Below, piece after piece: positions 1-49,119 of a DNA stretch of 49,119 nucleotides. The notes under the pieces are model-generated. The model was not told the DNA's origin. It saw only the letters and a program-made list of their open reading frames with translations, and ran no database searches. The DNA is taken from sequence record PZ465523.1; one strand, written 5' to 3'. The position numbers were made by a program, and so were the translations under genes. Source of the stretch: a phage. Position 1 is the stretch's first letter; every line of letters starts with the position of its first letter.

Positions 1-121
1 CCGTTCCGCGTTGATGCTCGCGCAGGTGACTTTATTATCGTAAATAAGCCCGATGGCAAGCCCGCGAAGCGCACAATCTCAAGTGTTAGTGCGGATGGTA
101 AGACTATAGAGGTTAACATCG
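1..121. repeat. Terminal direct repeat, copy 1; identical to 48999..49119
   Basis: Exact 121-bp identity between window start and end, read directly. Confidence 0.9.
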
Positions 122-1884
122 GCTTTGGCTTTCCTGTGAAGCCTAACACGGTATTCGCAATCGATCGTACCGACATTGCGTTGCAGCAGTACGTCGTGAC
201 CAAAATCGACAAGGGTGATGATGATGAGGAATTTACCTACAAAATCACTGCAGTGGAGTACGATCCTAACAAGTACGATGAGATTGATTACGGAGTTAAC
301 ATCGACGACCGACCGACGAGCATCGTTGAGCCAGATCAGATCCCTAAACCGGAAAACGTGAAAGTGTCCTCAGAGTCGAGAATCGTTCAGGGGATGAGCG
401 TAGAAACGATGATTGTTAGCTGGGATAAAGTTCCGTACGCAGTTTTCTATGACGTCCAGTGGCGAAAGGATAATGGCAACTGGCAGAACGTCCCGCAGAC
501 GGCAAACAAGGAGGTTTATGTTGAAGGGATTTACGCTGGCAACTATCAGGTTCGCGTTCGATCTGTCGCTGGTTCCGGTACGACTTCAGGATGGTCAAAT
601 ATCGTAGCTGCGACGCTGACTGGTAAACAAGGTGAGCCGGGGCGACCGATTAACCTTACAGCTACGGATGATGTTGTTTTTGGTATCCGTACAAAATGGG
701 GGTTCTCTGATGGTTCTGGAGATACGGCCTATACAGAGTTGCAACAGTCACCGGATGGAACAGTGGATAACGCAAGTTTGCTTTCTTTGATTCCGTACCC
801 GCAGCATGAGTATTATCACTCACCGATGCCTGGAGGAAATATTGTGTGGTATCGGGTAAGGACCGTTGATAGGATCGGTAACGTGTCTCAGTGGACTGAT
901 TTTGTCAGAGGTATGGCATCAACAAACGTTGACGATATCATTGGAGAGATTTCTGTCGATATCGAAAACTCGCCGGGTTACGAGTGGCTTGTTGATAACG
1001 CAACCGACAACGCGGCGCAGAACGCAGCGAACGCAGAGGCAGCAATTGAGAACGCGCTAGCCAATGACAAAGACGCGATCTACATGAAGAAGGAGAACGG
1101 AAAGCGAAAAGCTGAGTACACGAAATCACTGAAACTTATTGCTGATGAGACGCAGGCGCGAGTGACGTCGATCGAGCAGTTGAAGGCAAGTTTTGACGAT
1201 CAGATTAGCGCAAGCAATAGCGAATTGCGTGAAGTTATAGCGACTGAGACTGGAGCGATATCGCGTGAAATTGACCAGCTAAAGGCTCAGATTGGTGACG
1301 ATATTCAGGCGAACTTGACAGATATCCGAGAGGCTATCGCAAACGAGACTGAGGCTAGAACTCAGGCCGACTTAACGTTAAGCGCGAGACTTGGAAATAA
1401 CGAGGCGGCACTTTCTCAAAAACTTGACTCTTGGAGTAATGCGAGTTCCACCGGGGTAATGCACGGAGTCAAGTTGGGTCTGAAATATAACGGTCAGGAA
1501 TACAGTGCAGGCATGGCTATGTCTCTTATTGGTTCAGGTGCTGCGGTTAAGGCGCAAATTCTATTCGAGGCGTCACGATTTGCAATCATGACAGGGATGA
1601 ACGGTCAGACTCAGTATCCTTTCGTTGTTGAAGGTAATCAGGTGATTCTTAATAGCGCCATCATTAAGAACGGATTCATCACGAATGCGATGATTGGAAA
1701 CTTCATTCAGTCGAATAACTATGTCTTTAACCAGTCCGGCTGGAGGCTTGACAAGGGTGGAACATTCGAAAACTACGGAAGTGACGGTGAGGGTGCAATG
1801 AAGCAAACTAATACCACAATATCTGTTAGGGATGCGAATGGTCGCCTGAGGGTTCAGATTGGCAGGTTGACTGGTTCATGGTAA
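1..1884 (+). CDS. Tail tip / host specificity protein (lambda J-like), C-terminal part; 5' partial here, continues from 47463..49119
   Basis: Frame at 121 matches frame of the open ORF running off the window end; ORF track 136..1884 is the same frame; long coiled and beta-rich C-terminus; stop at 1884. Confidence 0.8.
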   Translation, partial: PFRVDARAGDFIIVNKPDGKPAKRTISSVSADGKTIEVNIGFGFPVKPNTVFAIDRTDIALQQYVVTKIDKGDDDEEFTYKITAVEYDPNKYDEIDYGVNIDDRPTSIVEPDQIPKPENVKVSSESRIVQGMSVETMIVSWDKVPYAVFYDVQWRKDNGNWQNVPQTANKEVYVEGIYAGNYQVRVRSVAGSGTTSGWSNIVAATLTGKQGEPGRPINLTATDDVVFGIRTKWGFSDGSGDTAYTELQQSPDGTVDNASLLSLIPYPQHEYYHSPMPGGNIVWYRVRTVDRIGNVSQWTDFVRGMASTNVDDIIGEISVDIENSPGYEWLVDNATDNAAQNAANAEAAIENALANDKDAIYMKKENGKRKAEYTKSLKLIADETQARVTSIEQLKASFDDQISASNSELREVIATETGAISREIDQLKAQIGDDIQANLTDIREAIANETEARTQADLTLSARLGNNEAALSQKLDSWSNASSTGVMHGVKLGLKYNGQEYSAGMAMSLIGSGAAVKAQILFEASRFAIMTGMNGQTQYPFVVEGNQVILNSAIIKNGFITNAMIGNFIQSNNYVFNQSGWRLDKGGTFENYGSDGEGAMKQTNTTISVRDANGRLRVQIGRLTGSW

Positions 1885-1890
1885 TATCAA

Positions 1891-1919
1891 GGGCATCGAG
1901 AGATGCCCTTTTCTTTTTG
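1891..1919 (+). terminator. Rho-independent terminator after J-like gene
   Basis: GC stem GGGCATC-gaga-GATGCCC followed by T-run. Confidence 0.7.
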
Positions 1920-1929
1920 AGGATTTATT

Positions 1930-2235
1930 ATGGCGTATGGTATATCAACTTGGGACGCAAATGGCGTTTATAATAACTATGGAATTAAGCCTGTTACGGT
2001 TGTTGGTTGGAACTTTTTGTCAGCAGGACAGAATTCAGCATCGTTCAGCTATCAAGTTCCTCCTGGTATGCATGTGAACTACGTTATAAGCCTTGACGAT
2101 GGCGCCATTAGTGGGCCTGGCAGGAAAATTATTGCTAGCGGTAATACGATAACAGTAACGCCAACAAACTCACCTGGGCCAAACGTGTACCCATCATCAA
2201 ACTGCTACTTAATAGCATATCTGGAGAATGATTAA
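1930..2235 (+). CDS. Hypothetical tail-region protein, paralog of the next ORF
   Basis: ATG with RBS GAGGA; shares Y-G-x-x-x-W-D-A-x-G motif with 2235..2924. Confidence 0.55.
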   Translation: MAYGISTWDANGVYNNYGIKPVTVVGWNFLSAGQNSASFSYQVPPGMHVNYVISLDDGAISGPGRKIIASGNTITVTPTNSPGPNVYPSSNCYLIAYLEND

Positions 2236-2924
2236 TGTCATACGGTGCTTTTATAGATGTAAACGGAAACCCATTCATAACCCCGTTATCCACGCCATTC
2301 GCCTTATATGCGAGAGGGGAAATTCAATCAGTAAATGTTAGTGGTTCACAGGTTGCGGAGAGATATGTTCGGATACCTACAGGTGTTCCGGTTATAGCTT
2401 TTTGCAAAACAACAAACACGCAGCAGGGGACCGCGCTTTCAGCCTTTACTTTCAGAGATGGACCAAATGTTGGAACTGTTTACATAAGGGGGACAAATCC
2501 AGCAAACCAATCATACACGCTAACATATTACATATTTGCCATATTTGAGCAGTCACTACCGAGCTGGGGTATGGCAATATGGGATGCGTCAGGAAAGCTA
2601 GTGCTGACAAATGAGACAAAAGTCCTTAGTGATTTGGTTACAATCGGAACTCCTGGGTACGCTGGCGGTGGGCTAAACATAGACACAACACTCAGCGGAA
2701 GCTACGCAGTTGTCCCAACTATACTTGGCAACTATCAAATTGTTATCGGCAGATTGCCAACTGGGCAACCCATAATAGGAAACTCAACAGCAGGCAGTTC
2801 ATGCAGATACAACGGGAGCACAACGAGAATAAATGCAGCAGCAACCACTGCGGCAGGTCAGGTAATGAACACCACGAATAATGGAAATATTATAACAGCA
2901 ATAAAAACGGCAGCATACGACTAA
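2235..2924 (+). CDS. Hypothetical tail-region protein, possible receptor-binding accessory
   Basis: ATG overlaps upstream stop (TAATG); Gly/Thr/Asn-rich C-terminus. Confidence 0.55.
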   Translation: MSYGAFIDVNGNPFITPLSTPFALYARGEIQSVNVSGSQVAERYVRIPTGVPVIAFCKTTNTQQGTALSAFTFRDGPNVGTVYIRGTNPANQSYTLTYYIFAIFEQSLPSWGMAIWDASGKLVLTNETKVLSDLVTIGTPGYAGGGLNIDTTLSGSYAVVPTILGNYQIVIGRLPTGQPIIGNSTAGSSCRYNGSTTRINAAATTAAGQVMNTTNNGNIITAIKTAAYD

Positions 2925-2947
2925 GCCCCTTCCGGGGCTTTTCTTTT
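2924..2947. terminator. Hairpin terminator between convergent genes
   Basis: AGCCCCTTCCGGGGCT stem followed by T-run. Confidence 0.6.
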
Positions 2948-3173
2948 ACATCGAGCAATCGTGAGACTTGAAGTTATTCTCTGATACGTAGTTGAAGGAG
3001 AATGGGTATCCAGCACGTAACAGCATCTCATCACCGCGCATCTTAGATCCAAAAACGTAAACCGAGTAATCTTCACCGCCTGATTCATAAATTGCCGTAC
3101 AAGTGCGCTCAGGCATCGATGAACAACCAGTCAGGATGAATGCCGCAGTAATAATGGTGATTAACTTTTTCAT
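2946..3173 (-). CDS. cor: Cor-like superinfection-exclusion lipoprotein (75 aa)
   Basis: N-terminal signal peptide with lipobox (ILTGC); position after tail genes as in T1-like phages; RBS GAGGA before ATG at 3173. Confidence 0.6.
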   Translation of the reverse strand: MKKLITIITAAFILTGCSSMPERTCTAIYESGGEDYSVYVFGSKMRGDEMLLRAGYPFSFNYVSENNFKSHDCSM

Positions 3174-3698
3174 TTGTATGTCCTCGTCGTTAGTGTGATT
3201 GCATTGTATGTCGCATTTACTTTTATTGCAATAGCGCAATTACAATTTTTTTCGTGTAACGGGTGTCTATTTTTGTAACTGGAGATGGTGTTACAAAATC
3301 TACCACATCCGAACGCAGGTAGATATGATAAAAACTCTATATAATATATATAGATAGATAATATTTAATTTTAGCTTTATATATAATTATTGTTGTGTAA
3401 CAGTTGTCTATCGTGTAACAGGTGATTTTATTGATTCGTCAAATTTCTATCATATATGTTCAAAATTTAATCAATATTGATTCTATTCATGGATATCTGT
3501 GTATTTCTAAGAAAATGCTGTTACAAGTATTACACAATAGACACCACATAAAAACATTACTAAGATATTGATTGCGTTGACACTGGTTGTAACTTGAGCG
3601 ATATAGACACGCGGTTACACTCCAATTATATGTATTCTATTGACTAAACGCTGTTAATGGCTATAATTGACTCATCGTAAACGAAGGAGATAAACGCA
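3174..3698. promoter_or_regulatory. AT-rich divergent control region with GTTACA / TAGACA repeats and TA-repeat tract
   Basis: No plausible ORF; shares 13-mers GGTGTTACAAAAT (3287..3299) and AGATAGATAATAT (3352..3364) with region 22165..22856. Confidence 0.5.
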
Positions 3699-4763
3699 AT
3701 GTTCAAGGTATTCACATCAAGCCAGCTTTCCAACGAAGAGTACCATAGCAATGAAGGTTGGGCGGCAGAGTATGTAAGCGGATCGAGTCTTGCAGAAATT
3801 TATCAGACCTGCCCGGCTAACTGGAGATTCAAGAAGAACGAGACAACGAAAGCTCTTGAGTTTGGCACTCAGTCGCATACTAACTTTGAGAGTCGTGATC
3901 TGTTTACTGCAACGTATGCACGTTGTCCGGCTCCGTCAGAGTTCAAGGATCTGATTACGTCACAAGCCGCACTGGCTGCAAAATTAAAACCTTTCGGCCT
4001 GAAAGGTACATCCGGCAAGCAATACCCGGACCTCATCAAAATGATGATTGATTGCGGTGAAGAACTCAACGTTCAGTATCTGATCGAACTGATCGCAGAA
4101 GCTGAGGCGCGCGCTGAAGGAAAGCAACTGGTTGACGCTGACAAATACGACGCCTGCATGAAGATGAGGGCAATCCTTGAGCAGAATCCGGATCACGAAG
4201 CGTGCATCAATAGCGAGACGGCGCAGCGTGAGATCTCAATCTTCGGTGAGATATCCGGCGTCAAAGTTAAGGTTCGTCTTGACCATCTGGACTACAAAGA
4301 GAATGTTCCAGGTCGCGTGCTGACTGGTTATGATGAGAACGGCGATCCGGTATTTGAAGACGTTATTTTTCCTGAAGCTCTAATTATCACTGACTTCAAA
4401 ACCACGATGAGCGCCAACCCTTTAGAGTTCCCGAGACTGGCATACAATCACGGCTATTACCTGAAAATGGCATTGCAGCATGACCTGCTACGACGCGCAA
4501 TCCAGGCTGGCGCTTTTGAAGGAAACTTCCCAGAAGATATCCCGATCGTAGTTCGATTGCTTGCGCAGGAGAAAAAAGAGCCTTACATTGCACTTGCTTA
4601 CCGTATGACTATGGAGCAAATCAGGATCGGTCGTAGTCAGTATGTTAGCGTTGTCCACACTTACAAGGCTTGTTCTGAAATGGATGTTTGGCCTGGATAC
4701 GCTGGCGACGCAAGCGAGATTGAACTTGAAACGCCGTCATGGGTACGCTACCAAAATAAGTAA
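3699..4763 (+). CDS. RecE / lambda-exo-like PD-(D/E)XK exonuclease
   Basis: Motifs RLDHLD and LIITDFKTT resemble nuclease motifs II and III; RBS AAGGAGA; followed by ERF and SSB. Confidence 0.65.
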   Translation: MFKVFTSSQLSNEEYHSNEGWAAEYVSGSSLAEIYQTCPANWRFKKNETTKALEFGTQSHTNFESRDLFTATYARCPAPSEFKDLITSQAALAAKLKPFGLKGTSGKQYPDLIKMMIDCGEELNVQYLIELIAEAEARAEGKQLVDADKYDACMKMRAILEQNPDHEACINSETAQREISIFGEISGVKVKVRLDHLDYKENVPGRVLTGYDENGDPVFEDVIFPEALIITDFKTTMSANPLEFPRLAYNHGYYLKMALQHDLLRRAIQAGAFEGNFPEDIPIVVRLLAQEKKEPYIALAYRMTMEQIRIGRSQYVSVVHTYKACSEMDVWPGYAGDASEIELETPSWVRYQNK

Positions 4764-4837
4764 ACGGCACAAATAGCTAAACAAATAATTAATGAGGTGT
4801 TATAATGCACCTCACACACCAATCAGGAGAAGTTAAG

Positions 4838-5434
4838 ATGCAACTATCACCAGAAACCAACGAAATCCTTCCGGCTCTGTTCAATGCTCGCAACAAATTC
4901 GCGAAAGCAAAGAAGGATGCAAAAAACAATCACCTGAAAAACTCTTACGCAACGCTTGACGCAATGATGGCGGCAGTTAGCCCGGCGCTCACTGATAACG
5001 ATATTATGATCCTGCAATCAATGCTGGACACCAGCACGGAAACGACTTTCCATCTTGAGACGATGCTGATTCACAAATCCGGGCAGTGGGCTAAATTCTT
5101 CATGATGATGCCGATTGCAAAACGAGATCCGCAAGGAGTAGGTTCCGCAATGACGTATGCGCGACGTTACTCATTAGCCGCAGCGCTTGGAATTAGCCAA
5201 AGTGACGACGACGCGCAGCTTGCGGTGAAATCCGTCAAGGACTGGAAAAAAGAACTTGATGCGTGTGAAGATATCGAATCACTGAAAGAGGTATGGGCTA
5301 ACGCTTACCGCCAGACGGACACGGCGAGCAAGTCAATCATCCAGGATCACTACAACGCATTGAAGGCTAAGTTTGAGATCGGTAAAGCTCGCGGCATTCG
5401 CCCGGCGCAACCGGAACAGAAAAAAACAGGTTGA
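4838..5434 (+). CDS. erf: ERF-family single-strand annealing protein
   Basis: GSAMTYARRYSLAAALGI matches the ERF signature; start chosen at ATG after RBS CAGGAGA. Confidence 0.7.
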   Translation: MQLSPETNEILPALFNARNKFAKAKKDAKNNHLKNSYATLDAMMAAVSPALTDNDIMILQSMLDTSTETTFHLETMLIHKSGQWAKFFMMMPIAKRDPQGVGSAMTYARRYSLAAALGISQSDDDAQLAVKSVKDWKKELDACEDIESLKEVWANAYRQTDTASKSIIQDHYNALKAKFEIGKARGIRPAQPEQKKTG

Positions 5435-5533
5435 AGCAACGAGCGCGAAACCTGTACAATCTCAATCAATCACCAACTTTGAATAATCATTTCGGGCGGC
5501 TTCGGTCGCCCATAAATTTTAGGATAGAAAATC

Positions 5534-5947
5534 ATGCATATTATCACTGGCGAGATCCGCAAAGAACCGAAGATTCTTGAACGTAATGGCGGGAATACTT
5601 ATATAATCGAACTGGCAGAAAGCTACAAGCCTCGTGATGGCGATCGCGAATACACAAACTACACATTCTTTTTTAGCGATGGTGGAAAGCCTGGTCTTGC
5701 TGACTGGTATCGCGAAGCGTTTCAGGTTGGTCGGGTAATTTCAGTATCTTGCGAAACGTTGAAGATCTCATCCCGTGAGCATAACGGAACGACTTACAAT
5801 TCATTGCAGGCTGCTGATTTCCCTAAGTTGGTATTTAGTCAGCGAGGACAAAGCAATCAACAACGAGCACAGCAGCAACAACATCGAACGCAATCACAGC
5901 CACAGCCAAATCCTCAATCAACTTTCGATGATGATATCCCGTTCTAA
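5534..5947 (+). CDS. ssb: Single-stranded DNA-binding protein
   Basis: OB-fold-like N-terminus, Gln/Pro-rich linker and acidic C-terminal tail DDDIPF. Confidence 0.8.
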   Translation: MHIITGEIRKEPKILERNGGNTYIIELAESYKPRDGDREYTNYTFFFSDGGKPGLADWYREAFQVGRVISVSCETLKISSREHNGTTYNSLQAADFPKLVFSQRGQSNQQRAQQQQHRTQSQPQPNPQSTFDDDIPF

Positions 5948-5950
5948 CAA

Positions 5951-5977
5951 AAATCCCCGCAATGCGGGGATTTTATC
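5951..5977. terminator. Bidirectional rho-independent terminator
   Basis: ATCCCCGCAATGCGGGGAT stem flanked by A-run and T-run. Confidence 0.7.
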
Positions 5978-7481
5978 ATTTGGACTTCAATATTTTTATC
6001 TCTTCTTGTAACTCTTCAACTTTCTTTATTGTATCCTGTAAAGCTCTCATAGTGTCAAGCAATAAAGGAGTTGTATCAAGCTCAAGCCTTTCAACTTTTG
6101 GCCCGTTTAGCTCGTGGCTCTCATACACCCTTCTCTTAACATATAGATTGTCGATCTCTTCTATCTCCTGAGCTATAACACCTCGCCTTACCCTTTCTTG
6201 CTCATCATCGTTAAATATAAAGCTCCTAAATCTCATTGATTTTATATTGTTGTATGCAATGCTTGATTCATCATCCTTTATGCTGTGCTTTATATTTCTG
6301 TCAGATGCCGGAACTTGTTGGAAACTTCCAGCCCCTTGCGGTCCAGAGTAAGATATTTGCCCTGAAGCTATAAACCTGAAATGCATTTGCAGACCAATAT
6401 TGCCTGCTCCATCCCTATCTTGAACACCTACTGATATTTGTGCCCTGGGCCATTCAGCATTGCCAGTAGTCATCATGCCAAAAGCTACGCCGCCAACGTA
6501 TCCCTGACCTCTAGTGTCGCACGATCCAGCAATAAGTGATTGATAGTTTTCAACACCACTATTAGCGGTGTAAGCATTTCCTTGAAAGCATGAAGCGGAC
6601 CACATCTGGTTATAACCCATAGTTGTTTTCTGGCATAAAAACTGATTGGCCCTGAATCTATTGTTAGTCTCGAAGTAGTTTGCCCACTCATAAAATAATA
6701 AAGTCCCAGCATATCCATCACTGCTATTTTTTTTTCTGACGTAAATCCCTGGCTCAGACACTCCATCAGGTGACATAATCATCAATGATGACAATATGGA
6801 CTGACTACCCCAGTTAGAACCGTTCCATGAGTTCCTTCCTGCACCTATAGCACCAGTGGTGTTAATAGTAAGAAAGTTAACAGCATCATTTTCACCTAAC
6901 CCAATATTTTTTCTAGACTCTTTTTTGTTCATAAGACCAGAGAGATTACCATCCTTAGTTAAAAGATTATCGGCATTAATGCTATTAGCTGCGTCTTTAG
7001 CTTCTTGAGCGCTTACCGAAGCCGCATCTTTTGATCTTACGGCATCGTCACGCGCTAATTCAGCCTGATTTTGCGCAGCTTGAGAATCAGATTTCGCCTT
7101 ATTCACATCAGCAACTATTTGCTCAAGTTTATTCATATCAAGCTGATTTATCAGATCTATAGCTGCCGCGATCTCAGTCTCTTTGCTTTGATAGTATCGA
7201 AGCGTCTCGGCAACGTTTTGAGCTAAGCCGTTAACAGTTAACGAATCGTTAAGCAAGATCACATACTTTCCGTCAGATGCGGTCTGACCACCCGTAGAGA
7301 TAGCCTTTAGCTCTGTGTCGCTCACAATATCGCTAATCACCGCCAGCTTAATTGGTTGCTCCAGGAATACGATAGTTGCACCTACGCGAATCAAGGCAAG
7401 TTGATCTTTCCATTTTGTATCTGTTCCGTGAACCGTTCCGTCTGCATCCATTGATGCTGTACCGCGTCTATATAAAGCCAT
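5976..7481 (-). CDS. Tail fiber protein with C-terminal intramolecular-chaperone-like domain
   Basis: 501 aa; Ala/Gln-rich coiled region, Gly/Ser-rich distal part, C-terminal segment resembling self-cleaving chaperone domains; RBS AAGGAG. Confidence 0.7.
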   Translation of the reverse strand: MALYRRGTASMDADGTVHGTDTKWKDQLALIRVGATIVFLEQPIKLAVISDIVSDTELKAISTGGQTASDGKYVILLNDSLTVNGLAQNVAETLRYYQSKETEIAAAIDLINQLDMNKLEQIVADVNKAKSDSQAAQNQAELARDDAVRSKDAASVSAQEAKDAANSINADNLLTKDGNLSGLMNKKESRKNIGLGENDAVNFLTINTTGAIGAGRNSWNGSNWGSQSILSSLMIMSPDGVSEPGIYVRKKNSSDGYAGTLLFYEWANYFETNNRFRANQFLCQKTTMGYNQMWSASCFQGNAYTANSGVENYQSLIAGSCDTRGQGYVGGVAFGMMTTGNAEWPRAQISVGVQDRDGAGNIGLQMHFRFIASGQISYSGPQGAGSFQQVPASDRNIKHSIKDDESSIAYNNIKSMRFRSFIFNDDEQERVRRGVIAQEIEEIDNLYVKRRVYESHELNGPKVERLELDTTPLLLDTMRALQDTIKKVEELQEEIKILKSK

Positions 7482-7502
7482 AGTGTAAACTCCTTAAGTA
7501 AA

Positions 7503-7517
7503 TAGCACGAATTGCTA
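7503..7517. promoter_or_regulatory. Dyad box TAGCAcgaatTGCTA directly upstream of tail fiber RBS
   Basis: Palindromic core of the repeated box family; reversed relative to the tail fiber gene. Confidence 0.5.
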
Positions 7518-7561
7518 ATCACTGATTTTATCATTGTGTTACGAGTCTTGCAATGAGCAAC

Positions 7562-7582
7562 AAAAAACCGCCCGAGGGCGGT
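7562..7582 (-). terminator. Rho-independent terminator after primase gene
   Basis: CCGCCCGAGGGCGG stem with U-run on minus strand. Confidence 0.65.
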
Positions 7583-8517
7583 TAGAGTAGATCGCTTGCT
7601 GAGAATAATTTGGCTTGCATTCCTGAACGGTATCCTCCAGGGTTCGGGATTATTATTTTTAATTGTCTGTCGTCAGCCATGTATAAAGTCTCCTTATCTG
7701 AAGGCTCGCAAGCAACCCTTACCTCGCGATCACCCTTGTATCTGTACGCAACCATTTCGAGATTTTCAGGAGTGAAGCAGGACCATACCTCTTGCTTTGT
7801 GTGAAATGCAATATGCTGAGCATCAATCCAATTAAGGCATAAGTAGATCGCTTTTTCAGTTTTACCAGTCACGGCAACCGAGCAACTTGTGTATTTCTTC
7901 GCGTAGAATGACTCCCTTCCTTCCTCATCAATAATCAAAATATTGCAGAACTCATCATCAAGCCCGTCCTCGTGTACAAGTTGACAAGGTATAGTGTGAA
8001 ATACGCTCTCCCCTCCATCCTCGCGACGTTTTACGCCAACGTCGAATGATTCAGTAGGCAGTGACTCAAACATGCTTAATGGAGTGTTTACGCGCCTCTC
8101 TGTGCGACCCATGACTTTCATCACTGCTTCATGATCTGCCATCATGACATTGACACCAGACACCGGAGTCCGGCGCGCTTTCTTGTTTGCCTTGACGATG
8201 TATTCCTGCGGAACCTTTCCGAGAAATCTCCCCAGGATGTTTATACATTCACTGTACGGCATACCAGTTAATTTCATCAACCAACCTATCCCGGAGTCGT
8301 TACCGCATGAGTTGCAGATCGCACCGCCGTCGCCAGGAGTATTCAGGTTATCAGTCCAGCGAAAGCGGTCTTTACCCCCGCAGTTAGGGCAAGGTTGGTG
8401 CTTCTTATTAAAAATATCATTCGGCAATCCGCATATTGACTGGAAAGCCTCGCGCCATAACCCCTTCATGTACGGCAATACGTCCTCTTTCTGAAACATC
8501 ATAAATTCTTCGTTCAC
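7582..8517 (-). CDS. DNA primase-like protein with N-terminal Cys4 zinc ribbon
   Basis: CPNCGG...CNSCG zinc-binding motif and acidic IIDEEG stretch; GTG start with GGAG 8 nt upstream. Confidence 0.55.
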   Translation of the reverse strand: MNEEFMMFQKEDVLPYMKGLWREAFQSICGLPNDIFNKKHQPCPNCGGKDRFRWTDNLNTPGDGGAICNSCGNDSGIGWLMKLTGMPYSECINILGRFLGKVPQEYIVKANKKARRTPVSGVNVMMADHEAVMKVMGRTERRVNTPLSMFESLPTESFDVGVKRREDGGESVFHTIPCQLVHEDGLDDEFCNILIIDEEGRESFYAKKYTSCSVAVTGKTEKAIYLCLNWIDAQHIAFHTKQEVWSCFTPENLEMVAYRYKGDREVRVACEPSDKETLYMADDRQLKIIIPNPGGYRSGMQAKLFSASDLL

Positions 8518-8577
8518 TTCCAGATCTCCAAATAAAAAACGCGTAGAAGGATGTTAACCCGCTACGCGTCGTTTGTT

Positions 8578-9030
8578 TTAACTAAAAATGCTATTTGTCG
8601 TTCCGATATCTTCCTTCTTCACGACGCGCATAAATTTCTTGTTCTTGCATCGCTTCTCAAGGCACTTGCCGTTACCGTCAAACTTCAGATCGAATCGAAG
8701 CCATGCGGCCCGAAACCCTTTGCAACCCTGACGGCGGTAAGCGCGATGTGCAGATTCAGCACCTTGCCACGAAATCATATTGCGATCCTTCCAGCCTTGC
8801 ACGGTCTGATTGCTAACCTTCAGAGCTTTTGCGCAGGCCGCTGGTCCGCCGTAATATTCAATAAGAGCGTCAAGTCGCGCTCGCAGTCCCGCTCGTGTTT
8901 CTTCTTTATGAATATAGAAGCCGCAGCGCTGTCGAGGCTTTTTGTCTTTACCGCGTCGCGTTCCGTTGTTACCATTAATGTGACGTTTATCGATTTCACC
9001 AGTTGACTCTGCGATACGTTGTATATTCAT
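8578..9030 (-). CDS. Helix-turn-helix DNA-binding protein, candidate regulator
   Basis: Cro/YdaS-like HTH segment GGPAACAKALKVSNQTVQGWK; basic N-terminus; start set at ATG 9030 after RBS AGGAGAA. Confidence 0.6.
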   Translation of the reverse strand: MNIQRIAESTGEIDKRHINGNNGTRRGKDKKPRQRCGFYIHKEETRAGLRARLDALIEYYGGPAACAKALKVSNQTVQGWKDRNMISWQGAESAHRAYRRQGCKGFRAAWLRFDLKFDGNGKCLEKRCKNKKFMRVVKKEDIGTTNSIFS

Positions 9031-9043
9031 ATTAATTCTCCTG

Positions 9044-9086
9044 TAGCACTTTTTGCTAAAAACGTTTACTGTATGTCGTGTATTAT
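9044..9086 (+). promoter_or_regulatory. Box-type promoter: TAGCACTTTTTGCTAAAAA, 22 nt, TATTAT
   Basis: Box plus -10-like hexamer at fixed spacing, upstream of helicase gene. Confidence 0.55.
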
Positions 9087-9124
9087 AGCGTAAACGATAC
9101 AACGATTCAAAGGATTAAATAGCC

Positions 9125-11143
9125 GTGACAATTAACATCAAGAAGCAAATCGCATTACTTGGCGAGGACTATATAAAACGCACTCAAGAACGATTCACTG
9201 TCGGTGATGTCGTTCCTTATCCGTATCAGGTTGTTGCTTATGCCGAGATCGCAAAACGCCTGTCAAATTACGAGCATCCATTCTTTGTTAAAGCGTCAGT
9301 ATCTGCGGGTAAAACAATCATATTCGCTATGGTGGCAAAGCAGTGTCAAAAAATGGGCCTGAAAATGCTTGTGCTTGCCCGGCAGGGTGAGATTGTCGAT
9401 CAGGATAGTGAGGAGATCGACAACTTCGGGGTAACGAACTCCATCTTCTCAGCATCGCTTGGAATCAAGTCCTGCTACTTCCCGATCGTGGTTGGCTCTG
9501 AGGGTACGGTTGCAAATGGCCTCGACAATGAGTTGGCTGATTTTGTCCCGCATGTAATTGGGATCGACGAATGTCACCAGGTGGATTGGGAAGATCTTGC
9601 GCAAGCCATCGAAGGAAAGGAAACGATGGAGCAGATGAAGGGCGAGAAAGGGAAAGTTATTATGGACGGGGAGATTCCTCTGATTGGTAATGACGGGAAA
9701 CCTTTACTTGGAACTAAGCGAAGCCAGTACACGATCGTAATTATGGAGATGATGCGTCGCTGTAAAGAGATTCACGGGCATGACCTCAGAATATTTGGCA
9801 TGACAGGATCTGAATTTAGGGGCGTTGTTCCGATTCTAGTGGAGAATCCAAAGGCGTTAGGATTCTGGCGTGAGCGCGTAACTGATATCGATACAAACTA
9901 TCTGATTGAGTTCGGCTCTGTTGTGCCGACGATATTCGGCTCTACTGACGGCGTACACTACGATCTTGATAAGTTCAAGGCATCAAGCGAGGACGGCGTA
10001 CAGGACTTTACAGAGAAAGATATGAAGGCAATGGAAAATGAGATCCTTCATGATAAATCTCTTACTCAGCGAATAATGCAAATGGTCGCCAAAAAGGCTG
10101 AAGAACGTAACGCGGTTCTGATTACATGCGCTGGGGTGCGTCACTGTAAAGAGGCGGCGGCGGCACTGCCTCCAGGAAGCACCTATGCAATAATCACTGG
10201 CGACACAGACACCAAAACGCGCAAGAAGATTCTGGACGATGTGAGGGCTGGGAAAATTAAATACACCTTTCAGGTAATGGCGCTAACTACTGGCGTTAAC
10301 GTTCCAAATTGGGATTTCAGCGTAATACTTCGCAAGATAGGATCGCTCACTCTGTTGATTCAGCTTTTGGGTAGGGGGATGCGCCTGCTTAAATCATGGC
10401 AGGTTGCTGAAGGAATGGTTAAGCAAGACCATCTGGTATGGGATTTCGCTGGCACTATGGATGAGTTGGGCCAACTTTATTTCGATCCGATACTTGAGCA
10501 GGCTCAATTCCAGAAGCGATTCGAAAACGGCAAAGACCCGAAAACGTGCCCTAAGTGTGGCTGCGTTAATAGCTTCTACGCTCGCAGATGCGTTAACGTT
10601 ATCGACGGTGAACGTTGCGATTATTTCTGGACTTCTCAGATTTGCGAGGACCAGGTGGATGAGCGTACTGGTAAAATCCTTGTTAAAGGGTGTGGTGCTG
10701 AGAATGACGTTGTTGCCCGGGTATGTCGTTGTTGTGATGTTTCTCTTGTCGATCCGAACTTGAAGCTATCCGGGAAGGCGTACACTAAGAATGACTGGTA
10801 CGAGGTAAAGAATTTTGAGGTTACGCTAACCAAAAACCAAAAGGGCGTTATATACAAATACACGCTGATTGATGATGAAGGTGATGAGTTCAAGGCGTAT
10901 GAAAAATTCTTCCCTGAGTCAGACTCTAAGATTTGCGGTACGCTATGGAAAACAAAAGGTGTATTACCTCATGTGTCAGATCCTAAAATGCGCCGCTACT
11001 TTATCGGAATGAAGAACGCCATCAAGATTTTGCAATACTCACATCATATTGCTCACCCGGTGCGCGTAACTCATCGTCGCAACCAGAAGAAAGAAGATAT
11101 TATCTCACGCAAAGACTTCGGTATGGAGGATATCCCGGAATGA
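9125..11143 (+). CDS. SF2 (DExH-type) ATP-dependent helicase with C-terminal zinc ribbon
   Basis: Walker A-like SAGKT, motif II GIDECHQ, C-terminal CPKCGC...C cluster; GTG start. Confidence 0.7.
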   Translation: MTINIKKQIALLGEDYIKRTQERFTVGDVVPYPYQVVAYAEIAKRLSNYEHPFFVKASVSAGKTIIFAMVAKQCQKMGLKMLVLARQGEIVDQDSEEIDNFGVTNSIFSASLGIKSCYFPIVVGSEGTVANGLDNELADFVPHVIGIDECHQVDWEDLAQAIEGKETMEQMKGEKGKVIMDGEIPLIGNDGKPLLGTKRSQYTIVIMEMMRRCKEIHGHDLRIFGMTGSEFRGVVPILVENPKALGFWRERVTDIDTNYLIEFGSVVPTIFGSTDGVHYDLDKFKASSEDGVQDFTEKDMKAMENEILHDKSLTQRIMQMVAKKAEERNAVLITCAGVRHCKEAAAALPPGSTYAIITGDTDTKTRKKILDDVRAGKIKYTFQVMALTTGVNVPNWDFSVILRKIGSLTLLIQLLGRGMRLLKSWQVAEGMVKQDHLVWDFAGTMDELGQLYFDPILEQAQFQKRFENGKDPKTCPKCGCVNSFYARRCVNVIDGERCDYFWTSQICEDQVDERTGKILVKGCGAENDVVARVCRCCDVSLVDPNLKLSGKAYTKNDWYEVKNFEVTLTKNQKGVIYKYTLIDDEGDEFKAYEKFFPESDSKICGTLWKTKGVLPHVSDPKMRRYFIGMKNAIKILQYSHHIAHPVRVTHRRNQKKEDIISRKDFGMEDIPE

Positions 11144-11556
11144 TTACAGACAATGGTGATTATTTAGAGTTTTACGAGCGAGATCCTAGCGACACTCGAA
11201 AGGAGGACGCTCATCAGGTGGATTGCGTGTCCTGGCTGAAATACAATTTCCCTCACCTTCTATTTTGGCACACTGTCAATGAAGGTGAAAAAACAATCAC
11301 ATCGGCACTAAGGGATGAACAAGCTGGATTACTTAAAGGCGTGTCAGACTTCGTTATCCTGATTGGTGTCAACTCACGATACCCGTTTGCAGCAATAGAA
11401 CTCAAGCGGGTTAATAAGTCAGGCAAAGGAAAGGCGTCACCAGTCAGCGATAAGCAAAGGGAGTTTCTTCGAAAGGTCCGGGAGCGTGGAGGCTTCTCTG
11501 CCGTCGCATACGGATTCGCGCAATTCAAGATCTCAATTTACGAAATGATGAAATAG
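11140..11556 (+). CDS. VRR-NUC-like nuclease domain protein
   Basis: 138 aa with conserved D...E.K spacing typical of VRR-NUC; start overlaps helicase stop. Confidence 0.5.
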   Translation: MITDNGDYLEFYERDPSDTRKEDAHQVDCVSWLKYNFPHLLFWHTVNEGEKTITSALRDEQAGLLKGVSDFVILIGVNSRYPFAAIELKRVNKSGKGKASPVSDKQREFLRKVRERGGFSAVAYGFAQFKISIYEMMK

Positions 11557-11596
11557 CACTTTTTGTTAAAACTGCCGGAATGGAATCTGGCATTAT
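11552..11596 (+). promoter_or_regulatory. Box-type promoter: AATAGCACTTTTTGTTAAAA, 22 nt, CATTAT
   Basis: Upstream of Dam gene; box overlaps stop of VRR-NUC gene. Confidence 0.55.
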
Positions 11597-11623
11597 TATC
11601 TCACCAAAACGAGAGGACTAAAA

Positions 11624-12337
11624 ATGAAAGACTTCAATGATATTGAAACCATCGACTTTGCAGAGACTGGTTGCTCATTCACTCGCGAAGCAATAGCATC
11701 AGGCGGTTATTATCAGGCGCTAAAAACGCCAACCTGCAAAGAGATTTCAGGACGTCGATACAAGGGAACAAATACCCCTGACGCCGTTCGTGATTTATGG
11801 TCAACTCCGCGCGAGGTTATTTCATACCTTGAGGGGCGCTACGGAAAATATGATCTCGACGCTGCGGCAAGCGAAGAAAATAAAGTTTGCGAGAAGTTTT
11901 ATTCTCAGGAAACAAACTGCTTAAAACGTTGGTGGGGTAAAAATAAGCATGTGTGGTTAAATCCTCCTTATAGTCGACCTGATATATTCATCAAGAAGGC
12001 GATCGAGCAAATGGAGCACAACAATCAGATTGATATTCTGTTGCCTGCTGATAATTCTACAGCGTGGTTTACTGAGGCTCGACAGCACGCGGCTGAGATT
12101 ATCTGGATTGAAGCGGATTTGACTGAGGATATCGACGGGAACGAGTACGCACGATCCGGTCGCCTGGCGTTCATATCAGGTGAAACCGGGAAGGCCGTTG
12201 ATGGTAATAACAAAGGTTCTGTGATTTTCATTATGCGCGAACTGAAAGATGGTGAGGTTCAACAGACTCACTATATCCCAATCACAAGCATTTGCCCTTC
12301 AGTTAAAAACAAGCGCGCAAAATTAAGGAAAGTATGA
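11624..12337 (+). CDS. dam: DNA N6-adenine methyltransferase (phage Dam family)
   Basis: DLDAAAS and NPPYS motifs. Confidence 0.75.
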   Translation: MKDFNDIETIDFAETGCSFTREAIASGGYYQALKTPTCKEISGRRYKGTNTPDAVRDLWSTPREVISYLEGRYGKYDLDAAASEENKVCEKFYSQETNCLKRWWGKNKHVWLNPPYSRPDIFIKKAIEQMEHNNQIDILLPADNSTAWFTEARQHAAEIIWIEADLTEDIDGNEYARSGRLAFISGETGKAVDGNNKGSVIFIMRELKDGEVQQTHYIPITSICPSVKNKRAKLRKV

Positions 12338-12585
12338 TGAACGAGAAAATGATTCCTGTTAAGTTAACAGATCAAGGTTTATGGCTACTTTATCGAGCTA
12401 CGTGCTGCGAAATTATGGAGCGAAACGGATTGACTCAGGATGTTATTGGTTGCGATCTGTGGGAGTTCACTAGTTCTCTTGATATGTCTTTCGATGAGAT
12501 AAAAAATGAACATATAGAGAGTTGGCCTTCAATTATCCAGAAAGACGTAGAGGAACTTAAAGCAGATACGATCGCGCAGCACTAA
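12334..12585 (+). CDS. Hypothetical protein
   Basis: ATG overlapping Dam stop; stop codon lies inside the next box. Confidence 0.5.
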   Translation: MMNEKMIPVKLTDQGLWLLYRATCCEIMERNGLTQDVIGCDLWEFTSSLDMSFDEIKNEHIESWPSIIQKDVEELKADTIAQH

Positions 12586-12619
12586 TTGCTAAAAATACCC
12601 GGCGAAAGTCGGGTATAGT
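12578..12619 (+). promoter_or_regulatory. Box-type promoter: AGCACTAATTGCTAAAA, 22 nt, TATAGT
   Basis: Hairpin TACCCG-gcgaaagt-CGGGTA inside the spacer. Confidence 0.55.
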
Positions 12620-12651
12620 TATTTCATTGAGACGAAACGAGGAATCAAAAG

Positions 12652-12861
12652 ATGGCACGCATTAACGCAAACTTTTTCAATATCGCTCAACAGTCAGCAA
12701 AAATGGCTGTTCATATCACCAACAAGAAAGGCGGTAACTTTGATTGGGATATTGCTATGAACTTCCTTAAAATGGCTTATTACCTATGCTCAGTCAAAGA
12801 TGTTGAGTGTTTTATTGAAAGCGTGGAGAAACTAACCAATGCTGATAAAAAAACAAGGTAA
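12652..12861 (+). CDS. Hypothetical protein
   Basis: RBS GAGGAA; ORF-track ORF. Confidence 0.5.
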   Translation: MARINANFFNIAQQSAKMAVHITNKKGGNFDWDIAMNFLKMAYYLCSVKDVECFIESVEKLTNADKKTR

Positions 12862-13111
12862 ACGAGAGGTTTGGGAGCACGCGAAGGAATGCGGAATATC
12901 AGACGATATAGCACTAATAGCAAAATATTTCGATATAAAGGATGTTAGCATCATCTCAAACGGAAAGATTTCATTTATGGAAGATATGCCGAGAAAAATG
13001 CATAGAGTGCCAGCCACCCCATCACTTGAGTTTTATCGTGAAGAAGGAAAGAGAATTGAGCGAGAACGAAAAAACGCAAAGAACAACAAGCCTTCCAGGC
13101 TTAAATATTAA
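12839..13111 (+). CDS. Hypothetical basic protein
   Basis: Lys/Arg-rich C-terminus; overlaps frame of 12942..13343. Confidence 0.45.
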   Translation: MLIKKQGKREVWEHAKECGISDDIALIAKYFDIKDVSIISNGKISFMEDMPRKMHRVPATPSLEFYREEGKRIERERKNAKNNKPSRLKY

Positions 13112-13343
13112 CTCAGATGACTACCAGACAATATGGATTGGGAAAAAGCAGGTTAAGCAAATCCCTTTCTCTGACTGGTTGCCACCTGACTTTGTTAATG
13201 TGCTTTGCACTATCGGTATCGAGCAGGAGTTGCATATAGGTTACTACTCACCAGGCAGAAACAGTATGATGCTTGAGGTTGACGGAAAACTTGTTGAGTT
13301 TAAACATGCTGATCTAGGATTCTGGTTAAAGGCTGTGGCATGA
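12942..13343 (+). CDS. Hypothetical protein; only the part after 13111 looks protein-like, start unresolved
   Basis: Frame has no ATG after 13111; possible +1 frameshift fusion with 12839..13111. Confidence 0.35.
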   Translation: MLASSQTERFHLWKICREKCIECQPPHHLSFIVKKERELSENEKTQRTTSLPGLNINSDDYQTIWIGKKQVKQIPFSDWLPPDFVNVLCTIGIEQELHIGYYSPGRNSMMLEVDGKLVEFKHADLGFWLKAVA

Positions 13344-13421
13344 AACTTTATTTTGCTGTAGTATTAACACCGCTAATTTAATTTTCATTAATGTATTTCA
13401 TTATCATGTAAGGATTAAAAT

Positions 13422-14573
13422 ATGTCACAAGCTAAAATCACCACCGAGCAACTTATCGAAGAGCGCATGAACGGCCTCACACTTCGCGAGATCGCGGAAA
13501 AGTACGGTATGCACATTCGCACTGTTGAAGCGCGCCATGCCAAGCTGGCAAAAGAAGGTCATTTCCACGGTAACGAGCATGTTGCTAAAAACGTGCCCGA
13601 GGGATTCATGGTAAAAGGCACGTCGACGATGATTCGAGGTGATGGGACCGAGGTAGTGCGCTGGGTAAAAACCGATCAGGACCGTGAGAAGATTGCAGCA
13701 ATGATGGAAGCGGCGCGCATTGCATTCTGTGAAGACCTGCCGCGAGCAAAGCCAACCGAGTTACTAACCTCGCAAGGGCTTACTACAGCTATGGGTAAGC
13801 TGGCACTATATCCGGTATTCGACCTGCACATTGGCGCGCTTGCTCACAAGCATGAATGCGGAGAGAACTACTCTACCGACGTAGCTGAAAAAGTGCTTGG
13901 CGACTTCTTCAATTACGCGATCGATATTGCTCCTAAAGCAGAGAAAGCTGTTCTGTTAATCGGCGGTGACTTCCTTCACTCTGACGGTCTTGATGCTGTT
14001 ACCCCGGCAAGCGGTCACGTTCTGGATCAGGATTCACGATACGCAAAATTGGTGCATGTTGCGATCCGTTCGGTGCGTCGCGCTATCGACAAAATGCTTA
14101 TGAAACACAAAGAAGTCGAGGTTCAGATTATTGAAGGGAACCACGACCAGGCCGGGATGATTTGGCTACGCGCTGCAATGTCGGCATATTATGAAGACGA
14201 GCCGCGAGTATTCGTTGACGTTAGCCCTATGATTCTGCATAAGACTCGATGGGGAAACACCTTATTGGGATACACTCACGGGCACACTATGAAAAAGGCA
14301 GACACGCGACTTGCAGCGATGGCGGCAGACTTCCGTGCAGACTTCGGAGAGAGCAAGTATGTGTATACTCATAGCGGTCACTGGCATCATCAGACAATCA
14401 CTGAACACTCGTTAGGTATCGATGAGGTTCACGGTCAGTTAGGAGCGAAGGATGCATACGCAGCACGAGGCGGGTGGCGCTCATATCGTCAGGCGGCGGT
14501 AATCGTTTACGACAAGCAATTTGGTGAGATAGGTCGATTCATCTACCGTCCAGAAATGACAGGATCGCATTAA
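13422..14573 (+). CDS. Metallophosphoesterase (calcineurin-like) with N-terminal HTH-like segment
   Basis: GDFLHSD, GNHD and GHTH-like metal-binding motifs. Confidence 0.6.
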   Translation: MSQAKITTEQLIEERMNGLTLREIAEKYGMHIRTVEARHAKLAKEGHFHGNEHVAKNVPEGFMVKGTSTMIRGDGTEVVRWVKTDQDREKIAAMMEAARIAFCEDLPRAKPTELLTSQGLTTAMGKLALYPVFDLHIGALAHKHECGENYSTDVAEKVLGDFFNYAIDIAPKAEKAVLLIGGDFLHSDGLDAVTPASGHVLDQDSRYAKLVHVAIRSVRRAIDKMLMKHKEVEVQIIEGNHDQAGMIWLRAAMSAYYEDEPRVFVDVSPMILHKTRWGNTLLGYTHGHTMKKADTRLAAMAADFRADFGESKYVYTHSGHWHHQTITEHSLGIDEVHGQLGAKDAYAARGGWRSYRQAAVIVYDKQFGEIGRFIYRPEMTGSH

Positions 14574-14607
14574 TTGCTAAAAATGCCCGAACGGATTCGG
14601 GTATAGT
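14568..14607 (+). promoter_or_regulatory. Box-type promoter: GCATTAATTGCTAAAA, 22 nt, TATAGT
   Basis: Gene stop TAA embedded in box; hairpin CCCGAA-cgga-TTCGGG in spacer. Confidence 0.55.
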
Positions 14608-14638
14608 GACCACATCTAAAACAAAGAGGATGCATATC

Positions 14639-14815
14639 ATGAAACGAGTTAAGTGCATCCGAAATGACTCAAAAACACTTCCATTCCGCGTAAATCAGAT
14701 TTATAGTGTTGGTTATGATTTCGGTGGTGGATTGTTTGAGATTTACGACGGGCAAGGTTCAGTAATCCAAGCACCTCTGAAAGGTAGCTATCTGGAATTT
14801 ATTGCGATAGATTAA
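14639..14815 (+). CDS. Small protein of the Cys beta-hairpin repeat family
   Basis: ATG after RBS AAAGAGG; VKCIRNDSKTLPFRVNQIYSV motif. Confidence 0.55.
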   Translation: MKRVKCIRNDSKTLPFRVNQIYSVGYDFGGGLFEIYDGQGSVIQAPLKGSYLEFIAID

Positions 14816-14836
14816 CAATATCATTCATCACCTTAC

Positions 14837-14869
14837 AGGCTGGCATGATTTACATGCTGGCCTTTTTGC
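14837..14869 (+). terminator. Rho-independent terminator
   Basis: 11-bp stem with two G-U pairs, 5-nt loop, then UUUUU. Confidence 0.65.
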
Positions 14870-14933
14870 GTTGTATCAATTAAATTTGAAGGTTAAAATC
14901 GACTCACTTGTTCAAAAAATATATGGTGAGATT

Positions 14934-15149
14934 ATGAAAGAATTTTTAACAGCAGCTACGTCAAGCACGGGCGGTGCTTCGTTGGTAGGGGCAGCGACAG
15001 GTCAACTTTATATTGCTGGCGCTACATTCATTTGCTTTCTGCTTTTTGGCGCTTGGGGAGCGTACTGGAAGTATCGCGATAGCAAGGCAATTCAGGAAGC
15101 GTTAAACGATGGCGATCTAAATAAGGCGCTTAAGATCAGGGGGAGATAA
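14934..15149 (+). CDS. Holin, single-TMD, possibly pinholin-like
   Basis: 71 aa with hydrophobic helix [21 protein letters not shown]; immediately upstream of endolysin. Confidence 0.55.
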
Positions 15150-15637
15150 TGAGTTTAAAAAATAACGTTATAGGAGCATCGATCGGGGCAGCTTTGACGT
15201 TGACACCTACCCTACTGGAACGAATCGAAGGTATAGAATACGAGGTTTATTACGATATCGCCGGAGTCCCTACCGTATGCAGCGGAATAACCGGGCCGGA
15301 CGTCATACCTGGTAAGAAATACACTAAGCGAGAATGCGATGCTTTGTTGATAAAACACATCGGCGTTGCTCAGAGATACGTAGACAAAAAGGTGAATGTT
15401 GATATTCCGGTAACGATGCGCGCGTCATTGTATAGCTTTACTTTCAACGTTGGTACTGGCGCGTTCGGATCTTCTACAATGCTTAAGCTAATAAATCAGG
15501 GTAAGCACAGGGAAGCGTGCAATCAGTTATGGCGATGGGTATACTACTACAACCCAAAAACCAAAAAGCGCGAAGTGTCTAGAGGACTCAAGAACAGACG
15601 CTCTGAAGAATACGCGTATTGCGTTAAGGAATTATGA
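15149..15637 (+). CDS. Endolysin, GH24 lysozyme family, with SAR-like N-terminal signal-anchor
   Basis: [23 protein letters not shown] catalytic region; Gly/Ala/Ser-rich weakly hydrophobic N-terminus. Confidence 0.7.
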
Positions 15638-16038
15638 TGAAACTGAAGAAAACATGCATTGCGATTGTAGTGGCTGTTGGTGTTATTTCTCTATCCTGTT
15701 GCTCGACGGCATCTGCCCTGAGCGGTTTAATCGGATCTAAACCTGAAGTTACAGCACAGATTGGAGAGGAGAACACAAAGCAATTAGCAGGAGTGACCGC
15801 AAAATCCGAAGATAAGCGAGATGTTAAAGTTGAAAAGTCCAATGTAGGAAAGGTTGACTCTTCCGTGAAGAAGTCAATTGAAGTTTCAACCATTCAGGCC
15901 AACACGGTTAACGCTGAAAGCATCACTGTTACAAAACCTGGGAACTGGTACGACGCTATCGCTGGCTGGACCCTCGTTCTCATTGGTCTGTTGCTGGTTT
16001 ATTTTTCACTTCGCAAGGACGAAAAAAAGGAGGCATAA
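15634..16038 (+). CDS. Unimolecular spanin-like lysis protein
   Basis: N-terminal lipoprotein-like signal ending LSCC plus C-terminal TMD; last gene of lysis cassette. Confidence 0.55.
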
Positions 16039-16053
16039 GCCTCCTTTTCTTTT
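16029..16053. terminator. Bidirectional terminator between convergent operons
   Basis: GGAGGC-ataa-GCCTCC stem with flanking A- and T-runs; spanin stop codon sits in the loop. Confidence 0.65.
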
Positions 16054-16267
16054 ATGCATCAGCCCACATGTAACTTTCGTTCGTGAGTTTTGCGTATTCG
16101 CGAACTTCAATTTCACAGGTGTCTACGTACATCTCAGCGACCTTTTTCTCATTCGCTACCGCTGATTCCTCGGTCCATCCATCAGCTTTGCTGTAGAGGG
16201 TAGGAATTTCACTTCTAGTGCCGTTAGAGTGATTGTAAACGCGAACTACTAAAAATTTGTTAGCCAT
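16052..16267 (-). CDS. Hypothetical protein (72 aa)
   Basis: ATG after RBS GAAGGA; first gene downstream of box at 16330. Confidence 0.5.
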   Translation of the reverse strand: MANKFLVVRVYNHSNGTRSEIPTLYSKADGWTEESAVANEKKVAEMYVDTCEIEVREYAKLTNESYMWADA

Positions 16268-16304
16268 GATATTTTCCTTCAGGTCGTTTCGTTTCGATGA
16301 AACA

Positions 16305-16350
16305 AATATACCCGATACGAGATCGGGTGTTTTAACAAAAAGTGCTATTT
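16305..16350 (-). promoter_or_regulatory. Box-type promoter: AAATAGCACTTTTTGTTAAAA, 22 nt, TATATT
   Basis: Hairpin CCCGAT-ctcgt-ATCGGG in spacer. Confidence 0.55.
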
Positions 16351-16456
16351 GTATCTTTTTACGTGGAGAAGCAACTCCCCATCTTGGTCGCAAAGATCAT
16401 GCTCGCTGTCGCCGTTGGCTCTCATTGAAGTGAGTAGCAGGCTCAATAATCCTTGT

Positions 16457-16864
16457 TCAAATTCTTCTTTCGTAAGCTGGAGACTTGCGCACAATTCGAC
16501 GTTCCGATCTATCAACGTTTCTACGTTCGCCAAACAATTCCTCATCACTCATTTCTCCAATGTGCATCATTTCCCACGTATATCGATTGTTGTAGCCATC
16601 AATACACATCAGCTTCATCATTACCGGGCGCTTGATCTTTCCCTTGCACCAGTAAAATCCATCATTACGATCCAAGTAACCCTCAGTCACGCAGCGTGCG
16701 CAAAACTCCTTAGATAGCGCGCTTGTAAATTCACGGTGAGTCATCCCGGCGGCCTTAGCAAATCGCTCACTTTCCTTGTGGGCGTATATAAATTTCGCTA
16801 TGTGCTGCCGAGTGTATTTGTCGTAACCTTCGCAGAACCTGAACAGATCCAAAAGAAGAAGCAT
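16457..16864 (-). CDS. Hypothetical Cys-containing protein (135 aa)
   Basis: ORF-track ORF with ATG start 4 nt after upstream stop. Confidence 0.5.
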   Translation of the reverse strand: MLLLLDLFRFCEGYDKYTRQHIAKFIYAHKESERFAKAAGMTHREFTSALSKEFCARCVTEGYLDRNDGFYWCKGKIKRPVMMKLMCIDGYNNRYTWEMMHIGEMSDEELFGERRNVDRSERRIVRKSPAYERRI

Positions 16865-16868
16865 ATTT

Positions 16869-18437
16869 TTAACCCATCAGTCGAGGATTTATGAAAACAA
16901 TATCATCAATACGGCAAGTGTAATTCATCTCTTCTAGCGTGATTAGAAGACTGTCGATTCGCTCAGATACTTTCTGTTGACCGTTGAACGGAGTAACGTT
17001 CCGGCACTTTGCAACAATACTATGAATAGGTGCGCGGCCTTTGTTCTTCTTCGCGATCTCAGTGATAACATCAATCAGCTTACGAGATTCAGCCTCATCA
17101 CCAGCATACCCGGCAGCGCTGGCAGACGACAGATAAGTCCTGGAAAGCTCATTGAAGATCATGATCGCTTCCTGCATTGTTTCAAGGTCAATCTCACGGT
17201 TGGAACGGTTCGGTGATTCACCCTCCCAATTCTTGATCGTGTGGAGAACCGAAGCAATACGCAAAGCGTGCTTATCGAACTTGCCGAGATGACCGCGAAG
17301 CATTGAGTGAGAGTATTTCCCCCCGGCGGCGAAATCAGGCTCCATCGCCTGGCGCGCAAGGTTTAATTCACGCATAGCATTACGGCTCACAGAGAGAACA
17401 ACGTTGTCCTCCTTCATGATGTTGTGCACGAGTCTGTAATATTTGCTAACCAGTCCGCGATCGACTTCCTTATACAGCGCATCGCCATTTTCATCACAAA
17501 GAATACGAGTACCTAAAAGCGGCTCCTCGCGAACCAACAAGAAACGTTCGGATACACCTATACCGCGCTGGCCTGCATCCATGATGCCCTTGATTGTTTC
17601 ATCCTGCGCAATGACGCAGATCGAACCGACCGGGCAAAGAGATAAGTTGTTGTCCTGATTTGAACGCGCGACCTCCATATGGTTTTTATCCCACGCCTTA
17701 AGGATAAGCTCACTGTTAGATTTCTTATCTGAACCGCCATACGTAAGCCCGAGCAATGTATTGATTGCCGTTGCCTCGTCAGATATTACGGAAAAGTGAC
17801 CTTGCACTGCCGCCACTTTCGCAAGACCTTCAGGTGTAGGATCTGATACAGCGAAAACAATATCAGCCATCTTCTTGATCTTCTCTTCCAGCTTTTCTTT
17901 GTCCTCGTACAGAGCCGCCGTCGTGTTGCCTTTAGGATCGTTTTTTATTTCCTTCTCGACCTGACGTAGCTGACTGGTTAAACGGATACGTTCCTTTTTG
18001 CGCTCTTCATTCAGTCGCTGAATCTCCGCACGCATAGGTGTAATCGCCGCTGAGTTAATCGCTGATTTACCTGTTGATGGTGGCTGACTGATTACCATGT
18101 AAAGCGCTGTCGGCTGTTCTTCTCCATGATATTGCACCCAAAACTTCCCGAGCATCGCGGCTGATATGCAACCGATAAAATGAGCATACGCGGATGAAAC
18201 CGGGAACTGGACTGATTCAGCTTTTGCTTTTGCATATTCGAATACCAGGTTATCGCCACCTAACGAAATCAGAGGGAACTTATCGTTTCCGCTGTTGATA
18301 TCGATCGGATCTTGCCAAAAAGAAACTGAATCCCCGTAACTGTTTTCACGAATTGCGATCGCCACCGGATTCACTCCAGTGCTATTTGCGATCTCAATAA
18401 TTTGTTGGTAATTCAGTTTTGGCTTAATGTTAAACAT
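16869..18437 (-). CDS. Large early protein, possibly replication-associated; function unresolved
   Basis: 523 aa; start set at ATG 18437 after RBS AAGGAG; no clear Walker A. Confidence 0.6.
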   Translation of the reverse strand: MFNIKPKLNYQQIIEIANSTGVNPVAIAIRENSYGDSVSFWQDPIDINSGNDKFPLISLGGDNLVFEYAKAKAESVQFPVSSAYAHFIGCISAAMLGKFWVQYHGEEQPTALYMVISQPPSTGKSAINSAAITPMRAEIQRLNEERKKERIRLTSQLRQVEKEIKNDPKGNTTAALYEDKEKLEEKIKKMADIVFAVSDPTPEGLAKVAAVQGHFSVISDEATAINTLLGLTYGGSDKKSNSELILKAWDKNHMEVARSNQDNNLSLCPVGSICVIAQDETIKGIMDAGQRGIGVSERFLLVREEPLLGTRILCDENGDALYKEVDRGLVSKYYRLVHNIMKEDNVVLSVSRNAMRELNLARQAMEPDFAAGGKYSHSMLRGHLGKFDKHALRIASVLHTIKNWEGESPNRSNREIDLETMQEAIMIFNELSRTYLSSASAAGYAGDEAESRKLIDVITEIAKKNKGRAPIHSIVAKCRNVTPFNGQQKVSERIDSLLITLEEMNYTCRIDDIVFINPRLMG

Positions 18438-18466
18438 CACAATAAACTCCTTAGTTGACGGTGTGA

Positions 18467-18512
18467 ATGATACACCGCCAATGTTACACGCGTTTTGCAA
18501 AAAGTGCTATTG
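18467..18512 (-). promoter_or_regulatory. Box-type promoter: AATAGCACTTTTTGCAAAA, 22 nt, TATCAT
   Basis: Hairpin CGGTGT-atcattc-ACACCG downstream. Confidence 0.5.
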
Positions 18513-18513
18513 G

Positions 18514-18930
18514 TTATAAGTATTTGGCCTCAAAGGTTGTGCCGTCAGCAATACTAAAACCAATCTCTTCGCGGAATAATGTCCAGCGGCAACCGTCCTC
18601 ATCAAAGATGTAACCAGCCACTCCACCGAGAGCGCGACCGCTTTCCACCTGGTAACGCTTGCCAACTTTGAATGATTTTTTCATTGGGTTGCGATGGTCA
18701 AGCCCGGTACACTTGAGTGTTTTGGTTTTAAGTTCAGTGAATTTTGCGAAGAAGATTTCATCAGATCCGTGAATCTGTAATTCATCGTGCTTATCAAGTT
18801 TTAAATACTTACCGCACTTTAACTTAACCTCGCGAGTGCCATCGTAGCGTTCTCGACCTTTGTACATGTTGTTAACTTCAAATCCTGTGATTTTGTCTGC
18901 TGAAGTGCATTTAAGTTTGATGGATTTCAT
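18514..18930 (-). CDS. Cys beta-hairpin repeat family protein (2-3 repeats)
   Basis: Repeats IKLKCTSADKITGFEV / VKLKCGKY / LKCTGLDHRNPMKKSFKVGKRYQV; start at ATG 18930 after CAGGAG. Confidence 0.6.
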   Translation of the reverse strand: MKSIKLKCTSADKITGFEVNNMYKGRERYDGTREVKLKCGKYLKLDKHDELQIHGSDEIFFAKFTELKTKTLKCTGLDHRNPMKKSFKVGKRYQVESGRALGGVAGYIFDEDGCRWTLFREEIGFSIADGTTFEAKYL

Positions 18931-18966
18931 TGCGTTCACTCCTGATTGGTTATCTTGAATAAGGCC

Positions 18967-19013
18967 ACTTTATCAAATGACATTACGTCAATATTAACAA
19001 ATCGTGCTATTTA
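18967..19013 (-). promoter_or_regulatory. Box-type promoter: AAATAGCACGATTTGTTAA, 22 nt, TAAAGT
   Basis: Read on minus strand. Confidence 0.5.
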
Positions 19014-19223
19014 CCAGGGAATATAATCGTCGTCGTCATTATCAACAATATCATCGCCGGGCATCTCGAAGTCGGGATTATATTCACTTTCTGCGTCCAT
19101 ATCCATATTCCCTAGCGCGTCGTCAAGCGTAATTTCTTTATATGCAACCTTGATACACCATTCCGCACTAAGCCCGGCATCGAGCGCGGCAAAATAACGA
19201 GTCCAGAAATTATCCTGTTCCAT
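19011..19223 (-). CDS. Small acidic protein (70 aa)
   Basis: C-terminus DDIVDNDDDDYIPW. Confidence 0.5.
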   Translation of the reverse strand: MEQDNFWTRYFAALDAGLSAEWCIKVAYKEITLDDALGNMDMDAESEYNPDFEMPGDDIVDNDDDDYIPW

Positions 19224-19226
19224 TAA

Positions 19227-19451
19227 TTAGCTCCATGAATTAATGTAAATCGAGTTAGCCTCAAGCGTTGCGCGAACATCCGCATCTGTTGCATTTACTA
19301 AGCGCGATCCTGGTGTGCTGCCAATAACGTTATTACCGTTCCGAGCCTTAGTTACCGTCATTGAAACAAAACCGGAAGGCTTATCCATTTTGATAACTAC
19401 ACGTCCTTTCGCGTTCAGATGCTTGATGATATTCTCAACTTTAATACTCAT
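19227..19451 (-). CDS. Hypothetical protein (74 aa)
   Basis: ORF-track ORF with ATG start. Confidence 0.5.
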   Translation of the reverse strand: MSIKVENIIKHLNAKGRVVIKMDKPSGFVSMTVTKARNGNNVIGSTPGSRLVNATDADVRATLEANSIYINSWS

Positions 19452-19484
19452 TTTTAATTCCTTTATTTCGCTTGGTGTGGGAGT

Positions 19485-19530
19485 AATATACCTTACTCCC
19501 TATTTATTGTCTTTAGCAATTAGTGCTATC
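19485..19530 (-). promoter_or_regulatory. Box-type promoter: GATAGCACTAATTGCTAAA, 23 nt, TATATT
   Basis: Hairpin GGGAGTAA-ggtatat-TTACTCCC. Confidence 0.55.
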
Positions 19531-19672
19531 AGTACTCGGAAATTACTTTGCACTCTTTGATTGTTCCACCTAGAACTACTTTCTGCATCATTGCTTTTTG
19601 GTGACTATCGTAAACGCGAACATTTTTTACGCTGTTAAATTTGCCAGTATAGAAAGTGTGAATATAAATCAT
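19529..19672 (-). CDS. Small protein (47 aa) not in ORF track
   Basis: ATG overlaps upstream stop as ATGA; its own TGA abuts the box TAGCAC. Confidence 0.4.
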   Translation of the reverse strand: MIYIHTFYTGKFNSVKNVRVYDSHQKAMMQKVVLGGTIKECKVISEY

Positions 19673-19989
19673 TTTTTACCGTCCCATGTTTGATACGCCG
19701 TCACAAGGTTAATGCTATGGTCGAACTCGTCAATGCTAAGCGATCCGATTCGAACCAGTTCTTTATCATGCTTAATATCGATCATCCGGCTATATGGATG
19801 ACCTGGCACGTATTTGAACAGTCGCTTACTGTCGGCAATATCAGCGTTGATTCCATAGAATCGGCCCACTGCCGCCTTCACGCGCTCCATGATGTTTTTT
19901 TCGTGGATTGCCGCCGCGTTATTCAATGCCGCGACCGTGCTTCCGTTAATCTTCGGTGATTTAGTTGTGATTTTATAAGTGTGGTTCAT
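19669..19989 (-). CDS. Hypothetical protein (106 aa)
   Basis: Start at ATG 19989 after RBS AGGGGGAA. Confidence 0.55.
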   Translation of the reverse strand: MNHTYKITTKSPKINGSTVAALNNAAAIHEKNIMERVKAAVGRFYGINADIADSKRLFKYVPGHPYSRMIDIKHDKELVRIGSLSIDEFDHSINLVTAYQTWDGKK

Positions 19990-20005
19990 TATTCCCCCTA
20001 ACCAG

Positions 20006-20569
20006 TCAGGATAGCTTTCGCGCTTCATCAATGATAACAGGTTCGAGACGCTCAAGTCGAACGCGGAACGTGTTCATAAATCCTTCGTTATTCTTCAATA
20101 GCTCGAAGGCGTCTGTTGCCTCAATGGCGCTATTTCCCATGTAGGCAACTACGCTCTTTTGCGTCTTGCGTGAGATCGCCACCACGCGGTAAATATTATC
20201 ACTCATACAATGCCTCCTTAACACGGTGCGCAATGCAGGAATTGACGGTGATTGAGTAGTTTGCCACGCCCATAATGCAATATTGCCAAGCTCGGTACGC
20301 ATTGATGGATTGTTAAGCTGGATTATCGTCTCTCCAGTATCTTTATCTACGAAGCGAGACACGCCCAAATGGTCAACCACGCGCGTTACGCGGTTCACGC
20401 ACTCCATTGCATCACTTACGCCGTAATAAGCGCTCAGAGCGGCTCTCACGGCCTTCTCTTGCTTGTTGTAAATCTTGCGCGCTATGTTCTCGATCGCAAT
20501 CTGCTCTTTTTCGTCAGTCTGTATTGCCGTGCTTGCTGAGAAGTCCAAGTCAATGAACTGCTTAAACAT
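20006..20569 (-). CDS. Hypothetical protein (187 aa)
   Basis: Start at ATG 20569 after RBS GAGGAAAG, downstream of box promoter at 20601..20645. Confidence 0.55.
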   Translation of the reverse strand: MFKQFIDLDFSASTAIQTDEKEQIAIENIARKIYNKQEKAVRAALSAYYGVSDAMECVNRVTRVVDHLGVSRFVDKDTGETIIQLNNPSMRTELGNIALWAWQTTQSPSIPALRTVLRRHCMSDNIYRVVAISRKTQKSVVAYMGNSAIEATDAFELLKNNEGFMNTFRVRLERLEPVIIDEARKLS

Positions 20570-20600
20570 GATTCTTTCCTCGTTTGCTGTTGATGGGATG

Positions 20601-20645
20601 ACTATACCAGCCATCCCGGATGCGCGTTTAGCAAAAAGTGCTATC
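20601..20645 (-). promoter_or_regulatory. Box-type promoter: GATAGCACTTTTTGCTAAA, 22 nt, TATAGT
   Basis: Hairpin GGGATG...CATCCC overlapping the -10. Confidence 0.55.
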
Positions 20646-20646
20646 C

Positions 20647-20751
20647 TCAGCGACCAACTGCATCCATAATGATTAAGAACATGATCGCGACCAGGCATCC
20701 TGACAGAGAGAAAAGCACCGATCCAATTGCATAATTAAAAAACTTTGCCAT
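20647..20751 (-). CDS. Small membrane peptide (34 aa)
   Basis: MAKFFNYAIGSVLFSLSGCLVAIMFLIIMDAVGR; RBS GAGGG; stop abuts box. Confidence 0.45.
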   Translation of the reverse strand: MAKFFNYAIGSVLFSLSGCLVAIMFLIIMDAVGR

Positions 20752-20756
20752 AATTA

Positions 20757-20984
20757 CCCTCTGAAACTATCAATTGTGTCGTTGATGTATTTCACTTGAG
20801 CCTCTACGTCAGACGTTGCGATATACTGGAATGTATCGTAATCATCCCACAAGTCGACAAGCTCAACCTTTGTATGATGCTATTTTAAGCCGCCCATGTG
20901 ACCGTAATGTGTGCGGTAGACGATGAATCCCTCATCATTGGCGCGCTGAATTGCTTTCTTTAATCCGGGGTGTTTAATTGCCAC
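20757..20984 (-). pseudogene. Reading frame interrupted by a single in-frame TAG; possible pseudogene or readthrough gene
   Basis: GTG start, 34 codons, TAG at 20880..20882, then 41 more in-frame codons to TAA at 20754..20756. Confidence 0.3.
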
Positions 20985-21015
20985 TTGGTCATTTCTCTGA
21001 TTGGTTGATGTTTTA

Positions 21016-21060
21016 AATATACCCCGATCACCTTCGGGGCGTTTAGCAATTCGTGCTATT
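21016..21060 (-). promoter_or_regulatory. Box-type promoter: AATAGCACGAATTGCTAAA, 22 nt, TATATT
   Basis: Hairpin CCCCGA-aggtga-TCGGGG in spacer. Confidence 0.55.
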
Positions 21061-21394
21061 AATCAATATCGAACTCAGCGGCATACGCTTTCTTGAAGCC
21101 AGCTTCACGCATGGTGCGCTTGCTGATTTTGCGCGGGAATTTGTACTGGCTGTTAGGCATAACCCACCAGAAGCAAGCAGTTTCACGAACGATTTCATAT
21201 TTACCGTAACGGGTGAAGGTGTCACGTTCCGCGTCCGGCTGGTTAACACAGGTCAGGAATTTAGCCGCTTTGTCTTCAGTTTTGATTTCTTCCCATACGA
21301 AGGAATCCATACCGTTAACATTGCAAGCTACCATGATGTACTCAACGCCGTTTTCGATTTTGATGATTTCGTTACCGCGATTTTCGTATTTCAT
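21059..21394 (-). CDS. Hypothetical protein (111 aa)
   Basis: ATG with RBS AGGAGCAGGAAA; C-terminus reads through the box. Confidence 0.5.
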   Translation of the reverse strand: MKYENRGNEIIKIENGVEYIMVACNVNGMDSFVWEEIKTEDKAAKFLTCVNQPDAERDTFTRYGKYEIVRETACFWWVMPNSQYKFPRKISKRTMREAGFKKAYAAEFDID

Positions 21395-21432
21395 TTTCCT
21401 GCTCCTGATGTGTATCTCGTTTCGATGAGGTA

Positions 21433-21478
21433 ATTATGCCAAACTACCCCGATCGAGTTTTAACAAAAAGTGCTATTT
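21433..21478 (-). promoter_or_regulatory. Box-type promoter: AAATAGCACTTTTTGTTAAAA, 22 nt, CATAAT
   Basis: Box encodes the Dcm C-terminus NSTFC and its stop. Confidence 0.55.
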
Positions 21479-22164
21479 GCGATCGCTTTGAAAAATCCAC
21501 GCGGCGACAGGGATCGTATCAGTTTGGTCTTTGCCGACTTGCCGCCCAACTTGCTATGCTGCGCAGAGTACCCTTCAGGAAGGCTTACAGGTTTTCTCTC
21601 CGGCATGACAAAATCGTCCGAGGTCCAAAGACACGTCTTTTTCGGATAAGCATCGCGCGGCGCAATATACATCGGGAACCAGGGATGCGAGTCATTCTCA
21701 GGAAGATAGCCGCCATACTCCCAGGGATTGAATGAGTGATCTGGTTTTCTCCAGGCAGATGACAGAACGCTAACCGGATTCTCAATGATGTAAGTCACGC
21801 CCAGGGCGTCGCCAATATTCGCAGCAATCCGGGCGGTGGCAACGGCCTTCTCCTGGAATAAGGGATTGCGCTTACGCTTACTTGCAAAGTGACGAGCACC
21901 ACTAACAGCCAGGTCAGTGCATGGAGGAAAGGCCATAATGAAATCCGGCTTACCATACACACCCGCAATCGCATCACGTTCGAACGTCTCATCAATGAAG
22001 ACGTTCACATACTCAATGTTCGGATGCTGTACCCGAGCATTGTACTTTGCATAATCTCCGTGATCGGCCCCGTCAAAGTTGAAGCACATCACCTTATGAC
22101 CTTGCTTAGCCAGTTCATGACCAGCAAGGCCGGAACCGTCGAATAGTGACCAAATTAGTTTCAT
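21460..22164 (-). CDS. dcm: DNA cytosine-5 methyltransferase
   Basis: LFDGSGLAG (motif I-like), FPPCTDLAVSG (motif IV PC), IIENP (motif VI ENV); start at ATG 22164 after AGGAGA. Confidence 0.7.
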   Translation of the reverse strand: MKLIWSLFDGSGLAGHELAKQGHKVMCFNFDGADHGDYAKYNARVQHPNIEYVNVFIDETFERDAIAGVYGKPDFIMAFPPCTDLAVSGARHFASKRKRNPLFQEKAVATARIAANIGDALGVTYIIENPVSVLSSAWRKPDHSFNPWEYGGYLPENDSHPWFPMYIAPRDAYPKKTCLWTSDDFVMPERKPVSLPEGYSAQHSKLGGKSAKTKLIRSLSPRGFFKAIANSTFC

Positions 22165-22197
22165 TGCAAATCTCCTGCTGATTGGTTGATGTGATGA

Positions 22198-22242
22198 ATC
22201 ATACCCTGCCAACATAGCTAAGTCGTTAGCAAAAAATGCTAT
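22198..22242 (-). promoter_or_regulatory. Box-type promoter variant: AATAGCATTTTTTGCTAAC, 23 nt, TATGAT
   Basis: Immediately upstream of Dcm leader CAACCAATCAGCAGGAG. Confidence 0.5.
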
Positions 22243-22427
22243 TCCAATAGTTGCTCATTATTCCATCAATAGTGGAATAGTTGGAATAATTTTGATTGTG
22301 ATTGATTGCGAATGATTAAACGTGATTATTGCATTGTGTGCAACAGTTGGTTGATTTGTTGATGAGAATGCAATGATTGTGAGAGGGAGGATTTAGTGTT
22401 ACCCGGTTCGCTTGGTAGTCACCTCCA

Positions 22428-22447
22428 TTTTTAGCAAAAAGTGCTAT
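22428..22447 (-). promoter_or_regulatory. Box GATAGCACTTTTTGCTAAAA without a matching -10 at the usual spacing
   Basis: Distal-most box of the leftward arm, followed by hairpin GGAGG...CCTCC. Confidence 0.45.
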
Positions 22448-22856
22448 CCGTCTATATCTTCGTTGTAATTGTCGTAATAGTTGTATACTATCGGGGGTGT
22501 TACAAAATGGCCCCGAAGGGATGGGCCTATATATACTAAAATATCTATATATAATAATAAGATAGATAATATATATATATTTATTTATTATATTATATAT
22601 TGGTATGTAATCGGCGTAATAGGTGCAACCGCATTTTTGGAAGGTGGCATATATTTCAGGGTGCATAGTATAAAAAACATACTATTCCGCGCGTCGAAAT
22701 GGATGTGTGTGCTTTTATAGAAAAAGTCGGTTGCATCGGTTGCACTGGTTACAAAAATAAAAAATGCAGCTATAGACATTGACGCGCCTAGCCAGGTTGC
22801 TGTAACATGTTTTTCGGGGCGGCAAGTTACGCCCGTAGACAACGAGGTATAGACAA

Positions 22857-23432
22857 ATGAAAACTCAGCTTAAAGAAGTAACGGAATTCGAACTCAACTT
22901 GCCGGACTACATTCGCAAGGCGATTGAAAATCACCGTTCAGGGAGTGAGTTCTCAATCACCGGAAAGCAAATGGTAGCTATCTACGTGCATGAGCAAGCC
23001 GAGATCGTAAAGATCACTCAGGATGTTGAGCTAACCGAGGACCAGATTGATGAGGCTATCATTAACGAGTACACGTCGCGCTCAGCCTGGTTGCTCGAAC
23101 GACTCACCGCTTCGTATGTTTCCAATATCATCAAGCGCCACATGCTCAAGGTGCATAACAAGGCCGTGTCGGTTCGAATCAATCGCGATCAGGTGGATGG
23201 CGTGACGATATTCATCACTGAACTGGAAGGTGAGGAAGCAGAAAAGGTCATAGGCGAAGCGAAACAGGGAAAGAGAGGACGGAAGCGTAAGAGCGTAGCC
23301 GATGTGTTCAATGCGAAGGTTGAGGCGTTCAGAATCGATCTGAGAGAGTTTGAAGGAAGCAACATCTCGGTATCGGATCTCAATAAACTGGTGGAGCAAT
23401 TCCGCGCACATTTACTGGGTGAGGAGAAGTAA
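22857..23432 (+). CDS. Hypothetical early protein (191 aa)
   Basis: First gene of rightward early operon; acidic protein with Lys/Arg cluster KQGKRGRKRK. Confidence 0.55.
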   Translation: MKTQLKEVTEFELNLPDYIRKAIENHRSGSEFSITGKQMVAIYVHEQAEIVKITQDVELTEDQIDEAIINEYTSRSAWLLERLTASYVSNIIKRHMLKVHNKAVSVRINRDQVDGVTIFITELEGEEAEKVIGEAKQGKRGRKRKSVADVFNAKVEAFRIDLREFEGSNISVSDLNKLVEQFRAHLLGEEK

Positions 23433-23434
23433 TC

Positions 23435-23590
23435 ATGAACAAGAAGAATGAAGGCAAAAAGAGCATTAGCCGTCACTTGGACACGTTCAAGCTGGATACT
23501 AAAAAACTGAGCGCGAACCGCATTCAACTTAGTAGCATCAATGAGATCGTGCGCCAGATGAAAGCGCATATCGAAAAGTGTGGACTGTGA
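23435..23590 (+). CDS. Small basic protein (51 aa) not in ORF track
   Basis: Strong RBS GAGGAGAAG; ATG 2 nt after upstream stop. Confidence 0.45.
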   Translation: MNKKNEGKKSISRHLDTFKLDTKKLSANRIQLSSINEIVRQMKAHIEKCGL

Positions 23591-23603
23591 GCACTGAACG
23601 GTA

Positions 23604-23648
23604 AATAGCACTTTTTGTTAAAACCGGATCGGAATAACCTGGTATAGT
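23604..23648 (+). promoter_or_regulatory. Box-type promoter: AATAGCACTTTTTGTTAAAA, 22 nt, TATAGT
   Basis: Read directly; upstream of gene 23680..24168. Confidence 0.55.
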
Positions 23649-23679
23649 AACCCCATCGACAACGAACGAGGACGCAAAC

Positions 23680-24168
23680 ATAAAAATCAAATTACTTTGC
23701 ACTGGCGGTTACAAGGGATTCACCCGCAACCTGGAAGCAGACCCTATCGTGGTTGATGCGGTTAAGTGCGATTCCAGCACTGGAGGCTACCGCGTTAAGG
23801 TTGACGATCTGGTTAAAGCTGGCGTGTACGATCTTGACTATGGACTTTCGGTTAGCCCTGTATTTGGTACGGCTGACTTTAACGAGAATGACGGAACGAT
23901 GTTCTTCTTCGAATGGGAAGTTCAAGCAAATCCTAAGCCGCGCAAGGTTCGACTTCTCAGTAATGGCGGCTACCCGCTGCGACAAGGCTATGAGAACCGC
24001 ACATTCCCAGTTATCGTGGACTTTGAAGAAATTACTAGCAATCTGGCATACGTTAACGATGAGCAGTTGCGAGCCGTTGGATTTGTCGGCGGGATGAATA
24101 AAGAGACGCTTTGCTTCTTCCACTGTAACGCCGAGCCGTTCGATATTGAGTGCGAGTTAGTTTACTAA
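23680..24168 (+). CDS. Cys beta-hairpin repeat family protein; apparent ATA start (ORF-track GTG at 23749 is the alternative)
   Basis: Frame open from 23638; RBS CGAGGA + 7 nt + ATA aligns with leaders of neighbouring genes; repeats IKLLCTGGYKGF and VKCDSSTGGYRVKV. Confidence 0.5.
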   Translation: MKIKLLCTGGYKGFTRNLEADPIVVDAVKCDSSTGGYRVKVDDLVKAGVYDLDYGLSVSPVFGTADFNENDGTMFFFEWEVQANPKPRKVRLLSNGGYPLRQGYENRTFPVIVDFEEITSNLAYVNDEQLRAVGFVGGMNKETLCFFHCNAEPFDIECELVY

Positions 24169-24209
24169 GCACGAATTGTTAAAAGGGGATTTGTCCTGAC
24201 TGGTATAAT
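24166..24209 (+). promoter_or_regulatory. Box-type promoter: TAAGCACGAATTGTTAAAA, 22 nt, TATAAT
   Basis: Gene stop TAA is the first triplet of the box; hairpin GGGGATT...AATCCCC. Confidence 0.55.
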
Positions 24210-24239
24210 CCCCAAGTAAACCACTAAGAGGAAAGAGTT

Positions 24240-24737
24240 ATGTTGAAATTAAACGAGATTAAATTCCCTGTAGTTTTTAACACTATTAGCTGCGGAAAAA
24301 TAACCTGCCATAGCAAAGACCGTGCAACAGATTCGTCATTCAATGAGTGCCATCCGTCTATTGTTGGTAATCTCATTGAGCTTCATAACAAGCACAACCC
24401 TGATAACATCCCGTCTCTTCCATATTATGTTGAGTATGTTGGACCCGGCTGGAAGGCTGGTTGGAAAGTTGGTAGAGCAATCTTTCATTCGTCAAAGCCA
24501 GAAATCAAGCCATCGCTACAGTGCACTCAGATCGAGAACATGCCATTGAGCGCGACGCTAAAGGGAGTCCAGCTTGATAGCGAATCCTGGACCGAGATTA
24601 CCGCCACACCTAAAACTATTGAGGTGCACGATGATGTGGTGATTCTCCTGTTGCATTACGGCGGCTTTAAGCACAAGACTGTATCAGGTGAAATCAGCAT
24701 TAAGCGCGGAACGCTTGTACGCTACGAGGTGAAATAA
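24240..24737 (+). CDS. Hypothetical protein (165 aa)
   Basis: RBS AAGAGGAAAGAG; ATG start. Confidence 0.55.
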   Translation: MLKLNEIKFPVVFNTISCGKITCHSKDRATDSSFNECHPSIVGNLIELHNKHNPDNIPSLPYYVEYVGPGWKAGWKVGRAIFHSSKPEIKPSLQCTQIENMPLSATLKGVQLDSESWTEITATPKTIEVHDDVVILLLHYGGFKHKTVSGEISIKRGTLVRYEVK

Positions 24738-24886
24738 TGGCTGCATGGGTTTTGATTATCTTAATGAGCACCGGGCCGGATCACGTATACATGGAAAGTC
24801 AGCAATCATGCAACAAGGCTCGGGAAGTAATTGCAGAGAACAAGCCGTTCGGGTACGAAGTTAAAACAATGTGCGTTAAACGATAG
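24737..24886 (+). CDS. Small membrane protein (49 aa) not in ORF track
   Basis: ATG overlaps upstream stop; hydrophobic N-terminus; TAG stop is part of box. Confidence 0.45.
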   Translation: MAAWVLIILMSTGPDHVYMESQQSCNKAREVIAENKPFGYEVKTMCVKR

Positions 24887-24926
24887 CACTAATTGCTAAA
24901 CCTTCCGCAAGGCCATTTGATATAGT
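24883..24926 (+). promoter_or_regulatory. Box-type promoter: ATAGCACTAATTGCTAAA, 22 nt, TATAGT
   Basis: Hairpin AAGGCCA...TGGCCTT spanning the -10. Confidence 0.55.
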
Positions 24927-24966
24927 GGCCTTATTGAAGCAAGGCAACCAATCAGAGGAATCAGCT

Positions 24967-25173
24967 ATGGCTACACGACTAACTCAGTGGCAGATTTACG
25001 ACAAGGCATCACGCCTTCGTGAATCGCTTCGCGGACTGACGCCGAATGACCGAATGGAGATTATCGGGCACGCATTGCACGAACTCACGCCTCAGGACGT
25101 AATCTATCATTCATGCGGCAATAAATTCTGGAACGTAACATTCGAGGTAAAGAAAGATGAGCAAAACTCATAA
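24967..25173 (+). CDS. Hypothetical protein (68 aa)
   Basis: ATG after conserved leader CAACCAATCAGAGGAATCA. Confidence 0.5.
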   Translation: MATRLTQWQIYDKASRLRESLRGLTPNDRMEIIGHALHELTPQDVIYHSCGNKFWNVTFEVKKDEQNS

Positions 25174-25444
25174 GTTAAAAATTACCCCGGTCCATTTCAT
25201 CGGTGTAATGAACGGCACAAAAACGGCAGAGTTCCGCATTAATGACCGCAACTTCCAGCTTGGCGATATCCTGGAGCTATGCGAGTTCGATCGGGATGAG
25301 TTTACCGGGTGGGAAGTGCATGCCAGGGTATCCGATGTTACAGACGTGACTCCTTACATCAATCGCGGGTATGACGATCAAGGATGCGACTTCACGCAAT
25401 ACGTGATGTTGTCAATCAAGCCTTACAGGAAGGTTAGACCATGA
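25157..25444 (+). CDS. ASCH-domain-like protein
   Basis: GTKTAEFR matches the ASCH G-x-K-x-x-E-x-R signature. Confidence 0.5.
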   Translation: MSKTHKLKITPVHFIGVMNGTKTAEFRINDRNFQLGDILELCEFDRDEFTGWEVHARVSDVTDVTPYINRGYDDQGCDFTQYVMLSIKPYRKVRP

Positions 25445-26097
25445 AATTTGAGTGCGTATCAAGTAGCGGATCTGGTTTTAAGTGGGGAAAAACTTACAAA
25501 GGTGTTCGCGTAAATGATGACAGCTTCATCATTACTGATGAGAACGGTTGCAACGTGAACGTTGTACGGCGTCACGAATACCAGGAAATTTTCCTGCCTT
25601 ATGGCGGTAGCTCAAAATATATCTTCCATCGAATCGTGGATGGTGTTAAATTTAACGACGTAATCGAAGCAATCAACCAACTGCATAATAAAGAGGTAAA
25701 ATTTATGAAATTCGAATGTATCAGTGATAACACCAAAAAATTTACCGTTGGCAAAATCTACGACGTTCCTACTGAGCACGCAAAGCACACTGTAGCGCTG
25801 ACCGACGACGCGGGCCGCCACCGCATTGCAACCGTAACTCACAATGGCGAAGGTCTTCGCTGGAATAGCGGCGGCACTAAGTTCGCAACGTTCGGCAAGA
25901 AGAAGCAGAAATTTAATACCAGTCGAATCAAGGGCGGTTTCCGCATCGAACATGGTAAGATTCACAGCGTTCATCCAAGCGAAGTTGATGGTAAAGTCAA
26001 GCCTAAGCTGACCAACAAGGATATTGATAATCTGGCGAATCTGGCTATGGCTACCGTGCTTCTTATTTCTCTTATCGTGCTGTTTTTCGTAGTTTAA
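25441..26097 (+). CDS. Membrane-anchored protein with two tandem Cys beta-hairpin repeats
   Basis: Repeats MKFECVSSSGSGFKWGKTYKGV and MKFECISDNTKKFTVGKIYDV; C-terminal TMD. Confidence 0.6.
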   Translation: MKFECVSSSGSGFKWGKTYKGVRVNDDSFIITDENGCNVNVVRRHEYQEIFLPYGGSSKYIFHRIVDGVKFNDVIEAINQLHNKEVKFMKFECISDNTKKFTVGKIYDVPTEHAKHTVALTDDAGRHRIATVTHNGEGLRWNSGGTKFATFGKKKQKFNTSRIKGGFRIEHGKIHSVHPSEVDGKVKPKLTNKDIDNLANLAMATVLLISLIVLFFVV

Positions 26098-26254
26098 CTT
26101 AAAGTGGGAATCGTTCCTGAGCGGTTCCCTATTTTTATGAGGTGAATATAAATAGCTTTATGCCTGACTTTAAGAACTGGAAAAACGAACCTCCATCATT
26201 TCATGAGTTGTTATTCTGCCTGCTGGTTTTGACGCTATCTCTTAAGGGTGTTTT

Positions 26255-26473
26255 ATGGCTACTATCATGACAGCAGAAGATGCAGCACGCGACGCAGTGG
26301 AAGGGATGCGCCCAAATAGCTCCAGAATCGCCCACTACTACAAATCTGATGTGTCGGCAGTGCAATTGGTCCATGAGATTTTAAGGCTACCACAAGTCGA
26401 TTCAGCGCGCGTGGTGACGTGCTTAAAAAATTATTTTTGCATCACTATTAAAACGAATAGCACGAATTGCTAA
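26255..26473 (+). CDS. Hypothetical protein (72 aa)
   Basis: ATG start; C-terminus NSTNC encoded by the box. Confidence 0.45.
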   Translation: MATIMTAEDAARDAVEGMRPNSSRIAHYYKSDVSAVQLVHEILRLPQVDSARVVTCLKNYFCITIKTNSTNC

Positions 26474-26500
26474 AACCTATCAAGGGGAATGCGCTATGAT
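26456..26500 (+). promoter_or_regulatory. Box-type promoter: AATAGCACGAATTGCTAAAA, 22 nt, TATGAT
   Basis: Hairpin GGGGAAT-gcgctatg-ATTCCCC. Confidence 0.55.
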
Positions 26501-26530
26501 TCCCCTACACCAACAAACGAGGAATCACTA

Positions 26531-26890
26531 ATGAAACACTTAATTTGCATTGAAACGCCTAACGATGAATACACTCTTCACGGTATCGGAATGTTCAAAG
26601 GTCACTACATGACAGCAAGCATTCATGATGCGCGACTATGCGATGGCGATCTGATGATTATATCAAAAGAAGTAAATCCGTACATTATGCAGAATCTTGG
26701 CAATAACGAATATATGGCATACGGCTGCAACGCCGTGTACAAGCATATCAAGATCCGCAAGCGTGTCGTGCGTGCATTCAAGAAGATTGCAATGAAATAC
26801 TGGAAGATGAGCAAGAAGGACGCCGGACGCTGGCGCGCAATGTTGCTGACTCGTACTTCTATCGTAACGGTGAGTCCCGCTACTTCCTGA
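26531..26890 (+). CDS. Hypothetical protein; C-terminal region may continue in another frame
   Basis: RBS CGAGGAA; alternative frame 26707..26976 encodes a more protein-like tail ending SCW. Confidence 0.45.
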   Translation: MKHLICIETPNDEYTLHGIGMFKGHYMTASIHDARLCDGDLMIISKEVNPYIMQNLGNNEYMAYGCNAVYKHIKIRKRVVRAFKKIAMKYWKMSKKDAGRWRAMLLTRTSIVTVSPATS

Positions 26891-26974
26891 TCGATGAAAT
26901 TATGGAAAGCTACGGCGGCGACTTCAGCCAGTGTAGCTTTGACGATTGGGCTGATTATGAGATCAGTTGCTGGT

Positions 26975-27019
26975 AATAGCACGAATTGCTAAAACTTGCT
27001 CAAGGGCATTTGTTAGAAT
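26975..27019 (+). promoter_or_regulatory. Box-type promoter: AATAGCACGAATTGCTAAAA, 22 nt, TAGAAT
   Basis: Hairpin AAGGGCATT...AATGCCCTT. Confidence 0.55.
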
Positions 27020-27058
27020 GCCCTTCGTTGAGTTAAGCAACCAATCAGAGGAATCAAT

Positions 27059-27262
27059 ATGAAAACTATTACCGGAATGAGCAACGAAACGAGAACGCAG
27101 AACGTTAACATGCTAATCGGGATGGCTGACGATATTCAGAATAGCCATGTCGTTATTGATTCATGCAATCAGACTCGTGAGAGTAAATTTGAATCATCCG
27201 GCTACAAAATTGTTGAAGAAGAATTAACCATCAAAATCATTCGCGTACAGGAGAAAGCATAA
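27059..27262 (+). CDS. Hypothetical protein (67 aa)
   Basis: ATG after leader CAACCAATCAGAGGAATCA. Confidence 0.5.
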   Translation: MKTITGMSNETRTQNVNMLIGMADDIQNSHVVIDSCNQTRESKFESSGYKIVEEELTIKIIRVQEKA

Positions 27263-27795
27263 TGGATAAAATCACAATTTGGGGTCAGACAATCAACCTG
27301 TTTCTCGGCACTCGCCGCGTGGCAATCTTTGACTTCGACGGAACACTGAGTGACGGCTCAAAACGTCTTCACCTGCTACCGACGAAAGATTTGCACTTAA
27401 CGGAAAGCTGGTCTGAGTTCAACCGCGCGGCAATATTTGACAATCCTATCCGTAGTACGATTGATGTGATGAACTCTATGTTTGCCGCTGGGTATCATGT
27501 GATTATTTTAACCGGGCGAAGCGATGAGGTGCGTTACGCATCTGAGTTATGGCTTAAGCATCACGGCGCTCGATATGATTACTTAGTCATGAGGCCGCAT
27601 ACCGACAACCGCAAAGACACGGTAATGAAAGAAGAGGCTGTGCGCGCGATCGGCATTGATAACATTCTGGCGGCCTGGGATGACTCACCGCAAATTATTC
27701 CATTATTCCGATCGCTTGGAATAACCACGTATGCCGTAGTTGACTATGGCGATAACGTTCACGACCATTTAAAATCTCACGGGGTGGATGAGTGA
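27262..27795 (+). CDS. HAD-superfamily phosphatase (polynucleotide 3'-phosphatase-like)
   Basis: DxDGT motif FDFDGTL near N-terminus; later TGR and DD motifs; start overlaps upstream stop. Confidence 0.65.
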   Translation: MDKITIWGQTINLFLGTRRVAIFDFDGTLSDGSKRLHLLPTKDLHLTESWSEFNRAAIFDNPIRSTIDVMNSMFAAGYHVIILTGRSDEVRYASELWLKHHGARYDYLVMRPHTDNRKDTVMKEEAVRAIGIDNILAAWDDSPQIIPLFRSLGITTYAVVDYGDNVHDHLKSHGVDE

Positions 27796-27907
27796 ACCTA
27801 TACGAATTTATTGCAGCACATCCTGTATTGACGGTTATCATCCTGTTAATCATCAATCACACTATCATCAATGTGGCAAAATTATTTTTAGGGAGATACT
27901 AACATGA
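27788..27907 (+). CDS. Cys/His-rich 39-aa peptide between phosphatase and kinase
   Basis: ATG overlaps phosphatase 3' end; stop TGA overlaps kinase ATG (ATGA); sequence MSEPIRIYCSTSCIDGYHPVNHQSHYHQCGKIIFREILT. Confidence 0.4.
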   Translation: MSEPIRIYCSTSCIDGYHPVNHQSHYHQCGKIIFREILT

Positions 27908-28476
27908 AAACAGCTATCATTTTAAACGGCGCACCTAGAGCGGGAAAAGACACTATCGGATGCATCCTGGCTGACACTTACGATCACGTAGCGCTCCGCA
28001 GCTTCAAGGCTCCAATGTTTGAGATTGCCCGGGCAATCCTGGGTGAAGCTAACTACGAGTATTTCATGTTCTTGTATGATGACCGTCGATATAAAGAAGA
28101 GCCAGCATCAATCCTGAACGGTAAAAGCCCGCGCCAGTTTATGATCTGGATTAGCGAGGAAGTCATCAAGCCGCAGTTCGGAAATCGCTTCTTCGGTATG
28201 CGAGCGGAAAGCGAGGTGAAAGAGTCGAACTCCCTTTCGGTATTTACTGATGGTGGATTCAAAGACGAAATCTTGCAGATGATTGAAGGTGATATCCAAG
28301 TCAAGCTATGCCGCATACATCGCAACGGCTGCAACTTCGATAACGACAGTCGAGATTATATCTACTTGGATGATATGATCGGTGTCAACGGTTATCAGGA
28401 ATGTGATTTCTTCTCTGTCGAAGGTCATCCAGAAATTACCGCTCAGCACATAGCCGCCACGTTCATCAATAAATAG
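27904..28476 (+). CDS. P-loop nucleotide or polynucleotide kinase
   Basis: Walker A NGAPRAGKDT near N-terminus; stop TAG inside box. Confidence 0.6.
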   Translation: MKTAIILNGAPRAGKDTIGCILADTYDHVALRSFKAPMFEIARAILGEANYEYFMFLYDDRRYKEEPASILNGKSPRQFMIWISEEVIKPQFGNRFFGMRAESEVKESNSLSVFTDGGFKDEILQMIEGDIQVKLCRIHRNGCNFDNDSRDYIYLDDMIGVNGYQECDFFSVEGHPEITAQHIAATFINK

Positions 28477-28516
28477 CACGAATTGCTAAAACGTCGATGG
28501 GGTGATTTGATATAGT
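28472..28516 (+). promoter_or_regulatory. Box-type promoter: AATAGCACGAATTGCTAAAA, 22 nt, TATAGT
   Basis: Read directly; kinase stop embedded. Confidence 0.55.
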
Positions 28517-28549
28517 TACCTCATCGACAACCAAGAGAGACAAATCGAA

Positions 28550-28759
28550 ATGATGGTATCAACTGATAAGTTTTTCACTTGCACTAAAACTTCTGAAGTA
28601 TTCGAACTGGTTCATACTGATAATGGTGATTTCATGCATGACGGTTGCGACGTTTTTATCGAAGTGAAAGAAAGCGACTATGACGACGGAGTTTATTATA
28701 ACCCGGCAGTGAACACTCAGTTTTTTACCCCGATCGAAGAGGAAGGAGAAGAGGCATGA
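28550..28759 (+). CDS. Small acidic protein (69 aa)
   Basis: C-terminus PIEEEGEEA; ATG after RBS AGAGAGA. Confidence 0.5.
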   Translation: MMVSTDKFFTCTKTSEVFELVHTDNGDFMHDGCDVFIEVKESDYDDGVYYNPAVNTQFFTPIEEEGEEA

Positions 28760-29100
28760 TCACGATTAACCTGTCAGAGAAGCAAGCTCGTGAAATCCTG
28801 GACACGATCGGCAACCAGTTACACATCAAAGGCGCTACCGCCGAACTTCTTAATCAGATCGAAAGGCAGCTCACTCCGGTGTCAACGAATCAATCTGAGT
28901 TCGCAGCATGGAAGAGTGAGCGCATCTTGCCAAATATCATCAAGACATGGAAGCGCAAGCATAAAAAAGAAATCAACGTTGAGGATTTATTTACCGATGA
29001 ATTAAGTCCTTCAAAGGTTGCTCAATATCAGTTGCGATACATGGAATCAGTTTGCAATCAGGTTTTAGGTGTTAATTTTTCATTCGGGAGAGGCAAATAA
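28756..29100 (+). CDS. Hypothetical protein (114 aa)
   Basis: Overlapping start/stop with neighbours. Confidence 0.5.
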   Translation: MITINLSEKQAREILDTIGNQLHIKGATAELLNQIERQLTPVSTNQSEFAAWKSERILPNIIKTWKRKHKKEINVEDLFTDELSPSKVAQYQLRYMESVCNQVLGVNFSFGRGK

Positions 29101-29330
29101 TGTTCGGTTTAAGTGAAGCGGAATGGAATGTTGTAAAGCGAGCAGCAAAGGAATTAAATAAATTCGTCAGTGGCATGAAGAAAGAAGATCGGAAAAACGA
29201 CAAGATCATGATTGACGTTATTTCTACTCACCACAAAAAGGTCGAATTACTCATAGATCGCTACAAATTTGTCTGGACTGCCGGGTATATTGCCGGGCGC
29301 GTAGGTAACAAAGAAGGGGATTACGAATAA
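29100..29330 (+). CDS. Hypothetical protein (76 aa)
   Basis: ATG overlaps upstream stop. Confidence 0.5.
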   Translation: MFGLSEAEWNVVKRAAKELNKFVSGMKKEDRKNDKIMIDVISTHHKKVELLIDRYKFVWTAGYIAGRVGNKEGDYE

Positions 29331-29533
29331 TGGCTAATTTACCAAAGAGAGGAGAGCAGGTTCGATGTGTCACTTCACGCAATAGCGACGCTTTCTCAGC
29401 CGGGTGCGCGTACGACGTAGAAAAGGTTAGTAAATCAAAGAGGCTTGTATTCGTGTACGGCGACGATGGAAACTTGCATGAGATTGATTACCCGCAGGAT
29501 ATGACTAAGGGACAATTCGAAATTAATGATTGA
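29330..29533 (+). CDS. Small protein of the Cys beta-hairpin family
   Basis: VRCVTSRNSDAFSAGCAYDV motif. Confidence 0.5.
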   Translation: MANLPKRGEQVRCVTSRNSDAFSAGCAYDVEKVSKSKRLVFVYGDDGNLHEIDYPQDMTKGQFEIND

Positions 29534-29697
29534 CCTACGTCACTGAGCGGTGATAGTATTAATCCCGTAGACAGACGAGGCGCAATTAGGCGCAACGCGT
29601 GAGACGATTCTCACTCTTCCAGCTAACAAGCTCGGTTGCATAGTGGTTAAGCAACGCCGCAGACCCGTAAGCGGCAAAAATTCAAGAGGATTGCATA
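29530..29697 (+). promoter_or_regulatory. Sigma70-like promoter (TTGACC ... TAGTAT) plus a highly structured ~130-nt leader
   Basis: Hairpins GAGA-cgat-TCTC, GTTGC...GCAAC, GCCGC...GCGGC; motif CCCGTAGACAGACGAGG shared with 22832..22847. Confidence 0.45.
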
Positions 29698-29859
29698 ATG
29701 CAAAACACTAAAGATGAATCAGTCAAAATTGAAATTAAAGTAACTCGCAACGGTGAAACCACTCGTTATAAAAAACGATTAAATCCTGGCGAGGCTGTTA
29801 TTGGTCGAATTGCTGGCGTTATGATTAAGGCGCAGGAAGATGAAGCGATTCAAAGTTAA
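29698..29859 (+). CDS. Small protein (53 aa) not in ORF track
   Basis: ATG after RBS AAGAGGA. Confidence 0.4.
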   Translation: MQNTKDESVKIEIKVTRNGETTRYKKRLNPGEAVIGRIAGVMIKAQEDEAIQS

Positions 29860-30025
29860 ATTAATCATTCGAAAGATGGGAATGTTTTGCCAGTCGTGCA
29901 AGCAATCTTTCGAAACTGAATTATCAGCAACCAGTCAGGCAGAAGCCATCACGAAAGCAAAAAAACTTTCCGGCGCTAACCTTGACACTCACAAAATAAA
30001 TATTGAATTAATCAAGGAGATTTAA
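29840..30025 (+). CDS. Small CxxC-containing protein; start uncertain
   Basis: ORF-track ORF overlapping the previous one; contains CQSC. Confidence 0.35.
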   Translation: MKRFKVKLIIRKMGMFCQSCKQSFETELSATSQAEAITKAKKLSGANLDTHKINIELIKEI

Positions 30026-30026
30026 C

Positions 30027-30254
30027 ATGACAATTTTTTTATTGATTATCGCTGGTGTTGTTATTTTTGGTGCTGGTTTGTTTGCTGGCTTCGCACTTGT
30101 TGCGGCAGCAATTGCGATGGACGCGAAGGATAAAACTGTTGTATGGCTGACCTACTCACCTAAGAAGGACCAATGGGAAATGACTGGCGACCTTGCTCAC
30201 TGCTATTCCAAAGCTAAGACCCACCCTAAAGGCATTAAACGACTATTGTCGTGA
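30027..30254 (+). CDS. Small membrane protein (75 aa)
   Basis: N-terminal hydrophobic helix IFLLIIAGVVIFGAGLFAGFALVAAAIA. Confidence 0.55.
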   Translation: MTIFLLIIAGVVIFGAGLFAGFALVAAAIAMDAKDKTVVWLTYSPKKDQWEMTGDLAHCYSKAKTHPKGIKRLLS

Positions 30255-30264
30255 TAAACACTAA

Positions 30265-30286
30265 CCCGCTCCGGCGGGTTTTTTTA
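30265..30286 (+). terminator. Rho-independent terminator ending the rightward early operon
   Basis: CCCGC-tcc-GGCGGG stem followed by TTTTTTT. Confidence 0.7.
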
Positions 30287-30303
30287 TGCCTGCAATATGG
30301 TAA

Positions 30304-30322
30304 AATAGCACTAAATGTTAAA
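30304..30322 (+). promoter_or_regulatory. Degenerate box AATAGCACTAAATGTTAAA upstream of terminase small subunit
   Basis: TATGGT hexamer just upstream; RBS AAAGAGG downstream. Confidence 0.4.
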
Positions 30323-30338
30323 CAAAGAGGATGGATTT

Positions 30339-30863
30339 ATGAGTGAACCTAAGAACGCTCCCGTTGTTCAGGGAGGTAATTTCAAAGAGCTATACAAGAA
30401 AAAGTTCGGCACTGTTCTTGCGAAGAACCGGGCAATGACTCCTGAGCAACTATTCGATCTGTCAGTGAAGTATTTTGAGTGGGCCGAGGACAATGCGATC
30501 AAGGCGTCAGAATCAGCCAGCTTTCAGGGTGGCGTTTATGAATCTCTTGTTCATAAGCCGCGCGTCTTCACCTGGACCGGATACCGACTATTTATCGGTG
30601 CAAGCGAGGCCGCAATCATTAAGTGGAAGCGAGAGGAAGAATACAGTGAGGTTATGGAGTTTGTGGAATCGGTAATCAACGAGCAAAAATTCCAGCTTGC
30701 CGCCAACGGTGTTATTAATGCCTCCTTTATCGGCAAGGATCTCGGAATCGATAAGCCAGCCTCAATAAATATCGAAAACTCGTCAGCCTCCGCATCGACA
30801 GTAGTCGCCACTACTGAGGATGCAATGAAAGAGGCAGTAAACAGCATTCTTGATATGCTTTAA
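30339..30863 (+). CDS. Terminase small subunit
   Basis: Position directly before large terminase; ATG 30339 after RBS AAAGAGGA. Confidence 0.6.
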   Translation: MSEPKNAPVVQGGNFKELYKKKFGTVLAKNRAMTPEQLFDLSVKYFEWAEDNAIKASESASFQGGVYESLVHKPRVFTWTGYRLFIGASEAAIIKWKREEEYSEVMEFVESVINEQKFQLAANGVINASFIGKDLGIDKPASINIENSSASASTVVATTEDAMKEAVNSILDML

Positions 30864-30902
30864 CGTTACGGGCGCGCGAGCGCCCACATGGGAGACTTAA
30901 TC

Positions 30903-32471
30903 ATGATTCAATGGGAAGACCTTAACGCAACGCAGAAGTTAGCGATCAAGAAAATGAGCGAGGCCAATTTCGAAAAAATGATTCGGATCTGGTTCCAGCT
31001 TATGCAGGCGCAGCAGTTCCAGCCTAACTGGCATCACCTTTACCTATGTCACGAAGTGGAGGAAATTATTGCAGGGCGGCGAGGGAATACAATCTTTAAC
31101 GTCACGCCAGGTTCCGGTAAAACTGAAGTGTTCTCAATTCACCTTCCGGTGTACGCAATGCTCAAGTGTAAGAAGGTGCGAAACCTTAACGTGTCGTTTG
31201 CCGACAGCTTGGTTAAGCGTAACAGTAAGCGTGTCCGTGAGATTATCAGCAGCAACGAATTTCAAGAGCTATGGCCTTGCAAATTCGGTACATCGAAAGA
31301 TGAGGAGATGCAGGTTCTTAACGAAGATGGAAAGGTTTGGTTTGAGCTAATCTCCGCTGCGGCTGGCGGTCGTATTACTGGTTCGCGTGGTGGGTACATG
31401 ACGCCTGGATTCTCCGGGATGGTAATGCTCGACGATATCGATAAGCCTGATGATATGTTCTCAAAGGTTAAGCGTGAGCGTACGCACATGCTATTGAAAA
31501 ACACCATTCGATCCCGTCGTATGCACAACGAGACGCCGATTATTGCGATTCAGCAGCGACTACATGCCCAGGACTCAACCTGGTTCATGATGAATGGCGG
31601 CATGGGTATTGAGTTTGACCAAATCTCAATTCCGGCGCTGGTGACGGAAGAATACGGGAAGACACTTCCTGATTGGTTGCAGCCTTACTTTGAGCGTGAT
31701 GTTTTATCGTCTGATTATGTAGAATTGGATGGCGTTAAGCATTACTCTTTTTGGCCCAGCAAGGAAAGTGTTCACGACCTGTTAGCCTTGCGAGAAGCTG
31801 ACCAGTACACCTTTGACTCTCAGTATCAGCAGAAGCCGATCGCGCTTGGTGGCTCCGTGTTTAACTCGGAGTGGTGGACTTATTACGGCAGCAGCCTTGA
31901 CGCTGACGAGCCAGATCCTGGCAAATATGATTACCGTTTTATCACAGCCGATACTGCTCAGAAGACAGGCGAGCTAAACGACTACACGGTATTTTGTTTG
32001 TGGGGCAAGAAGAATGATAAGGTTTACTTTATCGACGGCATTCGCGGAAAGTGGGAAGCGCCGGATATGGAGAGGCAATTTACAGCTTTCGTCAATCAGG
32101 CATGGAGGCACAATAAATCAATGGGGGTACTTCGTAAAATCTATGTGGAAGATAAGGCGAGCGGTACGGGCTTAATCCAGAACCTAAGGAAAAAGACTCC
32201 GATCTCTATCACTCCATTGCAGCGTAACAAGGATAAAGTTACCCGAGCGATGGATGCTCAGCCAGTCATTAAGGCTGGTCGCGTGGTTCTGCCAGAAGAG
32301 CACCCCATGCTTGCGGAAATTATCGCGGAACATAGCGCATTCACTTACGATGACACTCACCCGCATGATGATATCGTCGATAACTTCATGGATGCGGCGA
32401 ATATCGAATTACTGACAATTGACGATCCTATCGAGCGAATGAAGCGACTCGCCGGGATGGTTAAGCGGTAA
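30903..32471 (+). CDS. Terminase large subunit
   Basis: Walker A VTPGSGKT; C-terminal nuclease-like acidic residues; start at ATG after GGGAGA. Confidence 0.8.
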   Translation: MIQWEDLNATQKLAIKKMSEANFEKMIRIWFQLMQAQQFQPNWHHLYLCHEVEEIIAGRRGNTIFNVTPGSGKTEVFSIHLPVYAMLKCKKVRNLNVSFADSLVKRNSKRVREIISSNEFQELWPCKFGTSKDEEMQVLNEDGKVWFELISAAAGGRITGSRGGYMTPGFSGMVMLDDIDKPDDMFSKVKRERTHMLLKNTIRSRRMHNETPIIAIQQRLHAQDSTWFMMNGGMGIEFDQISIPALVTEEYGKTLPDWLQPYFERDVLSSDYVELDGVKHYSFWPSKESVHDLLALREADQYTFDSQYQQKPIALGGSVFNSEWWTYYGSSLDADEPDPGKYDYRFITADTAQKTGELNDYTVFCLWGKKNDKVYFIDGIRGKWEAPDMERQFTAFVNQAWRHNKSMGVLRKIYVEDKASGTGLIQNLRKKTPISITPLQRNKDKVTRAMDAQPVIKAGRVVLPEEHPMLAEIIAEHSAFTYDDTHPHDDIVDNFMDAANIELLTIDDPIERMKRLAGMVKR

Positions 32472-32525
32472 TAAATGAGATATAATCAGGGCTGTCAATT
32501 GACGGCCCTTTTTATTGGAGGAAAC

Positions 32526-33809
32526 ATGAAAATTGTTAAACATGATGGATATAACGATATTTTTAACGGCGGTGCAGATGGATCGCCTAAGCCATTCTTT
32601 ATGTCTGATGCATCATATCACGTCGGTTCTTTCTACAACGACAACGCAACCGCGAAGCGAATTGTGGATGTTATCCCGGAAGAGATGGTGACGGCTGGCT
32701 TTAAAATGTCAGGTGTTAAGGATGAAAAAGAGTTCAAGTCTTTATGGGATAGCTACAAACTTGATTCAAGTCTGGTGGATCTTCTTTGTTGGGCGAGACT
32801 TTACGGTGGCGCGGCGATGGTGGCAATCATCAAAGACAACCGGATGTTAACCAGTCAGGCAAAGCCTGGAGCTAAACTTGAAGGCGTCCGAGTTTACGAT
32901 CGATTTGCTATCACTGTTGAAAAGCGAGTCACCAATGCAAGATCCCCTCGCTATGGTGAGCCTGAAATCTACAAGGTATCCCCTGGCGACAATATGCAGC
33001 CGTATCTGATTCATCACTCAAGAGTCTTTATTGCTGATGGTGAGCGAGTAACGCAACAGGCAAGAAAACAGAATCAAGGATGGGGAGCATCGGTATTGAA
33101 CAAGTCACTGATTGATGCAATCTGTGACTATGATTACTGTGAATCTCTGGCTACTCAGATCTTGAGACGTAAGCAACAGGCTGTATGGAAGGTCAAAGGT
33201 CTTGCCGAAATGTGTGATGATGATGATGCTCAGTACGCCGCGCGCCTGCGACTTGCTCAGGTTGATGATAACTCCGGCGTGGGCCGTGCGATCGGTATCG
33301 ATGCTGAGACTGAGGAATATGACGTTCTCAACTCTGATATCAGCGGAGTTCCTGAGTTCTTATCAAGCAAGATGGACCGCATCGTCTCCCTGTCAGGTAT
33401 TCATGAGATTATCATCAAGAATAAGAACGTAGGCGGCGTATCAGCGAGCCAAAACACAGCGCTTGAGACTTTCTATAAGCTAGTCGATCGCAAACGCGAG
33501 GAAGATTACAGGCCGCTTCTTGAGTTCTTGTTGCCGTTCATTGTTGATGAGGAAGAGTGGTCGATCGAGTTTGAGCCTTTGTCTGTTCCGAGTAAGAAAG
33601 AGGAATCAGAGATCACGAAGAATAACGTTGAGTCGGTTACGAAAGCTATCACTGAGCAAATCATCGATCTGGAAGAAGCTCGCGACACGTTGCGATCCAT
33701 TGCCCCTGAGTTCAAACTCAAGGATGGTAATAACATCAACATTCGCGAACCGGAAGAAACAACCGAACCGGAACCGGGATTAGGGGAGAAGTTAGAAGAT
33801 GAAAATTAA
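32526..33809 (+). CDS. Portal protein
   Basis: Size and position after terminase; start after RBS GGAGGAAAC. Confidence 0.7.
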   Translation: MKIVKHDGYNDIFNGGADGSPKPFFMSDASYHVGSFYNDNATAKRIVDVIPEEMVTAGFKMSGVKDEKEFKSLWDSYKLDSSLVDLLCWARLYGGAAMVAIIKDNRMLTSQAKPGAKLEGVRVYDRFAITVEKRVTNARSPRYGEPEIYKVSPGDNMQPYLIHHSRVFIADGERVTQQARKQNQGWGASVLNKSLIDAICDYDYCESLATQILRRKQQAVWKVKGLAEMCDDDDAQYAARLRLAQVDDNSGVGRAIGIDAETEEYDVLNSDISGVPEFLSSKMDRIVSLSGIHEIIIKNKNVGGVSASQNTALETFYKLVDRKREEDYRPLLEFLLPFIVDEEEWSIEFEPLSVPSKKEESEITKNNVESVTKAITEQIIDLEEARDTLRSIAPEFKLKDGNNINIREPEETTEPEPGLGEKLEDEN

Positions 33810-34551
33810 TGGCGTTGCAACACAGTGGCGCTATCCTGAAATGAGCGAGCGCGCAATGTCGCGCTCCCTACAGGATGTTGCAGCCAAACTAACTGAGAAA
33901 ATGCGTGACGAATTAAAACCGATGAAATTTGACGCTACTGACGAAGAGATAGATCAGACAGAAAGGTCATTGCTTGATTACGTCGAATCACTCATCGCTC
34001 CGATTATTGGTTCTCTATCATCCGTTGCGCTCACGATCTATAAATTCAACTCTAAGCAGTGGCTGCGCATCGCTCGAAATTCTGGAGGTAAGAAGAATCA
34101 AGCCGTGATGCTACTTGCCCTGATTGGTCCTACCGCTGCCGAAAGCTGGTACTCAGGACAATATAATCTATGGCGATCGCAGGTGACTACTTCTATCAGG
34201 AAATTTGCTGCCAACATGGTTACTGATTTCACTGATAAACTTCGTGCTGCATCCGGTCAGGGTAAAAGCAAGGATTTTGTTGTTGAACTTGCTAATGAGC
34301 GATTTGGTGTTTACCGGAATTGGGCCAAAAATAGAGCGTCGGGAATTGTTGGAACCTGGAACAGTAGACTAATGCGTCAGCGCATAAAAGACGCTGGAGT
34401 CTCTTACTATTTCTGGCGCGGGGTGATGGATTTACGCGAACGTGAAAAACATGTAAGATGGGAAGGTAAGCGCATAGCGGTAGATTCCGATCACGTATTC
34501 CCAGGTGAGGAATACAATTGCCGCTGTTGGGCTGTTCCATCGTTCACATAA
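33799..34551 (+). CDS. Head morphogenesis / minor capsid protein
   Basis: Position after portal; start overlaps portal stop. Confidence 0.55.
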   Translation: MKINGVATQWRYPEMSERAMSRSLQDVAAKLTEKMRDELKPMKFDATDEEIDQTERSLLDYVESLIAPIIGSLSSVALTIYKFNSKQWLRIARNSGGKKNQAVMLLALIGPTAAESWYSGQYNLWRSQVTTSIRKFAANMVTDFTDKLRAASGQGKSKDFVVELANERFGVYRNWAKNRASGIVGTWNSRLMRQRIKDAGVSYYFWRGVMDLREREKHVRWEGKRIAVDSDHVFPGEEYNCRCWAVPSFT

Positions 34552-34566
34552 AGGAGGTGCTGAATA

Positions 34567-35049
34567 GTGAATTTTAATGATTTGTTTTACCATGAAGGAA
34601 AGGATCTCATATGAAAGGTTAGCACATCAAGAAGGGTAAAGGTTGGTGATGTAGCAGGATGGAAGGATGAGCTAGGGTATGTTTATGTAAGAGTTAACGG
34701 TAAGCTAATTCCTGCTCATAGGATAATATGGGAGATGCACTACGGAAAAATTCCAGAAGGTATGGAGATAGACCACATAAATCATATAACCGACGATAAC
34801 AGGATTGAAAACTTAAGGCTGGTAACGAGGAAAGATAACTGCAAAAACGTATCCATGAGCAAATCTAACAAGAGCGGAGTGGTTGGAGTTAGCTGGTGCA
34901 AAAGGACTTGCAAATGGTTTGCATCAATTAGAGTTGATAGAAAGGAAAAGTTTTTGGGTAGATATGATAAAATTGAGGATGCAGCAGCAGCAAGAAAGGC
35001 GGCTGAGTTAAAATACAATTTTCACAAAAATCACGGGAGTAAAAAATGA
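34567..35049 (+). pseudogene. HNH homing endonuclease with AP2-like domain, interrupted by in-frame TGA at 34612..34614
   Basis: Strong RBS AAGGAGGTG + GTG 34567; TGA at codon 16; downstream EIDHINHITDDNRIENLRL...DNCKN and AP2-like WCKRTCKWFASIRVDRK. Confidence 0.55.
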
Positions 35050-36158
35050 AGGCAAAGCAAAGATTCGATTCAGTAAAAATCAAGGCGCACTTTGATGATA
35101 ACGGTTTTTTAGTTGACCGCCCAATCGTGGCGCGAATCGGCGCTCAGGTTTACAAAACTCCTCACGGCGATCGGGTTGAGTTCCGTCCGGCGTCCGAAGT
35201 TTTCAAGCAAGATTCCTTGCAAAGTTTTGCAGGCAAGCCGATCACAGTCGGTCACGTAACGGTGACTCCCCAAAATGCTAAGGACGTTGTTGTCGGATCG
35301 TGTGCTGGCGCTGGTATTGCTTCAGGGGTTGGCGTTGAAGTTCCTTTGAGTATTTACAGCGACTACGCGATCAGCAAAGCTAAAGCAAAAGAAGCGGGTG
35401 AATTATCTGTTGGCTACACGTCAGTAGATATTGATAAGCCTGGATGGGGTTCTAACGAGACTGGGGAATATATCTTCGAAGAGGATATGAAGCAGGATGA
35501 AGCACCGCCGGAAGGCTGGGTTAAATTTGACGCGGTACAGACTAATATCAAGGTCAACCATATCGCACTAGTTTTCAAGGGTCGTGCTGGAATTGCTAAA
35601 TTAAACCTTGATGCTGAACAGGAATTTCCGTATGATAATAACGTTCAATTAACTAACGAGGACAAGCAAATGAAAAAAATCAAGATCGACTCCGTTGATG
35701 TGGAAGTAACCGAAGACGTTGCTAACCATATCGAAAAATTAACCGCACAGATTGCCACCATTCAGGGGAAAGCTGATGGCTTCGAAGCTGAGCGCGACGC
35801 TCTTAAGGTTAAGGTTGATTCTATTCCTGAACTTGTAAAAGCAGAAGTAGAGAAGCAGAAAGCTGACGCCGCAGCACGTGCAGAAGTTACCGCAGTAGCA
35901 GAAACCGCAGGCGTCAAACATGATGGTCTTGATATCAAAGACGTCAAGATTGCCGTAGTTAAAGCCATGCTTGATAAAGATGTTAGTGAAAAATCAGACG
36001 CATATATCGACGCTATGTTTGATGTTGCTAAAGATTCTGATATCATGGCTATTCAGCGTAAAGCAGTAAAAGGCGACTCTATCGAAGATGGCAAGCAGGA
36101 AGAGAAAAACGACGCCGCACCTGTTACGCCAAATTCACGTTTAAGCAAAGTAATGTAA
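35046..36158 (+). CDS. Head scaffolding-like protein
   Basis: Position before capsid genes; C-terminal coiled-coil rich in A/E/K. Confidence 0.5.
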   Translation: MKAKQRFDSVKIKAHFDDNGFLVDRPIVARIGAQVYKTPHGDRVEFRPASEVFKQDSLQSFAGKPITVGHVTVTPQNAKDVVVGSCAGAGIASGVGVEVPLSIYSDYAISKAKAKEAGELSVGYTSVDIDKPGWGSNETGEYIFEEDMKQDEAPPEGWVKFDAVQTNIKVNHIALVFKGRAGIAKLNLDAEQEFPYDNNVQLTNEDKQMKKIKIDSVDVEVTEDVANHIEKLTAQIATIQGKADGFEAERDALKVKVDSIPELVKAEVEKQKADAAARAEVTAVAETAGVKHDGLDIKDVKIAVVKAMLDKDVSEKSDAYIDAMFDVAKDSDIMAIQRKAVKGDSIEDGKQEEKNDAAPVTPNSRLSKVM

Positions 36159-36170
36159 GGAGAAAAAATC

Positions 36171-36647
36171 ATGGCACAGATTAACGCATCTTATCAGCGC
36201 GATATGGCGATCGCCCTTCCGGGTATGGTTGCAGACACTTCCAAGTACAACATTGACGGCGCTTGTGTCGTTAACGAAGGTGATGTTTTCGTCGGTGCTG
36301 CCGTCCAGGTTGTCCAGGCTCAGGCGGTTGACGGTCATAAACTGGTTAAAGCTATGGAGGCATCTAAAGTGCCTTATGGTGTAGCCATTCGATCTCACTG
36401 GCAGACTGTGAACTCTAAAAACCAAATGGTTTATGAAGAAGGCGGCGCAATCAACGTCATGACCTCCGGTCGAGTCTGGATGCTTTCAAAATCAGAAGAA
36501 GCACCAACTTTCGGAACCGCCGTAAAACTTGACGTTGACGGTCAAGAGAAATCTGATGGCGAGATCGAAACTAACTGGACTTACGCTGGCGGCTGGACTA
36601 AATACAAAGACGTTAAGCTTGTAGAGGTTCAGTTGCATCAACTGTAA
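36171..36647 (+). CDS. Capsid-associated protein, possible decoration protein; paralog of next ORF
   Basis: Shares YNIDG-x-CV, FGAAVQVV, PYG-x-A-x-RS and WT-x-AGG blocks with 36708..37472. Confidence 0.55.
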   Translation: MAQINASYQRDMAIALPGMVADTSKYNIDGACVVNEGDVFVGAAVQVVQAQAVDGHKLVKAMEASKVPYGVAIRSHWQTVNSKNQMVYEEGGAINVMTSGRVWMLSKSEEAPTFGTAVKLDVDGQEKSDGEIETNWTYAGGWTKYKDVKLVEVQLHQL

Positions 36648-36663
36648 TTAGCGTTTAATATGG

Positions 36664-36693
36664 GGACTATCCTTTTTGGATAGTCCTTTTTTT
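36664..36693 (+). terminator. Rho-independent terminator
   Basis: GGACTATCC-ttttt-GGATAGTCC stem followed by TTTTTTT. Confidence 0.7.
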
Positions 36694-36707
36694 ATGGAGA
36701 AATTATT

Positions 36708-37472
36708 ATGGCTTACGAAAATTTAATGTTGCGACCAGCGTGTCCTGGCAATCTTTCTGATACTTCAACCTACAATATTGATGGATCTTGTGTTGCTCAG
36801 GGTGATATTGAGTTCGGCGCTGCGGTTCAGGTTGTCGGGATCGTTGATGGAGTGAAGGTTGTAAAGGCGCTTGCTGATGGTGGTACTCCTTACGGTATCG
36901 CTTTCCGTTCACAATACGAAAACCTGAGCGGTAAAATCTTAGACGGTGAAGTTTGCAACGTCGTTTCTCATGGTCGCATGTGGACCCTCACTTCTCTTGA
37001 TGAATCTCCGGCCTTATTCTCAAAGTTACAATTTGGATCTGGCGGTGTTGTTACTGGTAGCTCTGGTTCCGTAGGTTGGACATTTGCTGGCGGGTTTGTT
37101 AAGCACGATGAAGGGTACATTATTGAGGTGCAGGTGAAGCAAAATACTTTCATTACTCCACCTCCACCCACTCCTGTTGTTCTTGTTGAGTCTGCGACGA
37201 TTACCACTAACAAGGAGAGTCCGCAGCCAAACAATGCGCCTGTGCAATTTAACGTTGCCGTAAAACCTGACAACGCCACCAATAAAACTGGCGTGTGGTC
37301 TGTTGATGCTGAAAATGTTGCGACAATAGATCCAAAATCTGGCGTTCTTACTCCAATTGGTGGAGATTCAGCAGGTAGCGTAAACGTAAATTGGACGGCT
37401 AACGATGCCAGCAAAACTAAAGAATCGATCACTTATGTCTTTGATGCTACGCCAGCCGAAGAAGACTCATAA
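36708..37472 (+). CDS. Capsid-associated protein with C-terminal Ig-like extension
   Basis: N-terminal domain paralogous to 36171..36647; Pro-rich linker then beta-rich C-terminus. Confidence 0.55.
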   Translation: MAYENLMLRPACPGNLSDTSTYNIDGSCVAQGDIEFGAAVQVVGIVDGVKVVKALADGGTPYGIAFRSQYENLSGKILDGEVCNVVSHGRMWTLTSLDESPALFSKLQFGSGGVVTGSSGSVGWTFAGGFVKHDEGYIIEVQVKQNTFITPPPPTPVVLVESATITTNKESPQPNNAPVQFNVAVKPDNATNKTGVWSVDAENVATIDPKSGVLTPIGGDSAGSVNVNWTANDASKTKESITYVFDATPAEEDS

Positions 37473-37484
37473 CATAAAAATACT

Positions 37485-37512
37485 TTGACGCTTTAACAAA
37501 AAGTGCTATTAT
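37485..37512 (+). promoter_or_regulatory. Sigma70-like promoter (TTGACG, 16 nt, TATTAT) with reversed box in the spacer
   Basis: Read directly; upstream of major capsid gene. Confidence 0.55.
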
Positions 37513-37516
37513 TGAA

Positions 37517-37543
37517 GCCGTGAACATAATCACGGCTTTTTTA
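37517..37543 (+). terminator. Terminator hairpin immediately downstream of capsid promoter
   Basis: GCCGTGA-acataa-TCACGGC followed by TTTTTT; probable start site lies inside the left arm. Confidence 0.6.
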
Positions 37544-37563
37544 TTAACTAAGGAGAAGTAATC

Positions 37564-38523
37564 ATGACTACTAAAAAATTTGATGAAGCAGATAAGAGCA
37601 ATGTTGAAATGTATCTGATCCAGGCTGGCGTAAAACAGGATGCAGCCGCAACGATGGGTATCTGGACCGCTCAGGAACTACACCGCATCAAGAGCCAGTC
37701 CTATGAAGAAGACTACCCGGTAGGCTCCGCACTTCGAGTATTCCCGGTCACTACCGATCTTTCTCCGACCGACAAGACGTTTGAGTATATGACCTTTGAT
37801 AAGGTTGGCACTGCGCAGATTATCGCTGACTATACAGATGACCTGCCGCTTGTTGATGCCCTGGGTACTTCTGAGTTCGGCAAGGTATTTCGTTTGGGTA
37901 ACGCGTATCTGGTCTCAATTGATGAAATCAAAGCAGGTCAGGCAACTGGTCGACCACTGTCAACTCGCAAGGCAAGCGCATGTCAGTTAGCACACGACCA
38001 ACTGGTTAACCGCCTGGTGTTCAAAGGTTCCGTTCCGCACAAGATCGTGTCCGTGTTCAATCATCCGAACATCACCAAAATTACCTCCGGTAAGTGGATG
38101 AATGTCTCAACTCCGAAGCCGGAAACGGCTGAAGCGGAATTGACTCAGGCGATTGAAACAATCGAGACGATTACTCGCGGCCAGCACCGAGCTACCAATA
38201 TTCTGATCCCGCCGTCTATGCGTAAGGTTCTGGCGATCCGTATGCCTGAAACTACCATGTCTTACCTGGACTATTTCAAGTCTCAGAATGCGGGTATCGA
38301 AATCGACTCTATCGCAGAGCTTGAAGATATCGACGGTGCGGGTACTAAAGGCGTGCTGGTGTACGAAAAAAATCCGATGAATATGTCCATCGAGATCCCG
38401 GAAGCATTTAACATGCTGCCAGCGCAGCCGAAAGACTTGCACTTTAAAGTGCCTTGCACCTCTAAGTGTACTGGTCTTACAATTTATCGCCCGATGACTA
38501 TTGTCTTAATCACTGGCGTGTAA
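37564..38523 (+). CDS. Major capsid protein
   Basis: 319 aa; strong RBS AAGGAGAAG; promoter upstream and strong terminator downstream; position in head module. Confidence 0.7.
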   Translation: MTTKKFDEADKSNVEMYLIQAGVKQDAAATMGIWTAQELHRIKSQSYEEDYPVGSALRVFPVTTDLSPTDKTFEYMTFDKVGTAQIIADYTDDLPLVDALGTSEFGKVFRLGNAYLVSIDEIKAGQATGRPLSTRKASACQLAHDQLVNRLVFKGSVPHKIVSVFNHPNITKITSGKWMNVSTPKPETAEAELTQAIETIETITRGQHRATNILIPPSMRKVLAIRMPETTMSYLDYFKSQNAGIEIDSIAELEDIDGAGTKGVLVYEKNPMNMSIEIPEAFNMLPAQPKDLHFKVPCTSKCTGLTIYRPMTIVLITGV

Positions 38524-38530
38524 TATTATA

Positions 38531-38558
38531 GGGGCTAACTTAGTTAGTCCCTTTTTTA
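38531..38558 (+). terminator. Rho-independent terminator after capsid gene
   Basis: GGGGCTAAC-tta-GTTAGTCCC stem followed by TTTTTT. Confidence 0.7.
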
Positions 38559-38572
38559 TTGGAGAAATCAAA

Positions 38573-38860
38573 ATGGCTAAAGAAAAAACTGTTGTTATCG
38601 TAAACGTTGGTGTAGCTCTTCAGATGTTCCGTCTTGAAGATGGTTCCTTTGCTAAAGTTCTTCCAGATGAAGAGGTCACGCTTCCGGCTTCCGTTCTTGA
38701 TTTACCTGGCCTGCGTTGCTTAATTGCTCGCGAAGAAATCGAAGTTAAAGACGACAGTGCAACCAACCGCAAAATCCGCGATGAAATGGCAAAGATCACG
38801 AAGCCAGATCCGTGGGATAGCAAAAGCGTTAAAGAGCTTGAGGACGGCGGCGAATATTAA
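38573..38860 (+). CDS. Hypothetical head-tail region protein (95 aa)
   Basis: RBS GGAGAAA; flanked by terminators. Confidence 0.5.
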   Translation: MAKEKTVVIVNVGVALQMFRLEDGSFAKVLPDEEVTLPASVLDLPGLRCLIAREEIEVKDDSATNRKIRDEMAKITKPDPWDSKSVKELEDGGEY

Positions 38861-38904
38861 TCATCAAGGCGCTCACGTAGCGCCTTTTTTTATGGGGGTG
38901 AATT

Positions 38905-39315
38905 ATGAATCAAGAAACTTTAATTGCAGTTATCGAGCAAATGCGAAAGCTGGTTCCGGCACTTCGCAAGGTTCCAGACGAAACGCTTTATGCTTGGGTA
39001 GAAATGGCTGAGCTATTTGTATGCCAGAAGACCTTTAAAGATGCATACGTCAAGGCGCTTGCTCTTTATGCATTGCACCTTGCTTTCCTTGATGGGGCGC
39101 TAAAAGGTGAAGATGAGGATCTTGAATCGTACTCACGACGCGTTACGTCATTCTCCCTGAGCGGTGAATTTAGCCAGACTTTCGGAGAGGTGACGAAGAA
39201 CCAGTCAGGAAACATGATGCTATCGACGCCGTGGGGTAAGATGTTCGAACAGCTTAAAGCACGACGCCGTGGTCGATTCGCATTAATGACAGGACTCCGT
39301 GGAGGATGCCGCTAA
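38905..39315 (+). CDS. Head-tail connector / adaptor-like protein
   Basis: Position and size in the head-tail joining block. Confidence 0.45.
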   Translation: MNQETLIAVIEQMRKLVPALRKVPDETLYAWVEMAELFVCQKTFKDAYVKALALYALHLAFLDGALKGEDEDLESYSRRVTSFSLSGEFSQTFGEVTKNQSGNMMLSTPWGKMFEQLKARRRGRFALMTGLRGGCR

Positions 39316-39686
39316 TGAACTACTCACAGATTGAAAGGATGGCTCGTAAAGGCGTAGCTTTCTTCACCGATCCGTCAAGACCTATGAACCTGATAAAGCA
39401 AGGTGAATACGGATATGATGAAAACGGATTCGAGATCCCACCTATGGAAAAGGTTATTCCAATATCCGGCACGATGCGAAGACCGAACGCGCGTGAAATT
39501 GACGGGGAAACTATCCGCGCCTCAGACATTTTGGGGATCTTCAATAATGATCATGAAATAAACGAAGGTGACTATATAGAGATTGATGGCATTCGTCATG
39601 TTGTCGTTGATGCTCGCCCGGTTCAGGCGTCACTGAAACCAGTCGCCTATCGTCCAGTATTGCGGAGGGTATCAGTCGGTGGCTAA
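39315..39686 (+). CDS. Head-tail joining protein candidate
   Basis: ATG overlapping upstream stop (TAATG) with GGAGG 9 nt upstream. Confidence 0.45.
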   Translation: MNYSQIERMARKGVAFFTDPSRPMNLIKQGEYGYDENGFEIPPMEKVIPISGTMRRPNAREIDGETIRASDILGIFNNDHEINEGDYIEIDGIRHVVVDARPVQASLKPVAYRPVLRRVSVGG

Positions 39687-40122
39687 TTATCAGATTCGTA
39701 GATTTCAAGGTGAGATTGATGCGTGGATTAAGGCCGCTGAAAGCACGTTAGAACATTCCATTGAGATATTTGTAAGGGATGTTCACGATGCGCTCGTTAG
39801 TCGCTCTCCTGTCGACACAGGGCGCTTTAAGGGTAACTGGCAGATAACTTTTAACGAAATCCCTAACTACGCATTAAATCGATACGATAAAACTGGCGGC
39901 GTCGTCCGTAGTGAGGAGCAAGCCAAAACTTATGGCATGTTCAGCCGTGGAGGCGCGATAACATCCGTTCACTTCTCAAACATGTTGATTTATGCGAACT
40001 CTCTTGAGTACGGTCATTCACAACAAGCACCAAACGGCGTCGTCGGACTGGTTGCATTGAGATTGAGATCGTATATGTCAGGCGCAATAAAGCAAGCAAG
40101 GAGACAACAAAATGCACTATGA
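39679..40122 (+). CDS. Tail component, HK97 gp10-like
   Basis: GRFKGNWQ motif; GTG start with RBS GGAGGG. Confidence 0.5.
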   Translation: MANYQIRRFQGEIDAWIKAAESTLEHSIEIFVRDVHDALVSRSPVDTGRFKGNWQITFNEIPNYALNRYDKTGGVVRSEEQAKTYGMFSRGGAITSVHFSNMLIYANSLEYGHSQQAPNGVVGLVALRLRSYMSGAIKQARRQQNAL

Positions 40123-40510
40123 GTTATCAGCGGCGGCGCGAGCCGCCTTTCTGTCGAAGTATAGAGACTTTCCTCACTACATGGAAAACAGGAACTTTAC
40201 ACCGCCGAAGGATGGCGGAATGTGGCTAAGGTTCAACTACATTGAAGGGGATACGCTTTATCTATCAATTGACAGAAAGTGTAAATCTTACATCGCAATC
40301 GTTCAGATCGGCGTAGTGTTCCCTCCAGGCTCCGGCGTTGATGAGGCAAGATTGAAAGCAAAAGAGATTGCCGATTTTTTCAAAGATGGTAAAATGCTTA
40401 ACGTTGGTTATATTTTTGAGGGTGCAATCGTGCATCAAATTGTTAAACATGAAAGCGGATGGATGATTCCAGTTCGTTTCACGGTACGAGTAGACACAAA
40501 GGAGACTTAA
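40112..40510 (+). CDS. Tail completion-like protein
   Basis: Position immediately before major tail protein. Confidence 0.45.
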   Translation: MHYELSAAARAAFLSKYRDFPHYMENRNFTPPKDGGMWLRFNYIEGDTLYLSIDRKCKSYIAIVQIGVVFPPGSGVDEARLKAKEIADFFKDGKMLNVGYIFEGAIVHQIVKHESGWMIPVRFTVRVDTKET

Positions 40511-40512
40511 TT

Positions 40513-41181
40513 ATGCACTTACCAAATGGCGCGCAAATTTTCGTGGAAACCTCTCGCGGAGAAGAGATTGAGGCGACCGCTGTCACTAACGCAAAAAATC
40601 CTGTTGCTACAGTTGCATCTAAGGGCGACATGGCAAAAGGTGATTACGTTATTGTAACTCAGTCAACTTGGGCTAAGATGGTTAGTCGGGTATTGATTGT
40701 TACTGACGCTCAGGGAACAAGAATTACTCTTGCTGGAATTGACACTACTGATACTCTTGTTTTCCCGGCTGGCGGTAAGATGAGCTTTGCAAAAGTTACT
40801 GGCTGGACTGAGATTCCTTGCGTACAGGAGATTGGTCAGGACGGCGGCGAACAGCAGTACTACACTTATCAGTGTTTGTCCGACGATAAGGAGCAGCAGA
40901 TCCCGACATTTAAATCTGCGATCTCACTAACTTACACCTTCGCGCACGAATTTGATAACCCGATCTATCCAATTCTGCGTAAGCTAGATTCTTCTGGTCA
41001 GGTAACTGCGGTTCGTATGTATGTTCCAAAAGCGAACGAGATGCGCATGTGGGCTGGAATCTTGTCTTTTAACGACATTCCATCTACGCAAGTAAACGAA
41101 ATGGAAACAGTACAACTCGCCGTATCCCTGAAAGGTGATTTTACTTTCGTCTCATCCACTCTGGCATCTCCAGGAGCCTAA
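40513..41181 (+). CDS. Major tail protein
   Basis: 222 aa; RBS AGGAGA; followed by terminator and tail chaperone genes. Confidence 0.65.
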   Translation: MHLPNGAQIFVETSRGEEIEATAVTNAKNPVATVASKGDMAKGDYVIVTQSTWAKMVSRVLIVTDAQGTRITLAGIDTTDTLVFPAGGKMSFAKVTGWTEIPCVQEIGQDGGEQQYYTYQCLSDDKEQQIPTFKSAISLTYTFAHEFDNPIYPILRKLDSSGQVTAVRMYVPKANEMRMWAGILSFNDIPSTQVNEMETVQLAVSLKGDFTFVSSTLASPGA

Positions 41182-41193
41182 ATCACATCCATA

Positions 41194-41220
41194 GGGGGCT
41201 TGCGCCCCCTTCTTCATTTC
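41194..41220 (+). terminator. Terminator after major tail gene
   Basis: GGGGGC-ttgc-GCCCCC stem followed by T-rich tract. Confidence 0.6.
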
Positions 41221-41254
41221 TGTAGAATCATCGTATCAACTTTATTCACTTCAC

Positions 41255-41274
41255 TTTTAACAAAAAGTGCTATC
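41255..41274. promoter_or_regulatory. Reversed box TTTTAACAAAAAGTGCTATC directly before tail chaperone leader
   Basis: Followed by CAACCAATCAGGAGAA and ATG. Confidence 0.5.
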
Positions 41275-41293
41275 AACCAATCAGGAGAACATC

Positions 41294-41611
41294 ATGGCTA
41301 AATTCAATTTTGTGCTGGGCCAGCTTCCAGACTTCAAACTTCCGGTTACTTTCACCATGCCAAACGGTGAAGATGCTACGATTATTTTTACCGTACGCCA
41401 CCTTTCCAGCAAAGAAGTACAGGATATGTACACTAAGCAGGGAGAAATGAATGATAGCGATTTTATCACCAAGATCGCGTCCGGTTGGAATATTGAAGAA
41501 GAATTTAACGAAGAGAACGCGCGAAAACTGGTCCAGTATTACCCTTCCGCAGCGTACAATCTGACAGCCACTTATATTAAGGCTCTCGCCGGACACCGCG
41601 CAAAAAACTAA
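41294..41611 (+). CDS. Tail assembly chaperone (lambda G-like)
   Basis: Position between major tail and tape measure genes; acidic protein; ends just after slippery heptamer. Confidence 0.65.
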   Translation: MAKFNFVLGQLPDFKLPVTFTMPNGEDATIIFTVRHLSSKEVQDMYTKQGEMNDSDFITKIASGWNIEEEFNEENARKLVQYYPSAAYNLTATYIKALAGHRAKN

Positions 41612-41928
41612 AAAGGGCGGTTTATCTGTTATATCAGAAACCGCCGACAGAAGAGCAATTACGATCGGTTGGCCTTAGTCTTTCTGACTATGAGGACGAA
41701 GAACCGGAGACGATAATCGGCGACGCTGAGATGGTTAAGTCGTGGAATGTTTTTACGTCAATGCTAACTCAGTGGAGAAGTTCAGGCGCTGGCGCTTATG
41801 GTCTTGATTATAATGTTTTGCCTATGTTGTTCAAAATCTATAAAATAGATGATGAAGAACTGGCATTGCAGGACGTTAGAATCATGGAAGCGAAAGCGCT
41901 TGAAATGATTGCTAAGCAGAATAACTAA
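41294..41928 (+). CDS. Tail assembly chaperone frameshift product (GT-like), via -1 shift at A_AAA_AAC 41602..41608
   Basis: -1 frame is open from slippery site to stop at 41928; hairpin GGCGG...CCGCC starts 8 nt downstream. Confidence 0.55.
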
Positions 41929-41950
41929 GCCGCCGTTTGGCGGTTTTTTC
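41929..41950 (+). terminator. Terminator-like hairpin before tape measure gene
   Basis: GCCGCC-gtttg-GCGG followed by TTTTTT. Confidence 0.5.
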
Positions 41951-41966
41951 GTATATAGGGGACTAT

Positions 41967-44840
41967 ATGATTGATAAAGTAGCAGGTTTGTCTCTTGACG
42001 TTGACGTGTCAACAGTACAGCGCGCAGTCAAGTCACTGAAGGAGTTTTCAAGGGCCAACGACCAGGCCGCTGACTCTATGGGATCTTTGATCAATGAGGC
42101 AGAAGTAGCGAAGCAGAAGGCTAAAGAACACGCAGAACAACTCAAGCGACAGAGAAAAGAGTACGAAGCGGTAGAGAAAGCAATCGATCCTACAGTTGCA
42201 AAAATGGAGAGGTTAAAAGTTGCTTCCCAGCAGCTTGATAAACTCTGGCAGCAAGGCGTCGTTCCAGATGACACGTTTTTCCGTTTAGGTGAAATGCTGG
42301 ATATGCAAAACGCAAAACTTGCTCGCAGTCGGGCGATGCTGACGGAAGAGGGTCAGGCTGCATTGCAGGAAGCGAAAGCAAAAGAGCAGGCGGCAGCACG
42401 AAGCAAGGCATTCATGGATGCCCTGAATGGTCAAGTTAACGCGATCGGCAAGACTCACGCTGAATTGATGGAACTGAAAGCGGCTGAGCTTGGCTTATCG
42501 AAAGAAGCAGCGCCACTAATCGCAAAACTGAAAGATCAGGGTCGGGCAATGAATGCCGCAGGTATTAGCGCAGGGCAATATAGGCAGGCAATGCGAATGC
42601 TTCCTGCACAGATTACAGACGTCGTTACATCTCTTGCGTCCGGTATGCCAGTTTGGATGGTTGCCATCCAGCAAGGCGGCCAAATCAAGGATTCTTTCGG
42701 CGGGATCGGCAACACGTTTAAGGTATTGCTCAGTTATATTAATCCGGTCACAGCAGGTATTGGTGTTCTTGTCGGCTCTTTAGGTCTTCTTGCGAAAGCT
42801 GGTTATGACTCTTACAAGTCAATCACTGATATGCAAAACGCCCTCATTGAGACTGGCGGTTATGCAGGCGTTACGGCTGATGACCTTGATTCTGTTGCCA
42901 AAAAGATCGCACAGACAAGCAACTCAACCGTTGGAAGTGTTCGTGATATTGTAACGGAGTTGGCGAGTTCTGGTAAGTACACCCGCGAGCAGATCAAGAA
43001 CATCACTAAGGCGACGGCTGAGTGGTCGTCAGCAACTGGAAAATCAGCAAGCCAAATCATTGCTGAGTTCGACAAAATCGCAAGCGATCCGGTTAAAGGT
43101 CTGGAGAAGTTAAACGAACAATATAACTTCCTGGAGAAAGGACAACTGACATATATCGACACGCTAAGCCGCACTAAGGGTGAGACTGAGGCGGTGTCTG
43201 AAGCCACGAAATTATTCGCAGAAGTTATGGAGAAGCGAATGAAGTCGATCGCAGACAATGCCACACCTCTTGAAAAAATGTGGAACGATATTAAGCAGTG
43301 GGCATCTGATGCGTGGGGATGGGTAGGGGATCATACTCTCGGGGCGCTTAACCTGATTATTGATGTGGTTCAGGGTACAGTGATTCAGGTAAAAATGATT
43401 CTTGCGAAAGGTGATGAGTACATCTCAAACTTTATCGCATCTGCAATCAAGGCCACGCAATCCCTGCCTGGCATGAGTGATTTTGGTGCCGATGTGCTGA
43501 AGGAGCAGGAGAACATCGTAAAAAGTTCTCGCGACAACTACGACCAGTTGGCATCCGAGCTTGACGCTATTAACGCTCGTGTAGAAAAAGGAGAGATGGG
43601 ATACGTTGAAGCGATGAAGCAGCGCCGCACTCTTGAAAAGCAGTACAGTGAGGAAACTAAGGAAGCAATAAGGAAAGAAGCTGAAGAGATCGAGAAGCGA
43701 AACCGAGAGCGAAATAAGCAGTCGAAAATTGTACGTTCACCGACAGAGCAATTCGACAAGGAGTTAATTTCACTCAAAGCGCAGCTTAAGGTTTTGCAGG
43801 AGCACAAGGGGATCGGGCAAAAACTTTCCGCACAGAGAAAGGCGCTTTTTACAACCGAGGCTACGATTGCTGTTCTTCGTGAAGCCAGTTCTAAGCGTCA
43901 GTTGTCTACGGAAGAAAAAGCACTACTTGCAAACCAGGAGAAAGTTTTAGAGCTTGCGAAACAGAAGGCTGAGATTGGCGATCAGATTGTTAAGCAGCAG
44001 CAGTTGAACGCTCTTACCGATAAATCACTGAAATTTGTCAATGATTTGACGGCAGCTACAGAGCAGCTAAACGCGTCTCGCGGGATGAGCACCCGAGAAA
44101 TGGAGCGACAAGCTGAGTTGGCTAAGATCACCACTGATTATATTAATGCAGGTGGCAGCGAAGGAGATGAGAAACTCCAGAACATGATCAAGGCACAAAA
44201 TGATTACTATGCCGCTGAAGATGCCAAGCGTGCTGACTGGTTGGCAGGTGCTGAAAGCGCATTTGCAGATTACGGCGATTCTGCAATGGATATGTATGGT
44301 AACGTATATGATATCGCGTCAAGTTCACTTAACGGAATGAGTGATATGATGACCCAATTCCTGACTACAGGTAAGGCAAACTTTGAGGACTTTGCGAAAA
44401 ACATCATTAGCATGATTATAAAGATGATTGCTCAGATGGTAATCTTCAATACGATCTCAGGCATGATGGGCGGTAAGACGTGGAGCTTTGCTGGAGTGGC
44501 GTCGTCTGGTGCTTCTGTGGCATCACAGGCAACTCCTACGCCTGCCGCCTCCGGTTTTAGGTCTTTATCATCTGGCGTTGCTGTTACCTCGCTTGCTGCC
44601 GCAGCTGGTAGTGTGGCAACATCTGGATTTAACGCATCTAAAGCAGCGCCGAAGGCAGTAAACCAATCAGCAGGTGGGACGGTCGTTGACGTTAGGGGTA
44701 TGGAGGTTAAAGTTGACAACGGTTCAGATCCGAGAGGCATTTCTCAGGGTGTAGAAATGATGTTCAAAAAAATGATTCGTGAGTCTTGTTCTCAGGGCGG
44801 CGAGGTTTATAATTACATTCAGGAAAAAACAGGAGGTTAA
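41967..44840 (+). CDS. Tail tape measure protein
   Basis: 958 aa; long coiled-coil region and Gly/Ser/Ala-rich C-terminal part. Confidence 0.8.
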
Positions 44841-44842
44841 TA

Positions 44843-45196
44843 ATGGCGACACTTGACACTTTCGGTTGGTGTACGCAGGTTCAAGGGGGCGGTGGCTCCC
44901 TTACCACTACCAATAACGACCGCTCCATCCAGTTTGGTAATGGCTACATGCAGCTTGCATTGTCTGGATTTAACACCACTCGACGCGAGTATTCAGTTGT
45001 CTATGCCGGGGAAGATTTCATGGATGTTTACGACTTCTGCGATTCTCACCGCATTAAGCCGTTCGCATGGATGCCGCCGGACGGGAAGATCGGGATATGG
45101 GTTGTCAAGCCTAACAGCCTGGGAGCGAAGCCAGTATCACGCGACGTGATGGAGATTAACGTAACGTTTATTGAGCAGTTTACATCTATGAAATAG
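44843..45196 (+). CDS. Minor tail protein (lambda M-like)
   Basis: Size and position after tape measure; RBS AGGAGG. Confidence 0.65.
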   Translation: MATLDTFGWCTQVQGGGGSLTTTNNDRSIQFGNGYMQLALSGFNTTRREYSVVYAGEDFMDVYDFCDSHRIKPFAWMPPDGKIGIWVVKPNSLGAKPVSRDVMEINVTFIEQFTSMK

Positions 45197-45212
45197 CGCC
45201 ACATAACAAAAG

Positions 45213-45234
45213 CCCGCCTTGCGCGGGTTTTTTT
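45213..45234 (+). terminator. Rho-independent terminator (cassette copy 1)
   Basis: CCCGCCTTGCGCGGG followed by TTTTTTT, then TAGAAT. Confidence 0.7.
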
Positions 45235-45275
45235 GTAGCTGTAGAATGGTTGCTGGTAAACAAGAGGAAAAATCA

Positions 45276-46058
45276 ATGAGCGAAAACAAAAAACTTTATG
45301 ATGAAGAAAGCGGGAGAAGCCTGTTTCACAACTGCCTACAATCACTGTATCCTGGCGAGATAATCACCCTTATTGAAGTTGATGGTAGTAAGTTCGGTGC
45401 TCAGGTGTACAGATTCCACGGGGAGAATATCCAGTACACTCCAGAAGAAATCATGCAGGCCCAGCAAACAGGAACGCTGCCGCCGAAAGAAATTACCTTC
45501 CGTGGCGAGCAATACGGCGCAAGACCTTTTGGTATATCAGGGATCTCGTTCGACAGTTCAGGCAAGGCTACAAAACCACAATTAACGGTAGCAAACATTG
45601 ATAGTAGAGTGTCTGCGATGATTCGCGCGTATAACGGATTGATGCAGGCGAAGGTGACAATCTGGATCACTCAAAAGGACTTAATTAAACCTGATGGCTC
45701 AATCGCTGACGGTGCTTATCGGAAGCTGGTATACTATATCGAACGCCCGAGCTATGTCGATAAGAGCGTTGCAAGATTCGATCTCACGTCGCCGTATGAT
45801 ATGGATGGAATCATGATACCGTCACGACTCACGCAAAGCGTTTGCTATTGGGCGCAGCGTGGCTGGTATAAAACCGGGAAAGGTTGCGGATACAACGGGC
45901 AAAACGGTTACTTTGACAAAGACAATAATCCTGTAGATGATCCCGCGCTCGACTTCTGCCCGGGAACGGTAACTGCCTGCCGCCTTCGGTTCGGTGCAAA
46001 CAATGAATTGGATTTTGGCGGCTGTGCTGTCGCTTCACTACAGAGGAAAAATCAATGA
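45276..46058 (+). CDS. Minor tail protein (lambda L-like)
   Basis: Cys cluster near C-terminus; start after RBS AAGAGGAAA. Confidence 0.65.
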   Translation: MSENKKLYDEESGRSLFHNCLQSLYPGEIITLIEVDGSKFGAQVYRFHGENIQYTPEEIMQAQQTGTLPPKEITFRGEQYGARPFGISGISFDSSGKATKPQLTVANIDSRVSAMIRAYNGLMQAKVTIWITQKDLIKPDGSIADGAYRKLVYYIERPSYVDKSVARFDLTSPYDMDGIMIPSRLTQSVCYWAQRGWYKTGKGCGYNGQNGYFDKDNNPVDDPALDFCPGTVTACRLRFGANNELDFGGCAVASLQRKNQ

Positions 46059-46789
46059 TTAGTGCAAAAATTAAACTTGAAATCATGACCCACGCTCAAG
46101 AAGAATACCCCCGCGAATGCTGCGGGGTAGTTACCCAAAAGGGCCGGGTGCAAAAATACCATAGAGTCGATAATGTGCATCGTGATCCTGAAAATCATTT
46201 CATGATGGATGCTGTGCAGTACGCATGTATTGAGGACGACGCGGAATCAACCACGATCGCAATTGTTCATAGTCATACCGGGGACGGAGCTACAACTCTT
46301 CCAAGCGCTCACGATACGTGCATGTGTAATGAGATGGAGGTGACCTGGGTTATTGTTAGCGTACCGGAAGGAGATATGCGATTTGTGAAGCCTGAGAAAT
46401 TACCTCTGATTGGTCGTCCGTGGTCGTTAGGCTCATTTGACTGTTACGGTCTTGTTATGGCTTGGCACAAAGAGCACGGCGTAGAATTGCGCGATCGAAG
46501 GTTGAATTTTGAATGGTGGAAACCGGAATATGGAATTAATCTCTATCAGGATTATTACAAGCAAGATGGATTCGTTGAGATTCCAGATCAGAATAATCCG
46601 TCGCTCGGTGATATGGTAATCATGCAGATAGGGCAAAATGTTCCGGTGTGGAACCATGCAGGGATTTACCTGGGTGATAATCAGATCTTGCATCACGCAT
46701 TCGGAAAGCTATCACGTCGTGATATTTATTCCGGCTGGTATCAGGATCACACGGTTTTAATTGTTCGCCATAAGGATCTTAAATTATGA
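46055..46789 (+). CDS. Tail assembly protein (lambda K-like), MPN/JAB plus NlpC/P60-like
   Basis: JAMM-like HSHTGD motif and Cys/His-containing C-terminal domain. Confidence 0.7.
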   Translation: MISAKIKLEIMTHAQEEYPRECCGVVTQKGRVQKYHRVDNVHRDPENHFMMDAVQYACIEDDAESTTIAIVHSHTGDGATTLPSAHDTCMCNEMEVTWVIVSVPEGDMRFVKPEKLPLIGRPWSLGSFDCYGLVMAWHKEHGVELRDRRLNFEWWKPEYGINLYQDYYKQDGFVEIPDQNNPSLGDMVIMQIGQNVPVWNHAGIYLGDNQILHHAFGKLSRRDIYSGWYQDHTVLIVRHKDLKL

Positions 46790-47385
46790 ATGATGTAAAA
46801 GTAATCAAATTATCCGGTTCGCTTGGTAGGCGCTTCGGGGTCTTTCACCGCTTTGCTGTTGACTCTTACCCGGAAGCCATTCGTGCACTATCCAGTCAGG
46901 TAGATGGATTTAAAGAATACATGCAGAGCGAGGTGGGATCACGTAGCAAGTTTGCAATATTTGTAGATGGCGTTAACGTTGGACACCATGAAGAGGAAAA
47001 ATTCAAGTGCGCCAAAGAGATAAGGATTGTCCCGATCCCGACTGGTTCTAAGTCCGGCGGTCTATTCCAGGTTGTATTGGGTGCGGCAATAATGGTTGCG
47101 GCATTCTATACTGGCGGCGCATCTCTGGCGTTAATGGGCGCAATGTCCTCATCACTGTTTATGATGGGCGGCGCTATGGTGCTGGGAGGCGTGATGCAGA
47201 TGATTTCACCGCAGCCCGGAGGGGCAAACTTTGAAGTTCAATCAAGCAAGAATAAACCTTCGTACGCGTTCGGTGGTGCTGTCAATACGACTGCGGCGGG
47301 ATACCCTCTCCCGGTCCCGTATGGATATCGCGCCGGAGGTGGCGCAACTTTCTCAGCAGGTTCTTATGCTGAGGATATGAGTTAA
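46786..47385 (+). CDS. Tail assembly protein (lambda I-like)
   Basis: Gly/Ala/Met-rich hydrophobic C-terminal half. Confidence 0.65.
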   Translation: MNDVKVIKLSGSLGRRFGVFHRFAVDSYPEAIRALSSQVDGFKEYMQSEVGSRSKFAIFVDGVNVGHHEEEKFKCAKEIRIVPIPTGSKSGGLFQVVLGAAIMVAAFYTGGASLALMGAMSSSLFMMGGAMVLGGVMQMISPQPGGANFEVQSSKNKPSYAFGGAVNTTAAGYPLPVPYGYRAGGGATFSAGSYAEDMS

Positions 47386-47391
47386 AATATA

Positions 47392-47414
47392 CCCGCCTTG
47401 CGCGGGTTTTTTTT
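47392..47414 (+). terminator. Rho-independent terminator (cassette copy 2)
   Basis: Same stem CCCGCCTTGCGCGGG followed by TTTTTTTT. Confidence 0.7.
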
Positions 47415-47420
47415 CGCCTG

Positions 47421-47447
47421 TATAATGGGTTCACAGATAAATAGCAC
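47421..47447 (+). promoter_or_regulatory. Promoter before J-like gene: TATAAT followed by AATAGCAC half-box
   Basis: Read directly. Confidence 0.5.
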
Positions 47448-47462
47448 AAAAAGGTAAACACC

Positions 47463-49119
47463 ATGATTCAAAAAGTGATAAGCGGATCGAAAGGCGGTTC
47501 ATCTAAGCCGCATAAGCCAGTTGAGATGGAAGATAATCTAATCTCAATCAACAAAATCAAGATCCTGTTAGCTGTGTCTGATGGCGAGATTGACGAAACA
47601 TTCAGCCTAAAGCAGTTGATGTTTAACTCAGTCCCTGTGCAAAACGAGGATGGCTCATTTAACTTCGAGGGAGTAAATGCAGAGTTTAGGCCGGGGACGC
47701 AGACTCAGGAATATATCAAGGGGATGGAAGATAGCTCTAGTGAGGTAACTGTAAGCCGTGAGGTTACTACAGATAACCCATACACGATCTCAGTAACCAA
47801 CAAAACGCTTTCGGCAATCCGTATCAAAATGTTTATGCCTCGCGGCGTACGAATTGAAAGCAACGGTGATAAAAACGGCGTAAGAGTTGAGTATGAGGTG
47901 CAACAAGCTGTTGATGGCGGCTCGTTTGAGACGGTGCTCACCGATGTAATCGAAGGCAAAACAATGTCAGGTTATGATCGAAGCAGACGCATAAACCTTC
48001 CGAGCTTTAACAATCAGGTGATATTCAGAGTCGTTCGCAAAACTCCAGACTCTAACGATTCGAACGTGGTCGATGCTATTCAAGTGAAAAGCTACGCCGA
48101 GGTGATTGATGCAAAATTCCGTTACCCTCTGACTGGTCTTCTTTTCGTCGAGTTCGATTCGAAGATGTTCCCAAATCAGTTACCTACGATCTCAATTCGT
48201 AAGCGCTGGAAGATTGTAAACGTTCCGTCAAACTATGATCCAGAATCACGAACTTATAACGGAAATTGGGATGGAACTTTTAAGAAGGCGTGGACTAATA
48301 ATCCGGCTTGGGTGCTTTATGACCTGATGATTAATCAGCGTTATGGGCTGGATCAGAAAGAGCTTGGAATATCTGTCGATAAATGGGCGCTATATGAGGC
48401 GGCGCAATATTGCGACCAGATGGTTCCTGACGGAAAAGGCGGTACTGAGCCTCGCTACCTTTGCGACGTGATAATTCAGTCACAGACTGATGCGTACAAG
48501 GTGATTCGAGATATTTGCTCAATCTTCCGTGGAATGAGCTTTTGGAATGGTGAAAGCATTTCGGTAATCATCGACAGGCCGCGTGAACCTGCGTACATCT
48601 TCACTAACGACAACGTTGTTAACGGTGACTTCTCCTATACTTTCGCAAGCGAGAAAAGTATGTACACGACGTGCAACGTGATGTTTGATGATGAACAAAA
48701 CATGTATCAGCAGGACGTTGAGCCAGTATTCGATCGAGAAGCCACTCTACGGTTCGGGAATAACGTAACAAGCATTACAGCGATCGGGTGCACACGTCGA
48801 AGTGAAGCTAACCGTCGCGGACGATGGATTCTGAAAACAAACCTTCGCAGCACTACGGTAAACTTTGCTACCGGGCTTGAGGGTATGATTCCGACAATTG
48901 GAGATGTTGTAGCGATAGCTGATAACTTCTGGTCAAGTAACTTGACTATGAACCTGTCAGGGCGTTTGCTCGAAGTGTCTGGAAGTCAGATTTTCCTGCC
49001 GTTCCGCGTTGATGCTCGCGCAGGTGACTTTATTATCGTAAATAAGCCCGATGGCAAGCCCGCGAAGCGCACAATCTCAAGTGTTAGTGCGGATGGTAAG
49101 ACTATAGAGGTTAACATCG
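47463..49119 (+). CDS. Tail tip / host specificity protein (lambda J-like), N-terminal part; runs off window end and continues at 1..1884
   Basis: No stop before window end; frame continuous with 1..1884 through the repeat; about 1139 aa in total. Confidence 0.8.
   Translation, partial: MIQKVISGSKGGSSKPHKPVEMEDNLISINKIKILLAVSDGEIDETFSLKQLMFNSVPVQNEDGSFNFEGVNAEFRPGTQTQEYIKGMEDSSSEVTVSREVTTDNPYTISVTNKTLSAIRIKMFMPRGVRIESNGDKNGVRVEYEVQQAVDGGSFETVLTDVIEGKTMSGYDRSRRINLPSFNNQVIFRVVRKTPDSNDSNVVDAIQVKSYAEVIDAKFRYPLTGLLFVEFDSKMFPNQLPTISIRKRWKIVNVPSNYDPESRTYNGNWDGTFKKAWTNNPAWVLYDLMINQRYGLDQKELGISVDKWALYEAAQYCDQMVPDGKGGTEPRYLCDVIIQSQTDAYKVIRDICSIFRGMSFWNGESISVIIDRPREPAYIFTNDNVVNGDFSYTFASEKSMYTTCNVMFDDEQNMYQQDVEPVFDREATLRFGNNVTSITAIGCTRRSEANRRGRWILKTNLRSTTVNFATGLEGMIPTIGDVVAIADNFWSSNLTMNLSGRLLEVSGSQIFLPFRVDARAGDFIIVNKPDGKPAKRTISSVSADGKTIEVNI
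48999..49119. repeat. Terminal direct repeat, copy 2; identical to 1..121
   Basis: Exact identity read directly. Confidence 0.9.

What the first reader, a model, noticed from the sequence alone, without database searches (positions are those of the whole stretch)
3174..3698. Two AT-rich divergent control regions that share 13-bp motifs
Both divergent intergenic regions (3174..3698 and 22165..22856) have TA-repeat tracts and repeated GTTACA / TAGACA elements, and share exact 13-mers GGTGTTACAAAAT (3287 and 22496) and AGATAGATAATAT (3352 and 22560). These look like paired early promoter hubs with an unwinding element, and possibly replication origins or binding arrays for a host or phage factor.
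Basis: seen in the sequence. Interest (0 to 1): 0.5.

Follow-up and report, generated by a model that had tools for sequence, protein, structure and literature searches.

The report
Paired AT-rich origin-like phage modules
The two shared 13-mers are landmarks of a conserved ~175-bp DNA module, short repeats on both sides of an almost pure A+T core, that occurs twice in this T1-like phage and in every related phage genus examined; it is best read as a candidate replication origin that has not been described before, but no experiment has tested this.

Summary
The window is a T1-like coliphage (Tunavirus). Both 13-mers are exact, unique in the window and colinear (offsets 19209 and 19208). They belong to a diverged ~175-bp duplicated module, 3251-3425 and 22459-22626. 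Both copies share one layout: hexamer array, GGTGTTACAAAAT, a hypervariable GC spacer, a 65-75-bp core of 5-10% GC, then a second hexamer array. The cores are the two least stable duplex segments of the genome (z 6.5 and 5.5). They are also better conserved among relatives (97-99% identity) than the flanking genes.

TLS, KLPN1 and JulesPiccard, from other genera, have the same pair at the same two places: upstream of exoVIII and upstream of the first early gene. Their flanking repeats are genus-specific, and the two copies within a genome resemble each other most.

The best reading (about 0.4) is a pair of iteron-flanked unwinding elements, that is, replication origins. A candidate binder is the phage's MCM-like helicase, which has a predicted C-terminal winged helix, as in SaPI origins. 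The main rival (about 0.3) is an operator and architecture element for the two early operons; published work shows that Pir represses PrecE. The two readings could both hold.

A small-RNA or terminator reading, DnaA boxes and a pac site are not supported.

The parts
3203..3231 (-). Pcor: sigma70-like promoter TTGCAA-17-TACAAT for the cor gene (2946-3173, minus strand)
   Evidence: Promoter scan. The 3174-3240 segment is 95.5% conserved across 13 Tunavirus genomes.
3241..3279 (+). Module A, left hexamer array: TGTAAC (3255), TGTCTA (3265), TGTAAC (3274), spaced 10 and 9 bp. It is the left copy of a 30-nt direct repeat (3241-3270 and 3382-3411, 141 bp apart).
3287..3299 (+). Shared 13-mer 1, GGTGTTACAAAAT. 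It carries the innermost, inverted GTTACA hexamer.
   Evidence: Unique in the window. Invariant in 13 Tunavirus genomes.
3300..3325 (.). Hypervariable GC-rich spacer with an imperfect dyad (CTACC...GGTAG)
   Evidence: 65% of columns vary and pairwise identity is 80%. Base pairing is not significantly conserved.
3326..3392 (.). Module A, AT core (candidate DNA unwinding element). It contains shared 13-mer 2, AGATAGATAATAT, at 3352-3364.
   Evidence: Second least stable 60-mer of the window (3329-3389, z 5.5, GC 10%). Pairwise identity is 98.9% across 13 genomes.
3393..3425 (+). Module A, right hexamer array: TGTAAC (3396), TGTCTA (3406), TGTAAC (3414)
   Evidence: 95.7% conserved.
3520..3546 (+). 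Promoter-side array P1, in inverted orientation: GTTACA, TTACAC, ATAGACAC
3578..3621 (+). TTGACA, TTGTAAC and the composite ATAGACACgcgGTTACAC (array P2). It lies inside the 150-bp stretch that corresponds to the T1 PrecE reporter fragment shown to be repressed by Pir.
   Evidence: PMC6737242.
3640..3667 (+). PrecE core promoter, TTGACT-16-TATAAT (11 of 12 consensus positions), driving the exoVIII-erf-ssb operon
   Evidence: 100% invariant in 13 genomes. The promoter is active in T1 reporter constructs (PMC6737242).
22224..22242 (-). Pir-box-type upstream element (ATAGCATTTTTTGCTAACG), followed by a -10 (GGGTATGAT), of the leftward methylase operon
22429..22447 (-). Perfect Pir box (ATAGCACTTTTTGCTAAAA) with no recognisable -10 at the family's fixed distance
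22464..22486 (+). Module B, left array: TGTAAT (22464) and CGTAAT (22474), 10 bp apart, then TTGTAT. It is the left copy of a 20-nt direct repeat (22464-22483 and 22606-22625, 142 bp apart).
22496..22508 (+). Shared 13-mer 1, GGTGTTACAAAAT
   Evidence: Conserved in 5 of the 6 genomes that carry this B module.
22509..22527 (.). Variable GC-rich spacer with an imperfect dyad (GGCCC...GGGCC)
   Evidence: 40% of columns vary.
22528..22602 (.). Module B, AT core. It contains shared 13-mer 2 at 22560-22572.
   Evidence: Least stable 60-mer of the window (22540-22600, z 6.5, GC 5%). 97.2% conserved.
22603..22626 (+). Module B, right array: TGTAAT (22606) and CGTAAT (22616)
22722..22808 (+). Block 22722-22783, invariant in 6 genomes (GGTTGCA twice, GGTTACAAAAAT, TATAGACA), followed by the rightward promoter TTGACG-18-TAACAT (22779-22808). 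The promoter's -10 overlaps a TGTAAC hexamer.
   Evidence: T1 has the analogous TTGACA...TGTAACAC.
16869..18437 (-). Candidate trans factor: a 522-aa DUF3987 protein, predicted to be an MCM-like AAA+ helicase with a C-terminal winged helix (residues 447-522)
8578..9030 (-). Pir homologue (Cro-like HTH regulator, T1 Orf23), encoded next to the primase gene
   Evidence: PMC6737242.

Best explanation
Each region contains one copy of a polar cis-acting module of about 175 bp. From left to right the module has:
- two to three direct TGTAAC/TGTCTA-type hexamers spaced about one helical turn apart;
- one inverted GTTACA hexamer, inside 13-mer 1;
- a GC-rich spacer of about 20-25 bp whose sequence is free to vary;
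- a 65-75-bp core of 90-95% A+T, containing 13-mer 2;
- a second direct hexamer array.

I propose that the two modules are the phage's replication origins, or an origin plus an auxiliary cis-replication site. A phage-encoded sequence-specific protein would bind the hexamers on both sides and melt the AT core, and the phage primase and helicases would then load there. The best candidate binder is the MCM-like DUF3987 helicase, through its C-terminal winged helix, as in the self-loading Rep helicases of SaPI islands. The same hexamers recur beside or over the two rightward early promoters, so the same protein may also turn down early transcription.

What is shown: the module's anatomy, the paralogy of the two copies, their conservation, their extreme duplex instability, the family-wide pairing, and the predicted fold of the helicase.

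What is inferred: that any protein binds the hexamers, which protein it is, and that replication starts there.
For: 1. The two cores are the deepest duplex-stability minima of the genome (z 6.5 and 5.5; the next is 3.7).
2. The same holds in three other genera, with minima at the same two places. TLS: positions 216 and 28823, z 5.1. KLPN1: 207 and 33927, z 5.7 and 5.3. JulesPiccard: 39811 and 22409, z 5.1 and 5.3. In each genome the next minimum is z 3.6 or less.
3. The two copies within a genome are paralogous: z 10.9 in the window, 13.4 in TLS, 24.6 in KLPN1 and 13.1 in T1. Cross-genus similarity is weaker (z 0.7-7.5). This fits two sites that keep matching one genus-specific trans factor.
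4. The flanking repeats differ by genus: GTTACA/TAGACA in Tunavirus; GTTACA in JulesPiccard; GTTCAC/GAACA-type repeats seen by eye in TLS and BubbaBully; ten ATCTTAC/GTAAGAT copies in KLPN1. The innermost pair is inverted across the core: 106-107 bp apart in the window and about 112 bp apart in KLPN1.
5. The core and arrays are 96-99% identical among Tunavirus genomes, where flanking coding sequence is 92-95% and other intergenic DNA 83-88%.
6. The module is still there where the region is not divergent: in TLS it lies between a tail gene and recE, and in KLPN1 between the primase gene and exoVIII. It is therefore tied to the exoVIII/replication cluster, not to divergent transcription.
7. The architecture matches the SaPI origin as described in PMC9371898: 5-6-nt iterons on both sides of a central AT-rich region, with iterons in opposite directions, bound by the winged helix of a self-loading helicase.
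8. The phage encodes an MCM-like helicase with a predicted C-terminal winged helix. That winged helix is the helicase's most divergent part between genera: 38-60% identity against 58-77% for the AAA+ core.
9. No origin has been reported for T1-like phages: the TLS and SU57 papers looked for one and found none.
Against: - There is no experimental evidence of any kind for initiation at these sites.
- Both copies lie 180-300 bp upstream of early operons, and the hexamers also occur at the early promoters. A purely transcriptional role would explain that placement just as well.
- In SaPIs the origin lies next to the rep gene. Here the helicase gene is 13 kb from module A and 4 kb from module B.
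- The winged-helix domain shows no specific match to repeat type: window against JulesPiccard (both GTTACA) is 45% identical, the same as window against TLS.
- Unwinding elements usually tolerate sequence change, but this core is nearly invariant, which points to an additional sequence-specific constraint.
- GC skew follows gene orientation and is uninformative.
- No DnaA-box cluster is present.
Confidence: 0.4

Rival explanations
1. Transcriptional control element. The hexamer arrays would be operators for a phage regulator that shuts down or tunes the two early operons and cor. Candidates are Pir acting on variant sites, Orf65, or an unknown early-gene repressor. The AT core would be an architectural element (curved or easily bent DNA, an RNA-polymerase or nucleoid-protein sink) that insulates or boosts the divergent promoters. 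This reading is compatible with the origin reading if one protein does both jobs.
For: - GTTACA/TAGACA hexamers also lie next to or over promoters: ATAGACACgcgGTTACAC at 3603-3620, just upstream of PrecE; TGTAACAT as the -10 at 22801-22808; the analogous TGTAACAC in T1.
- In T1, a 150-bp recE promoter fragment is active, is repressed by Pir and is inhibited by cAMP-CRP (PMC6737242).
- ATAGACAC resembles the 5' half of the Pir box, ATAGCAC.
- Both module copies lie upstream of early operons and are co-oriented with them in all four genera.
Against: - The core lies 180-250 bp upstream of the promoters, too far for an UP element. The T1 150-bp reporter fragment lacks it and is still active.
- The Pir box is conserved across genera while the flanking repeats differ, so Pir is unlikely to be the array binder.
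- Operator arrays do not need a 65-75-bp core of over 90% A+T that is the genome-wide stability minimum and nearly invariant.
Confidence: 0.3
2. A small RNA gene of about 60-90 nt on the minus strand. It would start in or right of the AT core, near 13-mer 2, and end at the GC dyad plus the ATTTTGT tract, which is the reverse complement of 13-mer 1.
For: - The dyad is followed on the minus strand by ATTTTGTAACACC in both copies.
- The minus-strand fold is the more stable one in 13 of 13 region-A homologues, helped by G-U pairs.
- A TAAAAT hexamer lies at the Pir-box family's -10 distance from ATAGACAactGTTACAC (3411 to 3395, minus strand).
- The authors of PMC6737242 speculated about a phage-encoded small RNA.
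Against: - Pairing is not conserved beyond chance: 71% of cells are paired, but 254 of 500 shuffles do as well.
- RNAalifold finds no hairpin.
- Hairpin z-scores are weak: mean -1.09 on the minus strand, and +0.48 for T1 itself.
- Stems are only 4-7 bp, with loops of about 9-13 nt.
- There is no Rfam match.
- The GC dyad is absent from the cores of TLS, BubbaBully, JulesPiccard and KLPN1.
Confidence: 0.07
3. Packaging (pac) or terminase recognition element, because region B lies at the conventional ends of T1-type genome records.
For: Position 1 of the T1 and Chapo records maps to about window 22326-22328, some 170 bp left of module B. The SU57 paper places pac in this untranslated region in T1-like phages.
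Against: - Module A lies in the middle of the genome. From memory of the older T1 literature, not checked here, T1 packages unidirectionally from a single pac site.
- The record start lies outside the module.
- The TLS authors assigned pac by restriction mapping plus similarity to the P22 pac sequence, and describe no AT-rich module there.
Confidence: 0.04

Closest known systems
SaPI (Staphylococcus aureus pathogenicity island) replication origins bound by self-loading Rep helicases
   Same: Short 5-6-nt iterons on both sides of a central AT-rich region, with iterons pointing in opposite directions. Iteron sequence differs between elements. The binder is a hexameric AAA+ helicase (SF3, or MCM-like SF6) that uses a C-terminal winged helix (PMC9371898). 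The phage here has hexamer arrays on both sides of an AT core with an inverted inner pair, and it encodes an MCM-like helicase with a predicted C-terminal winged helix.
   Different: The SaPI origin lies immediately downstream of rep, whereas here the helicase gene is 4-13 kb away. There are two copies per genome. Two hexamer types alternate (TGTAAC and TGTCTA). A GC-rich variable spacer sits on one side of the core. Binding has not been tested.
Bacillus phage SPP1 oriL/oriR and satellite phage P4 ori/crr
   Same: Two separated cis sites per genome that carry the same initiator-binding repeats next to AT-rich DNA.
   Different: The initiators are different (SPP1 G38P; the P4 alpha primase-helicase, whose iteron is TGTTCACC). 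There is no sequence relationship. The role of the second site here is unknown.
Transcription-primed origins of T7 (promoters phi1.1A/B plus an AT-rich region) and T4 (oriF, oriG) (recalled from memory)
   Same: A polar arrangement of a conserved upstream element followed by an AT-rich unwinding element, in a virulent coliphage that forms concatemers by recombination.
   Different: No convincing promoter reads into the core. The best candidates, TTGTAA-15-CAAAAT (A) and TTGTAT-16-CAAAAT (B), are read by eye from the sequence, match only 8 of 12 consensus positions and were not picked up by the scans. T1-type phages have no RNA polymerase of their own.
The 21-nt intergenic repeat of TLS and T1-like phages (aaATAGCACnnnTTGnTAAAA; Kropinski and co-workers, PMC11447400)
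   Same: It is a repeated intergenic element of the same phage family. Two copies lie in region B on the minus strand, and the promoter-side ATAGACAC elements resemble its 5' half.
   Different: It is a different element. It has 26 co-oriented copies, most followed by a -10 at a fixed 17-nt distance, and it is conserved across genera. It is absent from region A and from the shared module. Neither 13-mer belongs to it.

Membership tests
Iteron-flanked replication origin (SaPI or plasmid type) | Arrays of short repeats on both sides of an AT-rich region, with at least one pair in opposite orientation | tested here: met
   Module A has TGTAAC, TGTCTA, TGTAAC, then inverted GTTACA, then the core, then TGTAAC, TGTCTA, TGTAAC. 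Module B has the same order with TGTAAT and CGTAAT. KLPN1 has AATCTTAC, core, GTAAGATT.
Iteron-flanked replication origin (SaPI or plasmid type) | An easily melted DNA unwinding element | tested here: met
   The cores are the two least stable 60-mers genome-wide in the window, TLS, KLPN1 and JulesPiccard (z 5.1-6.5). This is a nearest-neighbour calculation only; stress-induced duplex destabilisation was not modelled.
Iteron-flanked replication origin (SaPI or plasmid type) | Specific binding of the cognate initiator to the repeats | not testable with these tools
   Only a candidate exists: the MCM-like DUF3987 helicase with a predicted winged helix. A test for covariation between the winged helix and repeat type was inconclusive.
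Iteron-flanked replication origin (SaPI or plasmid type) | Replication actually initiates at the site | not testable with these tools
   No marker-frequency or mapping data were available. GC skew follows transcription.
Iteron-flanked replication origin (SaPI or plasmid type) | Origin adjacent to the initiator gene | tested here: not met
   The DUF3987 helicase gene lies at 16869-18437, 13 kb from module A and 4 kb from module B. The primase, Pir and SF2-helicase genes lie at 7582-11143.
DnaA-dependent, oriC-like origin | A cluster of DnaA boxes (TTWTNCACA) | tested here: not met
   94 matches with up to 1 mismatch against 104 expected. Region A has three one-mismatch sites, region B has one, and neither has a perfect box.
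Intrinsic terminator or small RNA gene | A conserved stable hairpin followed by a U tract, with compensatory changes | tested here: inconclusive
   An ATTTTGT tract is present and the minus strand folds better. But pairing is no better than shuffles, z-scores are weak, and there is no Rfam family match.
Drexlerviridae 21-nt repeat (Pir-box promoter family) | ATAGCACnnnTTGnTAAAA, followed 17 nt later by a -10 hexamer, co-oriented with the downstream gene | tested here: not met
   There is no copy in region A or inside either module. Region B has two copies on the minus strand, outside the module.
Divergent sigma70 promoter region | Back-to-back promoters for the flanking genes | tested here: met
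   Pcor and PrecE in region A; a Pir-box promoter and TTGACG-18-TAACAT in region B. PrecE activity is shown experimentally in T1 (PMC6737242). These promoters lie outside the shared module.

The most novel reading that the evidence does not exclude
Every Drexlerviridae genome would carry two co-evolving origins, each placed upstream of an early operon. The phage's own MCM-like helicase would load itself at them through its winged helix, and the same binding sites would act as operators that switch off early transcription. That would be an SV40- or SaPI-style coupling of initiator and origin in a classic virulent coliphage whose origin has never been found.
Probability: 0.25. Interest if true: 0.65.

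Novelty: new member of a known kind. Interest (0 to 1): 0.5.

Why it matters
T1 is one of the seven original T phages, yet the papers I could read report no replication origin for T1-like phages: the TLS authors found no origin-type repeats, and the SU57 authors found no oriC-like origin. This analysis turns a pair of shared 13-mers into a defined, family-wide and directly testable candidate. It gives two about 175-bp modules with exact coordinates, a predicted architecture and a candidate binding protein. If confirmed, it would do four things:
- supply the missing origins of Drexlerviridae;
- show an MCM-like self-loading helicase system working in a virulent coliphage;
- explain why the two sites evolve in concert;
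- provide parts for engineering T1-type phages, such as origin-dependent plasmids, or targets for defence or interference.

If the sites turn out to be purely regulatory, they still define an uncharacterised operator system for the early genes.

Tried and rejected
- **Chance or low complexity.** Rejected by the shuffle tests and by independent BLAST cross-hits.
- **Small RNA or terminator.** Rfam gave only noise. The fixed-structure pair count was no better than shuffles, RNAalifold found no hairpin, and per-sequence z-scores were weak. Not supported.
- **Small ORFs inside the regions.** Only short, AT-biased ORFs with no support. T1's annotated 46-aa ORF lies right of the module, in a less conserved stretch.
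- **DnaA boxes and IHF sites.** No enrichment.
- **GC skew as an origin marker.** It follows gene orientation and is uninformative.
- **Pattern scan of IMG/VR** with 13-mer 1 plus CCGAA. It returned 32 mostly unrelated contigs and was not useful.
- **T1-like plasmid prophages.** A search with region A found no match in 5,426 complete E. coli genomes or in 72,556 plasmids, so these collections give no sign of the reported extrachromosomal prophage state.
- **Mobile-element (MITE-like) reading of module B.** Rejected. In T1 the stretch from about 22449 through the first early gene is replaced by different sequence, which looks like mosaic exchange rather than a clean insertion. The position is also the same in four genera.
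- **Covariation between the helicase winged helix and repeat type.** Inconclusive.
- **Literature.** The T1 (Virology 2004) and Rtp genome papers are not held in the library, so I cannot exclude that they mention these AT-rich tracts. The T1 GenBank record annotates nothing there except promoters, ribosome-binding sites and one small ORF.
Full report
**Identity and context.** The window is a T1-like siphovirus genome (Tunavirus, Drexlerviridae). Region A is 91-93% identical to phages Lg3, ADB-2 and T1, and region B is 95% identical to Shigella phage phiL. Region A (3174-3698) is the gap between cor (minus strand) and the exoVIII-erf-ssb operon (plus strand). Region B (22165-22856) is the gap between a leftward DNA-methylase operon and the first rightward early gene. 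It spans the place where T1-type GenBank records conventionally begin and end: position 1 of the T1 and Chapo records maps to about window 22326-22328.

**Observation.** Both 13-mers are exact and unique in the window. They are colinear, with offsets 19209 and 19208, and a third shared 9-mer lies between them at offset 19210. A gapped local alignment extends over about 175 bp, 3251-3425 against 22459-22626. Rescored with stricter penalties, it gives 73, against 41 +/- 5 (maximum 58) for shuffles that keep the AT-rich core in place; shared 13-mers number 2 against 0.024 expected. BLAST with the B module finds the B locus in only five phages (phiL, SH6, AV106, DELF2, Chapo). In T1 and others it finds the A locus instead, at about 72% identity (E 3e-5 to 3e-6). 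The A module is present in all 61 Tunavirus records that cover at least 80% of the query. All five (TA)n runs with n >= 4 in the genome lie in the two cores.

**Anatomy.** The two copies share one polar layout:
- Left, a direct array of hexamers about one helical turn apart. In A these are TGTAAC 3255, TGTCTA 3265 and TGTAAC 3274. In B they are TGTAAT 22464 and CGTAAT 22474.
- Then 13-mer 1, which carries an inverted GTTACA.
- Then a GC-rich spacer of 19-26 bp with an imperfect dyad.
- Then a 65-75-bp core of 5-10% GC that contains 13-mer 2.
- Then a second direct array. In A: TGTAAC 3396, TGTCTA 3406, TGTAAC 3414. In B: TGTAAT 22606, CGTAAT 22616.

Longer direct repeats bracket the core at 141 bp (A) and 142 bp (B). 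Further hexamers, in inverted orientation, lie nearer the rightward promoters (3520-3546, 3588-3621, 22748-22856).

The promoters themselves are separate from the module. PrecE is TTGACT-16-TATAAT at 3640-3667 and Pcor lies at 3231-3203 on the minus strand. The rightward promoter of region B is TTGACG-18-TAACAT at 22779-22808.

**Conservation footprint.** I aligned 13 Tunavirus genomes for region A and 6 for region B.

| Segment | Mean pairwise identity | Variable columns |
|---|---|---|
| AT core, A | 98.9% | 7% |
| AT core, B | 97.2% | 6.7% |
| Right array, A | 95.7% | 18% |
| Right array, B | 97.8% | 4% |
| GC spacer, A | 80.3% | 65% |
| GC spacer, B | 79.6% | 40% |
| Other intergenic stretches, A | 83-88% | 37-43% |
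| Ends of flanking genes, A | 92-95% | 19-24% |
| PrecE core promoter | 100% | 0% |

13-mer 1 is invariant in the 13 region-A genomes. In A, only the PrecE core promoter is better conserved than the AT core. The core is therefore under sequence-specific purifying selection, while the spacer is free to vary at nearly constant length.

**Duplex stability.** With nearest-neighbour energies, the two cores are the two least stable 60-mers of the 49-kb genome: 22540-22600 (z 6.5) and 3329-3389 (z 5.5). The next is 3426-3486, adjacent to module A, at z 3.7.

**The pairing is family-wide.** I fetched the region upstream of exoVIII from four other genera, whose exoVIII proteins are 45-63% identical to the window's: TLS, BubbaBully, KLPN1 and JulesPiccard. 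Each has a core of 12-17% GC containing ATCTATATAATA-like and TTATTATTATATATA-like strings. Each core is flanked by genus-specific repeats: GTTCAC/GAACA-type repeats seen by eye in TLS and BubbaBully, ten ATCTTAC/GTAAGAT copies in KLPN1, and GTTACA in JulesPiccard.

In the whole genomes of TLS, KLPN1 and JulesPiccard, the two deepest stability minima (z 5.1-5.7; next 3.6 or less) are again one upstream of exoVIII and one upstream of the first early gene. The two copies within a genome align strongly: z 10.9 in the window, 13.4 in TLS, 24.6 in KLPN1 and 13.1 in T1 itself. Cross-genus scores are weaker (z 0.7-7.5). Both copies have the same orientation relative to the downstream operon. This holds even in KLPN1, where exoVIII is on the opposite strand of the record.

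In TLS and KLPN1 the exoVIII-proximal module does not sit in a divergent region at all. So the module is a conserved, paired, polar cis element whose repeats co-evolve within each lineage. That is what one expects of two sites read by one lineage-specific DNA-binding protein.

**What else is in the regions: the Pir-box promoter family.** The 21-nt repeat described for TLS (aaATAGCACnnnTTGnTAAAA) has a function its authors list as an open question (PMC11447400). It occurs 26 times here with up to 3 mismatches, against 2 expected, and is co-oriented with the genes in nearly every case.

Aligning the copies shows a -10 hexamer (consensus gGTAtaaT) exactly 17 nt downstream, and no canonical -35. 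This is the signature of an activator-dependent promoter. Laganenka et al. showed that T1 Pir (Orf23, a Cro-like HTH protein encoded next to the primase gene) activates Pdam and Phol and represses Ppir and PrecE. They also showed that cAMP-CRP inhibits Ppir, Pdam and PrecE (PMC6737242).

- The dam copy (11553-11571) lies inside the stretch corresponding to their 150-bp reporter fragment.
- The equivalent stretch upstream of hol holds only a degenerate copy.
- Region B holds two Pir boxes on the minus strand, outside the module. One drives the methylase operon. The other is a perfect box with no -10.
- Region A holds none. Its promoter-side ATAGACAC-N3-GTTACAC elements resemble the box only in the 5' half.
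- The Pir box is conserved across genera while the module's repeats are not, so Pir is probably not the protein that reads the arrays.

**Candidate binder.** Among the replication genes, 16869-18437 (minus strand, 522 aa) is a DUF3987 protein. An AlphaFold model built on 36 homologues has pLDDT 88.5 and pTM 0.86. Its closest structural matches are:

**Weighing the readings.** The origin reading best explains five things: the extreme and conserved instability, the arrays on both sides with an inverted inner pair, the lineage-specific repeats with concerted evolution, the independence from divergent transcription, and the presence of a suitable initiator-helicase. It remains an inference from architecture (confidence about 0.4).

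The regulatory reading (about 0.3) is supported by the hexamers at the promoters, by the placement upstream of early operons, and by published Pir repression of PrecE. The two readings could both hold if one protein serves as initiator and early-gene repressor.

The small-RNA or terminator reading has in its favour the dyad followed by ATTTTGT and a minus strand that folds better in 13 of 13 homologues. It fails on three counts: covariation (254 of 500 shuffles do as well), RNAalifold and z-scores (mean -1.09; +0.48 for T1). The dyad is also absent from the other genera.

A pac role would fit only module B. DnaA boxes and IHF sites are not enriched. GC skew only mirrors gene orientation.

**Novelty.** The T1 record annotates no origin or repeat feature here. 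The TLS and SU57 papers state that no origin-type repeats or origin were found. The T1 and Rtp genome papers could not be read. As far as I can tell, the paired module is an undescribed member of a known kind of element.

Noticed in passing
window, 26 sites, e.g. 11553-11571 (+), 16330-16348 (-), 21458-21476 (-), 23605-23623 (+), 26457-26475 (+), 28473-28491 (+): The 21-nt intergenic repeat of T1-like phages, whose function the TLS authors list as an open question, aligns to aATAGCACTwwTTGyTAAAa-N17-gGTAtaaT. That is a promoter family with a fixed-distance -10 and no canonical -35, so it probably depends on an activator. Published work shows that Pir activates Pdam, and the stretch matching that reporter fragment carries a perfect copy. 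This points to Pir as the activator.
   Followed up: partly
window 22429-22447 (-): A perfect Pir box (ATAGCACTTTTTGCTAAAA) with no -10-like hexamer at the family's fixed distance. It may be a pure binding site between module B and the real leftward promoter at 22224-22242.
   Followed up: no
window 37491-37509 (-) and 41255-41273 (-): Two good Pir-box copies lie in intergenic gaps of the late structural operon but point antisense to it. They may be antisense promoters or simply regulator binding sites.
   Followed up: no
window about 26831 (ORF 26489-26890): The homologue of T1 Orf65, a regulator that represses pir according to PMC6737242, has a 1-bp deletion relative to T1 (GGG to GG). This shifts the frame for the last 47 codons or so. 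It is either a real inactivating mutation or a sequencing error.
   Followed up: partly
[not shown]
   Followed up: yes
window 3378-3379 (alignment gap after 3377): This phage lacks one TA unit that is present in all 12 other Tunavirus region-A cores. This indel is one of the core's five variable alignment columns, most likely TA-repeat slippage.
   Followed up: no
window 14816-14934: The 150 bp upstream of the holin gene (14935-15149) contains a terminator and only a degenerate Pir-box-like string (GAAGGTTAAAA-N17-AAAATATATGG). Yet Phol is reported to be Pir-activated in T1. T1 also carries an HNH endonuclease gene (Orf15) upstream of this region that the window lacks.
   Followed up: partly
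L003 (from locus position 1376 to its end) joined to L004 1-538 (T1 region B): T1's own region B carries a more diverged copy of the module. Its left side is replaced by other direct repeats: GATTACG twice, AAATTACGCC twice and CGATTAACA three times. Its right half still aligns with T1 region A (z 13).
   Followed up: partly
E. coli genomes and plasmids collections: Region A of this T1-like phage has no match in 5,426 complete E. coli genomes or in 72,556 PLSDB plasmids. These collections therefore show no sign of the stable extrachromosomal T1 prophage state reported in PMC6737242.
   Followed up: partly

Follow-up and report, generated by a model that had tools for sequence, protein, structure and literature searches.

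A repeated box in a T1-like phage genome matches the host marbox and suggests promoters dependent on MarA, SoxS or Rob

A box repeated through this phage genome has the sequence of a host marbox, is held in one orientation and at a set spacing in promoters that lack a −35 element, and belongs to a module conserved across the phage family. We judge that it is probably a consensus marbox, and that the promoters carrying it are class II promoters activated by host MarA, SoxS or Rob (RamA in Klebsiella). The marbox is an asymmetric 20-bp site bound by one molecule of these AraC-family proteins. This reading suggests that phage gene expression depends on host activators of stress and antibiotic resistance.

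The window, meaning the whole stretch of 49,119 nucleotides analysed (record PZ465523.1), holds a T1-like genome of the Drexlerviridae. The repeat has already been published as a 21-nt 'direct repeat', function unknown (TLS re-annotation, 2024). The searches run found no literature linking marboxes to T1-like phages; what is new appears to be the identity of the box as a marbox.

Sequence and symmetry of the repeated box

The original prediction described a dyad box, TAGCA-N5-TGYTA, and the repeat is real: a search of the whole window with TAGCANNNNNTGYTA gave 30 strand-matches, corresponding to 21 sites, against 0.11 expected from shuffles (maximum 2). The predicted coordinates were right to within 1–3 nt. 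Five extra copies are one base off (8579, 12577, 14565, 18495 and 24167), and a degenerate copy missing from the original list lies at 12908-12927, with TAGCAT 20 nt downstream. The box reads AATAGCAC...TTGYTAAAA. Within it, C follows TAGCA yet T precedes TGCTA, and one and the same strand is A-rich in both flanks. About 40% of copies have TGTTA as the right half, the left G is invariant, and the best-conserved positions are GCAC and TG. Because conserved positions outside the 5+5 core break the symmetry, the inverted repeat is probably not what defines the element, and its dyad symmetry is for the most part incidental. The earlier view of the repeat as the core of the element is thus not borne out, given the asymmetric flanks and right half and a marbox pattern that matches one strand per site.

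The marbox has been defined as the non-palindromic, oriented sequence 5'-gcannwwntgnnaaa-3' (PMC12052159). This pattern has 20 perfect matches in the window, against 0.80 expected, each on one strand. The classical marbox 20-mer, AYnGCACnnWnnRYYAAAYn, is reportedly that of Martin et al. 1999; against this consensus, the sites average 12.7–13.2 of 14 specified positions. The box agrees with both consensus sequences at all specified positions. It is tighter than the marbox consensus: position 3 is A, positions 11 and 15 are T, and the central triplet is limited to TTT, GAA or TAA. This extra constraint could come from a second or different reader.

Host Lrp is a rival candidate reader, its consensus yAGhAwATTwTdCTr being likewise 15 bp with outer AG...CT (PMC5554404). 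TAGCACTTTTTGCTA agrees with it at 13/15 positions, but the GAA and TAA variants reach only 11/15, TGTTA copies have one match fewer, and the box has no match to the central ATT, a strongly conserved part of the Lrp site. A palindromic site would also leave GCAC, the flanking AAAA, the orientation and the fixed spacing unexplained, and we regard Lrp as a most improbable reader.

Architecture of the marbox promoters

At about 19 intergenic junctions a forward box overlaps the place of the −35 element, 20 bp upstream of a −10 that is often TGn-extended. The promoters and related sites, with marbox and −10 positions, are as follows.

9043..9093, plus strand: class II marbox promoter, helicase gene; marbox 9043-9062, −10 TATTAT 9081-9086, predicted start 9093
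11553..11603, plus strand: marbox promoter preceding the Dam methyltransferase gene; marbox 11553-11572, −10 CATTAT 11591-11596, TGG before the −10
12576..12626, plus strand: marbox promoter; marbox 12576-12595, −10 TATAGT 12614-12619
12908..12958, plus strand: degenerate marbox promoter copy; marbox 12908-12927, one mismatch, −10-like TAGCAT 12946-12951
14564..14614, plus strand: marbox promoter ahead of the lysis cassette and a small ORF; marbox 14564-14583, −10 TATAGT 14602-14607
23605..23655, plus strand: marbox promoter, rightward early arm; −10 TATAGT 23643-23648, TGG extended
24166..24216, plus strand: marbox promoter; −10 TATAAT 24204-24209, TGG extended
24883..24933, plus strand: marbox promoter, 0 mismatches to the 20-mer consensus; −10 TATAGT 24921-24926, inside a hairpin
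26457..26507, plus strand: marbox promoter; −10 TATGAT 26495-26500
26976..27026, plus strand: marbox promoter preceding the polynucleotide kinase operon; −10 TAGAAT 27014-27019
28473..28523, plus strand: marbox promoter; −10 TATAGT 28511-28516
8544..8594, minus strand: degenerate box that follows the regulator gene and precedes the primase gene; −10-like TAACAT within the loop of a genuine terminator hairpin
16298..16348, minus strand: marbox promoter, leftward arm; marbox 16329-16348, −10 TATATT 16305-16310
18460..18510, minus strand: marbox promoter preceding the second helicase gene; −10 TATCAT 18467-18472
18960..19010, minus strand: marbox promoter, one mismatch to the 15-mer; −10 TAAAGT 18967-18972, TGA extended
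19478..19529, minus strand: marbox promoter; marbox-to-−10 spacing 21 nt, not 20, −10 TATATT 19485-19490
20594..20644, minus strand: marbox promoter, 0 mismatches to the 20-mer consensus; −10 TATAGT 20601-20606
21009..21059, minus strand: marbox promoter, 0 mismatches to the 20-mer consensus; −10 TATATT 21016-21021
21426..21476, minus strand: marbox promoter; −10 CATAAT 21433-21438
22191..22242, minus strand: marbox promoter preceding the Dcm-like methylase gene; 21-nt spacing, one mismatch to the 15-mer, −10 TATGAT 22198-22203
22428..22447, minus strand: orphan perfect marbox without a −10, in a non-coding stretch of about 430 bp between the divergent early arms

Several of these sites have counterparts in related phages: the helicase promoter is kept in T1, TLS, Rogue1 and Sin4, the degenerate copy at 12908..12958 corresponds to position 40309 of T1, the degenerate box at 8544..8594 to DR10/T57 of TLS, and the orphan marbox is conserved at position 105 of T1. 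Hairpins are found at two further promoters: one with a GNRA loop (12595-12616) in the spacer of 12576..12626, and the most stable (−23 kcal/mol) around the −10 of 28473..28523.

As the original prediction held, the spacing is fixed. A −10-like hexamer follows TTGNTA in 18/20 of the copies first listed, after 22 nt (n=16) or 23 nt (n=2; copies 19514 and 22227), and the two exceptions it named, 22432 and 30306, are exceptions here too; by the same criterion such hexamers occur at 2.2% of window positions. The box lies forward with its centre near −41, and 20 nt separate it from the −10. Across five genomes, 64/73 sites have exactly 20 nt between GCACnnnTTGyTAAA and the −10, about half (34/73) have a TGn-extended −10, and 51/73 have a C(−1)A(+1) start motif 7 nt downstream, plus or minus one base. 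A −35 element better than random sequence was found at 0/73 sites, where matches are 2–4/6. Canonical sigma70 promoters are scarce (24 between positions 5900 and 24000, against 32.5 expected from shuffles), and only three sigma70-like promoters, P57 among them, were found in TLS (TLS re-annotation, 2024). These results uphold the earlier view that TTGNTA does not serve as a −35 element. The box keeps a constant distance from a plausible −10, and its most suitable reading is that of an activator site in promoters without a −35.

Reading of the box by RNA polymerase itself, as an UP element, an odd −35 with a long spacer or a sigma54-type site (TGGCAC-N5-TTGCW), seems to us scarcely credible. 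The UP element was suggested by the TLS authors (TLS re-annotation, 2024), the box is invariant across hosts with the same polymerase, and there is a superficial resemblance to TTGACA and to TGGCAC...TTGC. However, an UP element is rich in A/T and located further upstream, and the best-conserved positions here are GCAC and TG; a 22-nt spacer is beyond the sigma70 range; the invariant GG of sigma54 sites is AG here, with a GG-to-GC distance 2 bp short; and a sigma70-type −10 with TGn stands at a fixed distance from the box.

We propose that a host activator would bind the box and touch RNA polymerase, a contact that would replace the missing −35 and recruit the sigma70 holoenzyme, with a predicted start at the A of CA about 7 nt past the −10. 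Such promoters would drive nearly all early and middle units, comprising host-takeover ORFs, helicases, methylases, polynucleotide kinase and lysis genes. The label 'early' holds only loosely for these promoters, which are found in front of replication, methylase, polynucleotide kinase and lysis genes as well.

Boxes at late genes

Boxes at late genes had been described as reversed or partial, and they do occupy different, non-activating positions: those at the capsid (37494) and tail chaperone (41258) genes are reversed, that at J (47441) is partial, and a near-box follows the tail fibre promoter (7503).

7502..7553, minus strand: sigma70-type promoter TTGCAA-17-TGATAAAAT (7553-7525) of the lateral tail fibre gene, −10 TAAAAT
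30298..30324, plus strand: perfect marbox (30305-30324) at terS, overlapping a possible extended −10 (TGGTAAAAT, 30298-30306) and its start site
37490..37509, minus strand: perfect marbox antisense to late genes, between a stop codon and the terminator preceding the capsid gene
41223..41273, minus strand: perfect marbox antisense to late genes, weak −10 TACGAT 41230-41235 at 20 nt
47421..47460, plus strand: TATAAT 47421-47426 after a terminator, then a partial box (47441-47460, one mismatch), J gene

The near-marbox at 7502-7521, written on the plus strand, lies at about +1 to +15 of the tail fibre promoter. The terS marbox, directly after a terminator and directly before the terS ribosome-binding site, is conserved at 8363 of T1; its position is non-activating and possibly repressing. 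On the capsid side the hexamer at the usual spacing is poor (TATGAG). The tail chaperone box adjoins the ribosome-binding site of that gene on the plus strand, and its T1 equivalent has TAAGAT at equal spacing. The J box comes after the predicted start site and ahead of the J start codon. A box reversed, or on or after the start site, would not activate there and might repress.

The TLS authors raised the possibility of a negative, 'stoperator'-type element (TLS re-annotation, 2024), at which a bound protein blocks or shuts off self-sufficient extended −10 promoters. Such an element would fit the repressing positions that the box takes at late genes and in the promoter of the regulator, and the half of the promoters with an extended −10 could work activator-free. 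The other half lack the TG extension, strong unaided promoters would be expected to retain a −35, which 0/73 do, and the near-constant spacing and single orientation are traits of a promoter element, not of a roadblock. We consider a mainly negative role very unlikely.

Candidate readers and known class II promoters

The original prediction named a phage protein as the candidate box binder.

8578..9030, minus strand: gene for a Cro-like HTH regulator of 150 aa, a weak profile match
9075..9110, minus strand: near-consensus sigma70 promoter of the regulator gene; −35 TTGAAT 9110-9105, −10 TATAAT 9087-9082

Binding of a dimeric phage HTH protein, most likely this regulator, to TAGCA-N5-TGCTA at about −42, where it would activate promoters or later shut them off, would resemble Mu Mor/C or lambda cI at PRM; we hold it to be unlikely, with some points in its favour. 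The regulator is a core gene, present in 825 Drexlerviridae records. Its promoter, equivalent to P57 of TLS and sharing a −10 region with the helicase promoter, could allow it to be made first. A marbox at about +13 to +32 of this promoter falls within the 5' leader DNA, a placement expected of an autoregulatory operator, which counts against a host reader. The 5+5 dyad, with half-sites one helical turn apart, would suit an HTH dimer, as would the tighter constraint of the phage box. However, the dyad is broken outside the core, the C/T variation of the right half is that of marbox position Y14, and a symmetric site needs no strict orientation relative to the −10. The HTH assignment is weak (P22_Cro, 23.3 bits, under the 30.2-bit Pfam cut-off). 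The regulator diverges to about 53% identity between phages and its predicted recognition helix differs by subfamily (NQTVQGWK, LKTVWGWK, RQAVEEWC, IQVVQQWR), whereas the box is invariant; this divergence beside a conserved box points to a conserved external reader. Finally, a phage dimer would make coincidences of the perfect marbox match and the base-for-base micF spacing. The regulator thus fares poorly as the box reader, and a monomer of host MarA, SoxS or Rob is the better fit. A phage-encoded MarA-like gene was sought and not found: tblastn with MarA (query verified against PDB entry 1bl0) gave a best E of 0.11, and Pfam gave no AraC-type HTH in 21 early proteins.

The predicted host reader is also consistent with conservation. 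The comparison across T1-like genomes proposed at the outset finds box and spacing kept in T1, TLS, Rogue1, Klebsiella phage Sin4, A134 and Yersinia phage YP10S2, and the module recurs 12–17 times per genome in T1, TLS, Rogue1, the Klebsiella Webervirus, the Yersinia phage and one further Tempevirinae record. The A134 record gives its host as Campylobacter, which to our knowledge is without MarA, SoxS and Rob; this counts against a host factor, tempered by the UNVERIFIED flag on the record and its GC content of 43.9%. Two further points weigh against host factors. In the absence of stress, cells hold little MarA and SoxS, and their Rob, though abundant, is largely inactive unless an inducer is present. 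Classical T1-resistant mutants reportedly fall in fhuA and tonB rather than in rob, marA or soxS, so no single one of these three would be essential; redundancy of the three factors and basal activity of the extended −10 could explain the absence of such mutants.

The original analogy to activator-dependent middle promoters, taken as those of T4, is a loose one; the close match is to host class II marbox promoters, whose forward sites cluster near −41 with no recognisable −35 and a canonical −10 and start (PMC10268841). The phage sites are alike in their random-level −35 matches and good −10 elements. The mar promoter marbox, ATGCCACGTTTTGCTAAATC, has 16/20 identity to the phage consensus, and the spacing at fumC is 19 nt, compared with 20 nt in the phage. 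The class II site of micF has its centre at about −41, with CACT-7X-AAA on the top strand (PMC8811837), where the phage box has CAC(T/G)-7X-AAA. In E. coli K-12, micF reads GCACTGAATGTCAAA, 20 nt, TAGAAT and then the start: the spacing is that of the phage promoters, and the hexamer is the −10 of the phage promoter at 26976..27026.

A repeated promoter box in T1-like phages

The window holds the genome, complete or nearly so, of a T1-like siphovirus (Drexlerviridae, Tunavirinae), with the gene order of T1 and approximately 90% identity over large stretches to the Shigella phages Sfin-1 and pSf-2 and the Escherichia phages AV106 and LeonhardEuler. The repeated box, first recognized as a dyad-symmetric element, is real: the pattern TAGCA-N5-TGYTA gives 30 strand-matches at 21 sites in the window, compared with a mean of 0.11, and never more than 2, in dinucleotide-preserving shuffles. 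Five further copies are each one base off this pattern, and an additional degenerate copy at 12908–12927 is absent from the original list. Alignment of the 18 copies directed at a downstream gene yields the consensus aATAGCACnnnTTGyTAAAa. The predicted fixed spacing between TTGNTA and a −10-like hexamer is borne out in these copies, being exactly 22 nt in 16 and 23 nt in the other 2; by the same criterion, such hexamers occur at only 2.2% of window positions. The two copies named as exceptions to this spacing (22432 and 30306) are indeed exceptions, and the description of the copies at late genes as reversed or partial, in or next to a conventional promoter or ribosome-binding site, is also correct. 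Calculated by hand from box and ORF coordinates, the distance between box and start codon in the window is approximately 71–83 nt.

The repeat itself is already known. According to extracts from the 2024 re-annotation of phage TLS, this phage carries 21 copies of a 21-nt direct repeat (DR) with the consensus aaATAGCACnnnTTGnTAAAA, located between genes, along the direction of transcription and about 76 nt before start codons; the same extracts mention the repeat for T1, Rtp and Rogue1, report only three σ70-like promoters and no polymerase or sigma gene, and leave the function of the repeat open, raising stoperators, enhancer-binding sites and UP elements as possibilities (PMC11447400). The box in the window corresponds to the repeat described there as DR1–18, with which it shares consensus, direction and the TTT and GAA sub-types of the central triplet, whereas the third sub-type is AAA in the extracts from the TLS paper and TAA in the window (PMC11447400). 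These extracts contain no fixed −10, class II geometry, position relative to a start site, host factor or identity with the marbox, the asymmetric sequence bound by MarA, SoxS and Rob, which are AraC-family activators of the host (PMC11447400). In the literature searched, we found neither the fixed −10 nor a class II marbox identity for the repeat, and no work linking the marbox, MarA, SoxS or Rob with T1-like phages.

Promoter anatomy was analysed in a pooled set of 73 sites from the window, T1, TLS, Rogue1 and the Klebsiella Webervirus Sin4. The −10 hexamers in this set are TATAGT, TATTAT, CATAAT, TATATT and similar sequences. The TG of an extended −10 is present at −15/−14 in 34 of the 73 sites (TG as a dinucleotide has a frequency of 6.8% in the window), and in 51 a CA lies 7 nt 3′ of the hexamer, give or take one base, corresponding to the usual pyrimidine (−1)/purine (+1) start. 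As the original prediction argued from its spacing, TTGNTA is not a −35 element; nor is there another one, the best match to TTGACA at a spacing of 16–18 nt being 2–4 of 6 bases in all 73 sites, as at random positions. With a good −10 and no −35, the box promoters are thus of the −10 or extended −10 type. Relative to the predicted starts, their conserved element spans about −50 to −31. The spacing between the marbox-like element and the −10 is 20 nt in 64 sites and 19 or 21 nt in the remaining 9, which places the centre of the 20-mer at −40.5 to −41.5 if the start is taken to lie 7–8 nt after the hexamer. Canonical promoters show no excess in the early region, where a simple scan finds 24 compared with 32.5 expected.

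The marbox and candidate readers of the box

In a 2025 genome-wide study, the marbox is defined as 5′-gcannwwntgnnaaa-3′ (PMC12052159). Allowing no mismatch, this sequence has 20 matches in the window, where 0.80 are expected, and every perfect match falls on one strand only; the dyad pattern double-counts. The classical 20-mer consensus, AYnGCACnnWnnRYYAAAYn, is reportedly that of Martin et al. 1999, and the box sites match this sequence at an average of 12.7–13.2 of its 14 specified positions. The marbox of the mar promoter, ATGCCACGTTTTGCTAAATC, is identical to the phage consensus ATAGCACTTTTTGCTAAAAC at 16 of 20 positions, and that of micF, in host sequence retrieved for comparison, is ACAGCACTGAATGTCAAAAC. 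Every promoter-type copy is directed at the gene downstream of it and, like the micF site, has its GCAC end on the far side.

Marbox promoters fall into class I, with the site in reverse orientation at about −62 or −72, and class II, with the site in forward orientation over the −35 region, near −41 (PMC12052159, PMC10268841). Class II promoters have no recognizable −35, their −10 and start are canonical, and at micF σ70 is displaced from the −35 by Rob or SoxS (PMC10268841). In a cryo-EM study of RamA, the micF site lies at about −41 and its top strand reads CACT-7X-AAA (PMC8811837); the phage box in forward orientation reads CAC(T/G)-7X-AAA. From the AAA of the marbox to the −10 there are exactly 20 nt in E. 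coli K-12 micF (TAGAAT) and 19 nt in fumC, whereas sodA, the third host promoter compared, has no marbox above the thresholds used. Judged by sequence and by predicted start sites, the box promoters display every sequence-level feature of a class II marbox promoter.

The dyad symmetry originally ascribed to the box holds for the 5+5 core and fails over the other conserved positions, where it is broken by C5/T9 and the AA/AAA flanks: a C follows TAGCA, a T precedes TGCTA and both flanks are A-rich on the same strand. The left G is invariant, whereas its partner is C in approximately 60% and T in approximately 40% of copies; the right half reads TGTTA in approximately 40%, as position Y14 of the marbox permits. 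The dyad is probably incidental to a marbox, because the consensus YnGCA...TGYYA is itself partly self-complementary and one phage-specific base (A at position 3) suffices to turn it into TAGCA-N5-TGCTA. MarA binds as a monomer, and its two HTH motifs recognize CGTG and TTT, which are separated by seven bases (PMC8811837). The strict orientation of the box would follow from binding of such an asymmetric monomer.

Other identities fit the box less well. A symmetric operator of a dimeric HTH protein of the Cro/cI type does not fit unequally conserved halves and a dyad limited to the core. A σ54 promoter (GG-N10-GC, with GG at −24 and GC at −12) was rejected, because the box has AG instead of GG and its AG-N8-GC spacing is 2 bp short. 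The Lrp consensus yAGhAwATTwTdCTr (PMC5554404) is matched at 13 of 15 positions by the TTT-type box and at 11 of 15 by the GAA and TAA types, with the central ATT unmatched; only the outer bases fit, and the GAA and TAA variants do not.

Box and spacing are unchanged across four subfamilies (T1, TLS, Rogue1 and Sin4), and also in a Yersinia ruckeri phage, where 13 of 16 perfect boxes have a −10 at 19–21 nt, and in phage A134, where 15 of 16 do. The protein originally put forward as the reader of the box, a 150-residue Cro-like HTH regulator encoded at 8578–9030 (−), is a core gene product found in 825 records, with approximately 53% identity between subfamilies; a sequence search against solved structures gave no meaningful match. 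Its Cro-like Pfam match is below threshold, and the recognition helix predicted on this sub-threshold assignment reads NQTVQGWK, LKTVWGWK, RQAVEEWC and IQVVQQWR in the four subfamilies, varying at positions 1, 5 and 6. The helix varies but the box does not, which argues against this protein as the reader. An invariant box beside a drifting regulator suggests instead that the reader is a conserved host protein and not one half of a co-evolving phage pair.

On this sequence evidence, we regard host MarA, SoxS or Rob as the likely reader, with some reservation. The hosts named for these phages, the label of A134 aside, are Enterobacterales, which, as far as is known, have Rob and usually also MarA and SoxS. 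That a phage-encoded protein such as the Cro-like regulator reads the box seems unlikely, given the drift of its helix, although the host marbox consensus is looser than the phage box, leaving room for a second reader. The phages themselves yielded no MarA-like gene in a tblastn search of six phage genomes (query checked against 1bl0; best E = 0.11), and Pfam detected no AraC-type HTH in 21 early proteins.

The record of 'Campylobacter phage A134' (MG065663.1) is flagged UNVERIFIED and names Campylobacter jejuni as the host, but it belongs to the Tempevirinae, has 43.9% GC and carries 15 marbox promoters of enterobacterial type; the host label is probably misattributed. In a scan of IMG/VR with the box, all contigs with multiple copies are 41–52 kb long, the size of T1-like genomes, and the other contigs have one match each, probably by chance; the scan takes the box no further than the T1-like family.

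Boxes at other positions, nested hairpins and leader motifs

Several boxes and promoters in the window depart from the class II arrangement.

Boxes and promoters outside the class II arrangement
9110–9082 (−): near-consensus promoter of the regulator gene, TTGAAT-17-TATAAT, from a promoter scan
30262–30324: terS; strong terminator, possible extended −10 TGGTAAAAT, perfect box over the −10 and predicted start, then ribosome-binding site
47392–47460: J; strong terminator, TATAAT, partial box at or immediately after the predicted start, then ribosome-binding site
Tail fibre gene: near-box after TTGCAA-17-TGATAAAAT
37490–37509 (−): perfect box opposing late genes, weak −10 TATGAG at the standard 20 nt
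41223–41273 (−): perfect box (41254) opposing late genes, weak −10 TACGAT at the standard 20 nt
22428–22447 (−): orphan perfect box without −10, in the approximately 430-bp non-coding stretch 22428–22857 between the divergent early arms

Within 9075–9110, the TATAAT of the regulator promoter overlaps the plus-strand helicase −10, TATTAT (9081–9086). The predicted starts of the regulator (9075) and helicase (9093) lie on opposite strands, 18 bp apart, and the marbox occupies +13 to +32 of the regulator promoter, in the DNA of the regulator leader. The shared −10 region points to a bidirectional promoter with a choice of direction. Extracts from the TLS paper describe the same regulator/helicase layout, with P57 and DR11 (PMC11447400).

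At terS and J, the elements follow the same order before both late genes, each with a promoter-like hexamer of the −10-only kind. Here the box could repress rather than activate, and marboxes over the core promoter are treated as potentially repressing (PMC12052159); repression of late genes by these and the other boxes outside class II positions is speculation. T1 retains the opposing box at 41254, there with TAAGAT as its −10, and the opposing boxes may be antisense promoters directed into the 3′ ends of a head gene and the major tail gene. The non-coding stretch with the orphan box also contains a σ70-like TTGACG-18-TAACAT (22779–22808) before the first rightward gene, and its T1 equivalent is in the terminal repeat; it may have pac or origin functions.

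A stable inverted repeat directly follows the marbox in all 82 sites analysed in the window, T1, TLS, Rogue1 and Sin4 (in the window, for example, at 12595–12616, 24893–24935 and 28477–28512). The mean folding energy (MFE) of these hairpins is −12.6 kcal/mol, compared with −6.2 kcal/mol (s.d. 3.0) for shuffled sequences. In 31 sites the inverted repeat is contained in the spacer, ending at −13, and in 51 it surrounds the −10; the sequence of the arms varies among sites while their complementarity is kept. In 100 sites aligned on the −10, covariation of the arms by column gives only weak signals, indicating that the hairpins have no fixed register with respect to the −10. A cruciform presenting the −10 to the polymerase was dropped as an explanation for this reason.

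Folding is slightly more stable in the sense than in the antisense direction (−12.6 versus −11.1 kcal/mol, p = 7e-4), with similar counts of G–U pairs. Of the 18 hairpins in the window, a simple terminator scan passes 3 when read in the sense direction and a further 2 in the antisense direction. Annotations of T1 and SA30RD label several box hairpins rho-independent terminators; real T runs are found in few, such as that after the regulator gene, and are absent from most. Our best guess is that these are probably 3′-end hairpins, terminators or stabilizers, of the upstream RNA, fitted into those parts of the following promoter that are sequence-neutral. In E. coli K-12, the fumA terminator hairpin stands immediately upstream of the fumC marbox, followed by the −10, and this compact order of terminator, marbox and −10 resembles the phage junctions.

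The 5′ leaders contain a second conserved motif, AACCAATCAG, which has 8 copies in the window compared with 0.10 expected. Six of these are in leaders and run directly into the ribosome-binding site in the form AACCAATCAG(G)AG; in many other leaders the sequence is CATCGAnAACGAnACGAGGA.

Copies of AACCAATCAG in the window
18942–18951 (−)
20997–21006 (−)
22178–22187 (−)
24946–24955 (+)
27039–27048 (+)
41275–41284 (+)
31669 (−)
44661 (+)

A separate observation concerns the gene at 13422–14573 (+), which encodes a 383-residue metallophosphatase-like protein equivalent to T1 gp16 and annotated 'DNA repair exonuclease'. Residues 15–38 match Sigma70_r4_2 and HTH_23 weakly, with E values of about 0.01 that are below the cut-offs, and may provide a nuclease or phosphatase with a DNA-binding head.

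Proposed mechanism and known systems

We propose that a molecule of host MarA, SoxS or Rob (RamA in Klebsiella) would bind each box, and that the bound activator would recruit σ70 holoenzyme to the −10, replacing the missing −35. Rob, the production of which is constitutive, could serve unstressed cells, and MarA or SoxS would raise expression under stress. To our knowledge, classical T1-resistant mutants map only to fhuA and tonB, which suggests that no single activator is essential; redundancy and basal activity of the extended −10 could explain why single factors are dispensable. Rob also senses signals directly (PMC12052159).

In a more elaborate scheme, which we consider decidedly improbable, the host stress activator would be both switch and timer. 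Class II boxes would turn on approximately 19 early and middle promoters while start-site boxes hold down those of terS, J, the tail fibre gene and the regulator; replicated genomes, at hundreds of copies with approximately 25 high-affinity sites each, would then titrate Rob, MarA and SoxS, so that early transcription fades and late transcription is released. Were this so, the wild type would be a poorer host than multidrug-resistant up-mutants of mar, ram or sox, and than cells in contact with bile or salicylate, and infection would drain the host's own mar regulon.

Work on T1 goes back to the 1940s, and the T1-like phages, that is, the Drexlerviridae with the Klebsiella Weberviruses among them, belong to the siphoviruses that are isolated most frequently on enterobacterial hosts. 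For the transcription of their genomes, the class II marbox would be a concrete answer that is cheap to test. If correct, it would tie a whole virulent phage family to the intrinsic multidrug-resistance regulators MarA, SoxS, Rob and RamA, and bear on phage–antibiotic combinations, host range in Enterobacterales and phage behaviour in the bile-rich gut. It would also supply approximately 100 natural, near-consensus class II marbox promoters for mechanistic work. A virulent phage family with early and middle transcription dependent on host multidrug-resistance activators would be new.

The closest known counterparts are the class II marbox promoters of E. coli and Klebsiella (micF, fumC and others), which MarA, SoxS, Rob or RamA activate. 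These share with the phage promoters the consensus, the forward orientation, the absent −35 and the canonical −10 and, going by predicted phage starts, a centre near −41 and a canonical start; the 20 nt from AAA to −10 are those of micF. The host promoters serve a stress regulon, whereas the phage promoters are in a virulent phage genome, which has approximately 19 near-perfect marboxes in 49 kb, far nearer to consensus than the typical degenerate host sites. Each phage box promoter also has a stable nested hairpin, unlike its host counterparts.

Activator sites in place of a −35 are known from other systems. In T4 middle promoters, which are of the activator-dependent kind invoked in the original prediction, a MotA box near −30 replaces the −35, the σ70 −10 is kept and AsiA remodels sigma region 4. 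The combination of a box in place of the −35 with a σ70 −10 is the same here, but no MotA or AsiA homologue was seen in the window, and the position of the box differs by approximately 10 bp. The CRP-dependent class II promoter galP1 resembles the predicted layout of the phage box promoters in that it lacks a −35, has an extended −10 and binds its activator around a centre at −41.5, whereas CRP is a dimer on a 22-bp palindrome and its site is unrelated in sequence. The Mor- and C-dependent middle and late promoters of Mu likewise have a good −10, no −35 and an activator site over the −35 region, near −43. However, Mor and C are encoded by the phage and recognize a dyad as dimers, whereas the T1-like box is asymmetric and fits a host monomeric activator.

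Follow-up and report, generated by a model that had tools for sequence, protein, structure and literature searches.

Two DNA methyltransferase genes in one virulent phage genome, one for N6-adenine and one for C5-cytosine, raise the question of which sites the enzymes modify and what the phage gains from them. We addressed this question in a 49,119-nucleotide stretch of phage DNA (PZ465523.1; hereafter referred to as the window, meaning the whole stretch that was analysed), the genome of a virulent, T1-like Tunavirus of the Drexlerviridae with 91–96% identity to other Tunavirus genomes. The reading that we favour, at a probability of about 85%, is that this T1-like virulent genome encodes two orphan, site-specific methyltransferases acting on the DNA of the phage itself as it replicates, at GATC and, most probably, at CCWGG. 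Both open reading frames were found where the initial annotation had placed them, at 11624–12337 (ORF A) and 21460–22164 (ORF B), and HMM scores for ORF A and conserved motifs for both support the adenine and cytosine assignments. Its view of both enzymes as orphans is plausible, there being no obvious cognate restriction enzyme for either. By contrast, its claims that the targets cannot be read from the sequence, that ORF B is 'Dcm-type' and that the pair confers 'broad protection' need to be revised, as described below.

The same two genes occur in relatives, where they are annotated as 'DNA methyltransferase (x2)' or as 'Dam-like' and 'Dcm-like', and the annotation of the closest relative, phiL, counts exactly two methyltransferases. 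A tblastn search of the window with the ORF A and ORF B proteins detected no third methyltransferase-like ORF. The gene pair is already known, being annotated across dozens of near-identical Tunavirus genomes, and an N6-adenine and C5-cytosine pair in a phage is a correct but ordinary finding.

The adenine methyltransferase locus comprises the following features:

11573..11592, plus strand: terminator-like hairpin between the VRR-NUC gene and dam (consensus scan)
11624..12337, plus strand: T1-type dam gene (ORF A), N6-adenine DNA methyltransferase, 237 aa (PF05869, TIGR01712 and identity to T1)
11852..11869, plus strand: DLDAAA motif of Dam, residues 77–82 (position checked by translation)
11960..11971, plus strand: NPPY catalytic motif IV of Dam, residues 113–116 (position checked by translation)

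ORF A matches PF05869 'Dam' with an E-value of 1.1e-68 (230.6 bits; cut-off, 28.1) and the equivalog model TIGR01712 'phage_N6A_met' with an E-value of 3.7e-71 (238 bits; cut-off, 97.05), scores so far above threshold that its motifs are not a chance occurrence; these models define the T1/HP1 'Dam' family of phage N6-adenine methyltransferases. The (D/N)PP(Y/F) motif IV and an upstream AdoMet-binding motif, which we take to be DLDAAA, are both present. The protein is 97.5% identical to T1 Dam (M.EcoT1Dam; ST20/YP_003925.1) and equal to it in length (237 aa), and none of the few substitutions points to a changed function. The position of the gene is also equal, in that dam follows the helicase and VRR-NUC genes in both phages with a terminator-like hairpin upstream, and in T1 a rho-independent terminator is annotated at the corresponding position (38973–39001), immediately upstream of T1 dam. 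The dam gene belongs to a replication/recombination block; helicase and VRR-NUC nuclease genes adjoin it, as does one that the annotations of relatives call a 'DNA repair exonuclease'.

For T1 Dam, conversion of GATC to G6mATC has been demonstrated by experiment: T1 DNA from a dam-minus host is still sensitive to DpnI, and a CRISPR-made dam deletion loses DpnI sensitivity and gains MboI sensitivity (PMC10470545). Host Dam methylates the DNA of this mutant only partly (PMC10470545). The phage would need its own copy because replication outruns the host enzyme. The identity to T1 Dam suggests that ORF A is the same enzyme and would methylate GATC to G6mATC in an AdoMet-dependent manner, so that the target of this gene can be read from its sequence after all. 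On its own, this assignment adds little to the characterization of T1 Dam, the latest of which includes the deletion mutant (PMC10470545).

The gene preceding dam encodes a VRR-NUC nuclease domain (PF08774) and, in T1-like phages, is kept together with the helicase gene. We considered it as a cognate nuclease of dam, which is unlikely, given this conservation with the helicase and the hairpin that separates it from dam; its role is most likely that of a nuclease in replication/recombination.

The cytosine methyltransferase gene and its motifs are as follows:

21460..22164, minus strand: minimal phage C5-cytosine DNA methyltransferase (ORF B, 'Dcm-like'), 234 aa
21637..21654, minus strand: DAYPKK loop (D171, Y173, K175 and K176), conserved across the family
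21775..21789, minus strand: motif VI IIENP, residues 126–130 (E128-N129 equivalent to ENV); E128, N129 and P130 conserved
21898..21930, minus strand: motif IV FPPCTDLAVSG, residues 79–89, with the catalytic Cys82 invariant or nearly so
22129..22143, minus strand: motif I FDGSG (F-x-G-x-G, AdoMet binding), residues 8–12; G10, S11 and G12 invariant in the alignment
22172..22176, minus strand: Shine–Dalgarno sequence AGGAG, 7 nt upstream of the ATG at 22164 (read from the sequence)

The initial annotation had left the strand of this gene unstated. Called mechanically, ORF B extends to an ATG at 22215 (251 aa); its homologues measure 225–240 aa. These lengths and the AGGAG with its 7-nt spacer place the start at the ATG at 22164, as initially annotated. 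The motifs of C5-methyltransferases occur in order (FDGSG, residues 8–12; PPC, 80–82; ENP-V, 128–131), and motifs I, IV and VI are in register with those of M.HaeIII and Escherichia coli Dcm. The size of the family (4323 database matches; 1522 phage records) indicates that these motifs did not arise by chance. Among 44 diverse family members, D171 and Y173 of the DAYPKK loop are invariant and K175 is nearly so, and the loop is a probable DNA-contact or target-recognition element.

Despite these motifs, ORF B scores below the PF00145 gathering threshold (12.7 versus 22 bits; E = 0.088), and it matches no curated family at significance (Pfam at E-values up to 10; no match in NCBIfam). Only 1 of the 44 diverse family members reaches PF00145 at E < 0.01. 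Sequence searches of the PDB, using phmmer and hmmsearch with 24- and 44-sequence profiles, returned nothing significant, the best match to the family profile being M.HaeIII (E = 0.39). ORF B also has no significant similarity to E. coli Dcm (best BLASTP E-value, 8.2), and an hhalign comparison of the family profile with Dcm gave an E-value of 0.14 and a probability of 0.4%. E. coli Dcm and M.EcoRII (PF00145; target CCWGG) differ further from the 234-aa ORF B in their length (472 aa) and in their large recognition domain, which is absent from ORF B. Moreover, E. coli dcm overlaps vsr, whereas the one same-strand neighbour of ORF B (21059–21394) has no Pfam, and hence no Vsr, domain. ORF B is therefore not an orthologue of Dcm; 'Dcm-like' describes an analogy, and the 'Dcm-type' label given initially is not supported.

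The AF2 model of ORF B (pLDDT 87) has a C5-methyltransferase fold that can be distinguished from generic Rossmann methyltransferases, and Foldseek places DNMT3A/B on top (E ~1e-7). According to this model, ORF B belongs to a minimal clade of phage enzymes that stands apart within the C5-methyltransferase fold and has DNMT3 as its nearest structural neighbour; with 234 residues versus 327, the protein is smaller than M.HhaI by about 90 aa. The catalytic domains of DNMT3A/3B are 13–17% identical to ORF B, and DNMT3 targets CpG, forms oligomers and carries regulatory domains; the likeness probably reflects two minimal versions of one fold, with no specific relationship.

The functional evidence comes from a homologue. 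Phage KarlJaspers carries a copy of the gene that was studied in sister phage K42; the product of this 711-bp copy shares 57% identity with ORF B, with C82, E128, K175 and K176 at identical numbering. The KarlJaspers/K42 Dcm (Drexlerviridae, Hanrivervirus) is of similar length (236 aa versus 234 aa) and belongs to the same small family, and both genes lie among small early genes in the leftward arm. The two nevertheless differ in 43% of residues and in their neighbouring genes, and it was for the K42 enzyme that retron triggering and 5-methylcytosine (5mC) formation were demonstrated. K42 Dcm is the trigger of retron Ec86/Eco1 (Wang et al., Cell Rep 2024; preprint 10.1101/2023.08.16.553469). 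It produces high levels of 5mC on Ec86 msDNA, as detected by LC-MS, and a quadruple mutant that includes C82A and E128A is inactive; K175 and K176 were named as substrate-binding residues (10.1101/2023.08.16.553469). K42 escape mutants all affect the dcm gene, among them a point mutation 9 bp upstream of its start, and 34 of 35 Ec86-sensitive phages encode a K42-type dcm (10.1101/2023.08.16.553469). By analogy with this enzyme, ORF B would form 5mC.

A different identity for ORF B, as a DNMT2-type RNA m5C enzyme, an inactive relic or a transferase of another group (such as carboxymethyl from Cx-SAM) rather than a DNA methyltransferase, is very improbable. Its score below the PF00145 threshold would fit such an identity; however, the K42 homologue yielded 5mC on DNA by LC-MS whereas its catalytic mutant did not, and the best structural matches of ORF B are DNA enzymes. 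A relic is further contradicted by the catalytic cysteine, the ENV-like motif and the AdoMet motifs, which are invariant across thousands of homologues.

The site that is methylated is less firmly established than the chemistry. Three different substitutions in the CCTGG site of the msDNA each abolished Ec86 defence, but CCWGG was assumed from host Dcm rather than mapped, and the specificity test consisted of msDNA site mutation only, in dcm+ MG1655 (10.1101/2023.08.16.553469). In this host, msDNA 5mC was low with the empty vector and high with the phage enzyme; K42 forms plaques on wild-type MG1655 (10.1101/2023.08.16.553469). The Pantoea phage AAS23 encodes its own Dam and a cytosine methyltransferase identified by HHpred, a possible homologue of ORF B, and its DNA was judged to be Dam- and Dcm-methylated in a digest panel including MboI and EcoRII (PMC8004638), a result possibly confounded by host methylation. 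On direct 5mC mapping in Drexlerviridae, we found nothing relevant in the literature, a Druantia preprint covering host DNA only; the published role of the ORF B family is that of a retron Ec86/Eco1 trigger.

We therefore weighed the rather doubtful alternative that ORF B is an active C5 DNA methyltransferase with a target other than CCWGG, such as a shorter or degenerate site, or with a preference for single-stranded or hairpin DNA, in which case the name 'Dcm-like' would be as wrong for the function of the enzyme as it is for its ancestry. Such a target would be consistent with the lack of a sequence relationship to Dcm or M.EcoRII, with the small size relative to M.HhaI, and with DNMT3 as the nearest structure, an enzyme that acts on CpG and whose recognition domain is very small. 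The low control and high phage-enzyme levels of msDNA 5mC would also be odd in a dcm+ host if the two enzymes shared a site, and CCWGG was an assumption of the K42 work. These points are countered by the loss of Ec86 defence on mutation of CCTGG and by the digests in which AAS23 DNA behaved like Dcm-methylated DNA. The growth of K42 on wild-type MG1655 argues against frequent R-5mC or 5mCG marks, on the basis of the specificities of McrBC and McrA, and the recognition loop conserved across the family fits one fixed site, without indicating which. We retain CCWGG: ORF B, with Cys82 in PPC, ENP in motif VI and a short, highly conserved recognition loop, would methylate cytosine, the inner C of CCWGG being the most probable position, a target that is likely although not rigorously proven. 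Here too, the 57% identity to the KarlJaspers copy and the link of the K42 enzyme to 5mC and CCTGG make the target more readable than had been thought.

The gene lies in a segment that distinguishes this phage from T1:

20645..22184, no strand assigned: ~1.5-kb accessory segment absent from T1, containing the Dcm-like gene and a 111-aa ORF (blastn versus T1)
21059..21394, minus strand: 111-aa ORF downstream of the Dcm-like gene, no assigned function (phrog_29431; no Pfam match)

Positions 18516–20644 and 22185–22327 of the window match T1 positions 46623–48751 and 48694–48836, respectively (blastn), and the intervening 20645–22184 has no blastn match in T1 except for a ~70-bp repeat; the Dcm-like protein has no tblastn match in T1. 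As T1, the type phage, lacks the cytosine enzyme, members of the genus can do without the pairing of Dam with a C5 enzyme. ORF B is flanked by small ORFs without assigned function. The 111-aa ORF is present in phiL and LeonhardEuler and absent from T1 and KarlJaspers, and its absence from the latter rules out a conserved pairing with the methyltransferase across genera.

If both assignments hold, the two marks would protect against MboI/DpnII-type and EcoRII-type restriction enzymes, and Dam would also make a contribution to burst size that does not depend on restriction. A cost would attach to the cytosine enzyme, because msDNA methylation by its family activates abortive infection by retron Ec86/Eco1. 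The pay-off of the two enzymes is likely to be narrow. Two site-specific enzymes shield only against enzymes that are blocked at those two sites, and most BASEL Drexlerviridae are very sensitive to restriction–modification, a sensitivity that shows no simple relationship to the methyltransferase genes they carry (PMC8594841). These published phenotypes argue against reading the methyltransferase content as the 'broad protection' initially proposed.

A serious, if less probable, alternative is that the main value of one or both enzymes lies not in anti-restriction but in the phage's own DNA transactions: full methylation would escape MutH/mismatch-repair nicking, SeqA binding and Vsr patch repair, or methylation might aid replication, recombination, packaging or gene timing. 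Deletion of T1 dam lowers burst size by ~40% with or without a defence system (PMC10470545), and thus also in hosts without an added restriction system. The location of dam in the replication/recombination block points in the same direction, as does the finding that carriage of methyltransferase genes by BASEL Drexlerviridae does not correlate with resistance to restriction. Nonetheless, methylation at GATC and CCWGG blocks known restriction enzymes, the two roles are not exclusive, and the absence of a C5 enzyme from T1 means that core DNA transactions do not require one.

The accessory segment absent from T1 offers a natural comparison for cytosine methylation, in which the cost of retron triggering can be set against the benefit of restriction evasion. 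We regard it as unlikely that the minimal 234-aa clade follows a recognition rule of its own, rather than being a functional copy of Dcm, and that its presence or absence among T1-like phages is set by a trade-off with retron Eco1 triggering; carriers of the gene, this phage included, would then be Eco1-sensitive and T1 would be Eco1-blind. Examples of such rules are a shorter site and a preference for hairpin or single-stranded DNA, as in msDNA and replication intermediates.

Neither proposed target is avoided in the window, in which GATC occurs 239 times (222 expected) and CCWGG 83 times (50 expected). The density of CCWGG is equal in T1, which lacks the cytosine enzyme gene (1.70 per kb, versus 1.69 in the window), so the site statistics yield no evidence of selection linked to the cytosine enzyme. 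The sites that are avoided in the window are GAATTC, GGCC and CATG.

Of the two enzymes initially annotated in this Tunavirus genome, an N6-adenine and a C5-cytosine methyltransferase, both are present at the positions proposed, whereas the designation of the second as Dcm-type and the idea of broad protection against restriction were not supported.

11624–12337 (+): ORF A, adenine methyltransferase, 237 residues, with DLDAAA at residues 77–82 and NPPY at residues 113–116
21460–22164 (−): ORF B, cytosine methyltransferase, 234 residues, with FDGSG at residues 8–12, FPPCTDLAVSG at residues 79–89 and IIENP at residues 126–130

ORF A matches PF05869 ('Dam'; E = 1.1e-68) and the NCBIfam equivalog TIGR01712 ('phage N-6-adenine-methyltransferase'; E = 3.7e-71), in both cases far above the curated cut-off, and is 97.5% identical over the full length to T1 Dam (ST20, YP_003925.1). 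The two genes occupy the same locus, after a helicase and a VRR-NUC gene and with a terminator-like hairpin ahead. In a dam-deficient host, T1 DNA is still DpnI-sensitive, and a CRISPR-made deletion of T1 dam abolishes this sensitivity, confers sensitivity to MboI and leaves DNA that host Dam methylates only partially (PMC10470545). Given the near-identity to T1 Dam and these experiments, the predicted target of ORF A is, with high confidence, GATC, although the initial annotation had considered the target unreadable from the sequence. The T1 deletion also reduces the burst size by ~40%, with or without a defence system (PMC10470545); since this defect appears without restriction, it points to a role of T1 Dam additional to anti-restriction. 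The VRR-NUC protein (11140–11556, +; PF08774, E = 8e-14) is encoded between a SNF2/ResIII-type helicase gene (9125–11143), whose stop codon its gene overlaps, and dam, and has a counterpart in T1 (ST21). As a nuclease, it most likely serves in replication/recombination and less likely as a restriction partner of Dam.

The mechanical reading frame of ORF B reaches an ATG at 22215 (251 residues). An AGGAG box lies 7 nt upstream of the ATG at 22164 and the homologues have 225–240 residues; therefore, the latter start is the right one. PF00145 scored 12.7 bits (E = 0.088) against ORF B, under its gathering score of 22, the NCBIfam search returned no match, and PDB sequence searches, including those with family profiles, gave no significant match (best methyltransferase, M.HaeIII; E = 0.39). 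ORF B belongs to phrog_757 ('DNA methyltransferase'; E = 9e-86), and its family comprises 4,323 matching clusters at 90% identity and 1,052 matching representatives at 50% identity, and is present in 1,522 of 50,697 phage records. Judging by named members and contig sizes, the family is mostly phage-borne, with carriers among Drexlerviridae, Dhillonvirus and several large (130–165 kb) Escherichia, Klebsiella and Salmonella myovirus genomes. In a set of 44 diverse members, a single one matched PF00145 at E < 0.01. Among these 44 and 24 close members, the G-x-G of motif I, P80–C82 (motif IV) and E128–N129–P130 (motif VI) are conserved, as are R217, R222 and G223 near the C terminus and a loop with D171, Y173 and K175. 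An alignment-based AlphaFold2 model is confident (mean pLDDT 87, pTM 0.87), and its top Foldseek matches in the PDB are the DNMT3A/3B catalytic domains (E = 1.7e-7). The model, these matches and the motifs thus reveal the fold and catalytic motifs of a C5-methyltransferase, as against the sub-threshold PF00145 score.

A comparison with E. coli Dcm yielded nothing significant (BLASTP E = 8.2, hhalign E = 0.14); motifs I, IV and VI nevertheless align. No Vsr-like neighbour was found, the adjacent ORF containing no Pfam domain. ORF B is a minimal C5-cytosine methyltransferase and not a Dcm orthologue, and 'Dcm-type' is at best a functional analogy.

A study of retron Ec86 (Eco1) used phage K42, a close relative of the BASEL phage KarlJaspers (preprint 10.1101/2023.08.16.553469, later Wang et al., Cell Rep 2024;43:114857). 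All four K42 escape mutants were altered in a 711-bp 'dcm' gene, whose expression was toxic only when the retron was present; a C82A/E128A/K175A/K176A mutant was inert, high 5mC on the retron msDNA was detected by LC-MS only with the active enzyme, and the gene is present in 34 of 35 Ec86-sensitive phages (10.1101/2023.08.16.553469). KarlJaspers has a 711-bp 'Dcm-like' gene with a product 57% identical to ORF B, and C82, E128, K175 and K176 of K42 Dcm have the same residue numbers in ORF B. By analogy, ORF B very probably makes 5mC (probability about 0.9).

The claim of CCWGG specificity for the K42 enzyme is weaker: the authors carried this site over from the host enzyme, and altering the msDNA CCTGG site abolished defence in tests that ran in dcm+ MG1655, where 5mC on control msDNA was still low (10.1101/2023.08.16.553469). 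Pantoea phage AAS23 (a singleton Sauletekiovirus) encodes its own Dam and a cytosine methyltransferase recognizable by HHpred only, perhaps homologous to ORF B; the phage DNA was judged Dam- and Dcm-methylated by a digest panel including MboI and EcoRII, with host methylation possible (PMC8004638). On these analogies, CCWGG is a somewhat favoured candidate for the ORF B target.

Neither site is avoided in the window, as compared with dinucleotide shuffles of its whole length: GATC occurs 239 times (~222 expected) and CCWGG is over-represented (83 versus 50), at the same density as in T1 (1.69 versus 1.70 per kb). CCGG and GATATC are likewise enriched or not depleted, whereas GAATTC (2 versus 21), GGCC (64 versus 116), CATG (162 versus 226) and CTAG (23 versus 120) are depleted. 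The avoidance of GAATTC and GGCC would be consistent with EcoRI- and HaeIII-type restriction as the selective pressure, which neither methyltransferase can counter.

Both enzymes would act with AdoMet on phage DNA during replication, yielding G6mATC and, probably, C5mCWGG, and would protect only against nucleases that these marks block. Broad protection is thus unsupported; the cytosine enzyme is a known liability in K42, as a trigger of Ec86/Eco1, and ORF B would be one by analogy. If so, Eco1 sensitivity is to be expected of this phage but not of T1, and loss of ORF B should relieve it. Tunavirus vB_EcoS_IME18 (NC_047959), with two annotated DNA methyltransferases, has as its recorded host E. 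coli BL21(DE3), the native Ec86 strain; chromosomal Ec86 therefore may not fully exclude phages with a cytosine methyltransferase.

Megablast with 11000–23000 and 1–25000 matched Tunavirus genomes at 91–96% identity and 86–97% query cover, such as Shigella phages phiL, SH6 and Shfl1 and Escherichia phages Eco_BIFF and LeonhardEuler. Their records label the two counterparts 'DNA methyltransferase (x2)' or 'putative Dam methylase / putative site specific DNA methylase', and that of the BASEL phage LeonhardEuler 'Dam-like N6-adenine methyltransferase' and 'Dcm-like C5 cytosine methyltransferase'. In phiL, the nearest relative, two methyltransferases and no more are annotated, and no gene is labelled as an integrase or repressor. 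By a rough tally, from separate counts by identity band in the phage collection (~62 Tunavirus-grade matches for Dam, ~55 for ORF B), most but not all relatives have both. The gene pair is already known from existing annotation and literature, beyond which the partly right initial interpretation does not go. Some interest remains in the site that the minimal C5-methyltransferase clade recognizes and in its accessory nature within the genus.

In T1, tblastn with ORF B found no match. Window 18516–20644 is colinear with T1 46623–48751, and 22185–22327 and 22329–22448 correspond to the last 143 bp and the first 120 bp of the T1 record. The intervening ~1.5 kb (20645–22184), which contains ORF B and a 111-residue ORF of no known function, is missing from T1, and ORF B is thus an accessory gene. 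It is the first ORF in a leftward gene block, ~165 bp from the position matching the T1 ends. These ends adjoin at 22327/22329, indicating that the window shows a T1-type genome in circularly permuted form; the counterpart of the T1 terminus falls within a 640-bp gene-free divergent intergenic region (22216–22856) just upstream of ORF B. A 60–75-bp intergenic element at 21405–21478 and 23604–23665 matches T1 1449–1521, and its first copy also matches T1 38951–39014, in the terminator region immediately ahead of T1 dam (80–87% identity). The element probably represents a terminator/leader module that recurs between small early genes.

The DUF3987 protein (16869–18500, −; 543 residues; PF13148, E = 3e-42) is labelled 'DNA helicase' or 'putative helicase' in relatives; the HNH endonuclease gene (ST8) adjoining its T1 counterpart is apparently missing from the window, LeonhardEuler and phiL. 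In ORF 20006–20698 (−), a 1-nt deletion relative to phiL in a G run at ~20271 (TTATGGGGAG to TTAT-GGGCG) joins the homologues of T1 ST1 and ST2, two small overlapping genes in phiL, LeonhardEuler and T1, into one 230-residue ORF, which may reflect either a true fusion or a sequencing error in the homopolymer.

Follow-up and report, generated by a model that had tools for sequence, protein, structure and literature searches.

Stem-loops that lack a U-tract, such as the intercistronic REP-type elements and the 3' hairpins at phage T7 processing sites, stabilise upstream mRNA against 3' exonucleases. In phage N4, the early promoters contain sequence-conserved DNA hairpins for the virion RNA polymerase. 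The middle promoters of T4 have a MotA box in place of the -35 element, and T4 supplies both the activator and the co-activator (MotA/AsiA) from its own genome. In the host, the stress regulators MarA, SoxS and Rob bind the marbox, for which a consensus of gcactaattgctaaa has been published in E. coli (PMC5684230); in the class II promoter micF the marbox is centred at -41.5 (PMC9638938). In the T1-like phage TLS, 21-nt direct repeats (aaATAGCACnnnTTGnTAAAA) were reported in 2024 and pointed out in T1, Rtp and Rogue1 as well, and the passages on these repeats left their function open between a stoperator, an enhancer site and an UP element (PMC11447400).

The promoter box and its spacing

The window, that is the whole stretch of 49,119 nt analysed here (record PZ465523.1), comes from a T1-like phage (Tunavirus). 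It has about 22 copies of ATAGCACnnnTTGyTAAA, each exactly 20 nt 5' of a -10 hexamer. In about 20 of the 24 copies of the pattern GCACnnnnTGyTAAA, a -10-like hexamer follows after exactly 20 nt, or 22 nt past TTGCTA. These promoters are without a -35 element. Sequence comparison identifies the box as a match to the binding site of MarA/SoxS/Rob, and it equals the published E. coli marbox consensus. Orientation and the 20-nt gap to the -10 are the same in micF, which also has no -35, and the box centre is at about -41 in the phage. Box and -10 are predicted to form an activator-dependent promoter. The phage encodes no AraC-like protein, and we found no report in the literature consulted linking the phage promoter box to the marbox. 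There are also differences from the host promoters: the phage is virulent and has about 22 such predicted sites per genome, mostly at or near consensus, and its promoters contain hairpins where the micF spacer has none. As micF has the same spacing and no structure (MFE 0.0), the hairpin is no part of the promoter type itself.

In consensus, orientation and location about 76 nt 5' of start codons, the TLS repeats are the same element, although the account of them in that paper, as far as it deals with the repeats, does not mention a fixed -10, a marbox identity or embedded hairpins (PMC11447400). The T4 middle promoters share the missing -35, the activator box at a fixed distance from a good -10 and the tandem arrangement across early and middle genes. 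They differ in using MotA/AsiA, where the window phage would depend on the site of a host regulator. N4 early promoters have a hairpin-forming inverted repeat in common with the window, but the hairpins described here are free in sequence, selected on the sense strand and dependent on the upstream gene; moreover, N4 hairpins need a phage RNA polymerase, and none is known in T1-like phages according to the sections consulted of the TLS paper (PMC11447400).

Each junction is a compact cassette of upstream stop codon, 20-bp activator box, 20-nt spacer, -10, leader of about 25 nt and next start codon. Only the spacer and the discriminator are left unconstrained by the promoter, and it is there that the phage encodes a stem-loop of about 7–10 bp, and up to 15.

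Hairpins in the spacer and around the -10

The earlier note had described a different inverted repeat between box and -10 in every copy, over positions 12578–28516. All six repeats it cited were found, displaced by 0–1 nt, and about 17 of the roughly 22 copies have a differing G+C-rich inverted repeat. The promoters are those of early genes, and the short hairpins that most of them carry evolve fast. Folding gave no significant hairpin at 22239(-), 23608(+), 12911(+), 37506(-) and 41270(-). The range proved too narrow, as hairpin-bearing promoters also occur at 4767, 8591, 9046 and 11556. About half of the hairpins do lie between box and -10, but in four of the six cited examples the 3' arm is downstream of the -10 or overlaps it.

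Significance was assessed from the MFE of the 40 nt past the box in 24 copies, compared with random genomic 40-mers, shuffles, column shuffles and arm-swap chimeras. The mean was -11.35 kcal/mol, and random genomic 40-mers gave -5.3; z stood at -14 relative to shuffles, at -12.5 relative to column shuffles and between -11.7 and -12.7 relative to arm-swap chimeras. Nine junctions folded singly as RNA, a check that the earlier note had proposed, gave -11.9 to -23 kcal/mol (z -2.0 to -6.9). Among 145 non-redundant promoters of relatives (T1, a Klebsiella Webervirus and IMG/VR contigs), z reached -18 to -22 against arm-swap chimeras; about 30% of the non-redundant promoters have no clear stem. GNRA accounts for 9 of 21 tetraloops.

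Two geometries are found. In class A, the stem lies entirely within the spacer and abuts the -10. At 11553–11599 (+), the marbox (11553–11572) includes the upstream TAG and is followed by TGCCGG..CTGGCA (11573–11592, one G.U) and the -10 CATTAT/TATTAT (11591–11599). At 12576–12619 (+), a marbox of exact consensus (GCACTAATTGCTAAA, 12576–12595, TAA inside) precedes a hairpin with a GAAA tetraloop (12595–12616; -14.8 kcal/mol, z -3.9) and the -10 TATAGT (12614–12619); in T1 it is annotated as a terminator (39998–40024). At 14564–14607 (+), the marbox (14564–14583) has TAA inside, the hairpin is CCCGAA..TTCGGG (14583–14604; -11.9 kcal/mol) and the -10 is TATAGT (14602–14607); stems differ in orthologues, for instance ACCCGC..GCGGGT in T1. 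On the other strand, 16305–16348 (-) has its marbox at 16329–16348, ACCCGAT..ATCGGGT at 16310–16328 and the -10 TATATT at 16305–16310, and 21016–21059 (-) has its marbox at 21040–21059, CCCCGA..TCGGGG at 21021–21040 (-12.4) and the -10 TATATT at 21016–21021.

In class B, the stem brackets the -10, with the hexamer in the loop. At 4764–4814 (+), the TAA of an upstream exonuclease VIII (recE-like) ORF stands directly 5' of the marbox (4764–4783), and GAGGTG..CACCTC (4793–4814; -12.3 kcal/mol) surrounds TATAAT (4801–4806). At 18455–18510 (-; marbox 18491–18510), the hairpin (18455–18481; -13.6) holds TATCAT (18467–18472); T1 has A-U and U.G in exchange for G.U here, and in an SRT8-like relative the stem is shifted. 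The hairpin at 18955–19010 (-; marbox 18991–19010, -10 TAAAGT 18967–18972, hairpin 18955–18991) is weaker than in relatives (-9.8, against -14.2 in T1). At 19479–19529 (-), an exact-consensus marbox (19510–19529) is paired with GGGAGTA..TACTCCC (19479–19500; -12.8, z -4.3) and TATATT in the loop. At 20595–20644 (-; marbox 20625–20644), GGGATG..CATCCC (about 20595–20617; -14.9, z -3.3) surrounds TATAGT (20601–20606), and one relative has a class A hairpin at this junction instead; class A can thus replace class B at orthologous junctions. At 21422–21476 (-; marbox 21457–21476), the marbox includes the TAA of a 251-aa ORF and a hairpin with G.U (21422–21456; -15.9) surrounds CATAAT (21433–21438).

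Further class B copies lie on the plus strand. At 24166–24213 (marbox 24166–24185), GGGGATT..AATCCCC (24185–24213; -14.0) surrounds TATAAT (24204–24209), with a compensatory GGTGATT..AATCACC in SA32RD. At 24883–24939, an exact-consensus marbox (24883–24902, TAG inside) is followed by a hairpin (24902–24939; -16.0, z -4.1) with the core AAGGCCA..TGGCCTT around TATAGT (24921–24926); this is covariation family A1. At 26457–26506 (marbox 26457–26476, TAA inside), GGGGAAT..ATTCCCC (26483–26506; -12.9, z -3.9) surrounds TATGAT (26495–26500). At 26976–27037 (marbox 26976–26995), the hairpin (26995–27037; -17.0, z -4.0) has the core AAGGGCATT..AATGCCCTT and surrounds TAGAAT (27014–27019). The strongest value, -23.0 (z -6.9), belongs to 28473–28528 (marbox 28473–28492, TAG inside), where 15 pairs including G.U (28493–28528) enclose TATAGT (28511–28516).

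At 23605–23648 (+), the hairpin of a marbox promoter is broken (-4.4 to -4.7 kcal/mol). The 5' half of its spacer is like the T1 1453 promoter and the 3' half like the T1 2272 promoter, so judged from its sequence it looks like a recombinant.

Pairing is selected on the sense strand

The earlier note had argued for selection on structure with free sequence and proposed a covariation analysis across related phages. In 42 orthologue families (363 pairs), 34 pair types were changed on both sides with pairing preserved, against 2–6 with slid partners, and 97% of cells were paired. Paired columns were less variable than unpaired ones (0.225 against 0.389). In one family, 98.7% of cells were paired and 5 of 8 pairs were altered on both sides. 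A tool check on 28 sequences gave a covariation score of 0.429, against 0.05–0.09 for slid partners. The claim of conserved structure is thus supported.

With a strand-neutral stem finder, the internal stem mismatches in the 145 non-redundant promoters were 29 G.T/T.G, 0 A.C/C.A and 8 other, which places the selection on the sense strand; neither a cruciform nor a terminator of antisense transcripts is its target. The sense RNA was the better folder in 103 representatives, the antisense in 40. The structures exist, are selected for pairing, and are so on the sense strand. A C-to-T bias that transcription brings to the non-template strand could add to the G.T excess, but was judged unable to give 29:0. 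G.T is also tolerated in single-stranded DNA, and the strand test treats RNA and a hairpin of the non-template DNA strand alike; we infer that RNA is the folding molecule.

The earlier note had allowed for RNA or cruciform; the first is favoured, and the cruciform was rejected on the mismatch counts. It is extremely improbable that the repeats are cruciform palindromes, antisense terminators (with TTTTAGCAA after the reverse-complement hairpin) or simply the outcome of base composition, with a G-rich spacer and a C-rich discriminator. Read on the opposite strand, TTTT(T)AGCAA does follow several class A hairpins, and a simple scan catches two (14601-, 19479+); many hairpins, however, are 8–11 nt away from the A-run, and both the cruciform and the antisense versions need pairing on the strand that the mismatches speak against. 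The 5' arms are rich in G and the 3' arms in C, as composition would have it, but controls in which each position retains its composition, made by column shuffling or arm swapping, fold much more weakly (z -12 to -22).

Which message the hairpin belongs to

Presence and position of the hairpins follow the upstream ORF and the place where it stops. In about 14 of the 24 copies, an upstream ORF ends in or adjoining the box, as the earlier note had seen, and the C-termini NSTNC (26460) and NSTFC (21473) that it gave are real. The stops are TAG at -2, TAA at +4 or +11, or TAA/TGA at -9 to -3 relative to the box. Mean MFE was -11.5 where a co-directional ORF ends at the box (n=108) and -6.9 where none does (n=31; p=1.4e-4), a contrast that false-positive box matches in the second set may inflate. 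The hairpin starts further downstream where the upstream stop codon comes later: a stop at +11 was found with 0 class A and 8 class B hairpins, other stops with 38 and 28 (Fisher p=0.002). Both observations support the view of the earlier note that the hairpin closes the upstream message at its 3' side, where the note had it act as a processing or stabilising element or a weak terminator. The hairpin-less promoters 22239(-), 37506(-) and 41270(-) were counted toward this link; at the first (22198–22242, -; marbox 22223–22242, -10 TATGAT about 22198–22203, z +0.7), the T1 counterpart is the first promoter of the leftward operon, and the site is a negative case fitting an upstream-message role.

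In T1 and SA32RD, several of the hairpins carry an annotation as rho-independent terminators, given by TransTermHP/WebGeSTer and in the RefSeq entry for T1, and it could be that they are ordinary efficient ones that overlap promoters by chance. They share with such terminators, including the T1 'transcripton' terminators (NC_005833), a sense-strand G+C-rich stem-loop of about 7–10 bp just past the stop codon, often with a GNRA tetraloop, and the class A -10 (TATAGT/TATTAT) would be a partly U-rich tail. One copy at 8534–8594 (-) is a canonical intrinsic terminator as well: the TAA of gp23 is inside its marbox (8575–8594), and a hairpin (about 8538–8570; -17.3 kcal/mol) brackets the -10 TAACAT (8551–8556) and is followed by TTTTTT, with a tail score of 4.99 and a terminator annotation in T1 and SA32RD. 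Except for this copy (8591-), tail scoring and scanning found no canonical U-tract after the hairpins, which makes efficient intrinsic termination unlikely. The T-tail score was 1.44 for class A and 0.38 for class B. Random sequence scored 0.74, and the phage's own late-region terminators, with their T7 runs and without a box, scored 4.61 (range 2.9–5.2). The class A discriminator is no richer in T than that of class B (0.27 against 0.24), a simple scan for a hairpin plus T-tract accepts only 3 of about 20 hairpins, and the region shows no excess of terminator-like sites (19, with 17.7 expected). This leaves the annotation quite unlikely as a general account. The hairpins also differ from such terminators in being embedded in the next promoter's spacer or around its -10.

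A hairpin of non-template DNA could instead form when the spacer and -10 unwind, with the -10 in the loop or helping the activator to distort the DNA, and so tune initiation. The class B loop is exactly the -10 hexamer, DNA hairpins tolerate G.T, and MarA was shown to perturb base pairing adjoining its site at another promoter (PMC12781870). The divergent promoter at 9043–9096 (+; marbox 9043–9062, -10 TATTAT 9081–9086) also keeps an inverted repeat, conserved but variable in sequence, with no gene of the same direction 5' of it, namely the A+T-rich ACGTTTAC..GTAAACG (9063–9096; -9.6 kcal/mol), with another stem, TTCGTTT..AAACGAA, in two relatives; this exception could be an element of another kind, such as an operator. 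Such a promoter element is nevertheless unlikely. Class A hairpins are wholly 5' of the -10, where the DNA of open complexes remains double-stranded; a single mechanism would have to suit both geometries, which swap at orthologous junctions; promoters not preceded by a co-directional gene have weak stems or none, and where there is such a gene the stem follows its stop codon; and micF with its identical geometry has no such repeat.

Alternatively, the hairpin might serve the downstream gene, if read-through RNA is cut (e.g. by RNase E) in the unstructured box, and the stem protects the new 5' end or marks a processing site. The box RNA is 69% A+U and directly 5' of the stem, and sense-strand selection and covariation fit equally well. 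Hairpins are inherited as often with the downstream as with the upstream flank, so that linkage does not favour the upstream gene. What makes this reading rather unlikely is that the downstream gene's own promoter already yields a hairpin-less primary transcript, and a 5' stabiliser would shield the read-through fraction only; that the shift with the upstream stop is more naturally ribosome clearance at the end of the upstream gene; and that a classical RNase III site would need a longer stem than these, which have 6–15 bp.

The reading we favour, at a probability of roughly 55%, is that the hairpin is a 3'-end structure of the upstream message, which would hinder exonucleases or weakly terminate transcription and is fitted into the positions that a promoter leaves free. 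The literature consulted yielded no mapped transcript 5' or 3' ends for T1-like phages. The promoter's own transcript would start about 7 nt past the -10 and so would not contain the hairpin, which would be present only in RNA reading through from the upstream promoter, there forming the 3' terminus of the message of the upstream gene. Its most likely role would be to block 3'-to-5' exonucleases after the read-through RNA is cut or ended in the unstructured A-rich leader, and copies abutting the -10 (tail UAUAGU...) may act as weak, leaky terminators as well. With REP-type and T7 stem-loops, these hairpins share the intercistronic position on the 3' side of a cistron, free sequence with conserved pairing, and unstructured A/U-rich flanks; they differ in that their sequence is not repeated as in REP, in being too short for RNase III, and in being nested in a promoter. 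If this reading is true, each small gene would have a discrete, stable message, and each would be re-initiated from its own promoter.

Promoters with a marbox-like repeat

The 49.1 kb of the window amount to about one whole T1-like genome, 90-97% identical to Eco_BIFF, phiL, Shfl1, SA32RD and other T1-like phages (Drexlerviridae, Tunavirus). About 25 copies of a repeated box with the consensus aATA-GCAC-[T/G][A/T][A/T]T-TG[C/T]TAAA are found on both strands, examples being those at 12579-12593, 19512-19526(-), 24886-24900 and 26460-26474. A good -10 hexamer (TATAGT, TATAAT, TATATT or similar) begins exactly 20 nt past the last A of the box in about 20 of 24 copies; this distance is the same as the 22 nt after TTGCTA that an earlier note on this DNA had given. 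The box promoters have a G at -14 and a conserved C-A about 7 nt past the -10, where transcription would be expected to start, and the next start codon lies 63-80 nt past the G of GCAC. Canonical sigma-70 promoters (TTGACA-N17-TATAAT) are not enriched between 11000 and 30500 but rather depleted (26 against 36 +/- 6 in shuffles). This agrees with the authors of the TLS genome paper, who found only three sigma-70-like promoters (PMC11447400).

The marbox consensus that Sharma et al. derived from MarA ChIP-seq is 5'-gcactaattgctaaa-3' (PMC5684230). This 15-mer occurs three times exactly in the window and GCACGAATTGCTAAA five times, so that GCAC[T/G]AATTGCTAAA has eight exact copies (three with T, five with G), next to about 25 near matches; the T form is the published consensus. 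Three of the phage 15-mers have exactly the sequence of sites that MarA ChIP-seq identified at yneO, grxA/ybjC and pheP (PMC5684230). In E. coli, micF is a class II SoxS promoter that has been solved by cryo-EM, with the soxbox centred at -41.5 (PMC9638938). Here, GCACTGAATGTCAAA is followed by 20 nt and then TAGAAT, with 100% identity in 5,375 E. coli genomes, and both the orientation and the 20-nt gap to the -10 are the same as for the phage boxes. The comparison also drew on a degenerate marbox consensus and on the micF start site. The phage units have the layout of class II marbox promoters: a forward box over the -35 position, a fixed distance to the -10 and no -35 hexamer at the proper distance. 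The micF spacer, however, has no structure (MFE 0.0), whereas the phage spacers contain hairpins, and the hairpin is therefore an addition to this promoter type and not a part of it. The phage promoters also differ from the N4 type, in which a conserved hairpin is used by a phage RNA polymerase, since the hairpin sequences are free; no polymerase or sigma gene is reported for T1-like phages (PMC11447400).

No match to a MarA/SoxS-like protein was found in the phage by tblastn (with MarA and SoxS as queries), and a Pfam search of nine early proteins yielded nothing beyond a Cro-like HTH in gp23 that is below the threshold. With no such protein found in the phage, host MarA, SoxS or the constitutive Rob would be the simplest candidate for the activator that drives the box promoters. 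The same 21-nt repeat was described in TLS, T1, Rtp and Rogue1 in 2024 in the TLS genome paper, which left its function open and, in the portions available, says nothing of a marbox, a fixed -10 or hairpins (PMC11447400). A literature search found no paper linking the marbox to T1-like phages.

Two box-plus-(-10) units, at 37490-37509(-) and 41254-41273(-), are oriented opposite to the late structural genes and may be a source of antisense transcription in them; the latter is conserved in T1, where it lies at 18847(-) between the major tail gene and the gene that comes next. The box at 30308-30322(+), identical to the E. coli pheP MarA site, lies downstream of a strong terminator (30263-30280 plus T7) and ahead of the ribosome binding site of the small terminase gene; as there is no -10 at the proper distance, the late operon would have here, at its entry, an activator site but no promoter. 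A near-consensus box at 7505-7519(+), opposite to the surrounding tail fibre and primase genes (both -), has a poor -10 (TACGAG) at best, and a terminator in reverse complement comes after it. The box at 22430-22444(-), in or near a 116-aa ORF (22316-22666), has no -10 and could be what is left of a promoter, or simply a binding site. Downstream of promoters, the leader motif AACCAATCAGRRG, which includes the Shine-Dalgarno sequence, occurs 11 times against 0.25 expected (for example at 24946-24958, 27039-27051, 18939-18951(-) and 41275-41287), and a second leader type is CATCGAAACGA. These C/A-rich leaders may be translational enhancers. In the divergent gp23/helicase region an A+T-rich inverted repeat, ACGTTTAC..GTAAACG, surrounds the -10 at 9063-9096(+), with no gene upstream on that strand. 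It might be an operator for gp23 (8578-9030(-)), because of the Cro-like HTH of that protein (P22_Cro, E 5e-5, sub-threshold).

Structure and covariation of the hairpins

The earlier note had reported inverted repeats between box and -10, and the six that it cited are all present, within 0-1 nt. A clear stem-loop is found in about 17 of 22 promoter copies. Nine junctions fold at -11.9 to -23 kcal/mol (z -2.0 to -6.9), and for the 40 nt 3' of the box in 24 copies the mean MFE is -11.35 kcal/mol, against -5.3 for random 40-mers of the same genome. The box hairpins are 12-14 sd below both mononucleotide shuffles and column shuffles that keep the composition of each position, and chimeras made of the 5' part of one and the 3' part of a second promoter are equally far above them. 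Each copy thus has a pairing of its own, and an artefact of composition is ruled out. In the average pairing profile of whole junctions, the hairpin is the sole consistent structure.

The placement between box and -10 holds for only one of two classes. In class A the stem lies wholly in the spacer, with about 7 bp, a loop of 4-5 nt and a 3' arm that ends at the hexamer (..CGGG/TA). In class B the stem brackets the -10: the loop holds the hexamer, and the C-rich discriminator serves as the 3' arm, which at times extends beyond the presumed start; these stems have about 10 bp, and the longest, at 28493-28528, has 15 pairs. Nine of 21 tetraloops are GNRA. Among 145 non-redundant promoters, 47 are class A, 50 class B and 4 intermediate, and 44 are without a clear stem. 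Orthologous junctions can have either class at the same place.

These 145 promoters come from a wider set of 140 loci (1.39 Mb) comprising T1, a Klebsiella Webervirus, SA32RD and IMG/VR contigs. The 476 distinct box-(20 nt)-(-10) units found there, clustered at 75% identity, are defined by pattern (a box with at most two mismatches, a -10 score threshold and the 20-nt gap) and may hold some false positives. Related sequences are not independent, which was addressed by the clustering, by the chimeras and by a control in which the 3' partner was slid along the alignment columns. The architecture is the same in T1 and the Klebsiella phage, though their stems differ in sequence. Folding energies are -10.25 kcal/mol for cluster representatives and -6.7 to -7.6 for the chimeras (z -18 to -22). 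In 42 orthologue families with 363 predicted pairs, 97% of the cells are paired, and there are 34 pair types with both sides changed, against 2-6 after shifting the 3' partner by 1-3 columns; column variability is 0.225 at paired and 0.389 at unpaired positions. As an example, in a family of 28 sequences (AAGGCCA..TGGCCTT and variants) 98.7% are paired, five of eight pairs have changes on both sides, one pair has six pair types, and the covariation score is 0.429 against 0.05-0.09 for slid partners. The earlier note had proposed selection on a structure with free sequence, and named a lack of covariation in related phages as the result that would speak against it; what is seen in the homologous junctions of the relatives is compensatory change. 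Rfam 15, at gathering thresholds, gave no match in the window, and thus no curated RNA family.

The internal mismatches indicate on which strand the pairing is kept. In 91 stems, called with a finder that penalises all mismatches equally, there are 29 G.T or T.G, no A.C or C.A and 8 others. Each G.T of the sense strand corresponds to A.C on its complement, so that only the strand with the same sense as the flanking genes keeps its pairing. This does away with the cruciform that the earlier note had offered as an alternative, and with a palindromic protein operator, as pairing is one-stranded and the arms differ between copies and orthologues. The same 29:0 asymmetry speaks against antisense terminators (the reverse complement of a class A hairpin, then TTTTAGCAA), and many stems are far from an A-run. 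That the hairpins are a cruciform, an antisense terminator or an artefact is, taken together, extremely improbable. The asymmetry fits an RNA, and is compatible also with a hairpin in single-stranded non-template DNA. A DNA element of the non-template strand that tunes initiation is an unlikely explanation.

The message that carries the hairpin

The earlier note was right on the stop codons, too: in about 14 copies the stop of the upstream gene is TAG (-2), TAA (+4 or +11) or just before the box, and two proteins do end in NSTNC or NSTFC. Of 108 cases in the wider data set, 57 have TAG at -2 as the upstream stop. With the start expected about 7 nt past the -10, the promoter's own transcript would be without the 5' arm, and the hairpin would form only in RNA that reads through from upstream. 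For a 5' stabiliser or processing mark of the downstream message this is an obstacle, and such a role is not a likely one. Where a co-directional ORF of at least 45 aa ends at the box the mean folding energy is -11.5 (n=108), against -6.9 without such an ORF (n=31, p=1.4e-4). A hairpin is absent from the promoter at 22239(-) (z +0.7), which corresponds to the one heading the leftward operon in T1, and likewise from the two antisense copies in the late region. When the upstream TAA is at +11 the hairpin starts further downstream (0 class A and 8 class B, against 38 and 28 otherwise; Fisher p=0.002), as would be the case if the stem has to stay clear of the terminating ribosome. These three tests of context agree in assigning the hairpin to the upstream read-through RNA.

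Junctions are also exchanged between phages. Relatives have a junction in common by the upstream flank only in 316 pairs and by the downstream flank only in 367 pairs, and such frequent one-flank sharing marks the cassettes as mosaic recombination joints. Spacers are retained in 38% of the upstream-only pairs and equally in the downstream-only pairs, so that this comparison ties the hairpin to neither gene in preference. The copy at 23605-23665(+) looks recombinant, with a 5' spacer like that of T1 1453, a -10 and discriminator like those of T1 2272, and the pairing lost.

Termination, stabilisation and the cassette

A G+C-rich stem-loop on the sense strand downstream of a gene is what a terminator requires, and both the T1 RefSeq record and OL960578 list several of the box hairpins as rho-independent terminators. 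A U-rich tract directly 3' of the stem is not found: the tail score is 1.44 for class A, where the tail is the -10 itself, and 0.38 for class B, against 0.74 for random sequence and 4.61 (range 2.9-5.2) for the textbook late-region terminators of T1 with their T7 runs. No selection for a U-tract was found in class A, the T content of the discriminator being equal in both classes, and a simple scan for a hairpin plus T-tract recovers 3 of about 20 promoter hairpins. The exception is 8591(-), at the gp23/primase junction, where the bracketing stem is followed by TTTTTT; in relatives a T-run of 5-6 is kept at this junction even with an entirely different stem sequence. Efficient termination, as annotated, is thus quite unlikely for the hairpins in general. 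A literature search found no transcript 3'-end data, transcriptome or TSS map for T1-like phages.

Many late-gene junctions, in T1 locus L003 8300-29700 (roughly window 30200-49119 and 1-3000), have a strong hairpin plus T7 run and no box, 11 of them annotated in T1. Late transcription must read through these terminators or restart by another route.

An RNase III site is an extended double-stranded region of about two helical turns, and stems of about 7 bp (class A) and 10 bp (class B) are shorter than this. Stem-loops that lack a U-tract are typically seen where a 3' end, left by processing or inefficient termination, is shielded from exonucleases, and this favours a role as a stabiliser or leaky terminator of the upstream message, to which we give a probability of roughly 0.55. 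The order of the cassette would then be stop, box, hairpin and -10, with the hairpin as the 3'-terminal structure of the upstream message, placed in the sole positions that the promoter leaves free.

A wider proposal, tentative and somewhat short of even odds, is that in T1-like phages (Drexlerviridae of Escherichia, Shigella, Klebsiella and other enterics) nearly all non-structural genes run from about 20 consensus class II marbox promoters, borrowing host MarA, SoxS or Rob instead of a factor of their own. Each promoter would be fused to a hairpin without a U-tract that closes the preceding message, giving a portable cassette and recombination joint of the mosaic early region. The hairpins themselves are an instance of two signals placed by a compact phage genome in one 40-nt stretch, the promoter as box and -10 and the RNA in the free positions, and they show many rho-independent terminators annotated in T1-like genomes to be without what makes a terminator efficient. 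The roughly 150 natural variants of a promoter-embedded hairpin could be used for studying the interplay of structure in the spacer or discriminator with read-through RNA. For the repeat that the TLS paper left open, marbox identity in the geometry of micF makes the question testable with existing strains and proteins. If the proposal is true, phage gene expression is tied to the antibiotic, oxidative-stress and bile-salt response of the host; a confirmed marbox identity would connect the multidrug and oxidative-stress regulon of the host with infection by phages of a very common family.

Follow-up and report, generated by a model that had tools for sequence, protein, structure and literature searches.

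Known programmed ribosomal frameshifts, such as the −1 shift at A AAA AAG in E. coli dnaX, the +1 shift at CUU UGA in prfB, and that of the phage tail-chaperone genes G/GT, combine a conserved slippery motif and stimulators with a downstream frame that has no start of its own, and the arrangement is kept in homologs. The two sites described here have two overlapping frames on one mRNA in common with these systems, whereas the other hallmarks are absent. For the first site, a closely matching arrangement is found in phage T1, where the curated record AY216660 already annotates an overlapping-gene layout: CPTT1_062 (40239..40511) and CPTT1_063/Orf17 (40456..40743) are the same two genes, each with its own ribosome binding site (RBS). 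T1 shares with our sequence the out-of-phase overlap of 56 nt (13056–13111 in our coordinates), the TTG start of the downstream gene, and the RBS preceding it, and at ~90% nucleotide identity the two differ here through point substitutions alone, with no indels. For the second site, the described counterpart is T1 gene 65 (T1p65; ST65, YP_003879; phrog_10642), the ortholog of positions 26531..26976, of which our copy has lost one G and is cut to 119 aa.

Both sites lie in a phage genome sequence of 49,119 nucleotides (PZ465523.1), the whole of which we refer to as the window. Database comparison identifies the window as the genome of a Tunavirus (phage T1-like); among the records it matches, Shigella phages phiL, pSf-2, and Shfl1 rank best, at ~96–97% identity. 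The region of the first site matches 61 phage records and that of the second site 70, and all of these are Tunavirus or close Drexlerviridae. The original prediction had proposed unresolved frameshifts in two early genes. This holds for the second site, which carries a frameshifted gene, but not for the first, where the two frames are separate overlapping genes. The comparison with homologs, named beforehand as the observation that would count against the proposal, did so at the first site, where the homologs are separate genes with their own starts; the homologs of the second site are one uninterrupted ORF. Our main reading, to which we give a probability of about 0.9, is therefore that the first site comprises two ordinary overlapping genes and the second a one-base deletion in an accessory gene, with no recoding at either. 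The two sites are unrelated phenomena, both ordinary, and the layout of the first was already known from annotation. Coordinates of the features are collected in Table 1.

Table 1. Features and alignment segments at the two sites, in window coordinates; phases are codon positions in the frame named
Feature	Coordinates	Strand	Detail or evidence
T1 Orf18-like gene, 69 aa, phrog_2180	12652..12861	+	annotated in Shfl1, T1, and others
Shine-Dalgarno GGAG for ORF A	12825..12828	+	sequence; matches RBS annotated at 40225..40228 in T1 AY216660
ORF A, 90 aa, ATG start, phrog_2817	12839..13111	+	phase pattern, homologs, CPTT1_062 in AY216660
Alignment segment	12862-12941		variable columns at ORF A phase 1, 2, 3 = 1, 1, 16
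Stop-free +1 stretch, opening with a fortuitous ATG at 12942	12942..13055	+	frame-B phase pattern, chance test
Alignment segment	12942-13055		variable columns at ORF A phase 1, 2, 3 = 0, 2, 15
Putative Shine-Dalgarno AAGGA for ORF B, 7 nt before TTG	13044..13048	+	matches RBS 40443..40446 in T1
ORF B, T1 Orf17-like, 95 aa, predicted TTG start, phrog_4596	13056..13343	+	start conservation, frame-B constraint, profile
Alignment segment	13056-13082		variable columns at ORF A phase 1, 2, 3 = 4, 2, 5 (mixed)
Alignment segment	13083-13111		variable columns at ORF A phase 1, 2, 3 = 5, 2, 2 (= ORF B phase 2, 2, 5)
Alignment segment	13112-13178		variable columns at ORF B phase 1, 2, 3 = 7, 7, 14
Alignment segment	13179-13340		variable columns at ORF B phase 1, 2, 3 = 9, 9, 28
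Frameshifted T1p65-like gene, phrog_10642 family	26531..26890	+	101 native + 18 aberrant residues, then stop
GG where all homologs have GGG; 1-nt deletion after or within the Trp101 codon	26832..26833	+	alignment
Native C-terminal remainder, out of frame (homolog residues 102-148 + stop)	26834..26976	+	homologs 148 aa

On comparative evidence, ORF A is a real, conserved small-protein gene. In the Tunavirus alignment it keeps 98% amino-acid identity at 92–94% nucleotide identity, and it is this difference, together with a substitution pattern that follows frame A, that identifies it as a real gene. Homologs were found across Drexlerviridae, and the phrog_2817 profile matches it with E = 1.5e-32. 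Despite this strong conservation, ORF A is unannotated in RefSeq T1 (NC_005833), Shfl1, LHE71, and ISF001. Its start is overlapped by the last 23 nt of the Orf18-like gene upstream. Within that overlap lies a run of seven A residues (12846–12852), invariant in the first 14 Tunavirus sequences aligned. This run was rejected as a slippage site, since ORF A needs no slippage, being equipped with an ATG and a GGAG of its own, and since the overlap of the two genes occurs in distant relatives without the A-run.

We then located the boundary between the two frames by substitution pattern, in an alignment of distinct Tunavirus sequences, 14 at first and 24 later, which contained zero indels across the first site. 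Across the 24 sequences, substitutions track frame A up to about position 13082; from about 13083 on, they track frame B. The stretch 12862–13055 as a whole has 1, 3, and 31 variable columns at ORF A phases 1, 2, and 3, respectively. Phase 1 of ORF A is phase 3 of ORF B, and the counts over 13083–13111 therefore indicate constraint in frame B. Further downstream, over 13179–13340, the variable codons among 14 sequences divide into 20 synonymous and 9 changing when read in frame B; read in frame A, the corresponding counts are 2 and 26. Both the phase distribution and the synonymous and non-synonymous counts thus show purifying selection acting on both frames, each within its own stretch. The first nine codons of ORF B (13056–13082) show no frame-B constraint, with 0 synonymous and 5 changing variable codons, and so the substitution pattern alone would bound the point of entry into frame B to 13056–13091. 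We take frame B to turn coding at some point from 13056 to about 13083.

Within these bounds lies an in-frame TTG at 13056, preceded by a Shine-Dalgarno (SD) sequence, which had been overlooked in the earlier reading. We predict that ORF B initiates at this TTG behind its own SD. Of the 24 genomes, 23 share this TTG; the remaining one, Shigella phage vB_SflS-ISF001, has ATG instead, and there the change costs ORF A a non-conservative Ile to Asn replacement inside its conserved EEGKRIE motif. The SD reads AGGGA in half of the relatives. The EEGKRIE residues of ORF A also restrict what can vary in the SD and at two of the three bases of the TTG, so that the invariance of these positions, taken alone, weighs little. 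What was found at the first site nonetheless corresponds to an overlapping gene, with a downstream start and SD inside the upstream gene, and with homologs that have starts of their own. The 85-position profile of phrog_4596 aligns to residues 12–94 of ORF B (E = 5.5e-37), and the 95-aa form starting at TTG ~13056 is the one annotated in T1, Shfl1, SA32RD, phiL, Lg3, EF3-1, SA12KD, LHE71, and ISF001. Other upstream candidates were rejected: GTG 13038 is GCG in 6 of the 24 genomes, and ATG 12942 and TTG 13026 sit where frame B is unconstrained.

The same pair of genes could be followed outside the T1 cluster. NBD2_65 and NBD2_66, together with the IMG/VR loci L061–L063, are homologous to A and B and stand in the same order upstream of a SbcD-like exonuclease gene. 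In L061–L064, which include Vilniusvirus NBD2, ORF B is 37–40% identical to ours. ORF A there ends in ...AAG AAA TGA and ORF B starts at the embedded ATG, reading MNLPGLN..., so that the stop and start overlap by 4 nt (ATGA), and the B frame carries several stops upstream. In the T1 cluster, by comparison with this NBD2 type, A extends further, and B is 12 residues longer at its N-terminus and has a TTG in place of the ATG. In a further relative, L022, ORF A is 70% identical, a stop interrupts the B frame early in the overlap, and ORF B opens with an ATG of its own, placed four codons ahead of the LPGLN motif. Other Drexlerviridae (L023–L033) have ORF A followed directly by the SbcD-like exonuclease gene, without ORF B. 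A separate observation concerns Shigella phage Sfin-2 (L071, MK972831, 39088–39590), a partial-genome record in which two 1-nt deletions, one in an A-run and one in a G-run, fall in ORF A/B and yield an artefactual hybrid coding sequence of 132 aa. We rejected this hybrid as a natural A-B fusion, given that it takes two separate 1-nt deletions and that sibling phage Sfin-1 has no length difference there.

In the arrangement we favor, ORF A and ORF B would be separate genes on one early transcript. Initiation on ORF B would occur independently, at TTG 13056 and via the AAGGA at 13044–13048, both of which lie within the 3′ end of ORF A, and translation of ORF A may expose or feed the start of ORF B. 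The suggestion of small, translationally coupled genes with non-canonical starts was thus apt for the first site insofar as ORF B has a TTG start inside ORF A, while the coupling itself is something we infer. The overlap also contains a perfect 6-bp hairpin (13088–13102, AAGCCT-TCC-AGGCTT) just before the ORF A stop. The conserved SLPGL codons of B account for its sequence, its variable positions are B-synonymous sites, and no clear compensatory changes were seen in it among the aligned Tunavirus sequences. The hairpin is probably incidental.

At the second site, the homologs identify what has changed. At the position of the deletion the alignment reads GCTGGGCGCGC in the homologs and GCT-GGCGCGC in the window. 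The window protein accordingly has its 101 native residues followed by RAMLLTRTSIVTVSPATS and a stop at 26888–26890, which confirmed the predicted aberrant tail of this frame. The original prediction was also right that another frame (26707..26973, with its stop at 26974–26976) encodes a plausible C-terminus: it reads ...ARNVADSYFYRNGESRYFLIDEIMESYGGDFSQCSFDDWADYEISCW, the C-terminus conserved among the 148-aa homologs. The base missing from the stretch at 26832–26833 is present in 27 of 27 matching phage records. All 14 IMG/VR loci examined match residues 1–148 or 3–148 in one piece, and among 5.8 billion collected proteins, 23 of 23 protein clusters are full length, at 144–162 aa. Shfl1p17 is likewise a 148-aa protein and aligns with the phrog_10642 profile at 148 of 148 positions; the match of T1p65 to this family has E = 1.1e-84.

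Collectively, these alignments present the second site as a plain one-base deletion and not as recoding. It is a single-base homopolymer indel relative to all homologs, and its repair restores a conserved full-length ORF. Loss of one G from the GGG run would shift the frame after Trp101, bring in a stop 18 codons on, and remove the conserved C-terminus of 47 residues. In pSf-2 there is nothing between gp53 and gp54, that is, the T1p65-like gene is absent, and because pSf-2 does without it the gene can be taken as dispensable.

The alternative that survives best concerns the origin of this deletion. The missing G could be a homopolymer sequencing or assembly error, in which case the real phage would have an intact 148-aa gene. 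A genome-wide indel scan of the window against Shfl1, T1, and pSf-2 found two further window-unique single-base homopolymer indels in coding sequence, at 5420 and 20269, and the same explanation would extend to both. The first is a run of seven A residues (5420–5426) near the 3′ end of the gene for an Erf-like ssDNA-annealing recombinase (ORF 4805..5434). Shfl1, T1, and pSf-2 have A6 there, 23 of 23 records have one base fewer than the window, and the window copy ends ~67 nt earlier than its relatives. The second is a CCC at 20269 within the minus-strand ORF 20006..20698, where Shfl1 and pSf-2 have CCCC and 38 of 38 records have one base more. This shift appears to fuse a T1p01-like ORF with the downstream T1p02-like ORF into the 230-aa ORF 20006..20698.

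An error is made credible by the fact that all three coding indels fall in homopolymers (A6 to A7, C4 to C3, and G3 to G2), that each is unique among 23–38 relatives, and that one strikes the conserved Erf-like recombinase. Such errors do exist in records of this group, the two deletions of Sfin-2 being the case in point. Against this, two of the three runs are short (3–4 nt), all three indels lie at 0.68–0.90 of gene length, and the T1p65-like gene is the dispensable one noted above. Furthermore, window-unique small indels number ~6 in intergenic sequence and 3 in coding sequence, in a genome that is nearly 90% coding (a figure estimated, not measured). This intergenic excess resembles the outcome of selection on genuine indels more than that of random error. 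On balance we lean slightly toward a genuine mutation at the second site, and an error remains a serious contender at somewhat less than even odds. The earlier suggestion of indel errors was therefore correct in the sense of a single-base indel, be it an error or a real mutation. In either case, the T1p65-like, Erf-like, and T1p01/02-like genes of the window merit a frameshift flag.

The remaining alternatives fare far worse. At the first site, a programmed +1 (or −2) frameshift within 13056–13091 could produce an A-B fusion, instead of or beside free B. In its narrower form, it would apply to the T1 cluster, whose B no longer has the ATG used by other lineages: some ribosomes would shift +1 in 13056–13091 and make the fusion beside a TTG-started B. 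Such a shift would suit a B frame that is +1 relative to A and open through the overlap, as well as a B that lacks an ATG in 23 of 24 Tunavirus genomes, and the switch of selection from A to B near 13083 is also what a shift site there predicts. No slippery motif is kept in 13056–13091, however: the window has CGA AAA AAC where T1 has AGA AAA TCC, the sole A-run (13069–13074) is not conserved, and 13072–13076 is hypervariable. Codon 13056 varies only from TTG to ATG. Five other lineages have their own ATG for B, with stops upstream in the B frame, and many relatives have A without B. We consider both forms of this explanation very unlikely. The hallmarks of programmed frameshifting, namely a slippery site, a missing downstream initiation signal, and a conserved two-frame layout, were found at neither site, and the option of programmed frameshifts raised at the outset is unsupported at both.

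Next, the open frame that had drawn attention to the first site could be read as a longer ORF B of 133 aa, starting at ATG 12942 and overlapping ORF A by 170 nt, as annotated in the GenBank records of phiD2-2 and S2_02. The +1 frame relative to ORF A does stay open as described, stop-free from 12942 to the stop at 13341–13343, and the ATG and open frame occur in 24 of 24 genomes. The ATG is fixed, though, by the conserved KDVS codons of ORF A, and the AAGG before it abuts it with zero spacer. Every variable codon over 12942–13055 changes the frame-B amino acid (0 synonymous and 14 changing, against 11 and 3 in frame A, among 14 sequences), and across 24 sequences 15 of the 17 variable columns fall on the second codon position of B (B-phase 2, 15, 0). 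In L022 and the more distant L061–L064, the B frame carries stops over this upstream stretch. We also estimated how readily such a frame arises by chance, holding protein A fixed and resampling its synonymous codons by the window's own codon usage. The probability of no stop in the +1 frame was 0.51 over 12942–13055 and 0.16 for the whole overlap, and +1 runs free of stops over 56 codons or more occur 38 times in the other long ORFs of the window. The open +1 frame over 12942–13055 is no more than chance. By its substitution pattern this stretch is read as not coding in the +1 frame, and the lack of stops in the 114 nt of B frame upstream of TTG 13056 would be happenstance. The 133-aa form is accordingly given next to no weight.

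Equally improbable is a short ORF B confined to the 54 aa from TTG 13179 (phrog_38834), or begun at some other non-canonical start after the ORF A stop, a form annotated in pSf-2, SH2, and IME167 and made attractive by the lack of a canonical ATG nearby. The original prediction had held that there is no start after 13111. In-frame TTG 13179 and GTG 13200 do exist, but neither is the real start, the conserved protein beginning upstream of them. TTG 13179 is CTA in two of the 24 genomes and has no SD, the LPGLN...IPFSDWLP motifs upstream of it are kept at 37–40% identity inside the ATG-started ORFs of relatives, and constraint in frame B is already seen over 13083–13178.

Finally, a programmed −1 frameshift at the second site, restoring a full-length T1p65-like protein, would draw on a downstream frame that is intact and still codes for the conserved C-terminus, yet it can be dismissed as barely conceivable, as CGC TGG CGC contains no slippery heptamer and the two-frame state is unique to the window genome, with every homolog a single ORF.

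The findings bear mainly on annotation quality and contain no new biology. Tunavirus entries in GenBank and RefSeq are inconsistent here, with three starts in use for ORF B (for 133, 95, and 54 aa) and ORF A left out of several. At the first site, the comparative evidence backs the 95-aa TTG form of ORF B over the other annotated lengths, and it backs ORF A as a real, widely conserved gene. As to function, ORF A, ORF B, and T1p65 all give significant, full-length matches to PHROG profiles, and all three families are without an assigned function. Against Pfam, the three gave sub-threshold matches only (DUF7334 at 17 bits with a cut-off of 27, and CBM65_1 at 15 with a cut-off of 25), and searches of all PDB chains with ORF A, the ORF B profile, and T1p65 returned nothing at E ≤ 1. 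An AlphaFold2 model of a full-length T1p65 homolog, built from a 22-sequence alignment, was of low confidence (mean pLDDT 57.9, pTM 0.46). Outside the 2004 T1 genome paper, a search of the literature on Tunavirus frameshifts and on the early genes of phage T1 and Drexlerviridae returned no account of the genes described here.

A 16-nt motif, GCACGAATTGCTAAAA, was also noted around the second site. It occurs exactly at 26460–26475, 26979–26994, and 28476–28491, with 12 further copies, for example at 12579, 14567, 21041 (minus strand), and 24169. At up to three mismatches, the window holds 15 copies against 0.77 expected. In the three copies inspected (12579, 26460, and 26979), the motif stands after the stop codon of a gene and before a hairpin, and its placement suggests a boundary element of promoter or terminator type. 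The T1p65-like gene, absent from pSf-2, has an exact copy on either side, and the element may also mediate the gain or loss of gene cassettes.
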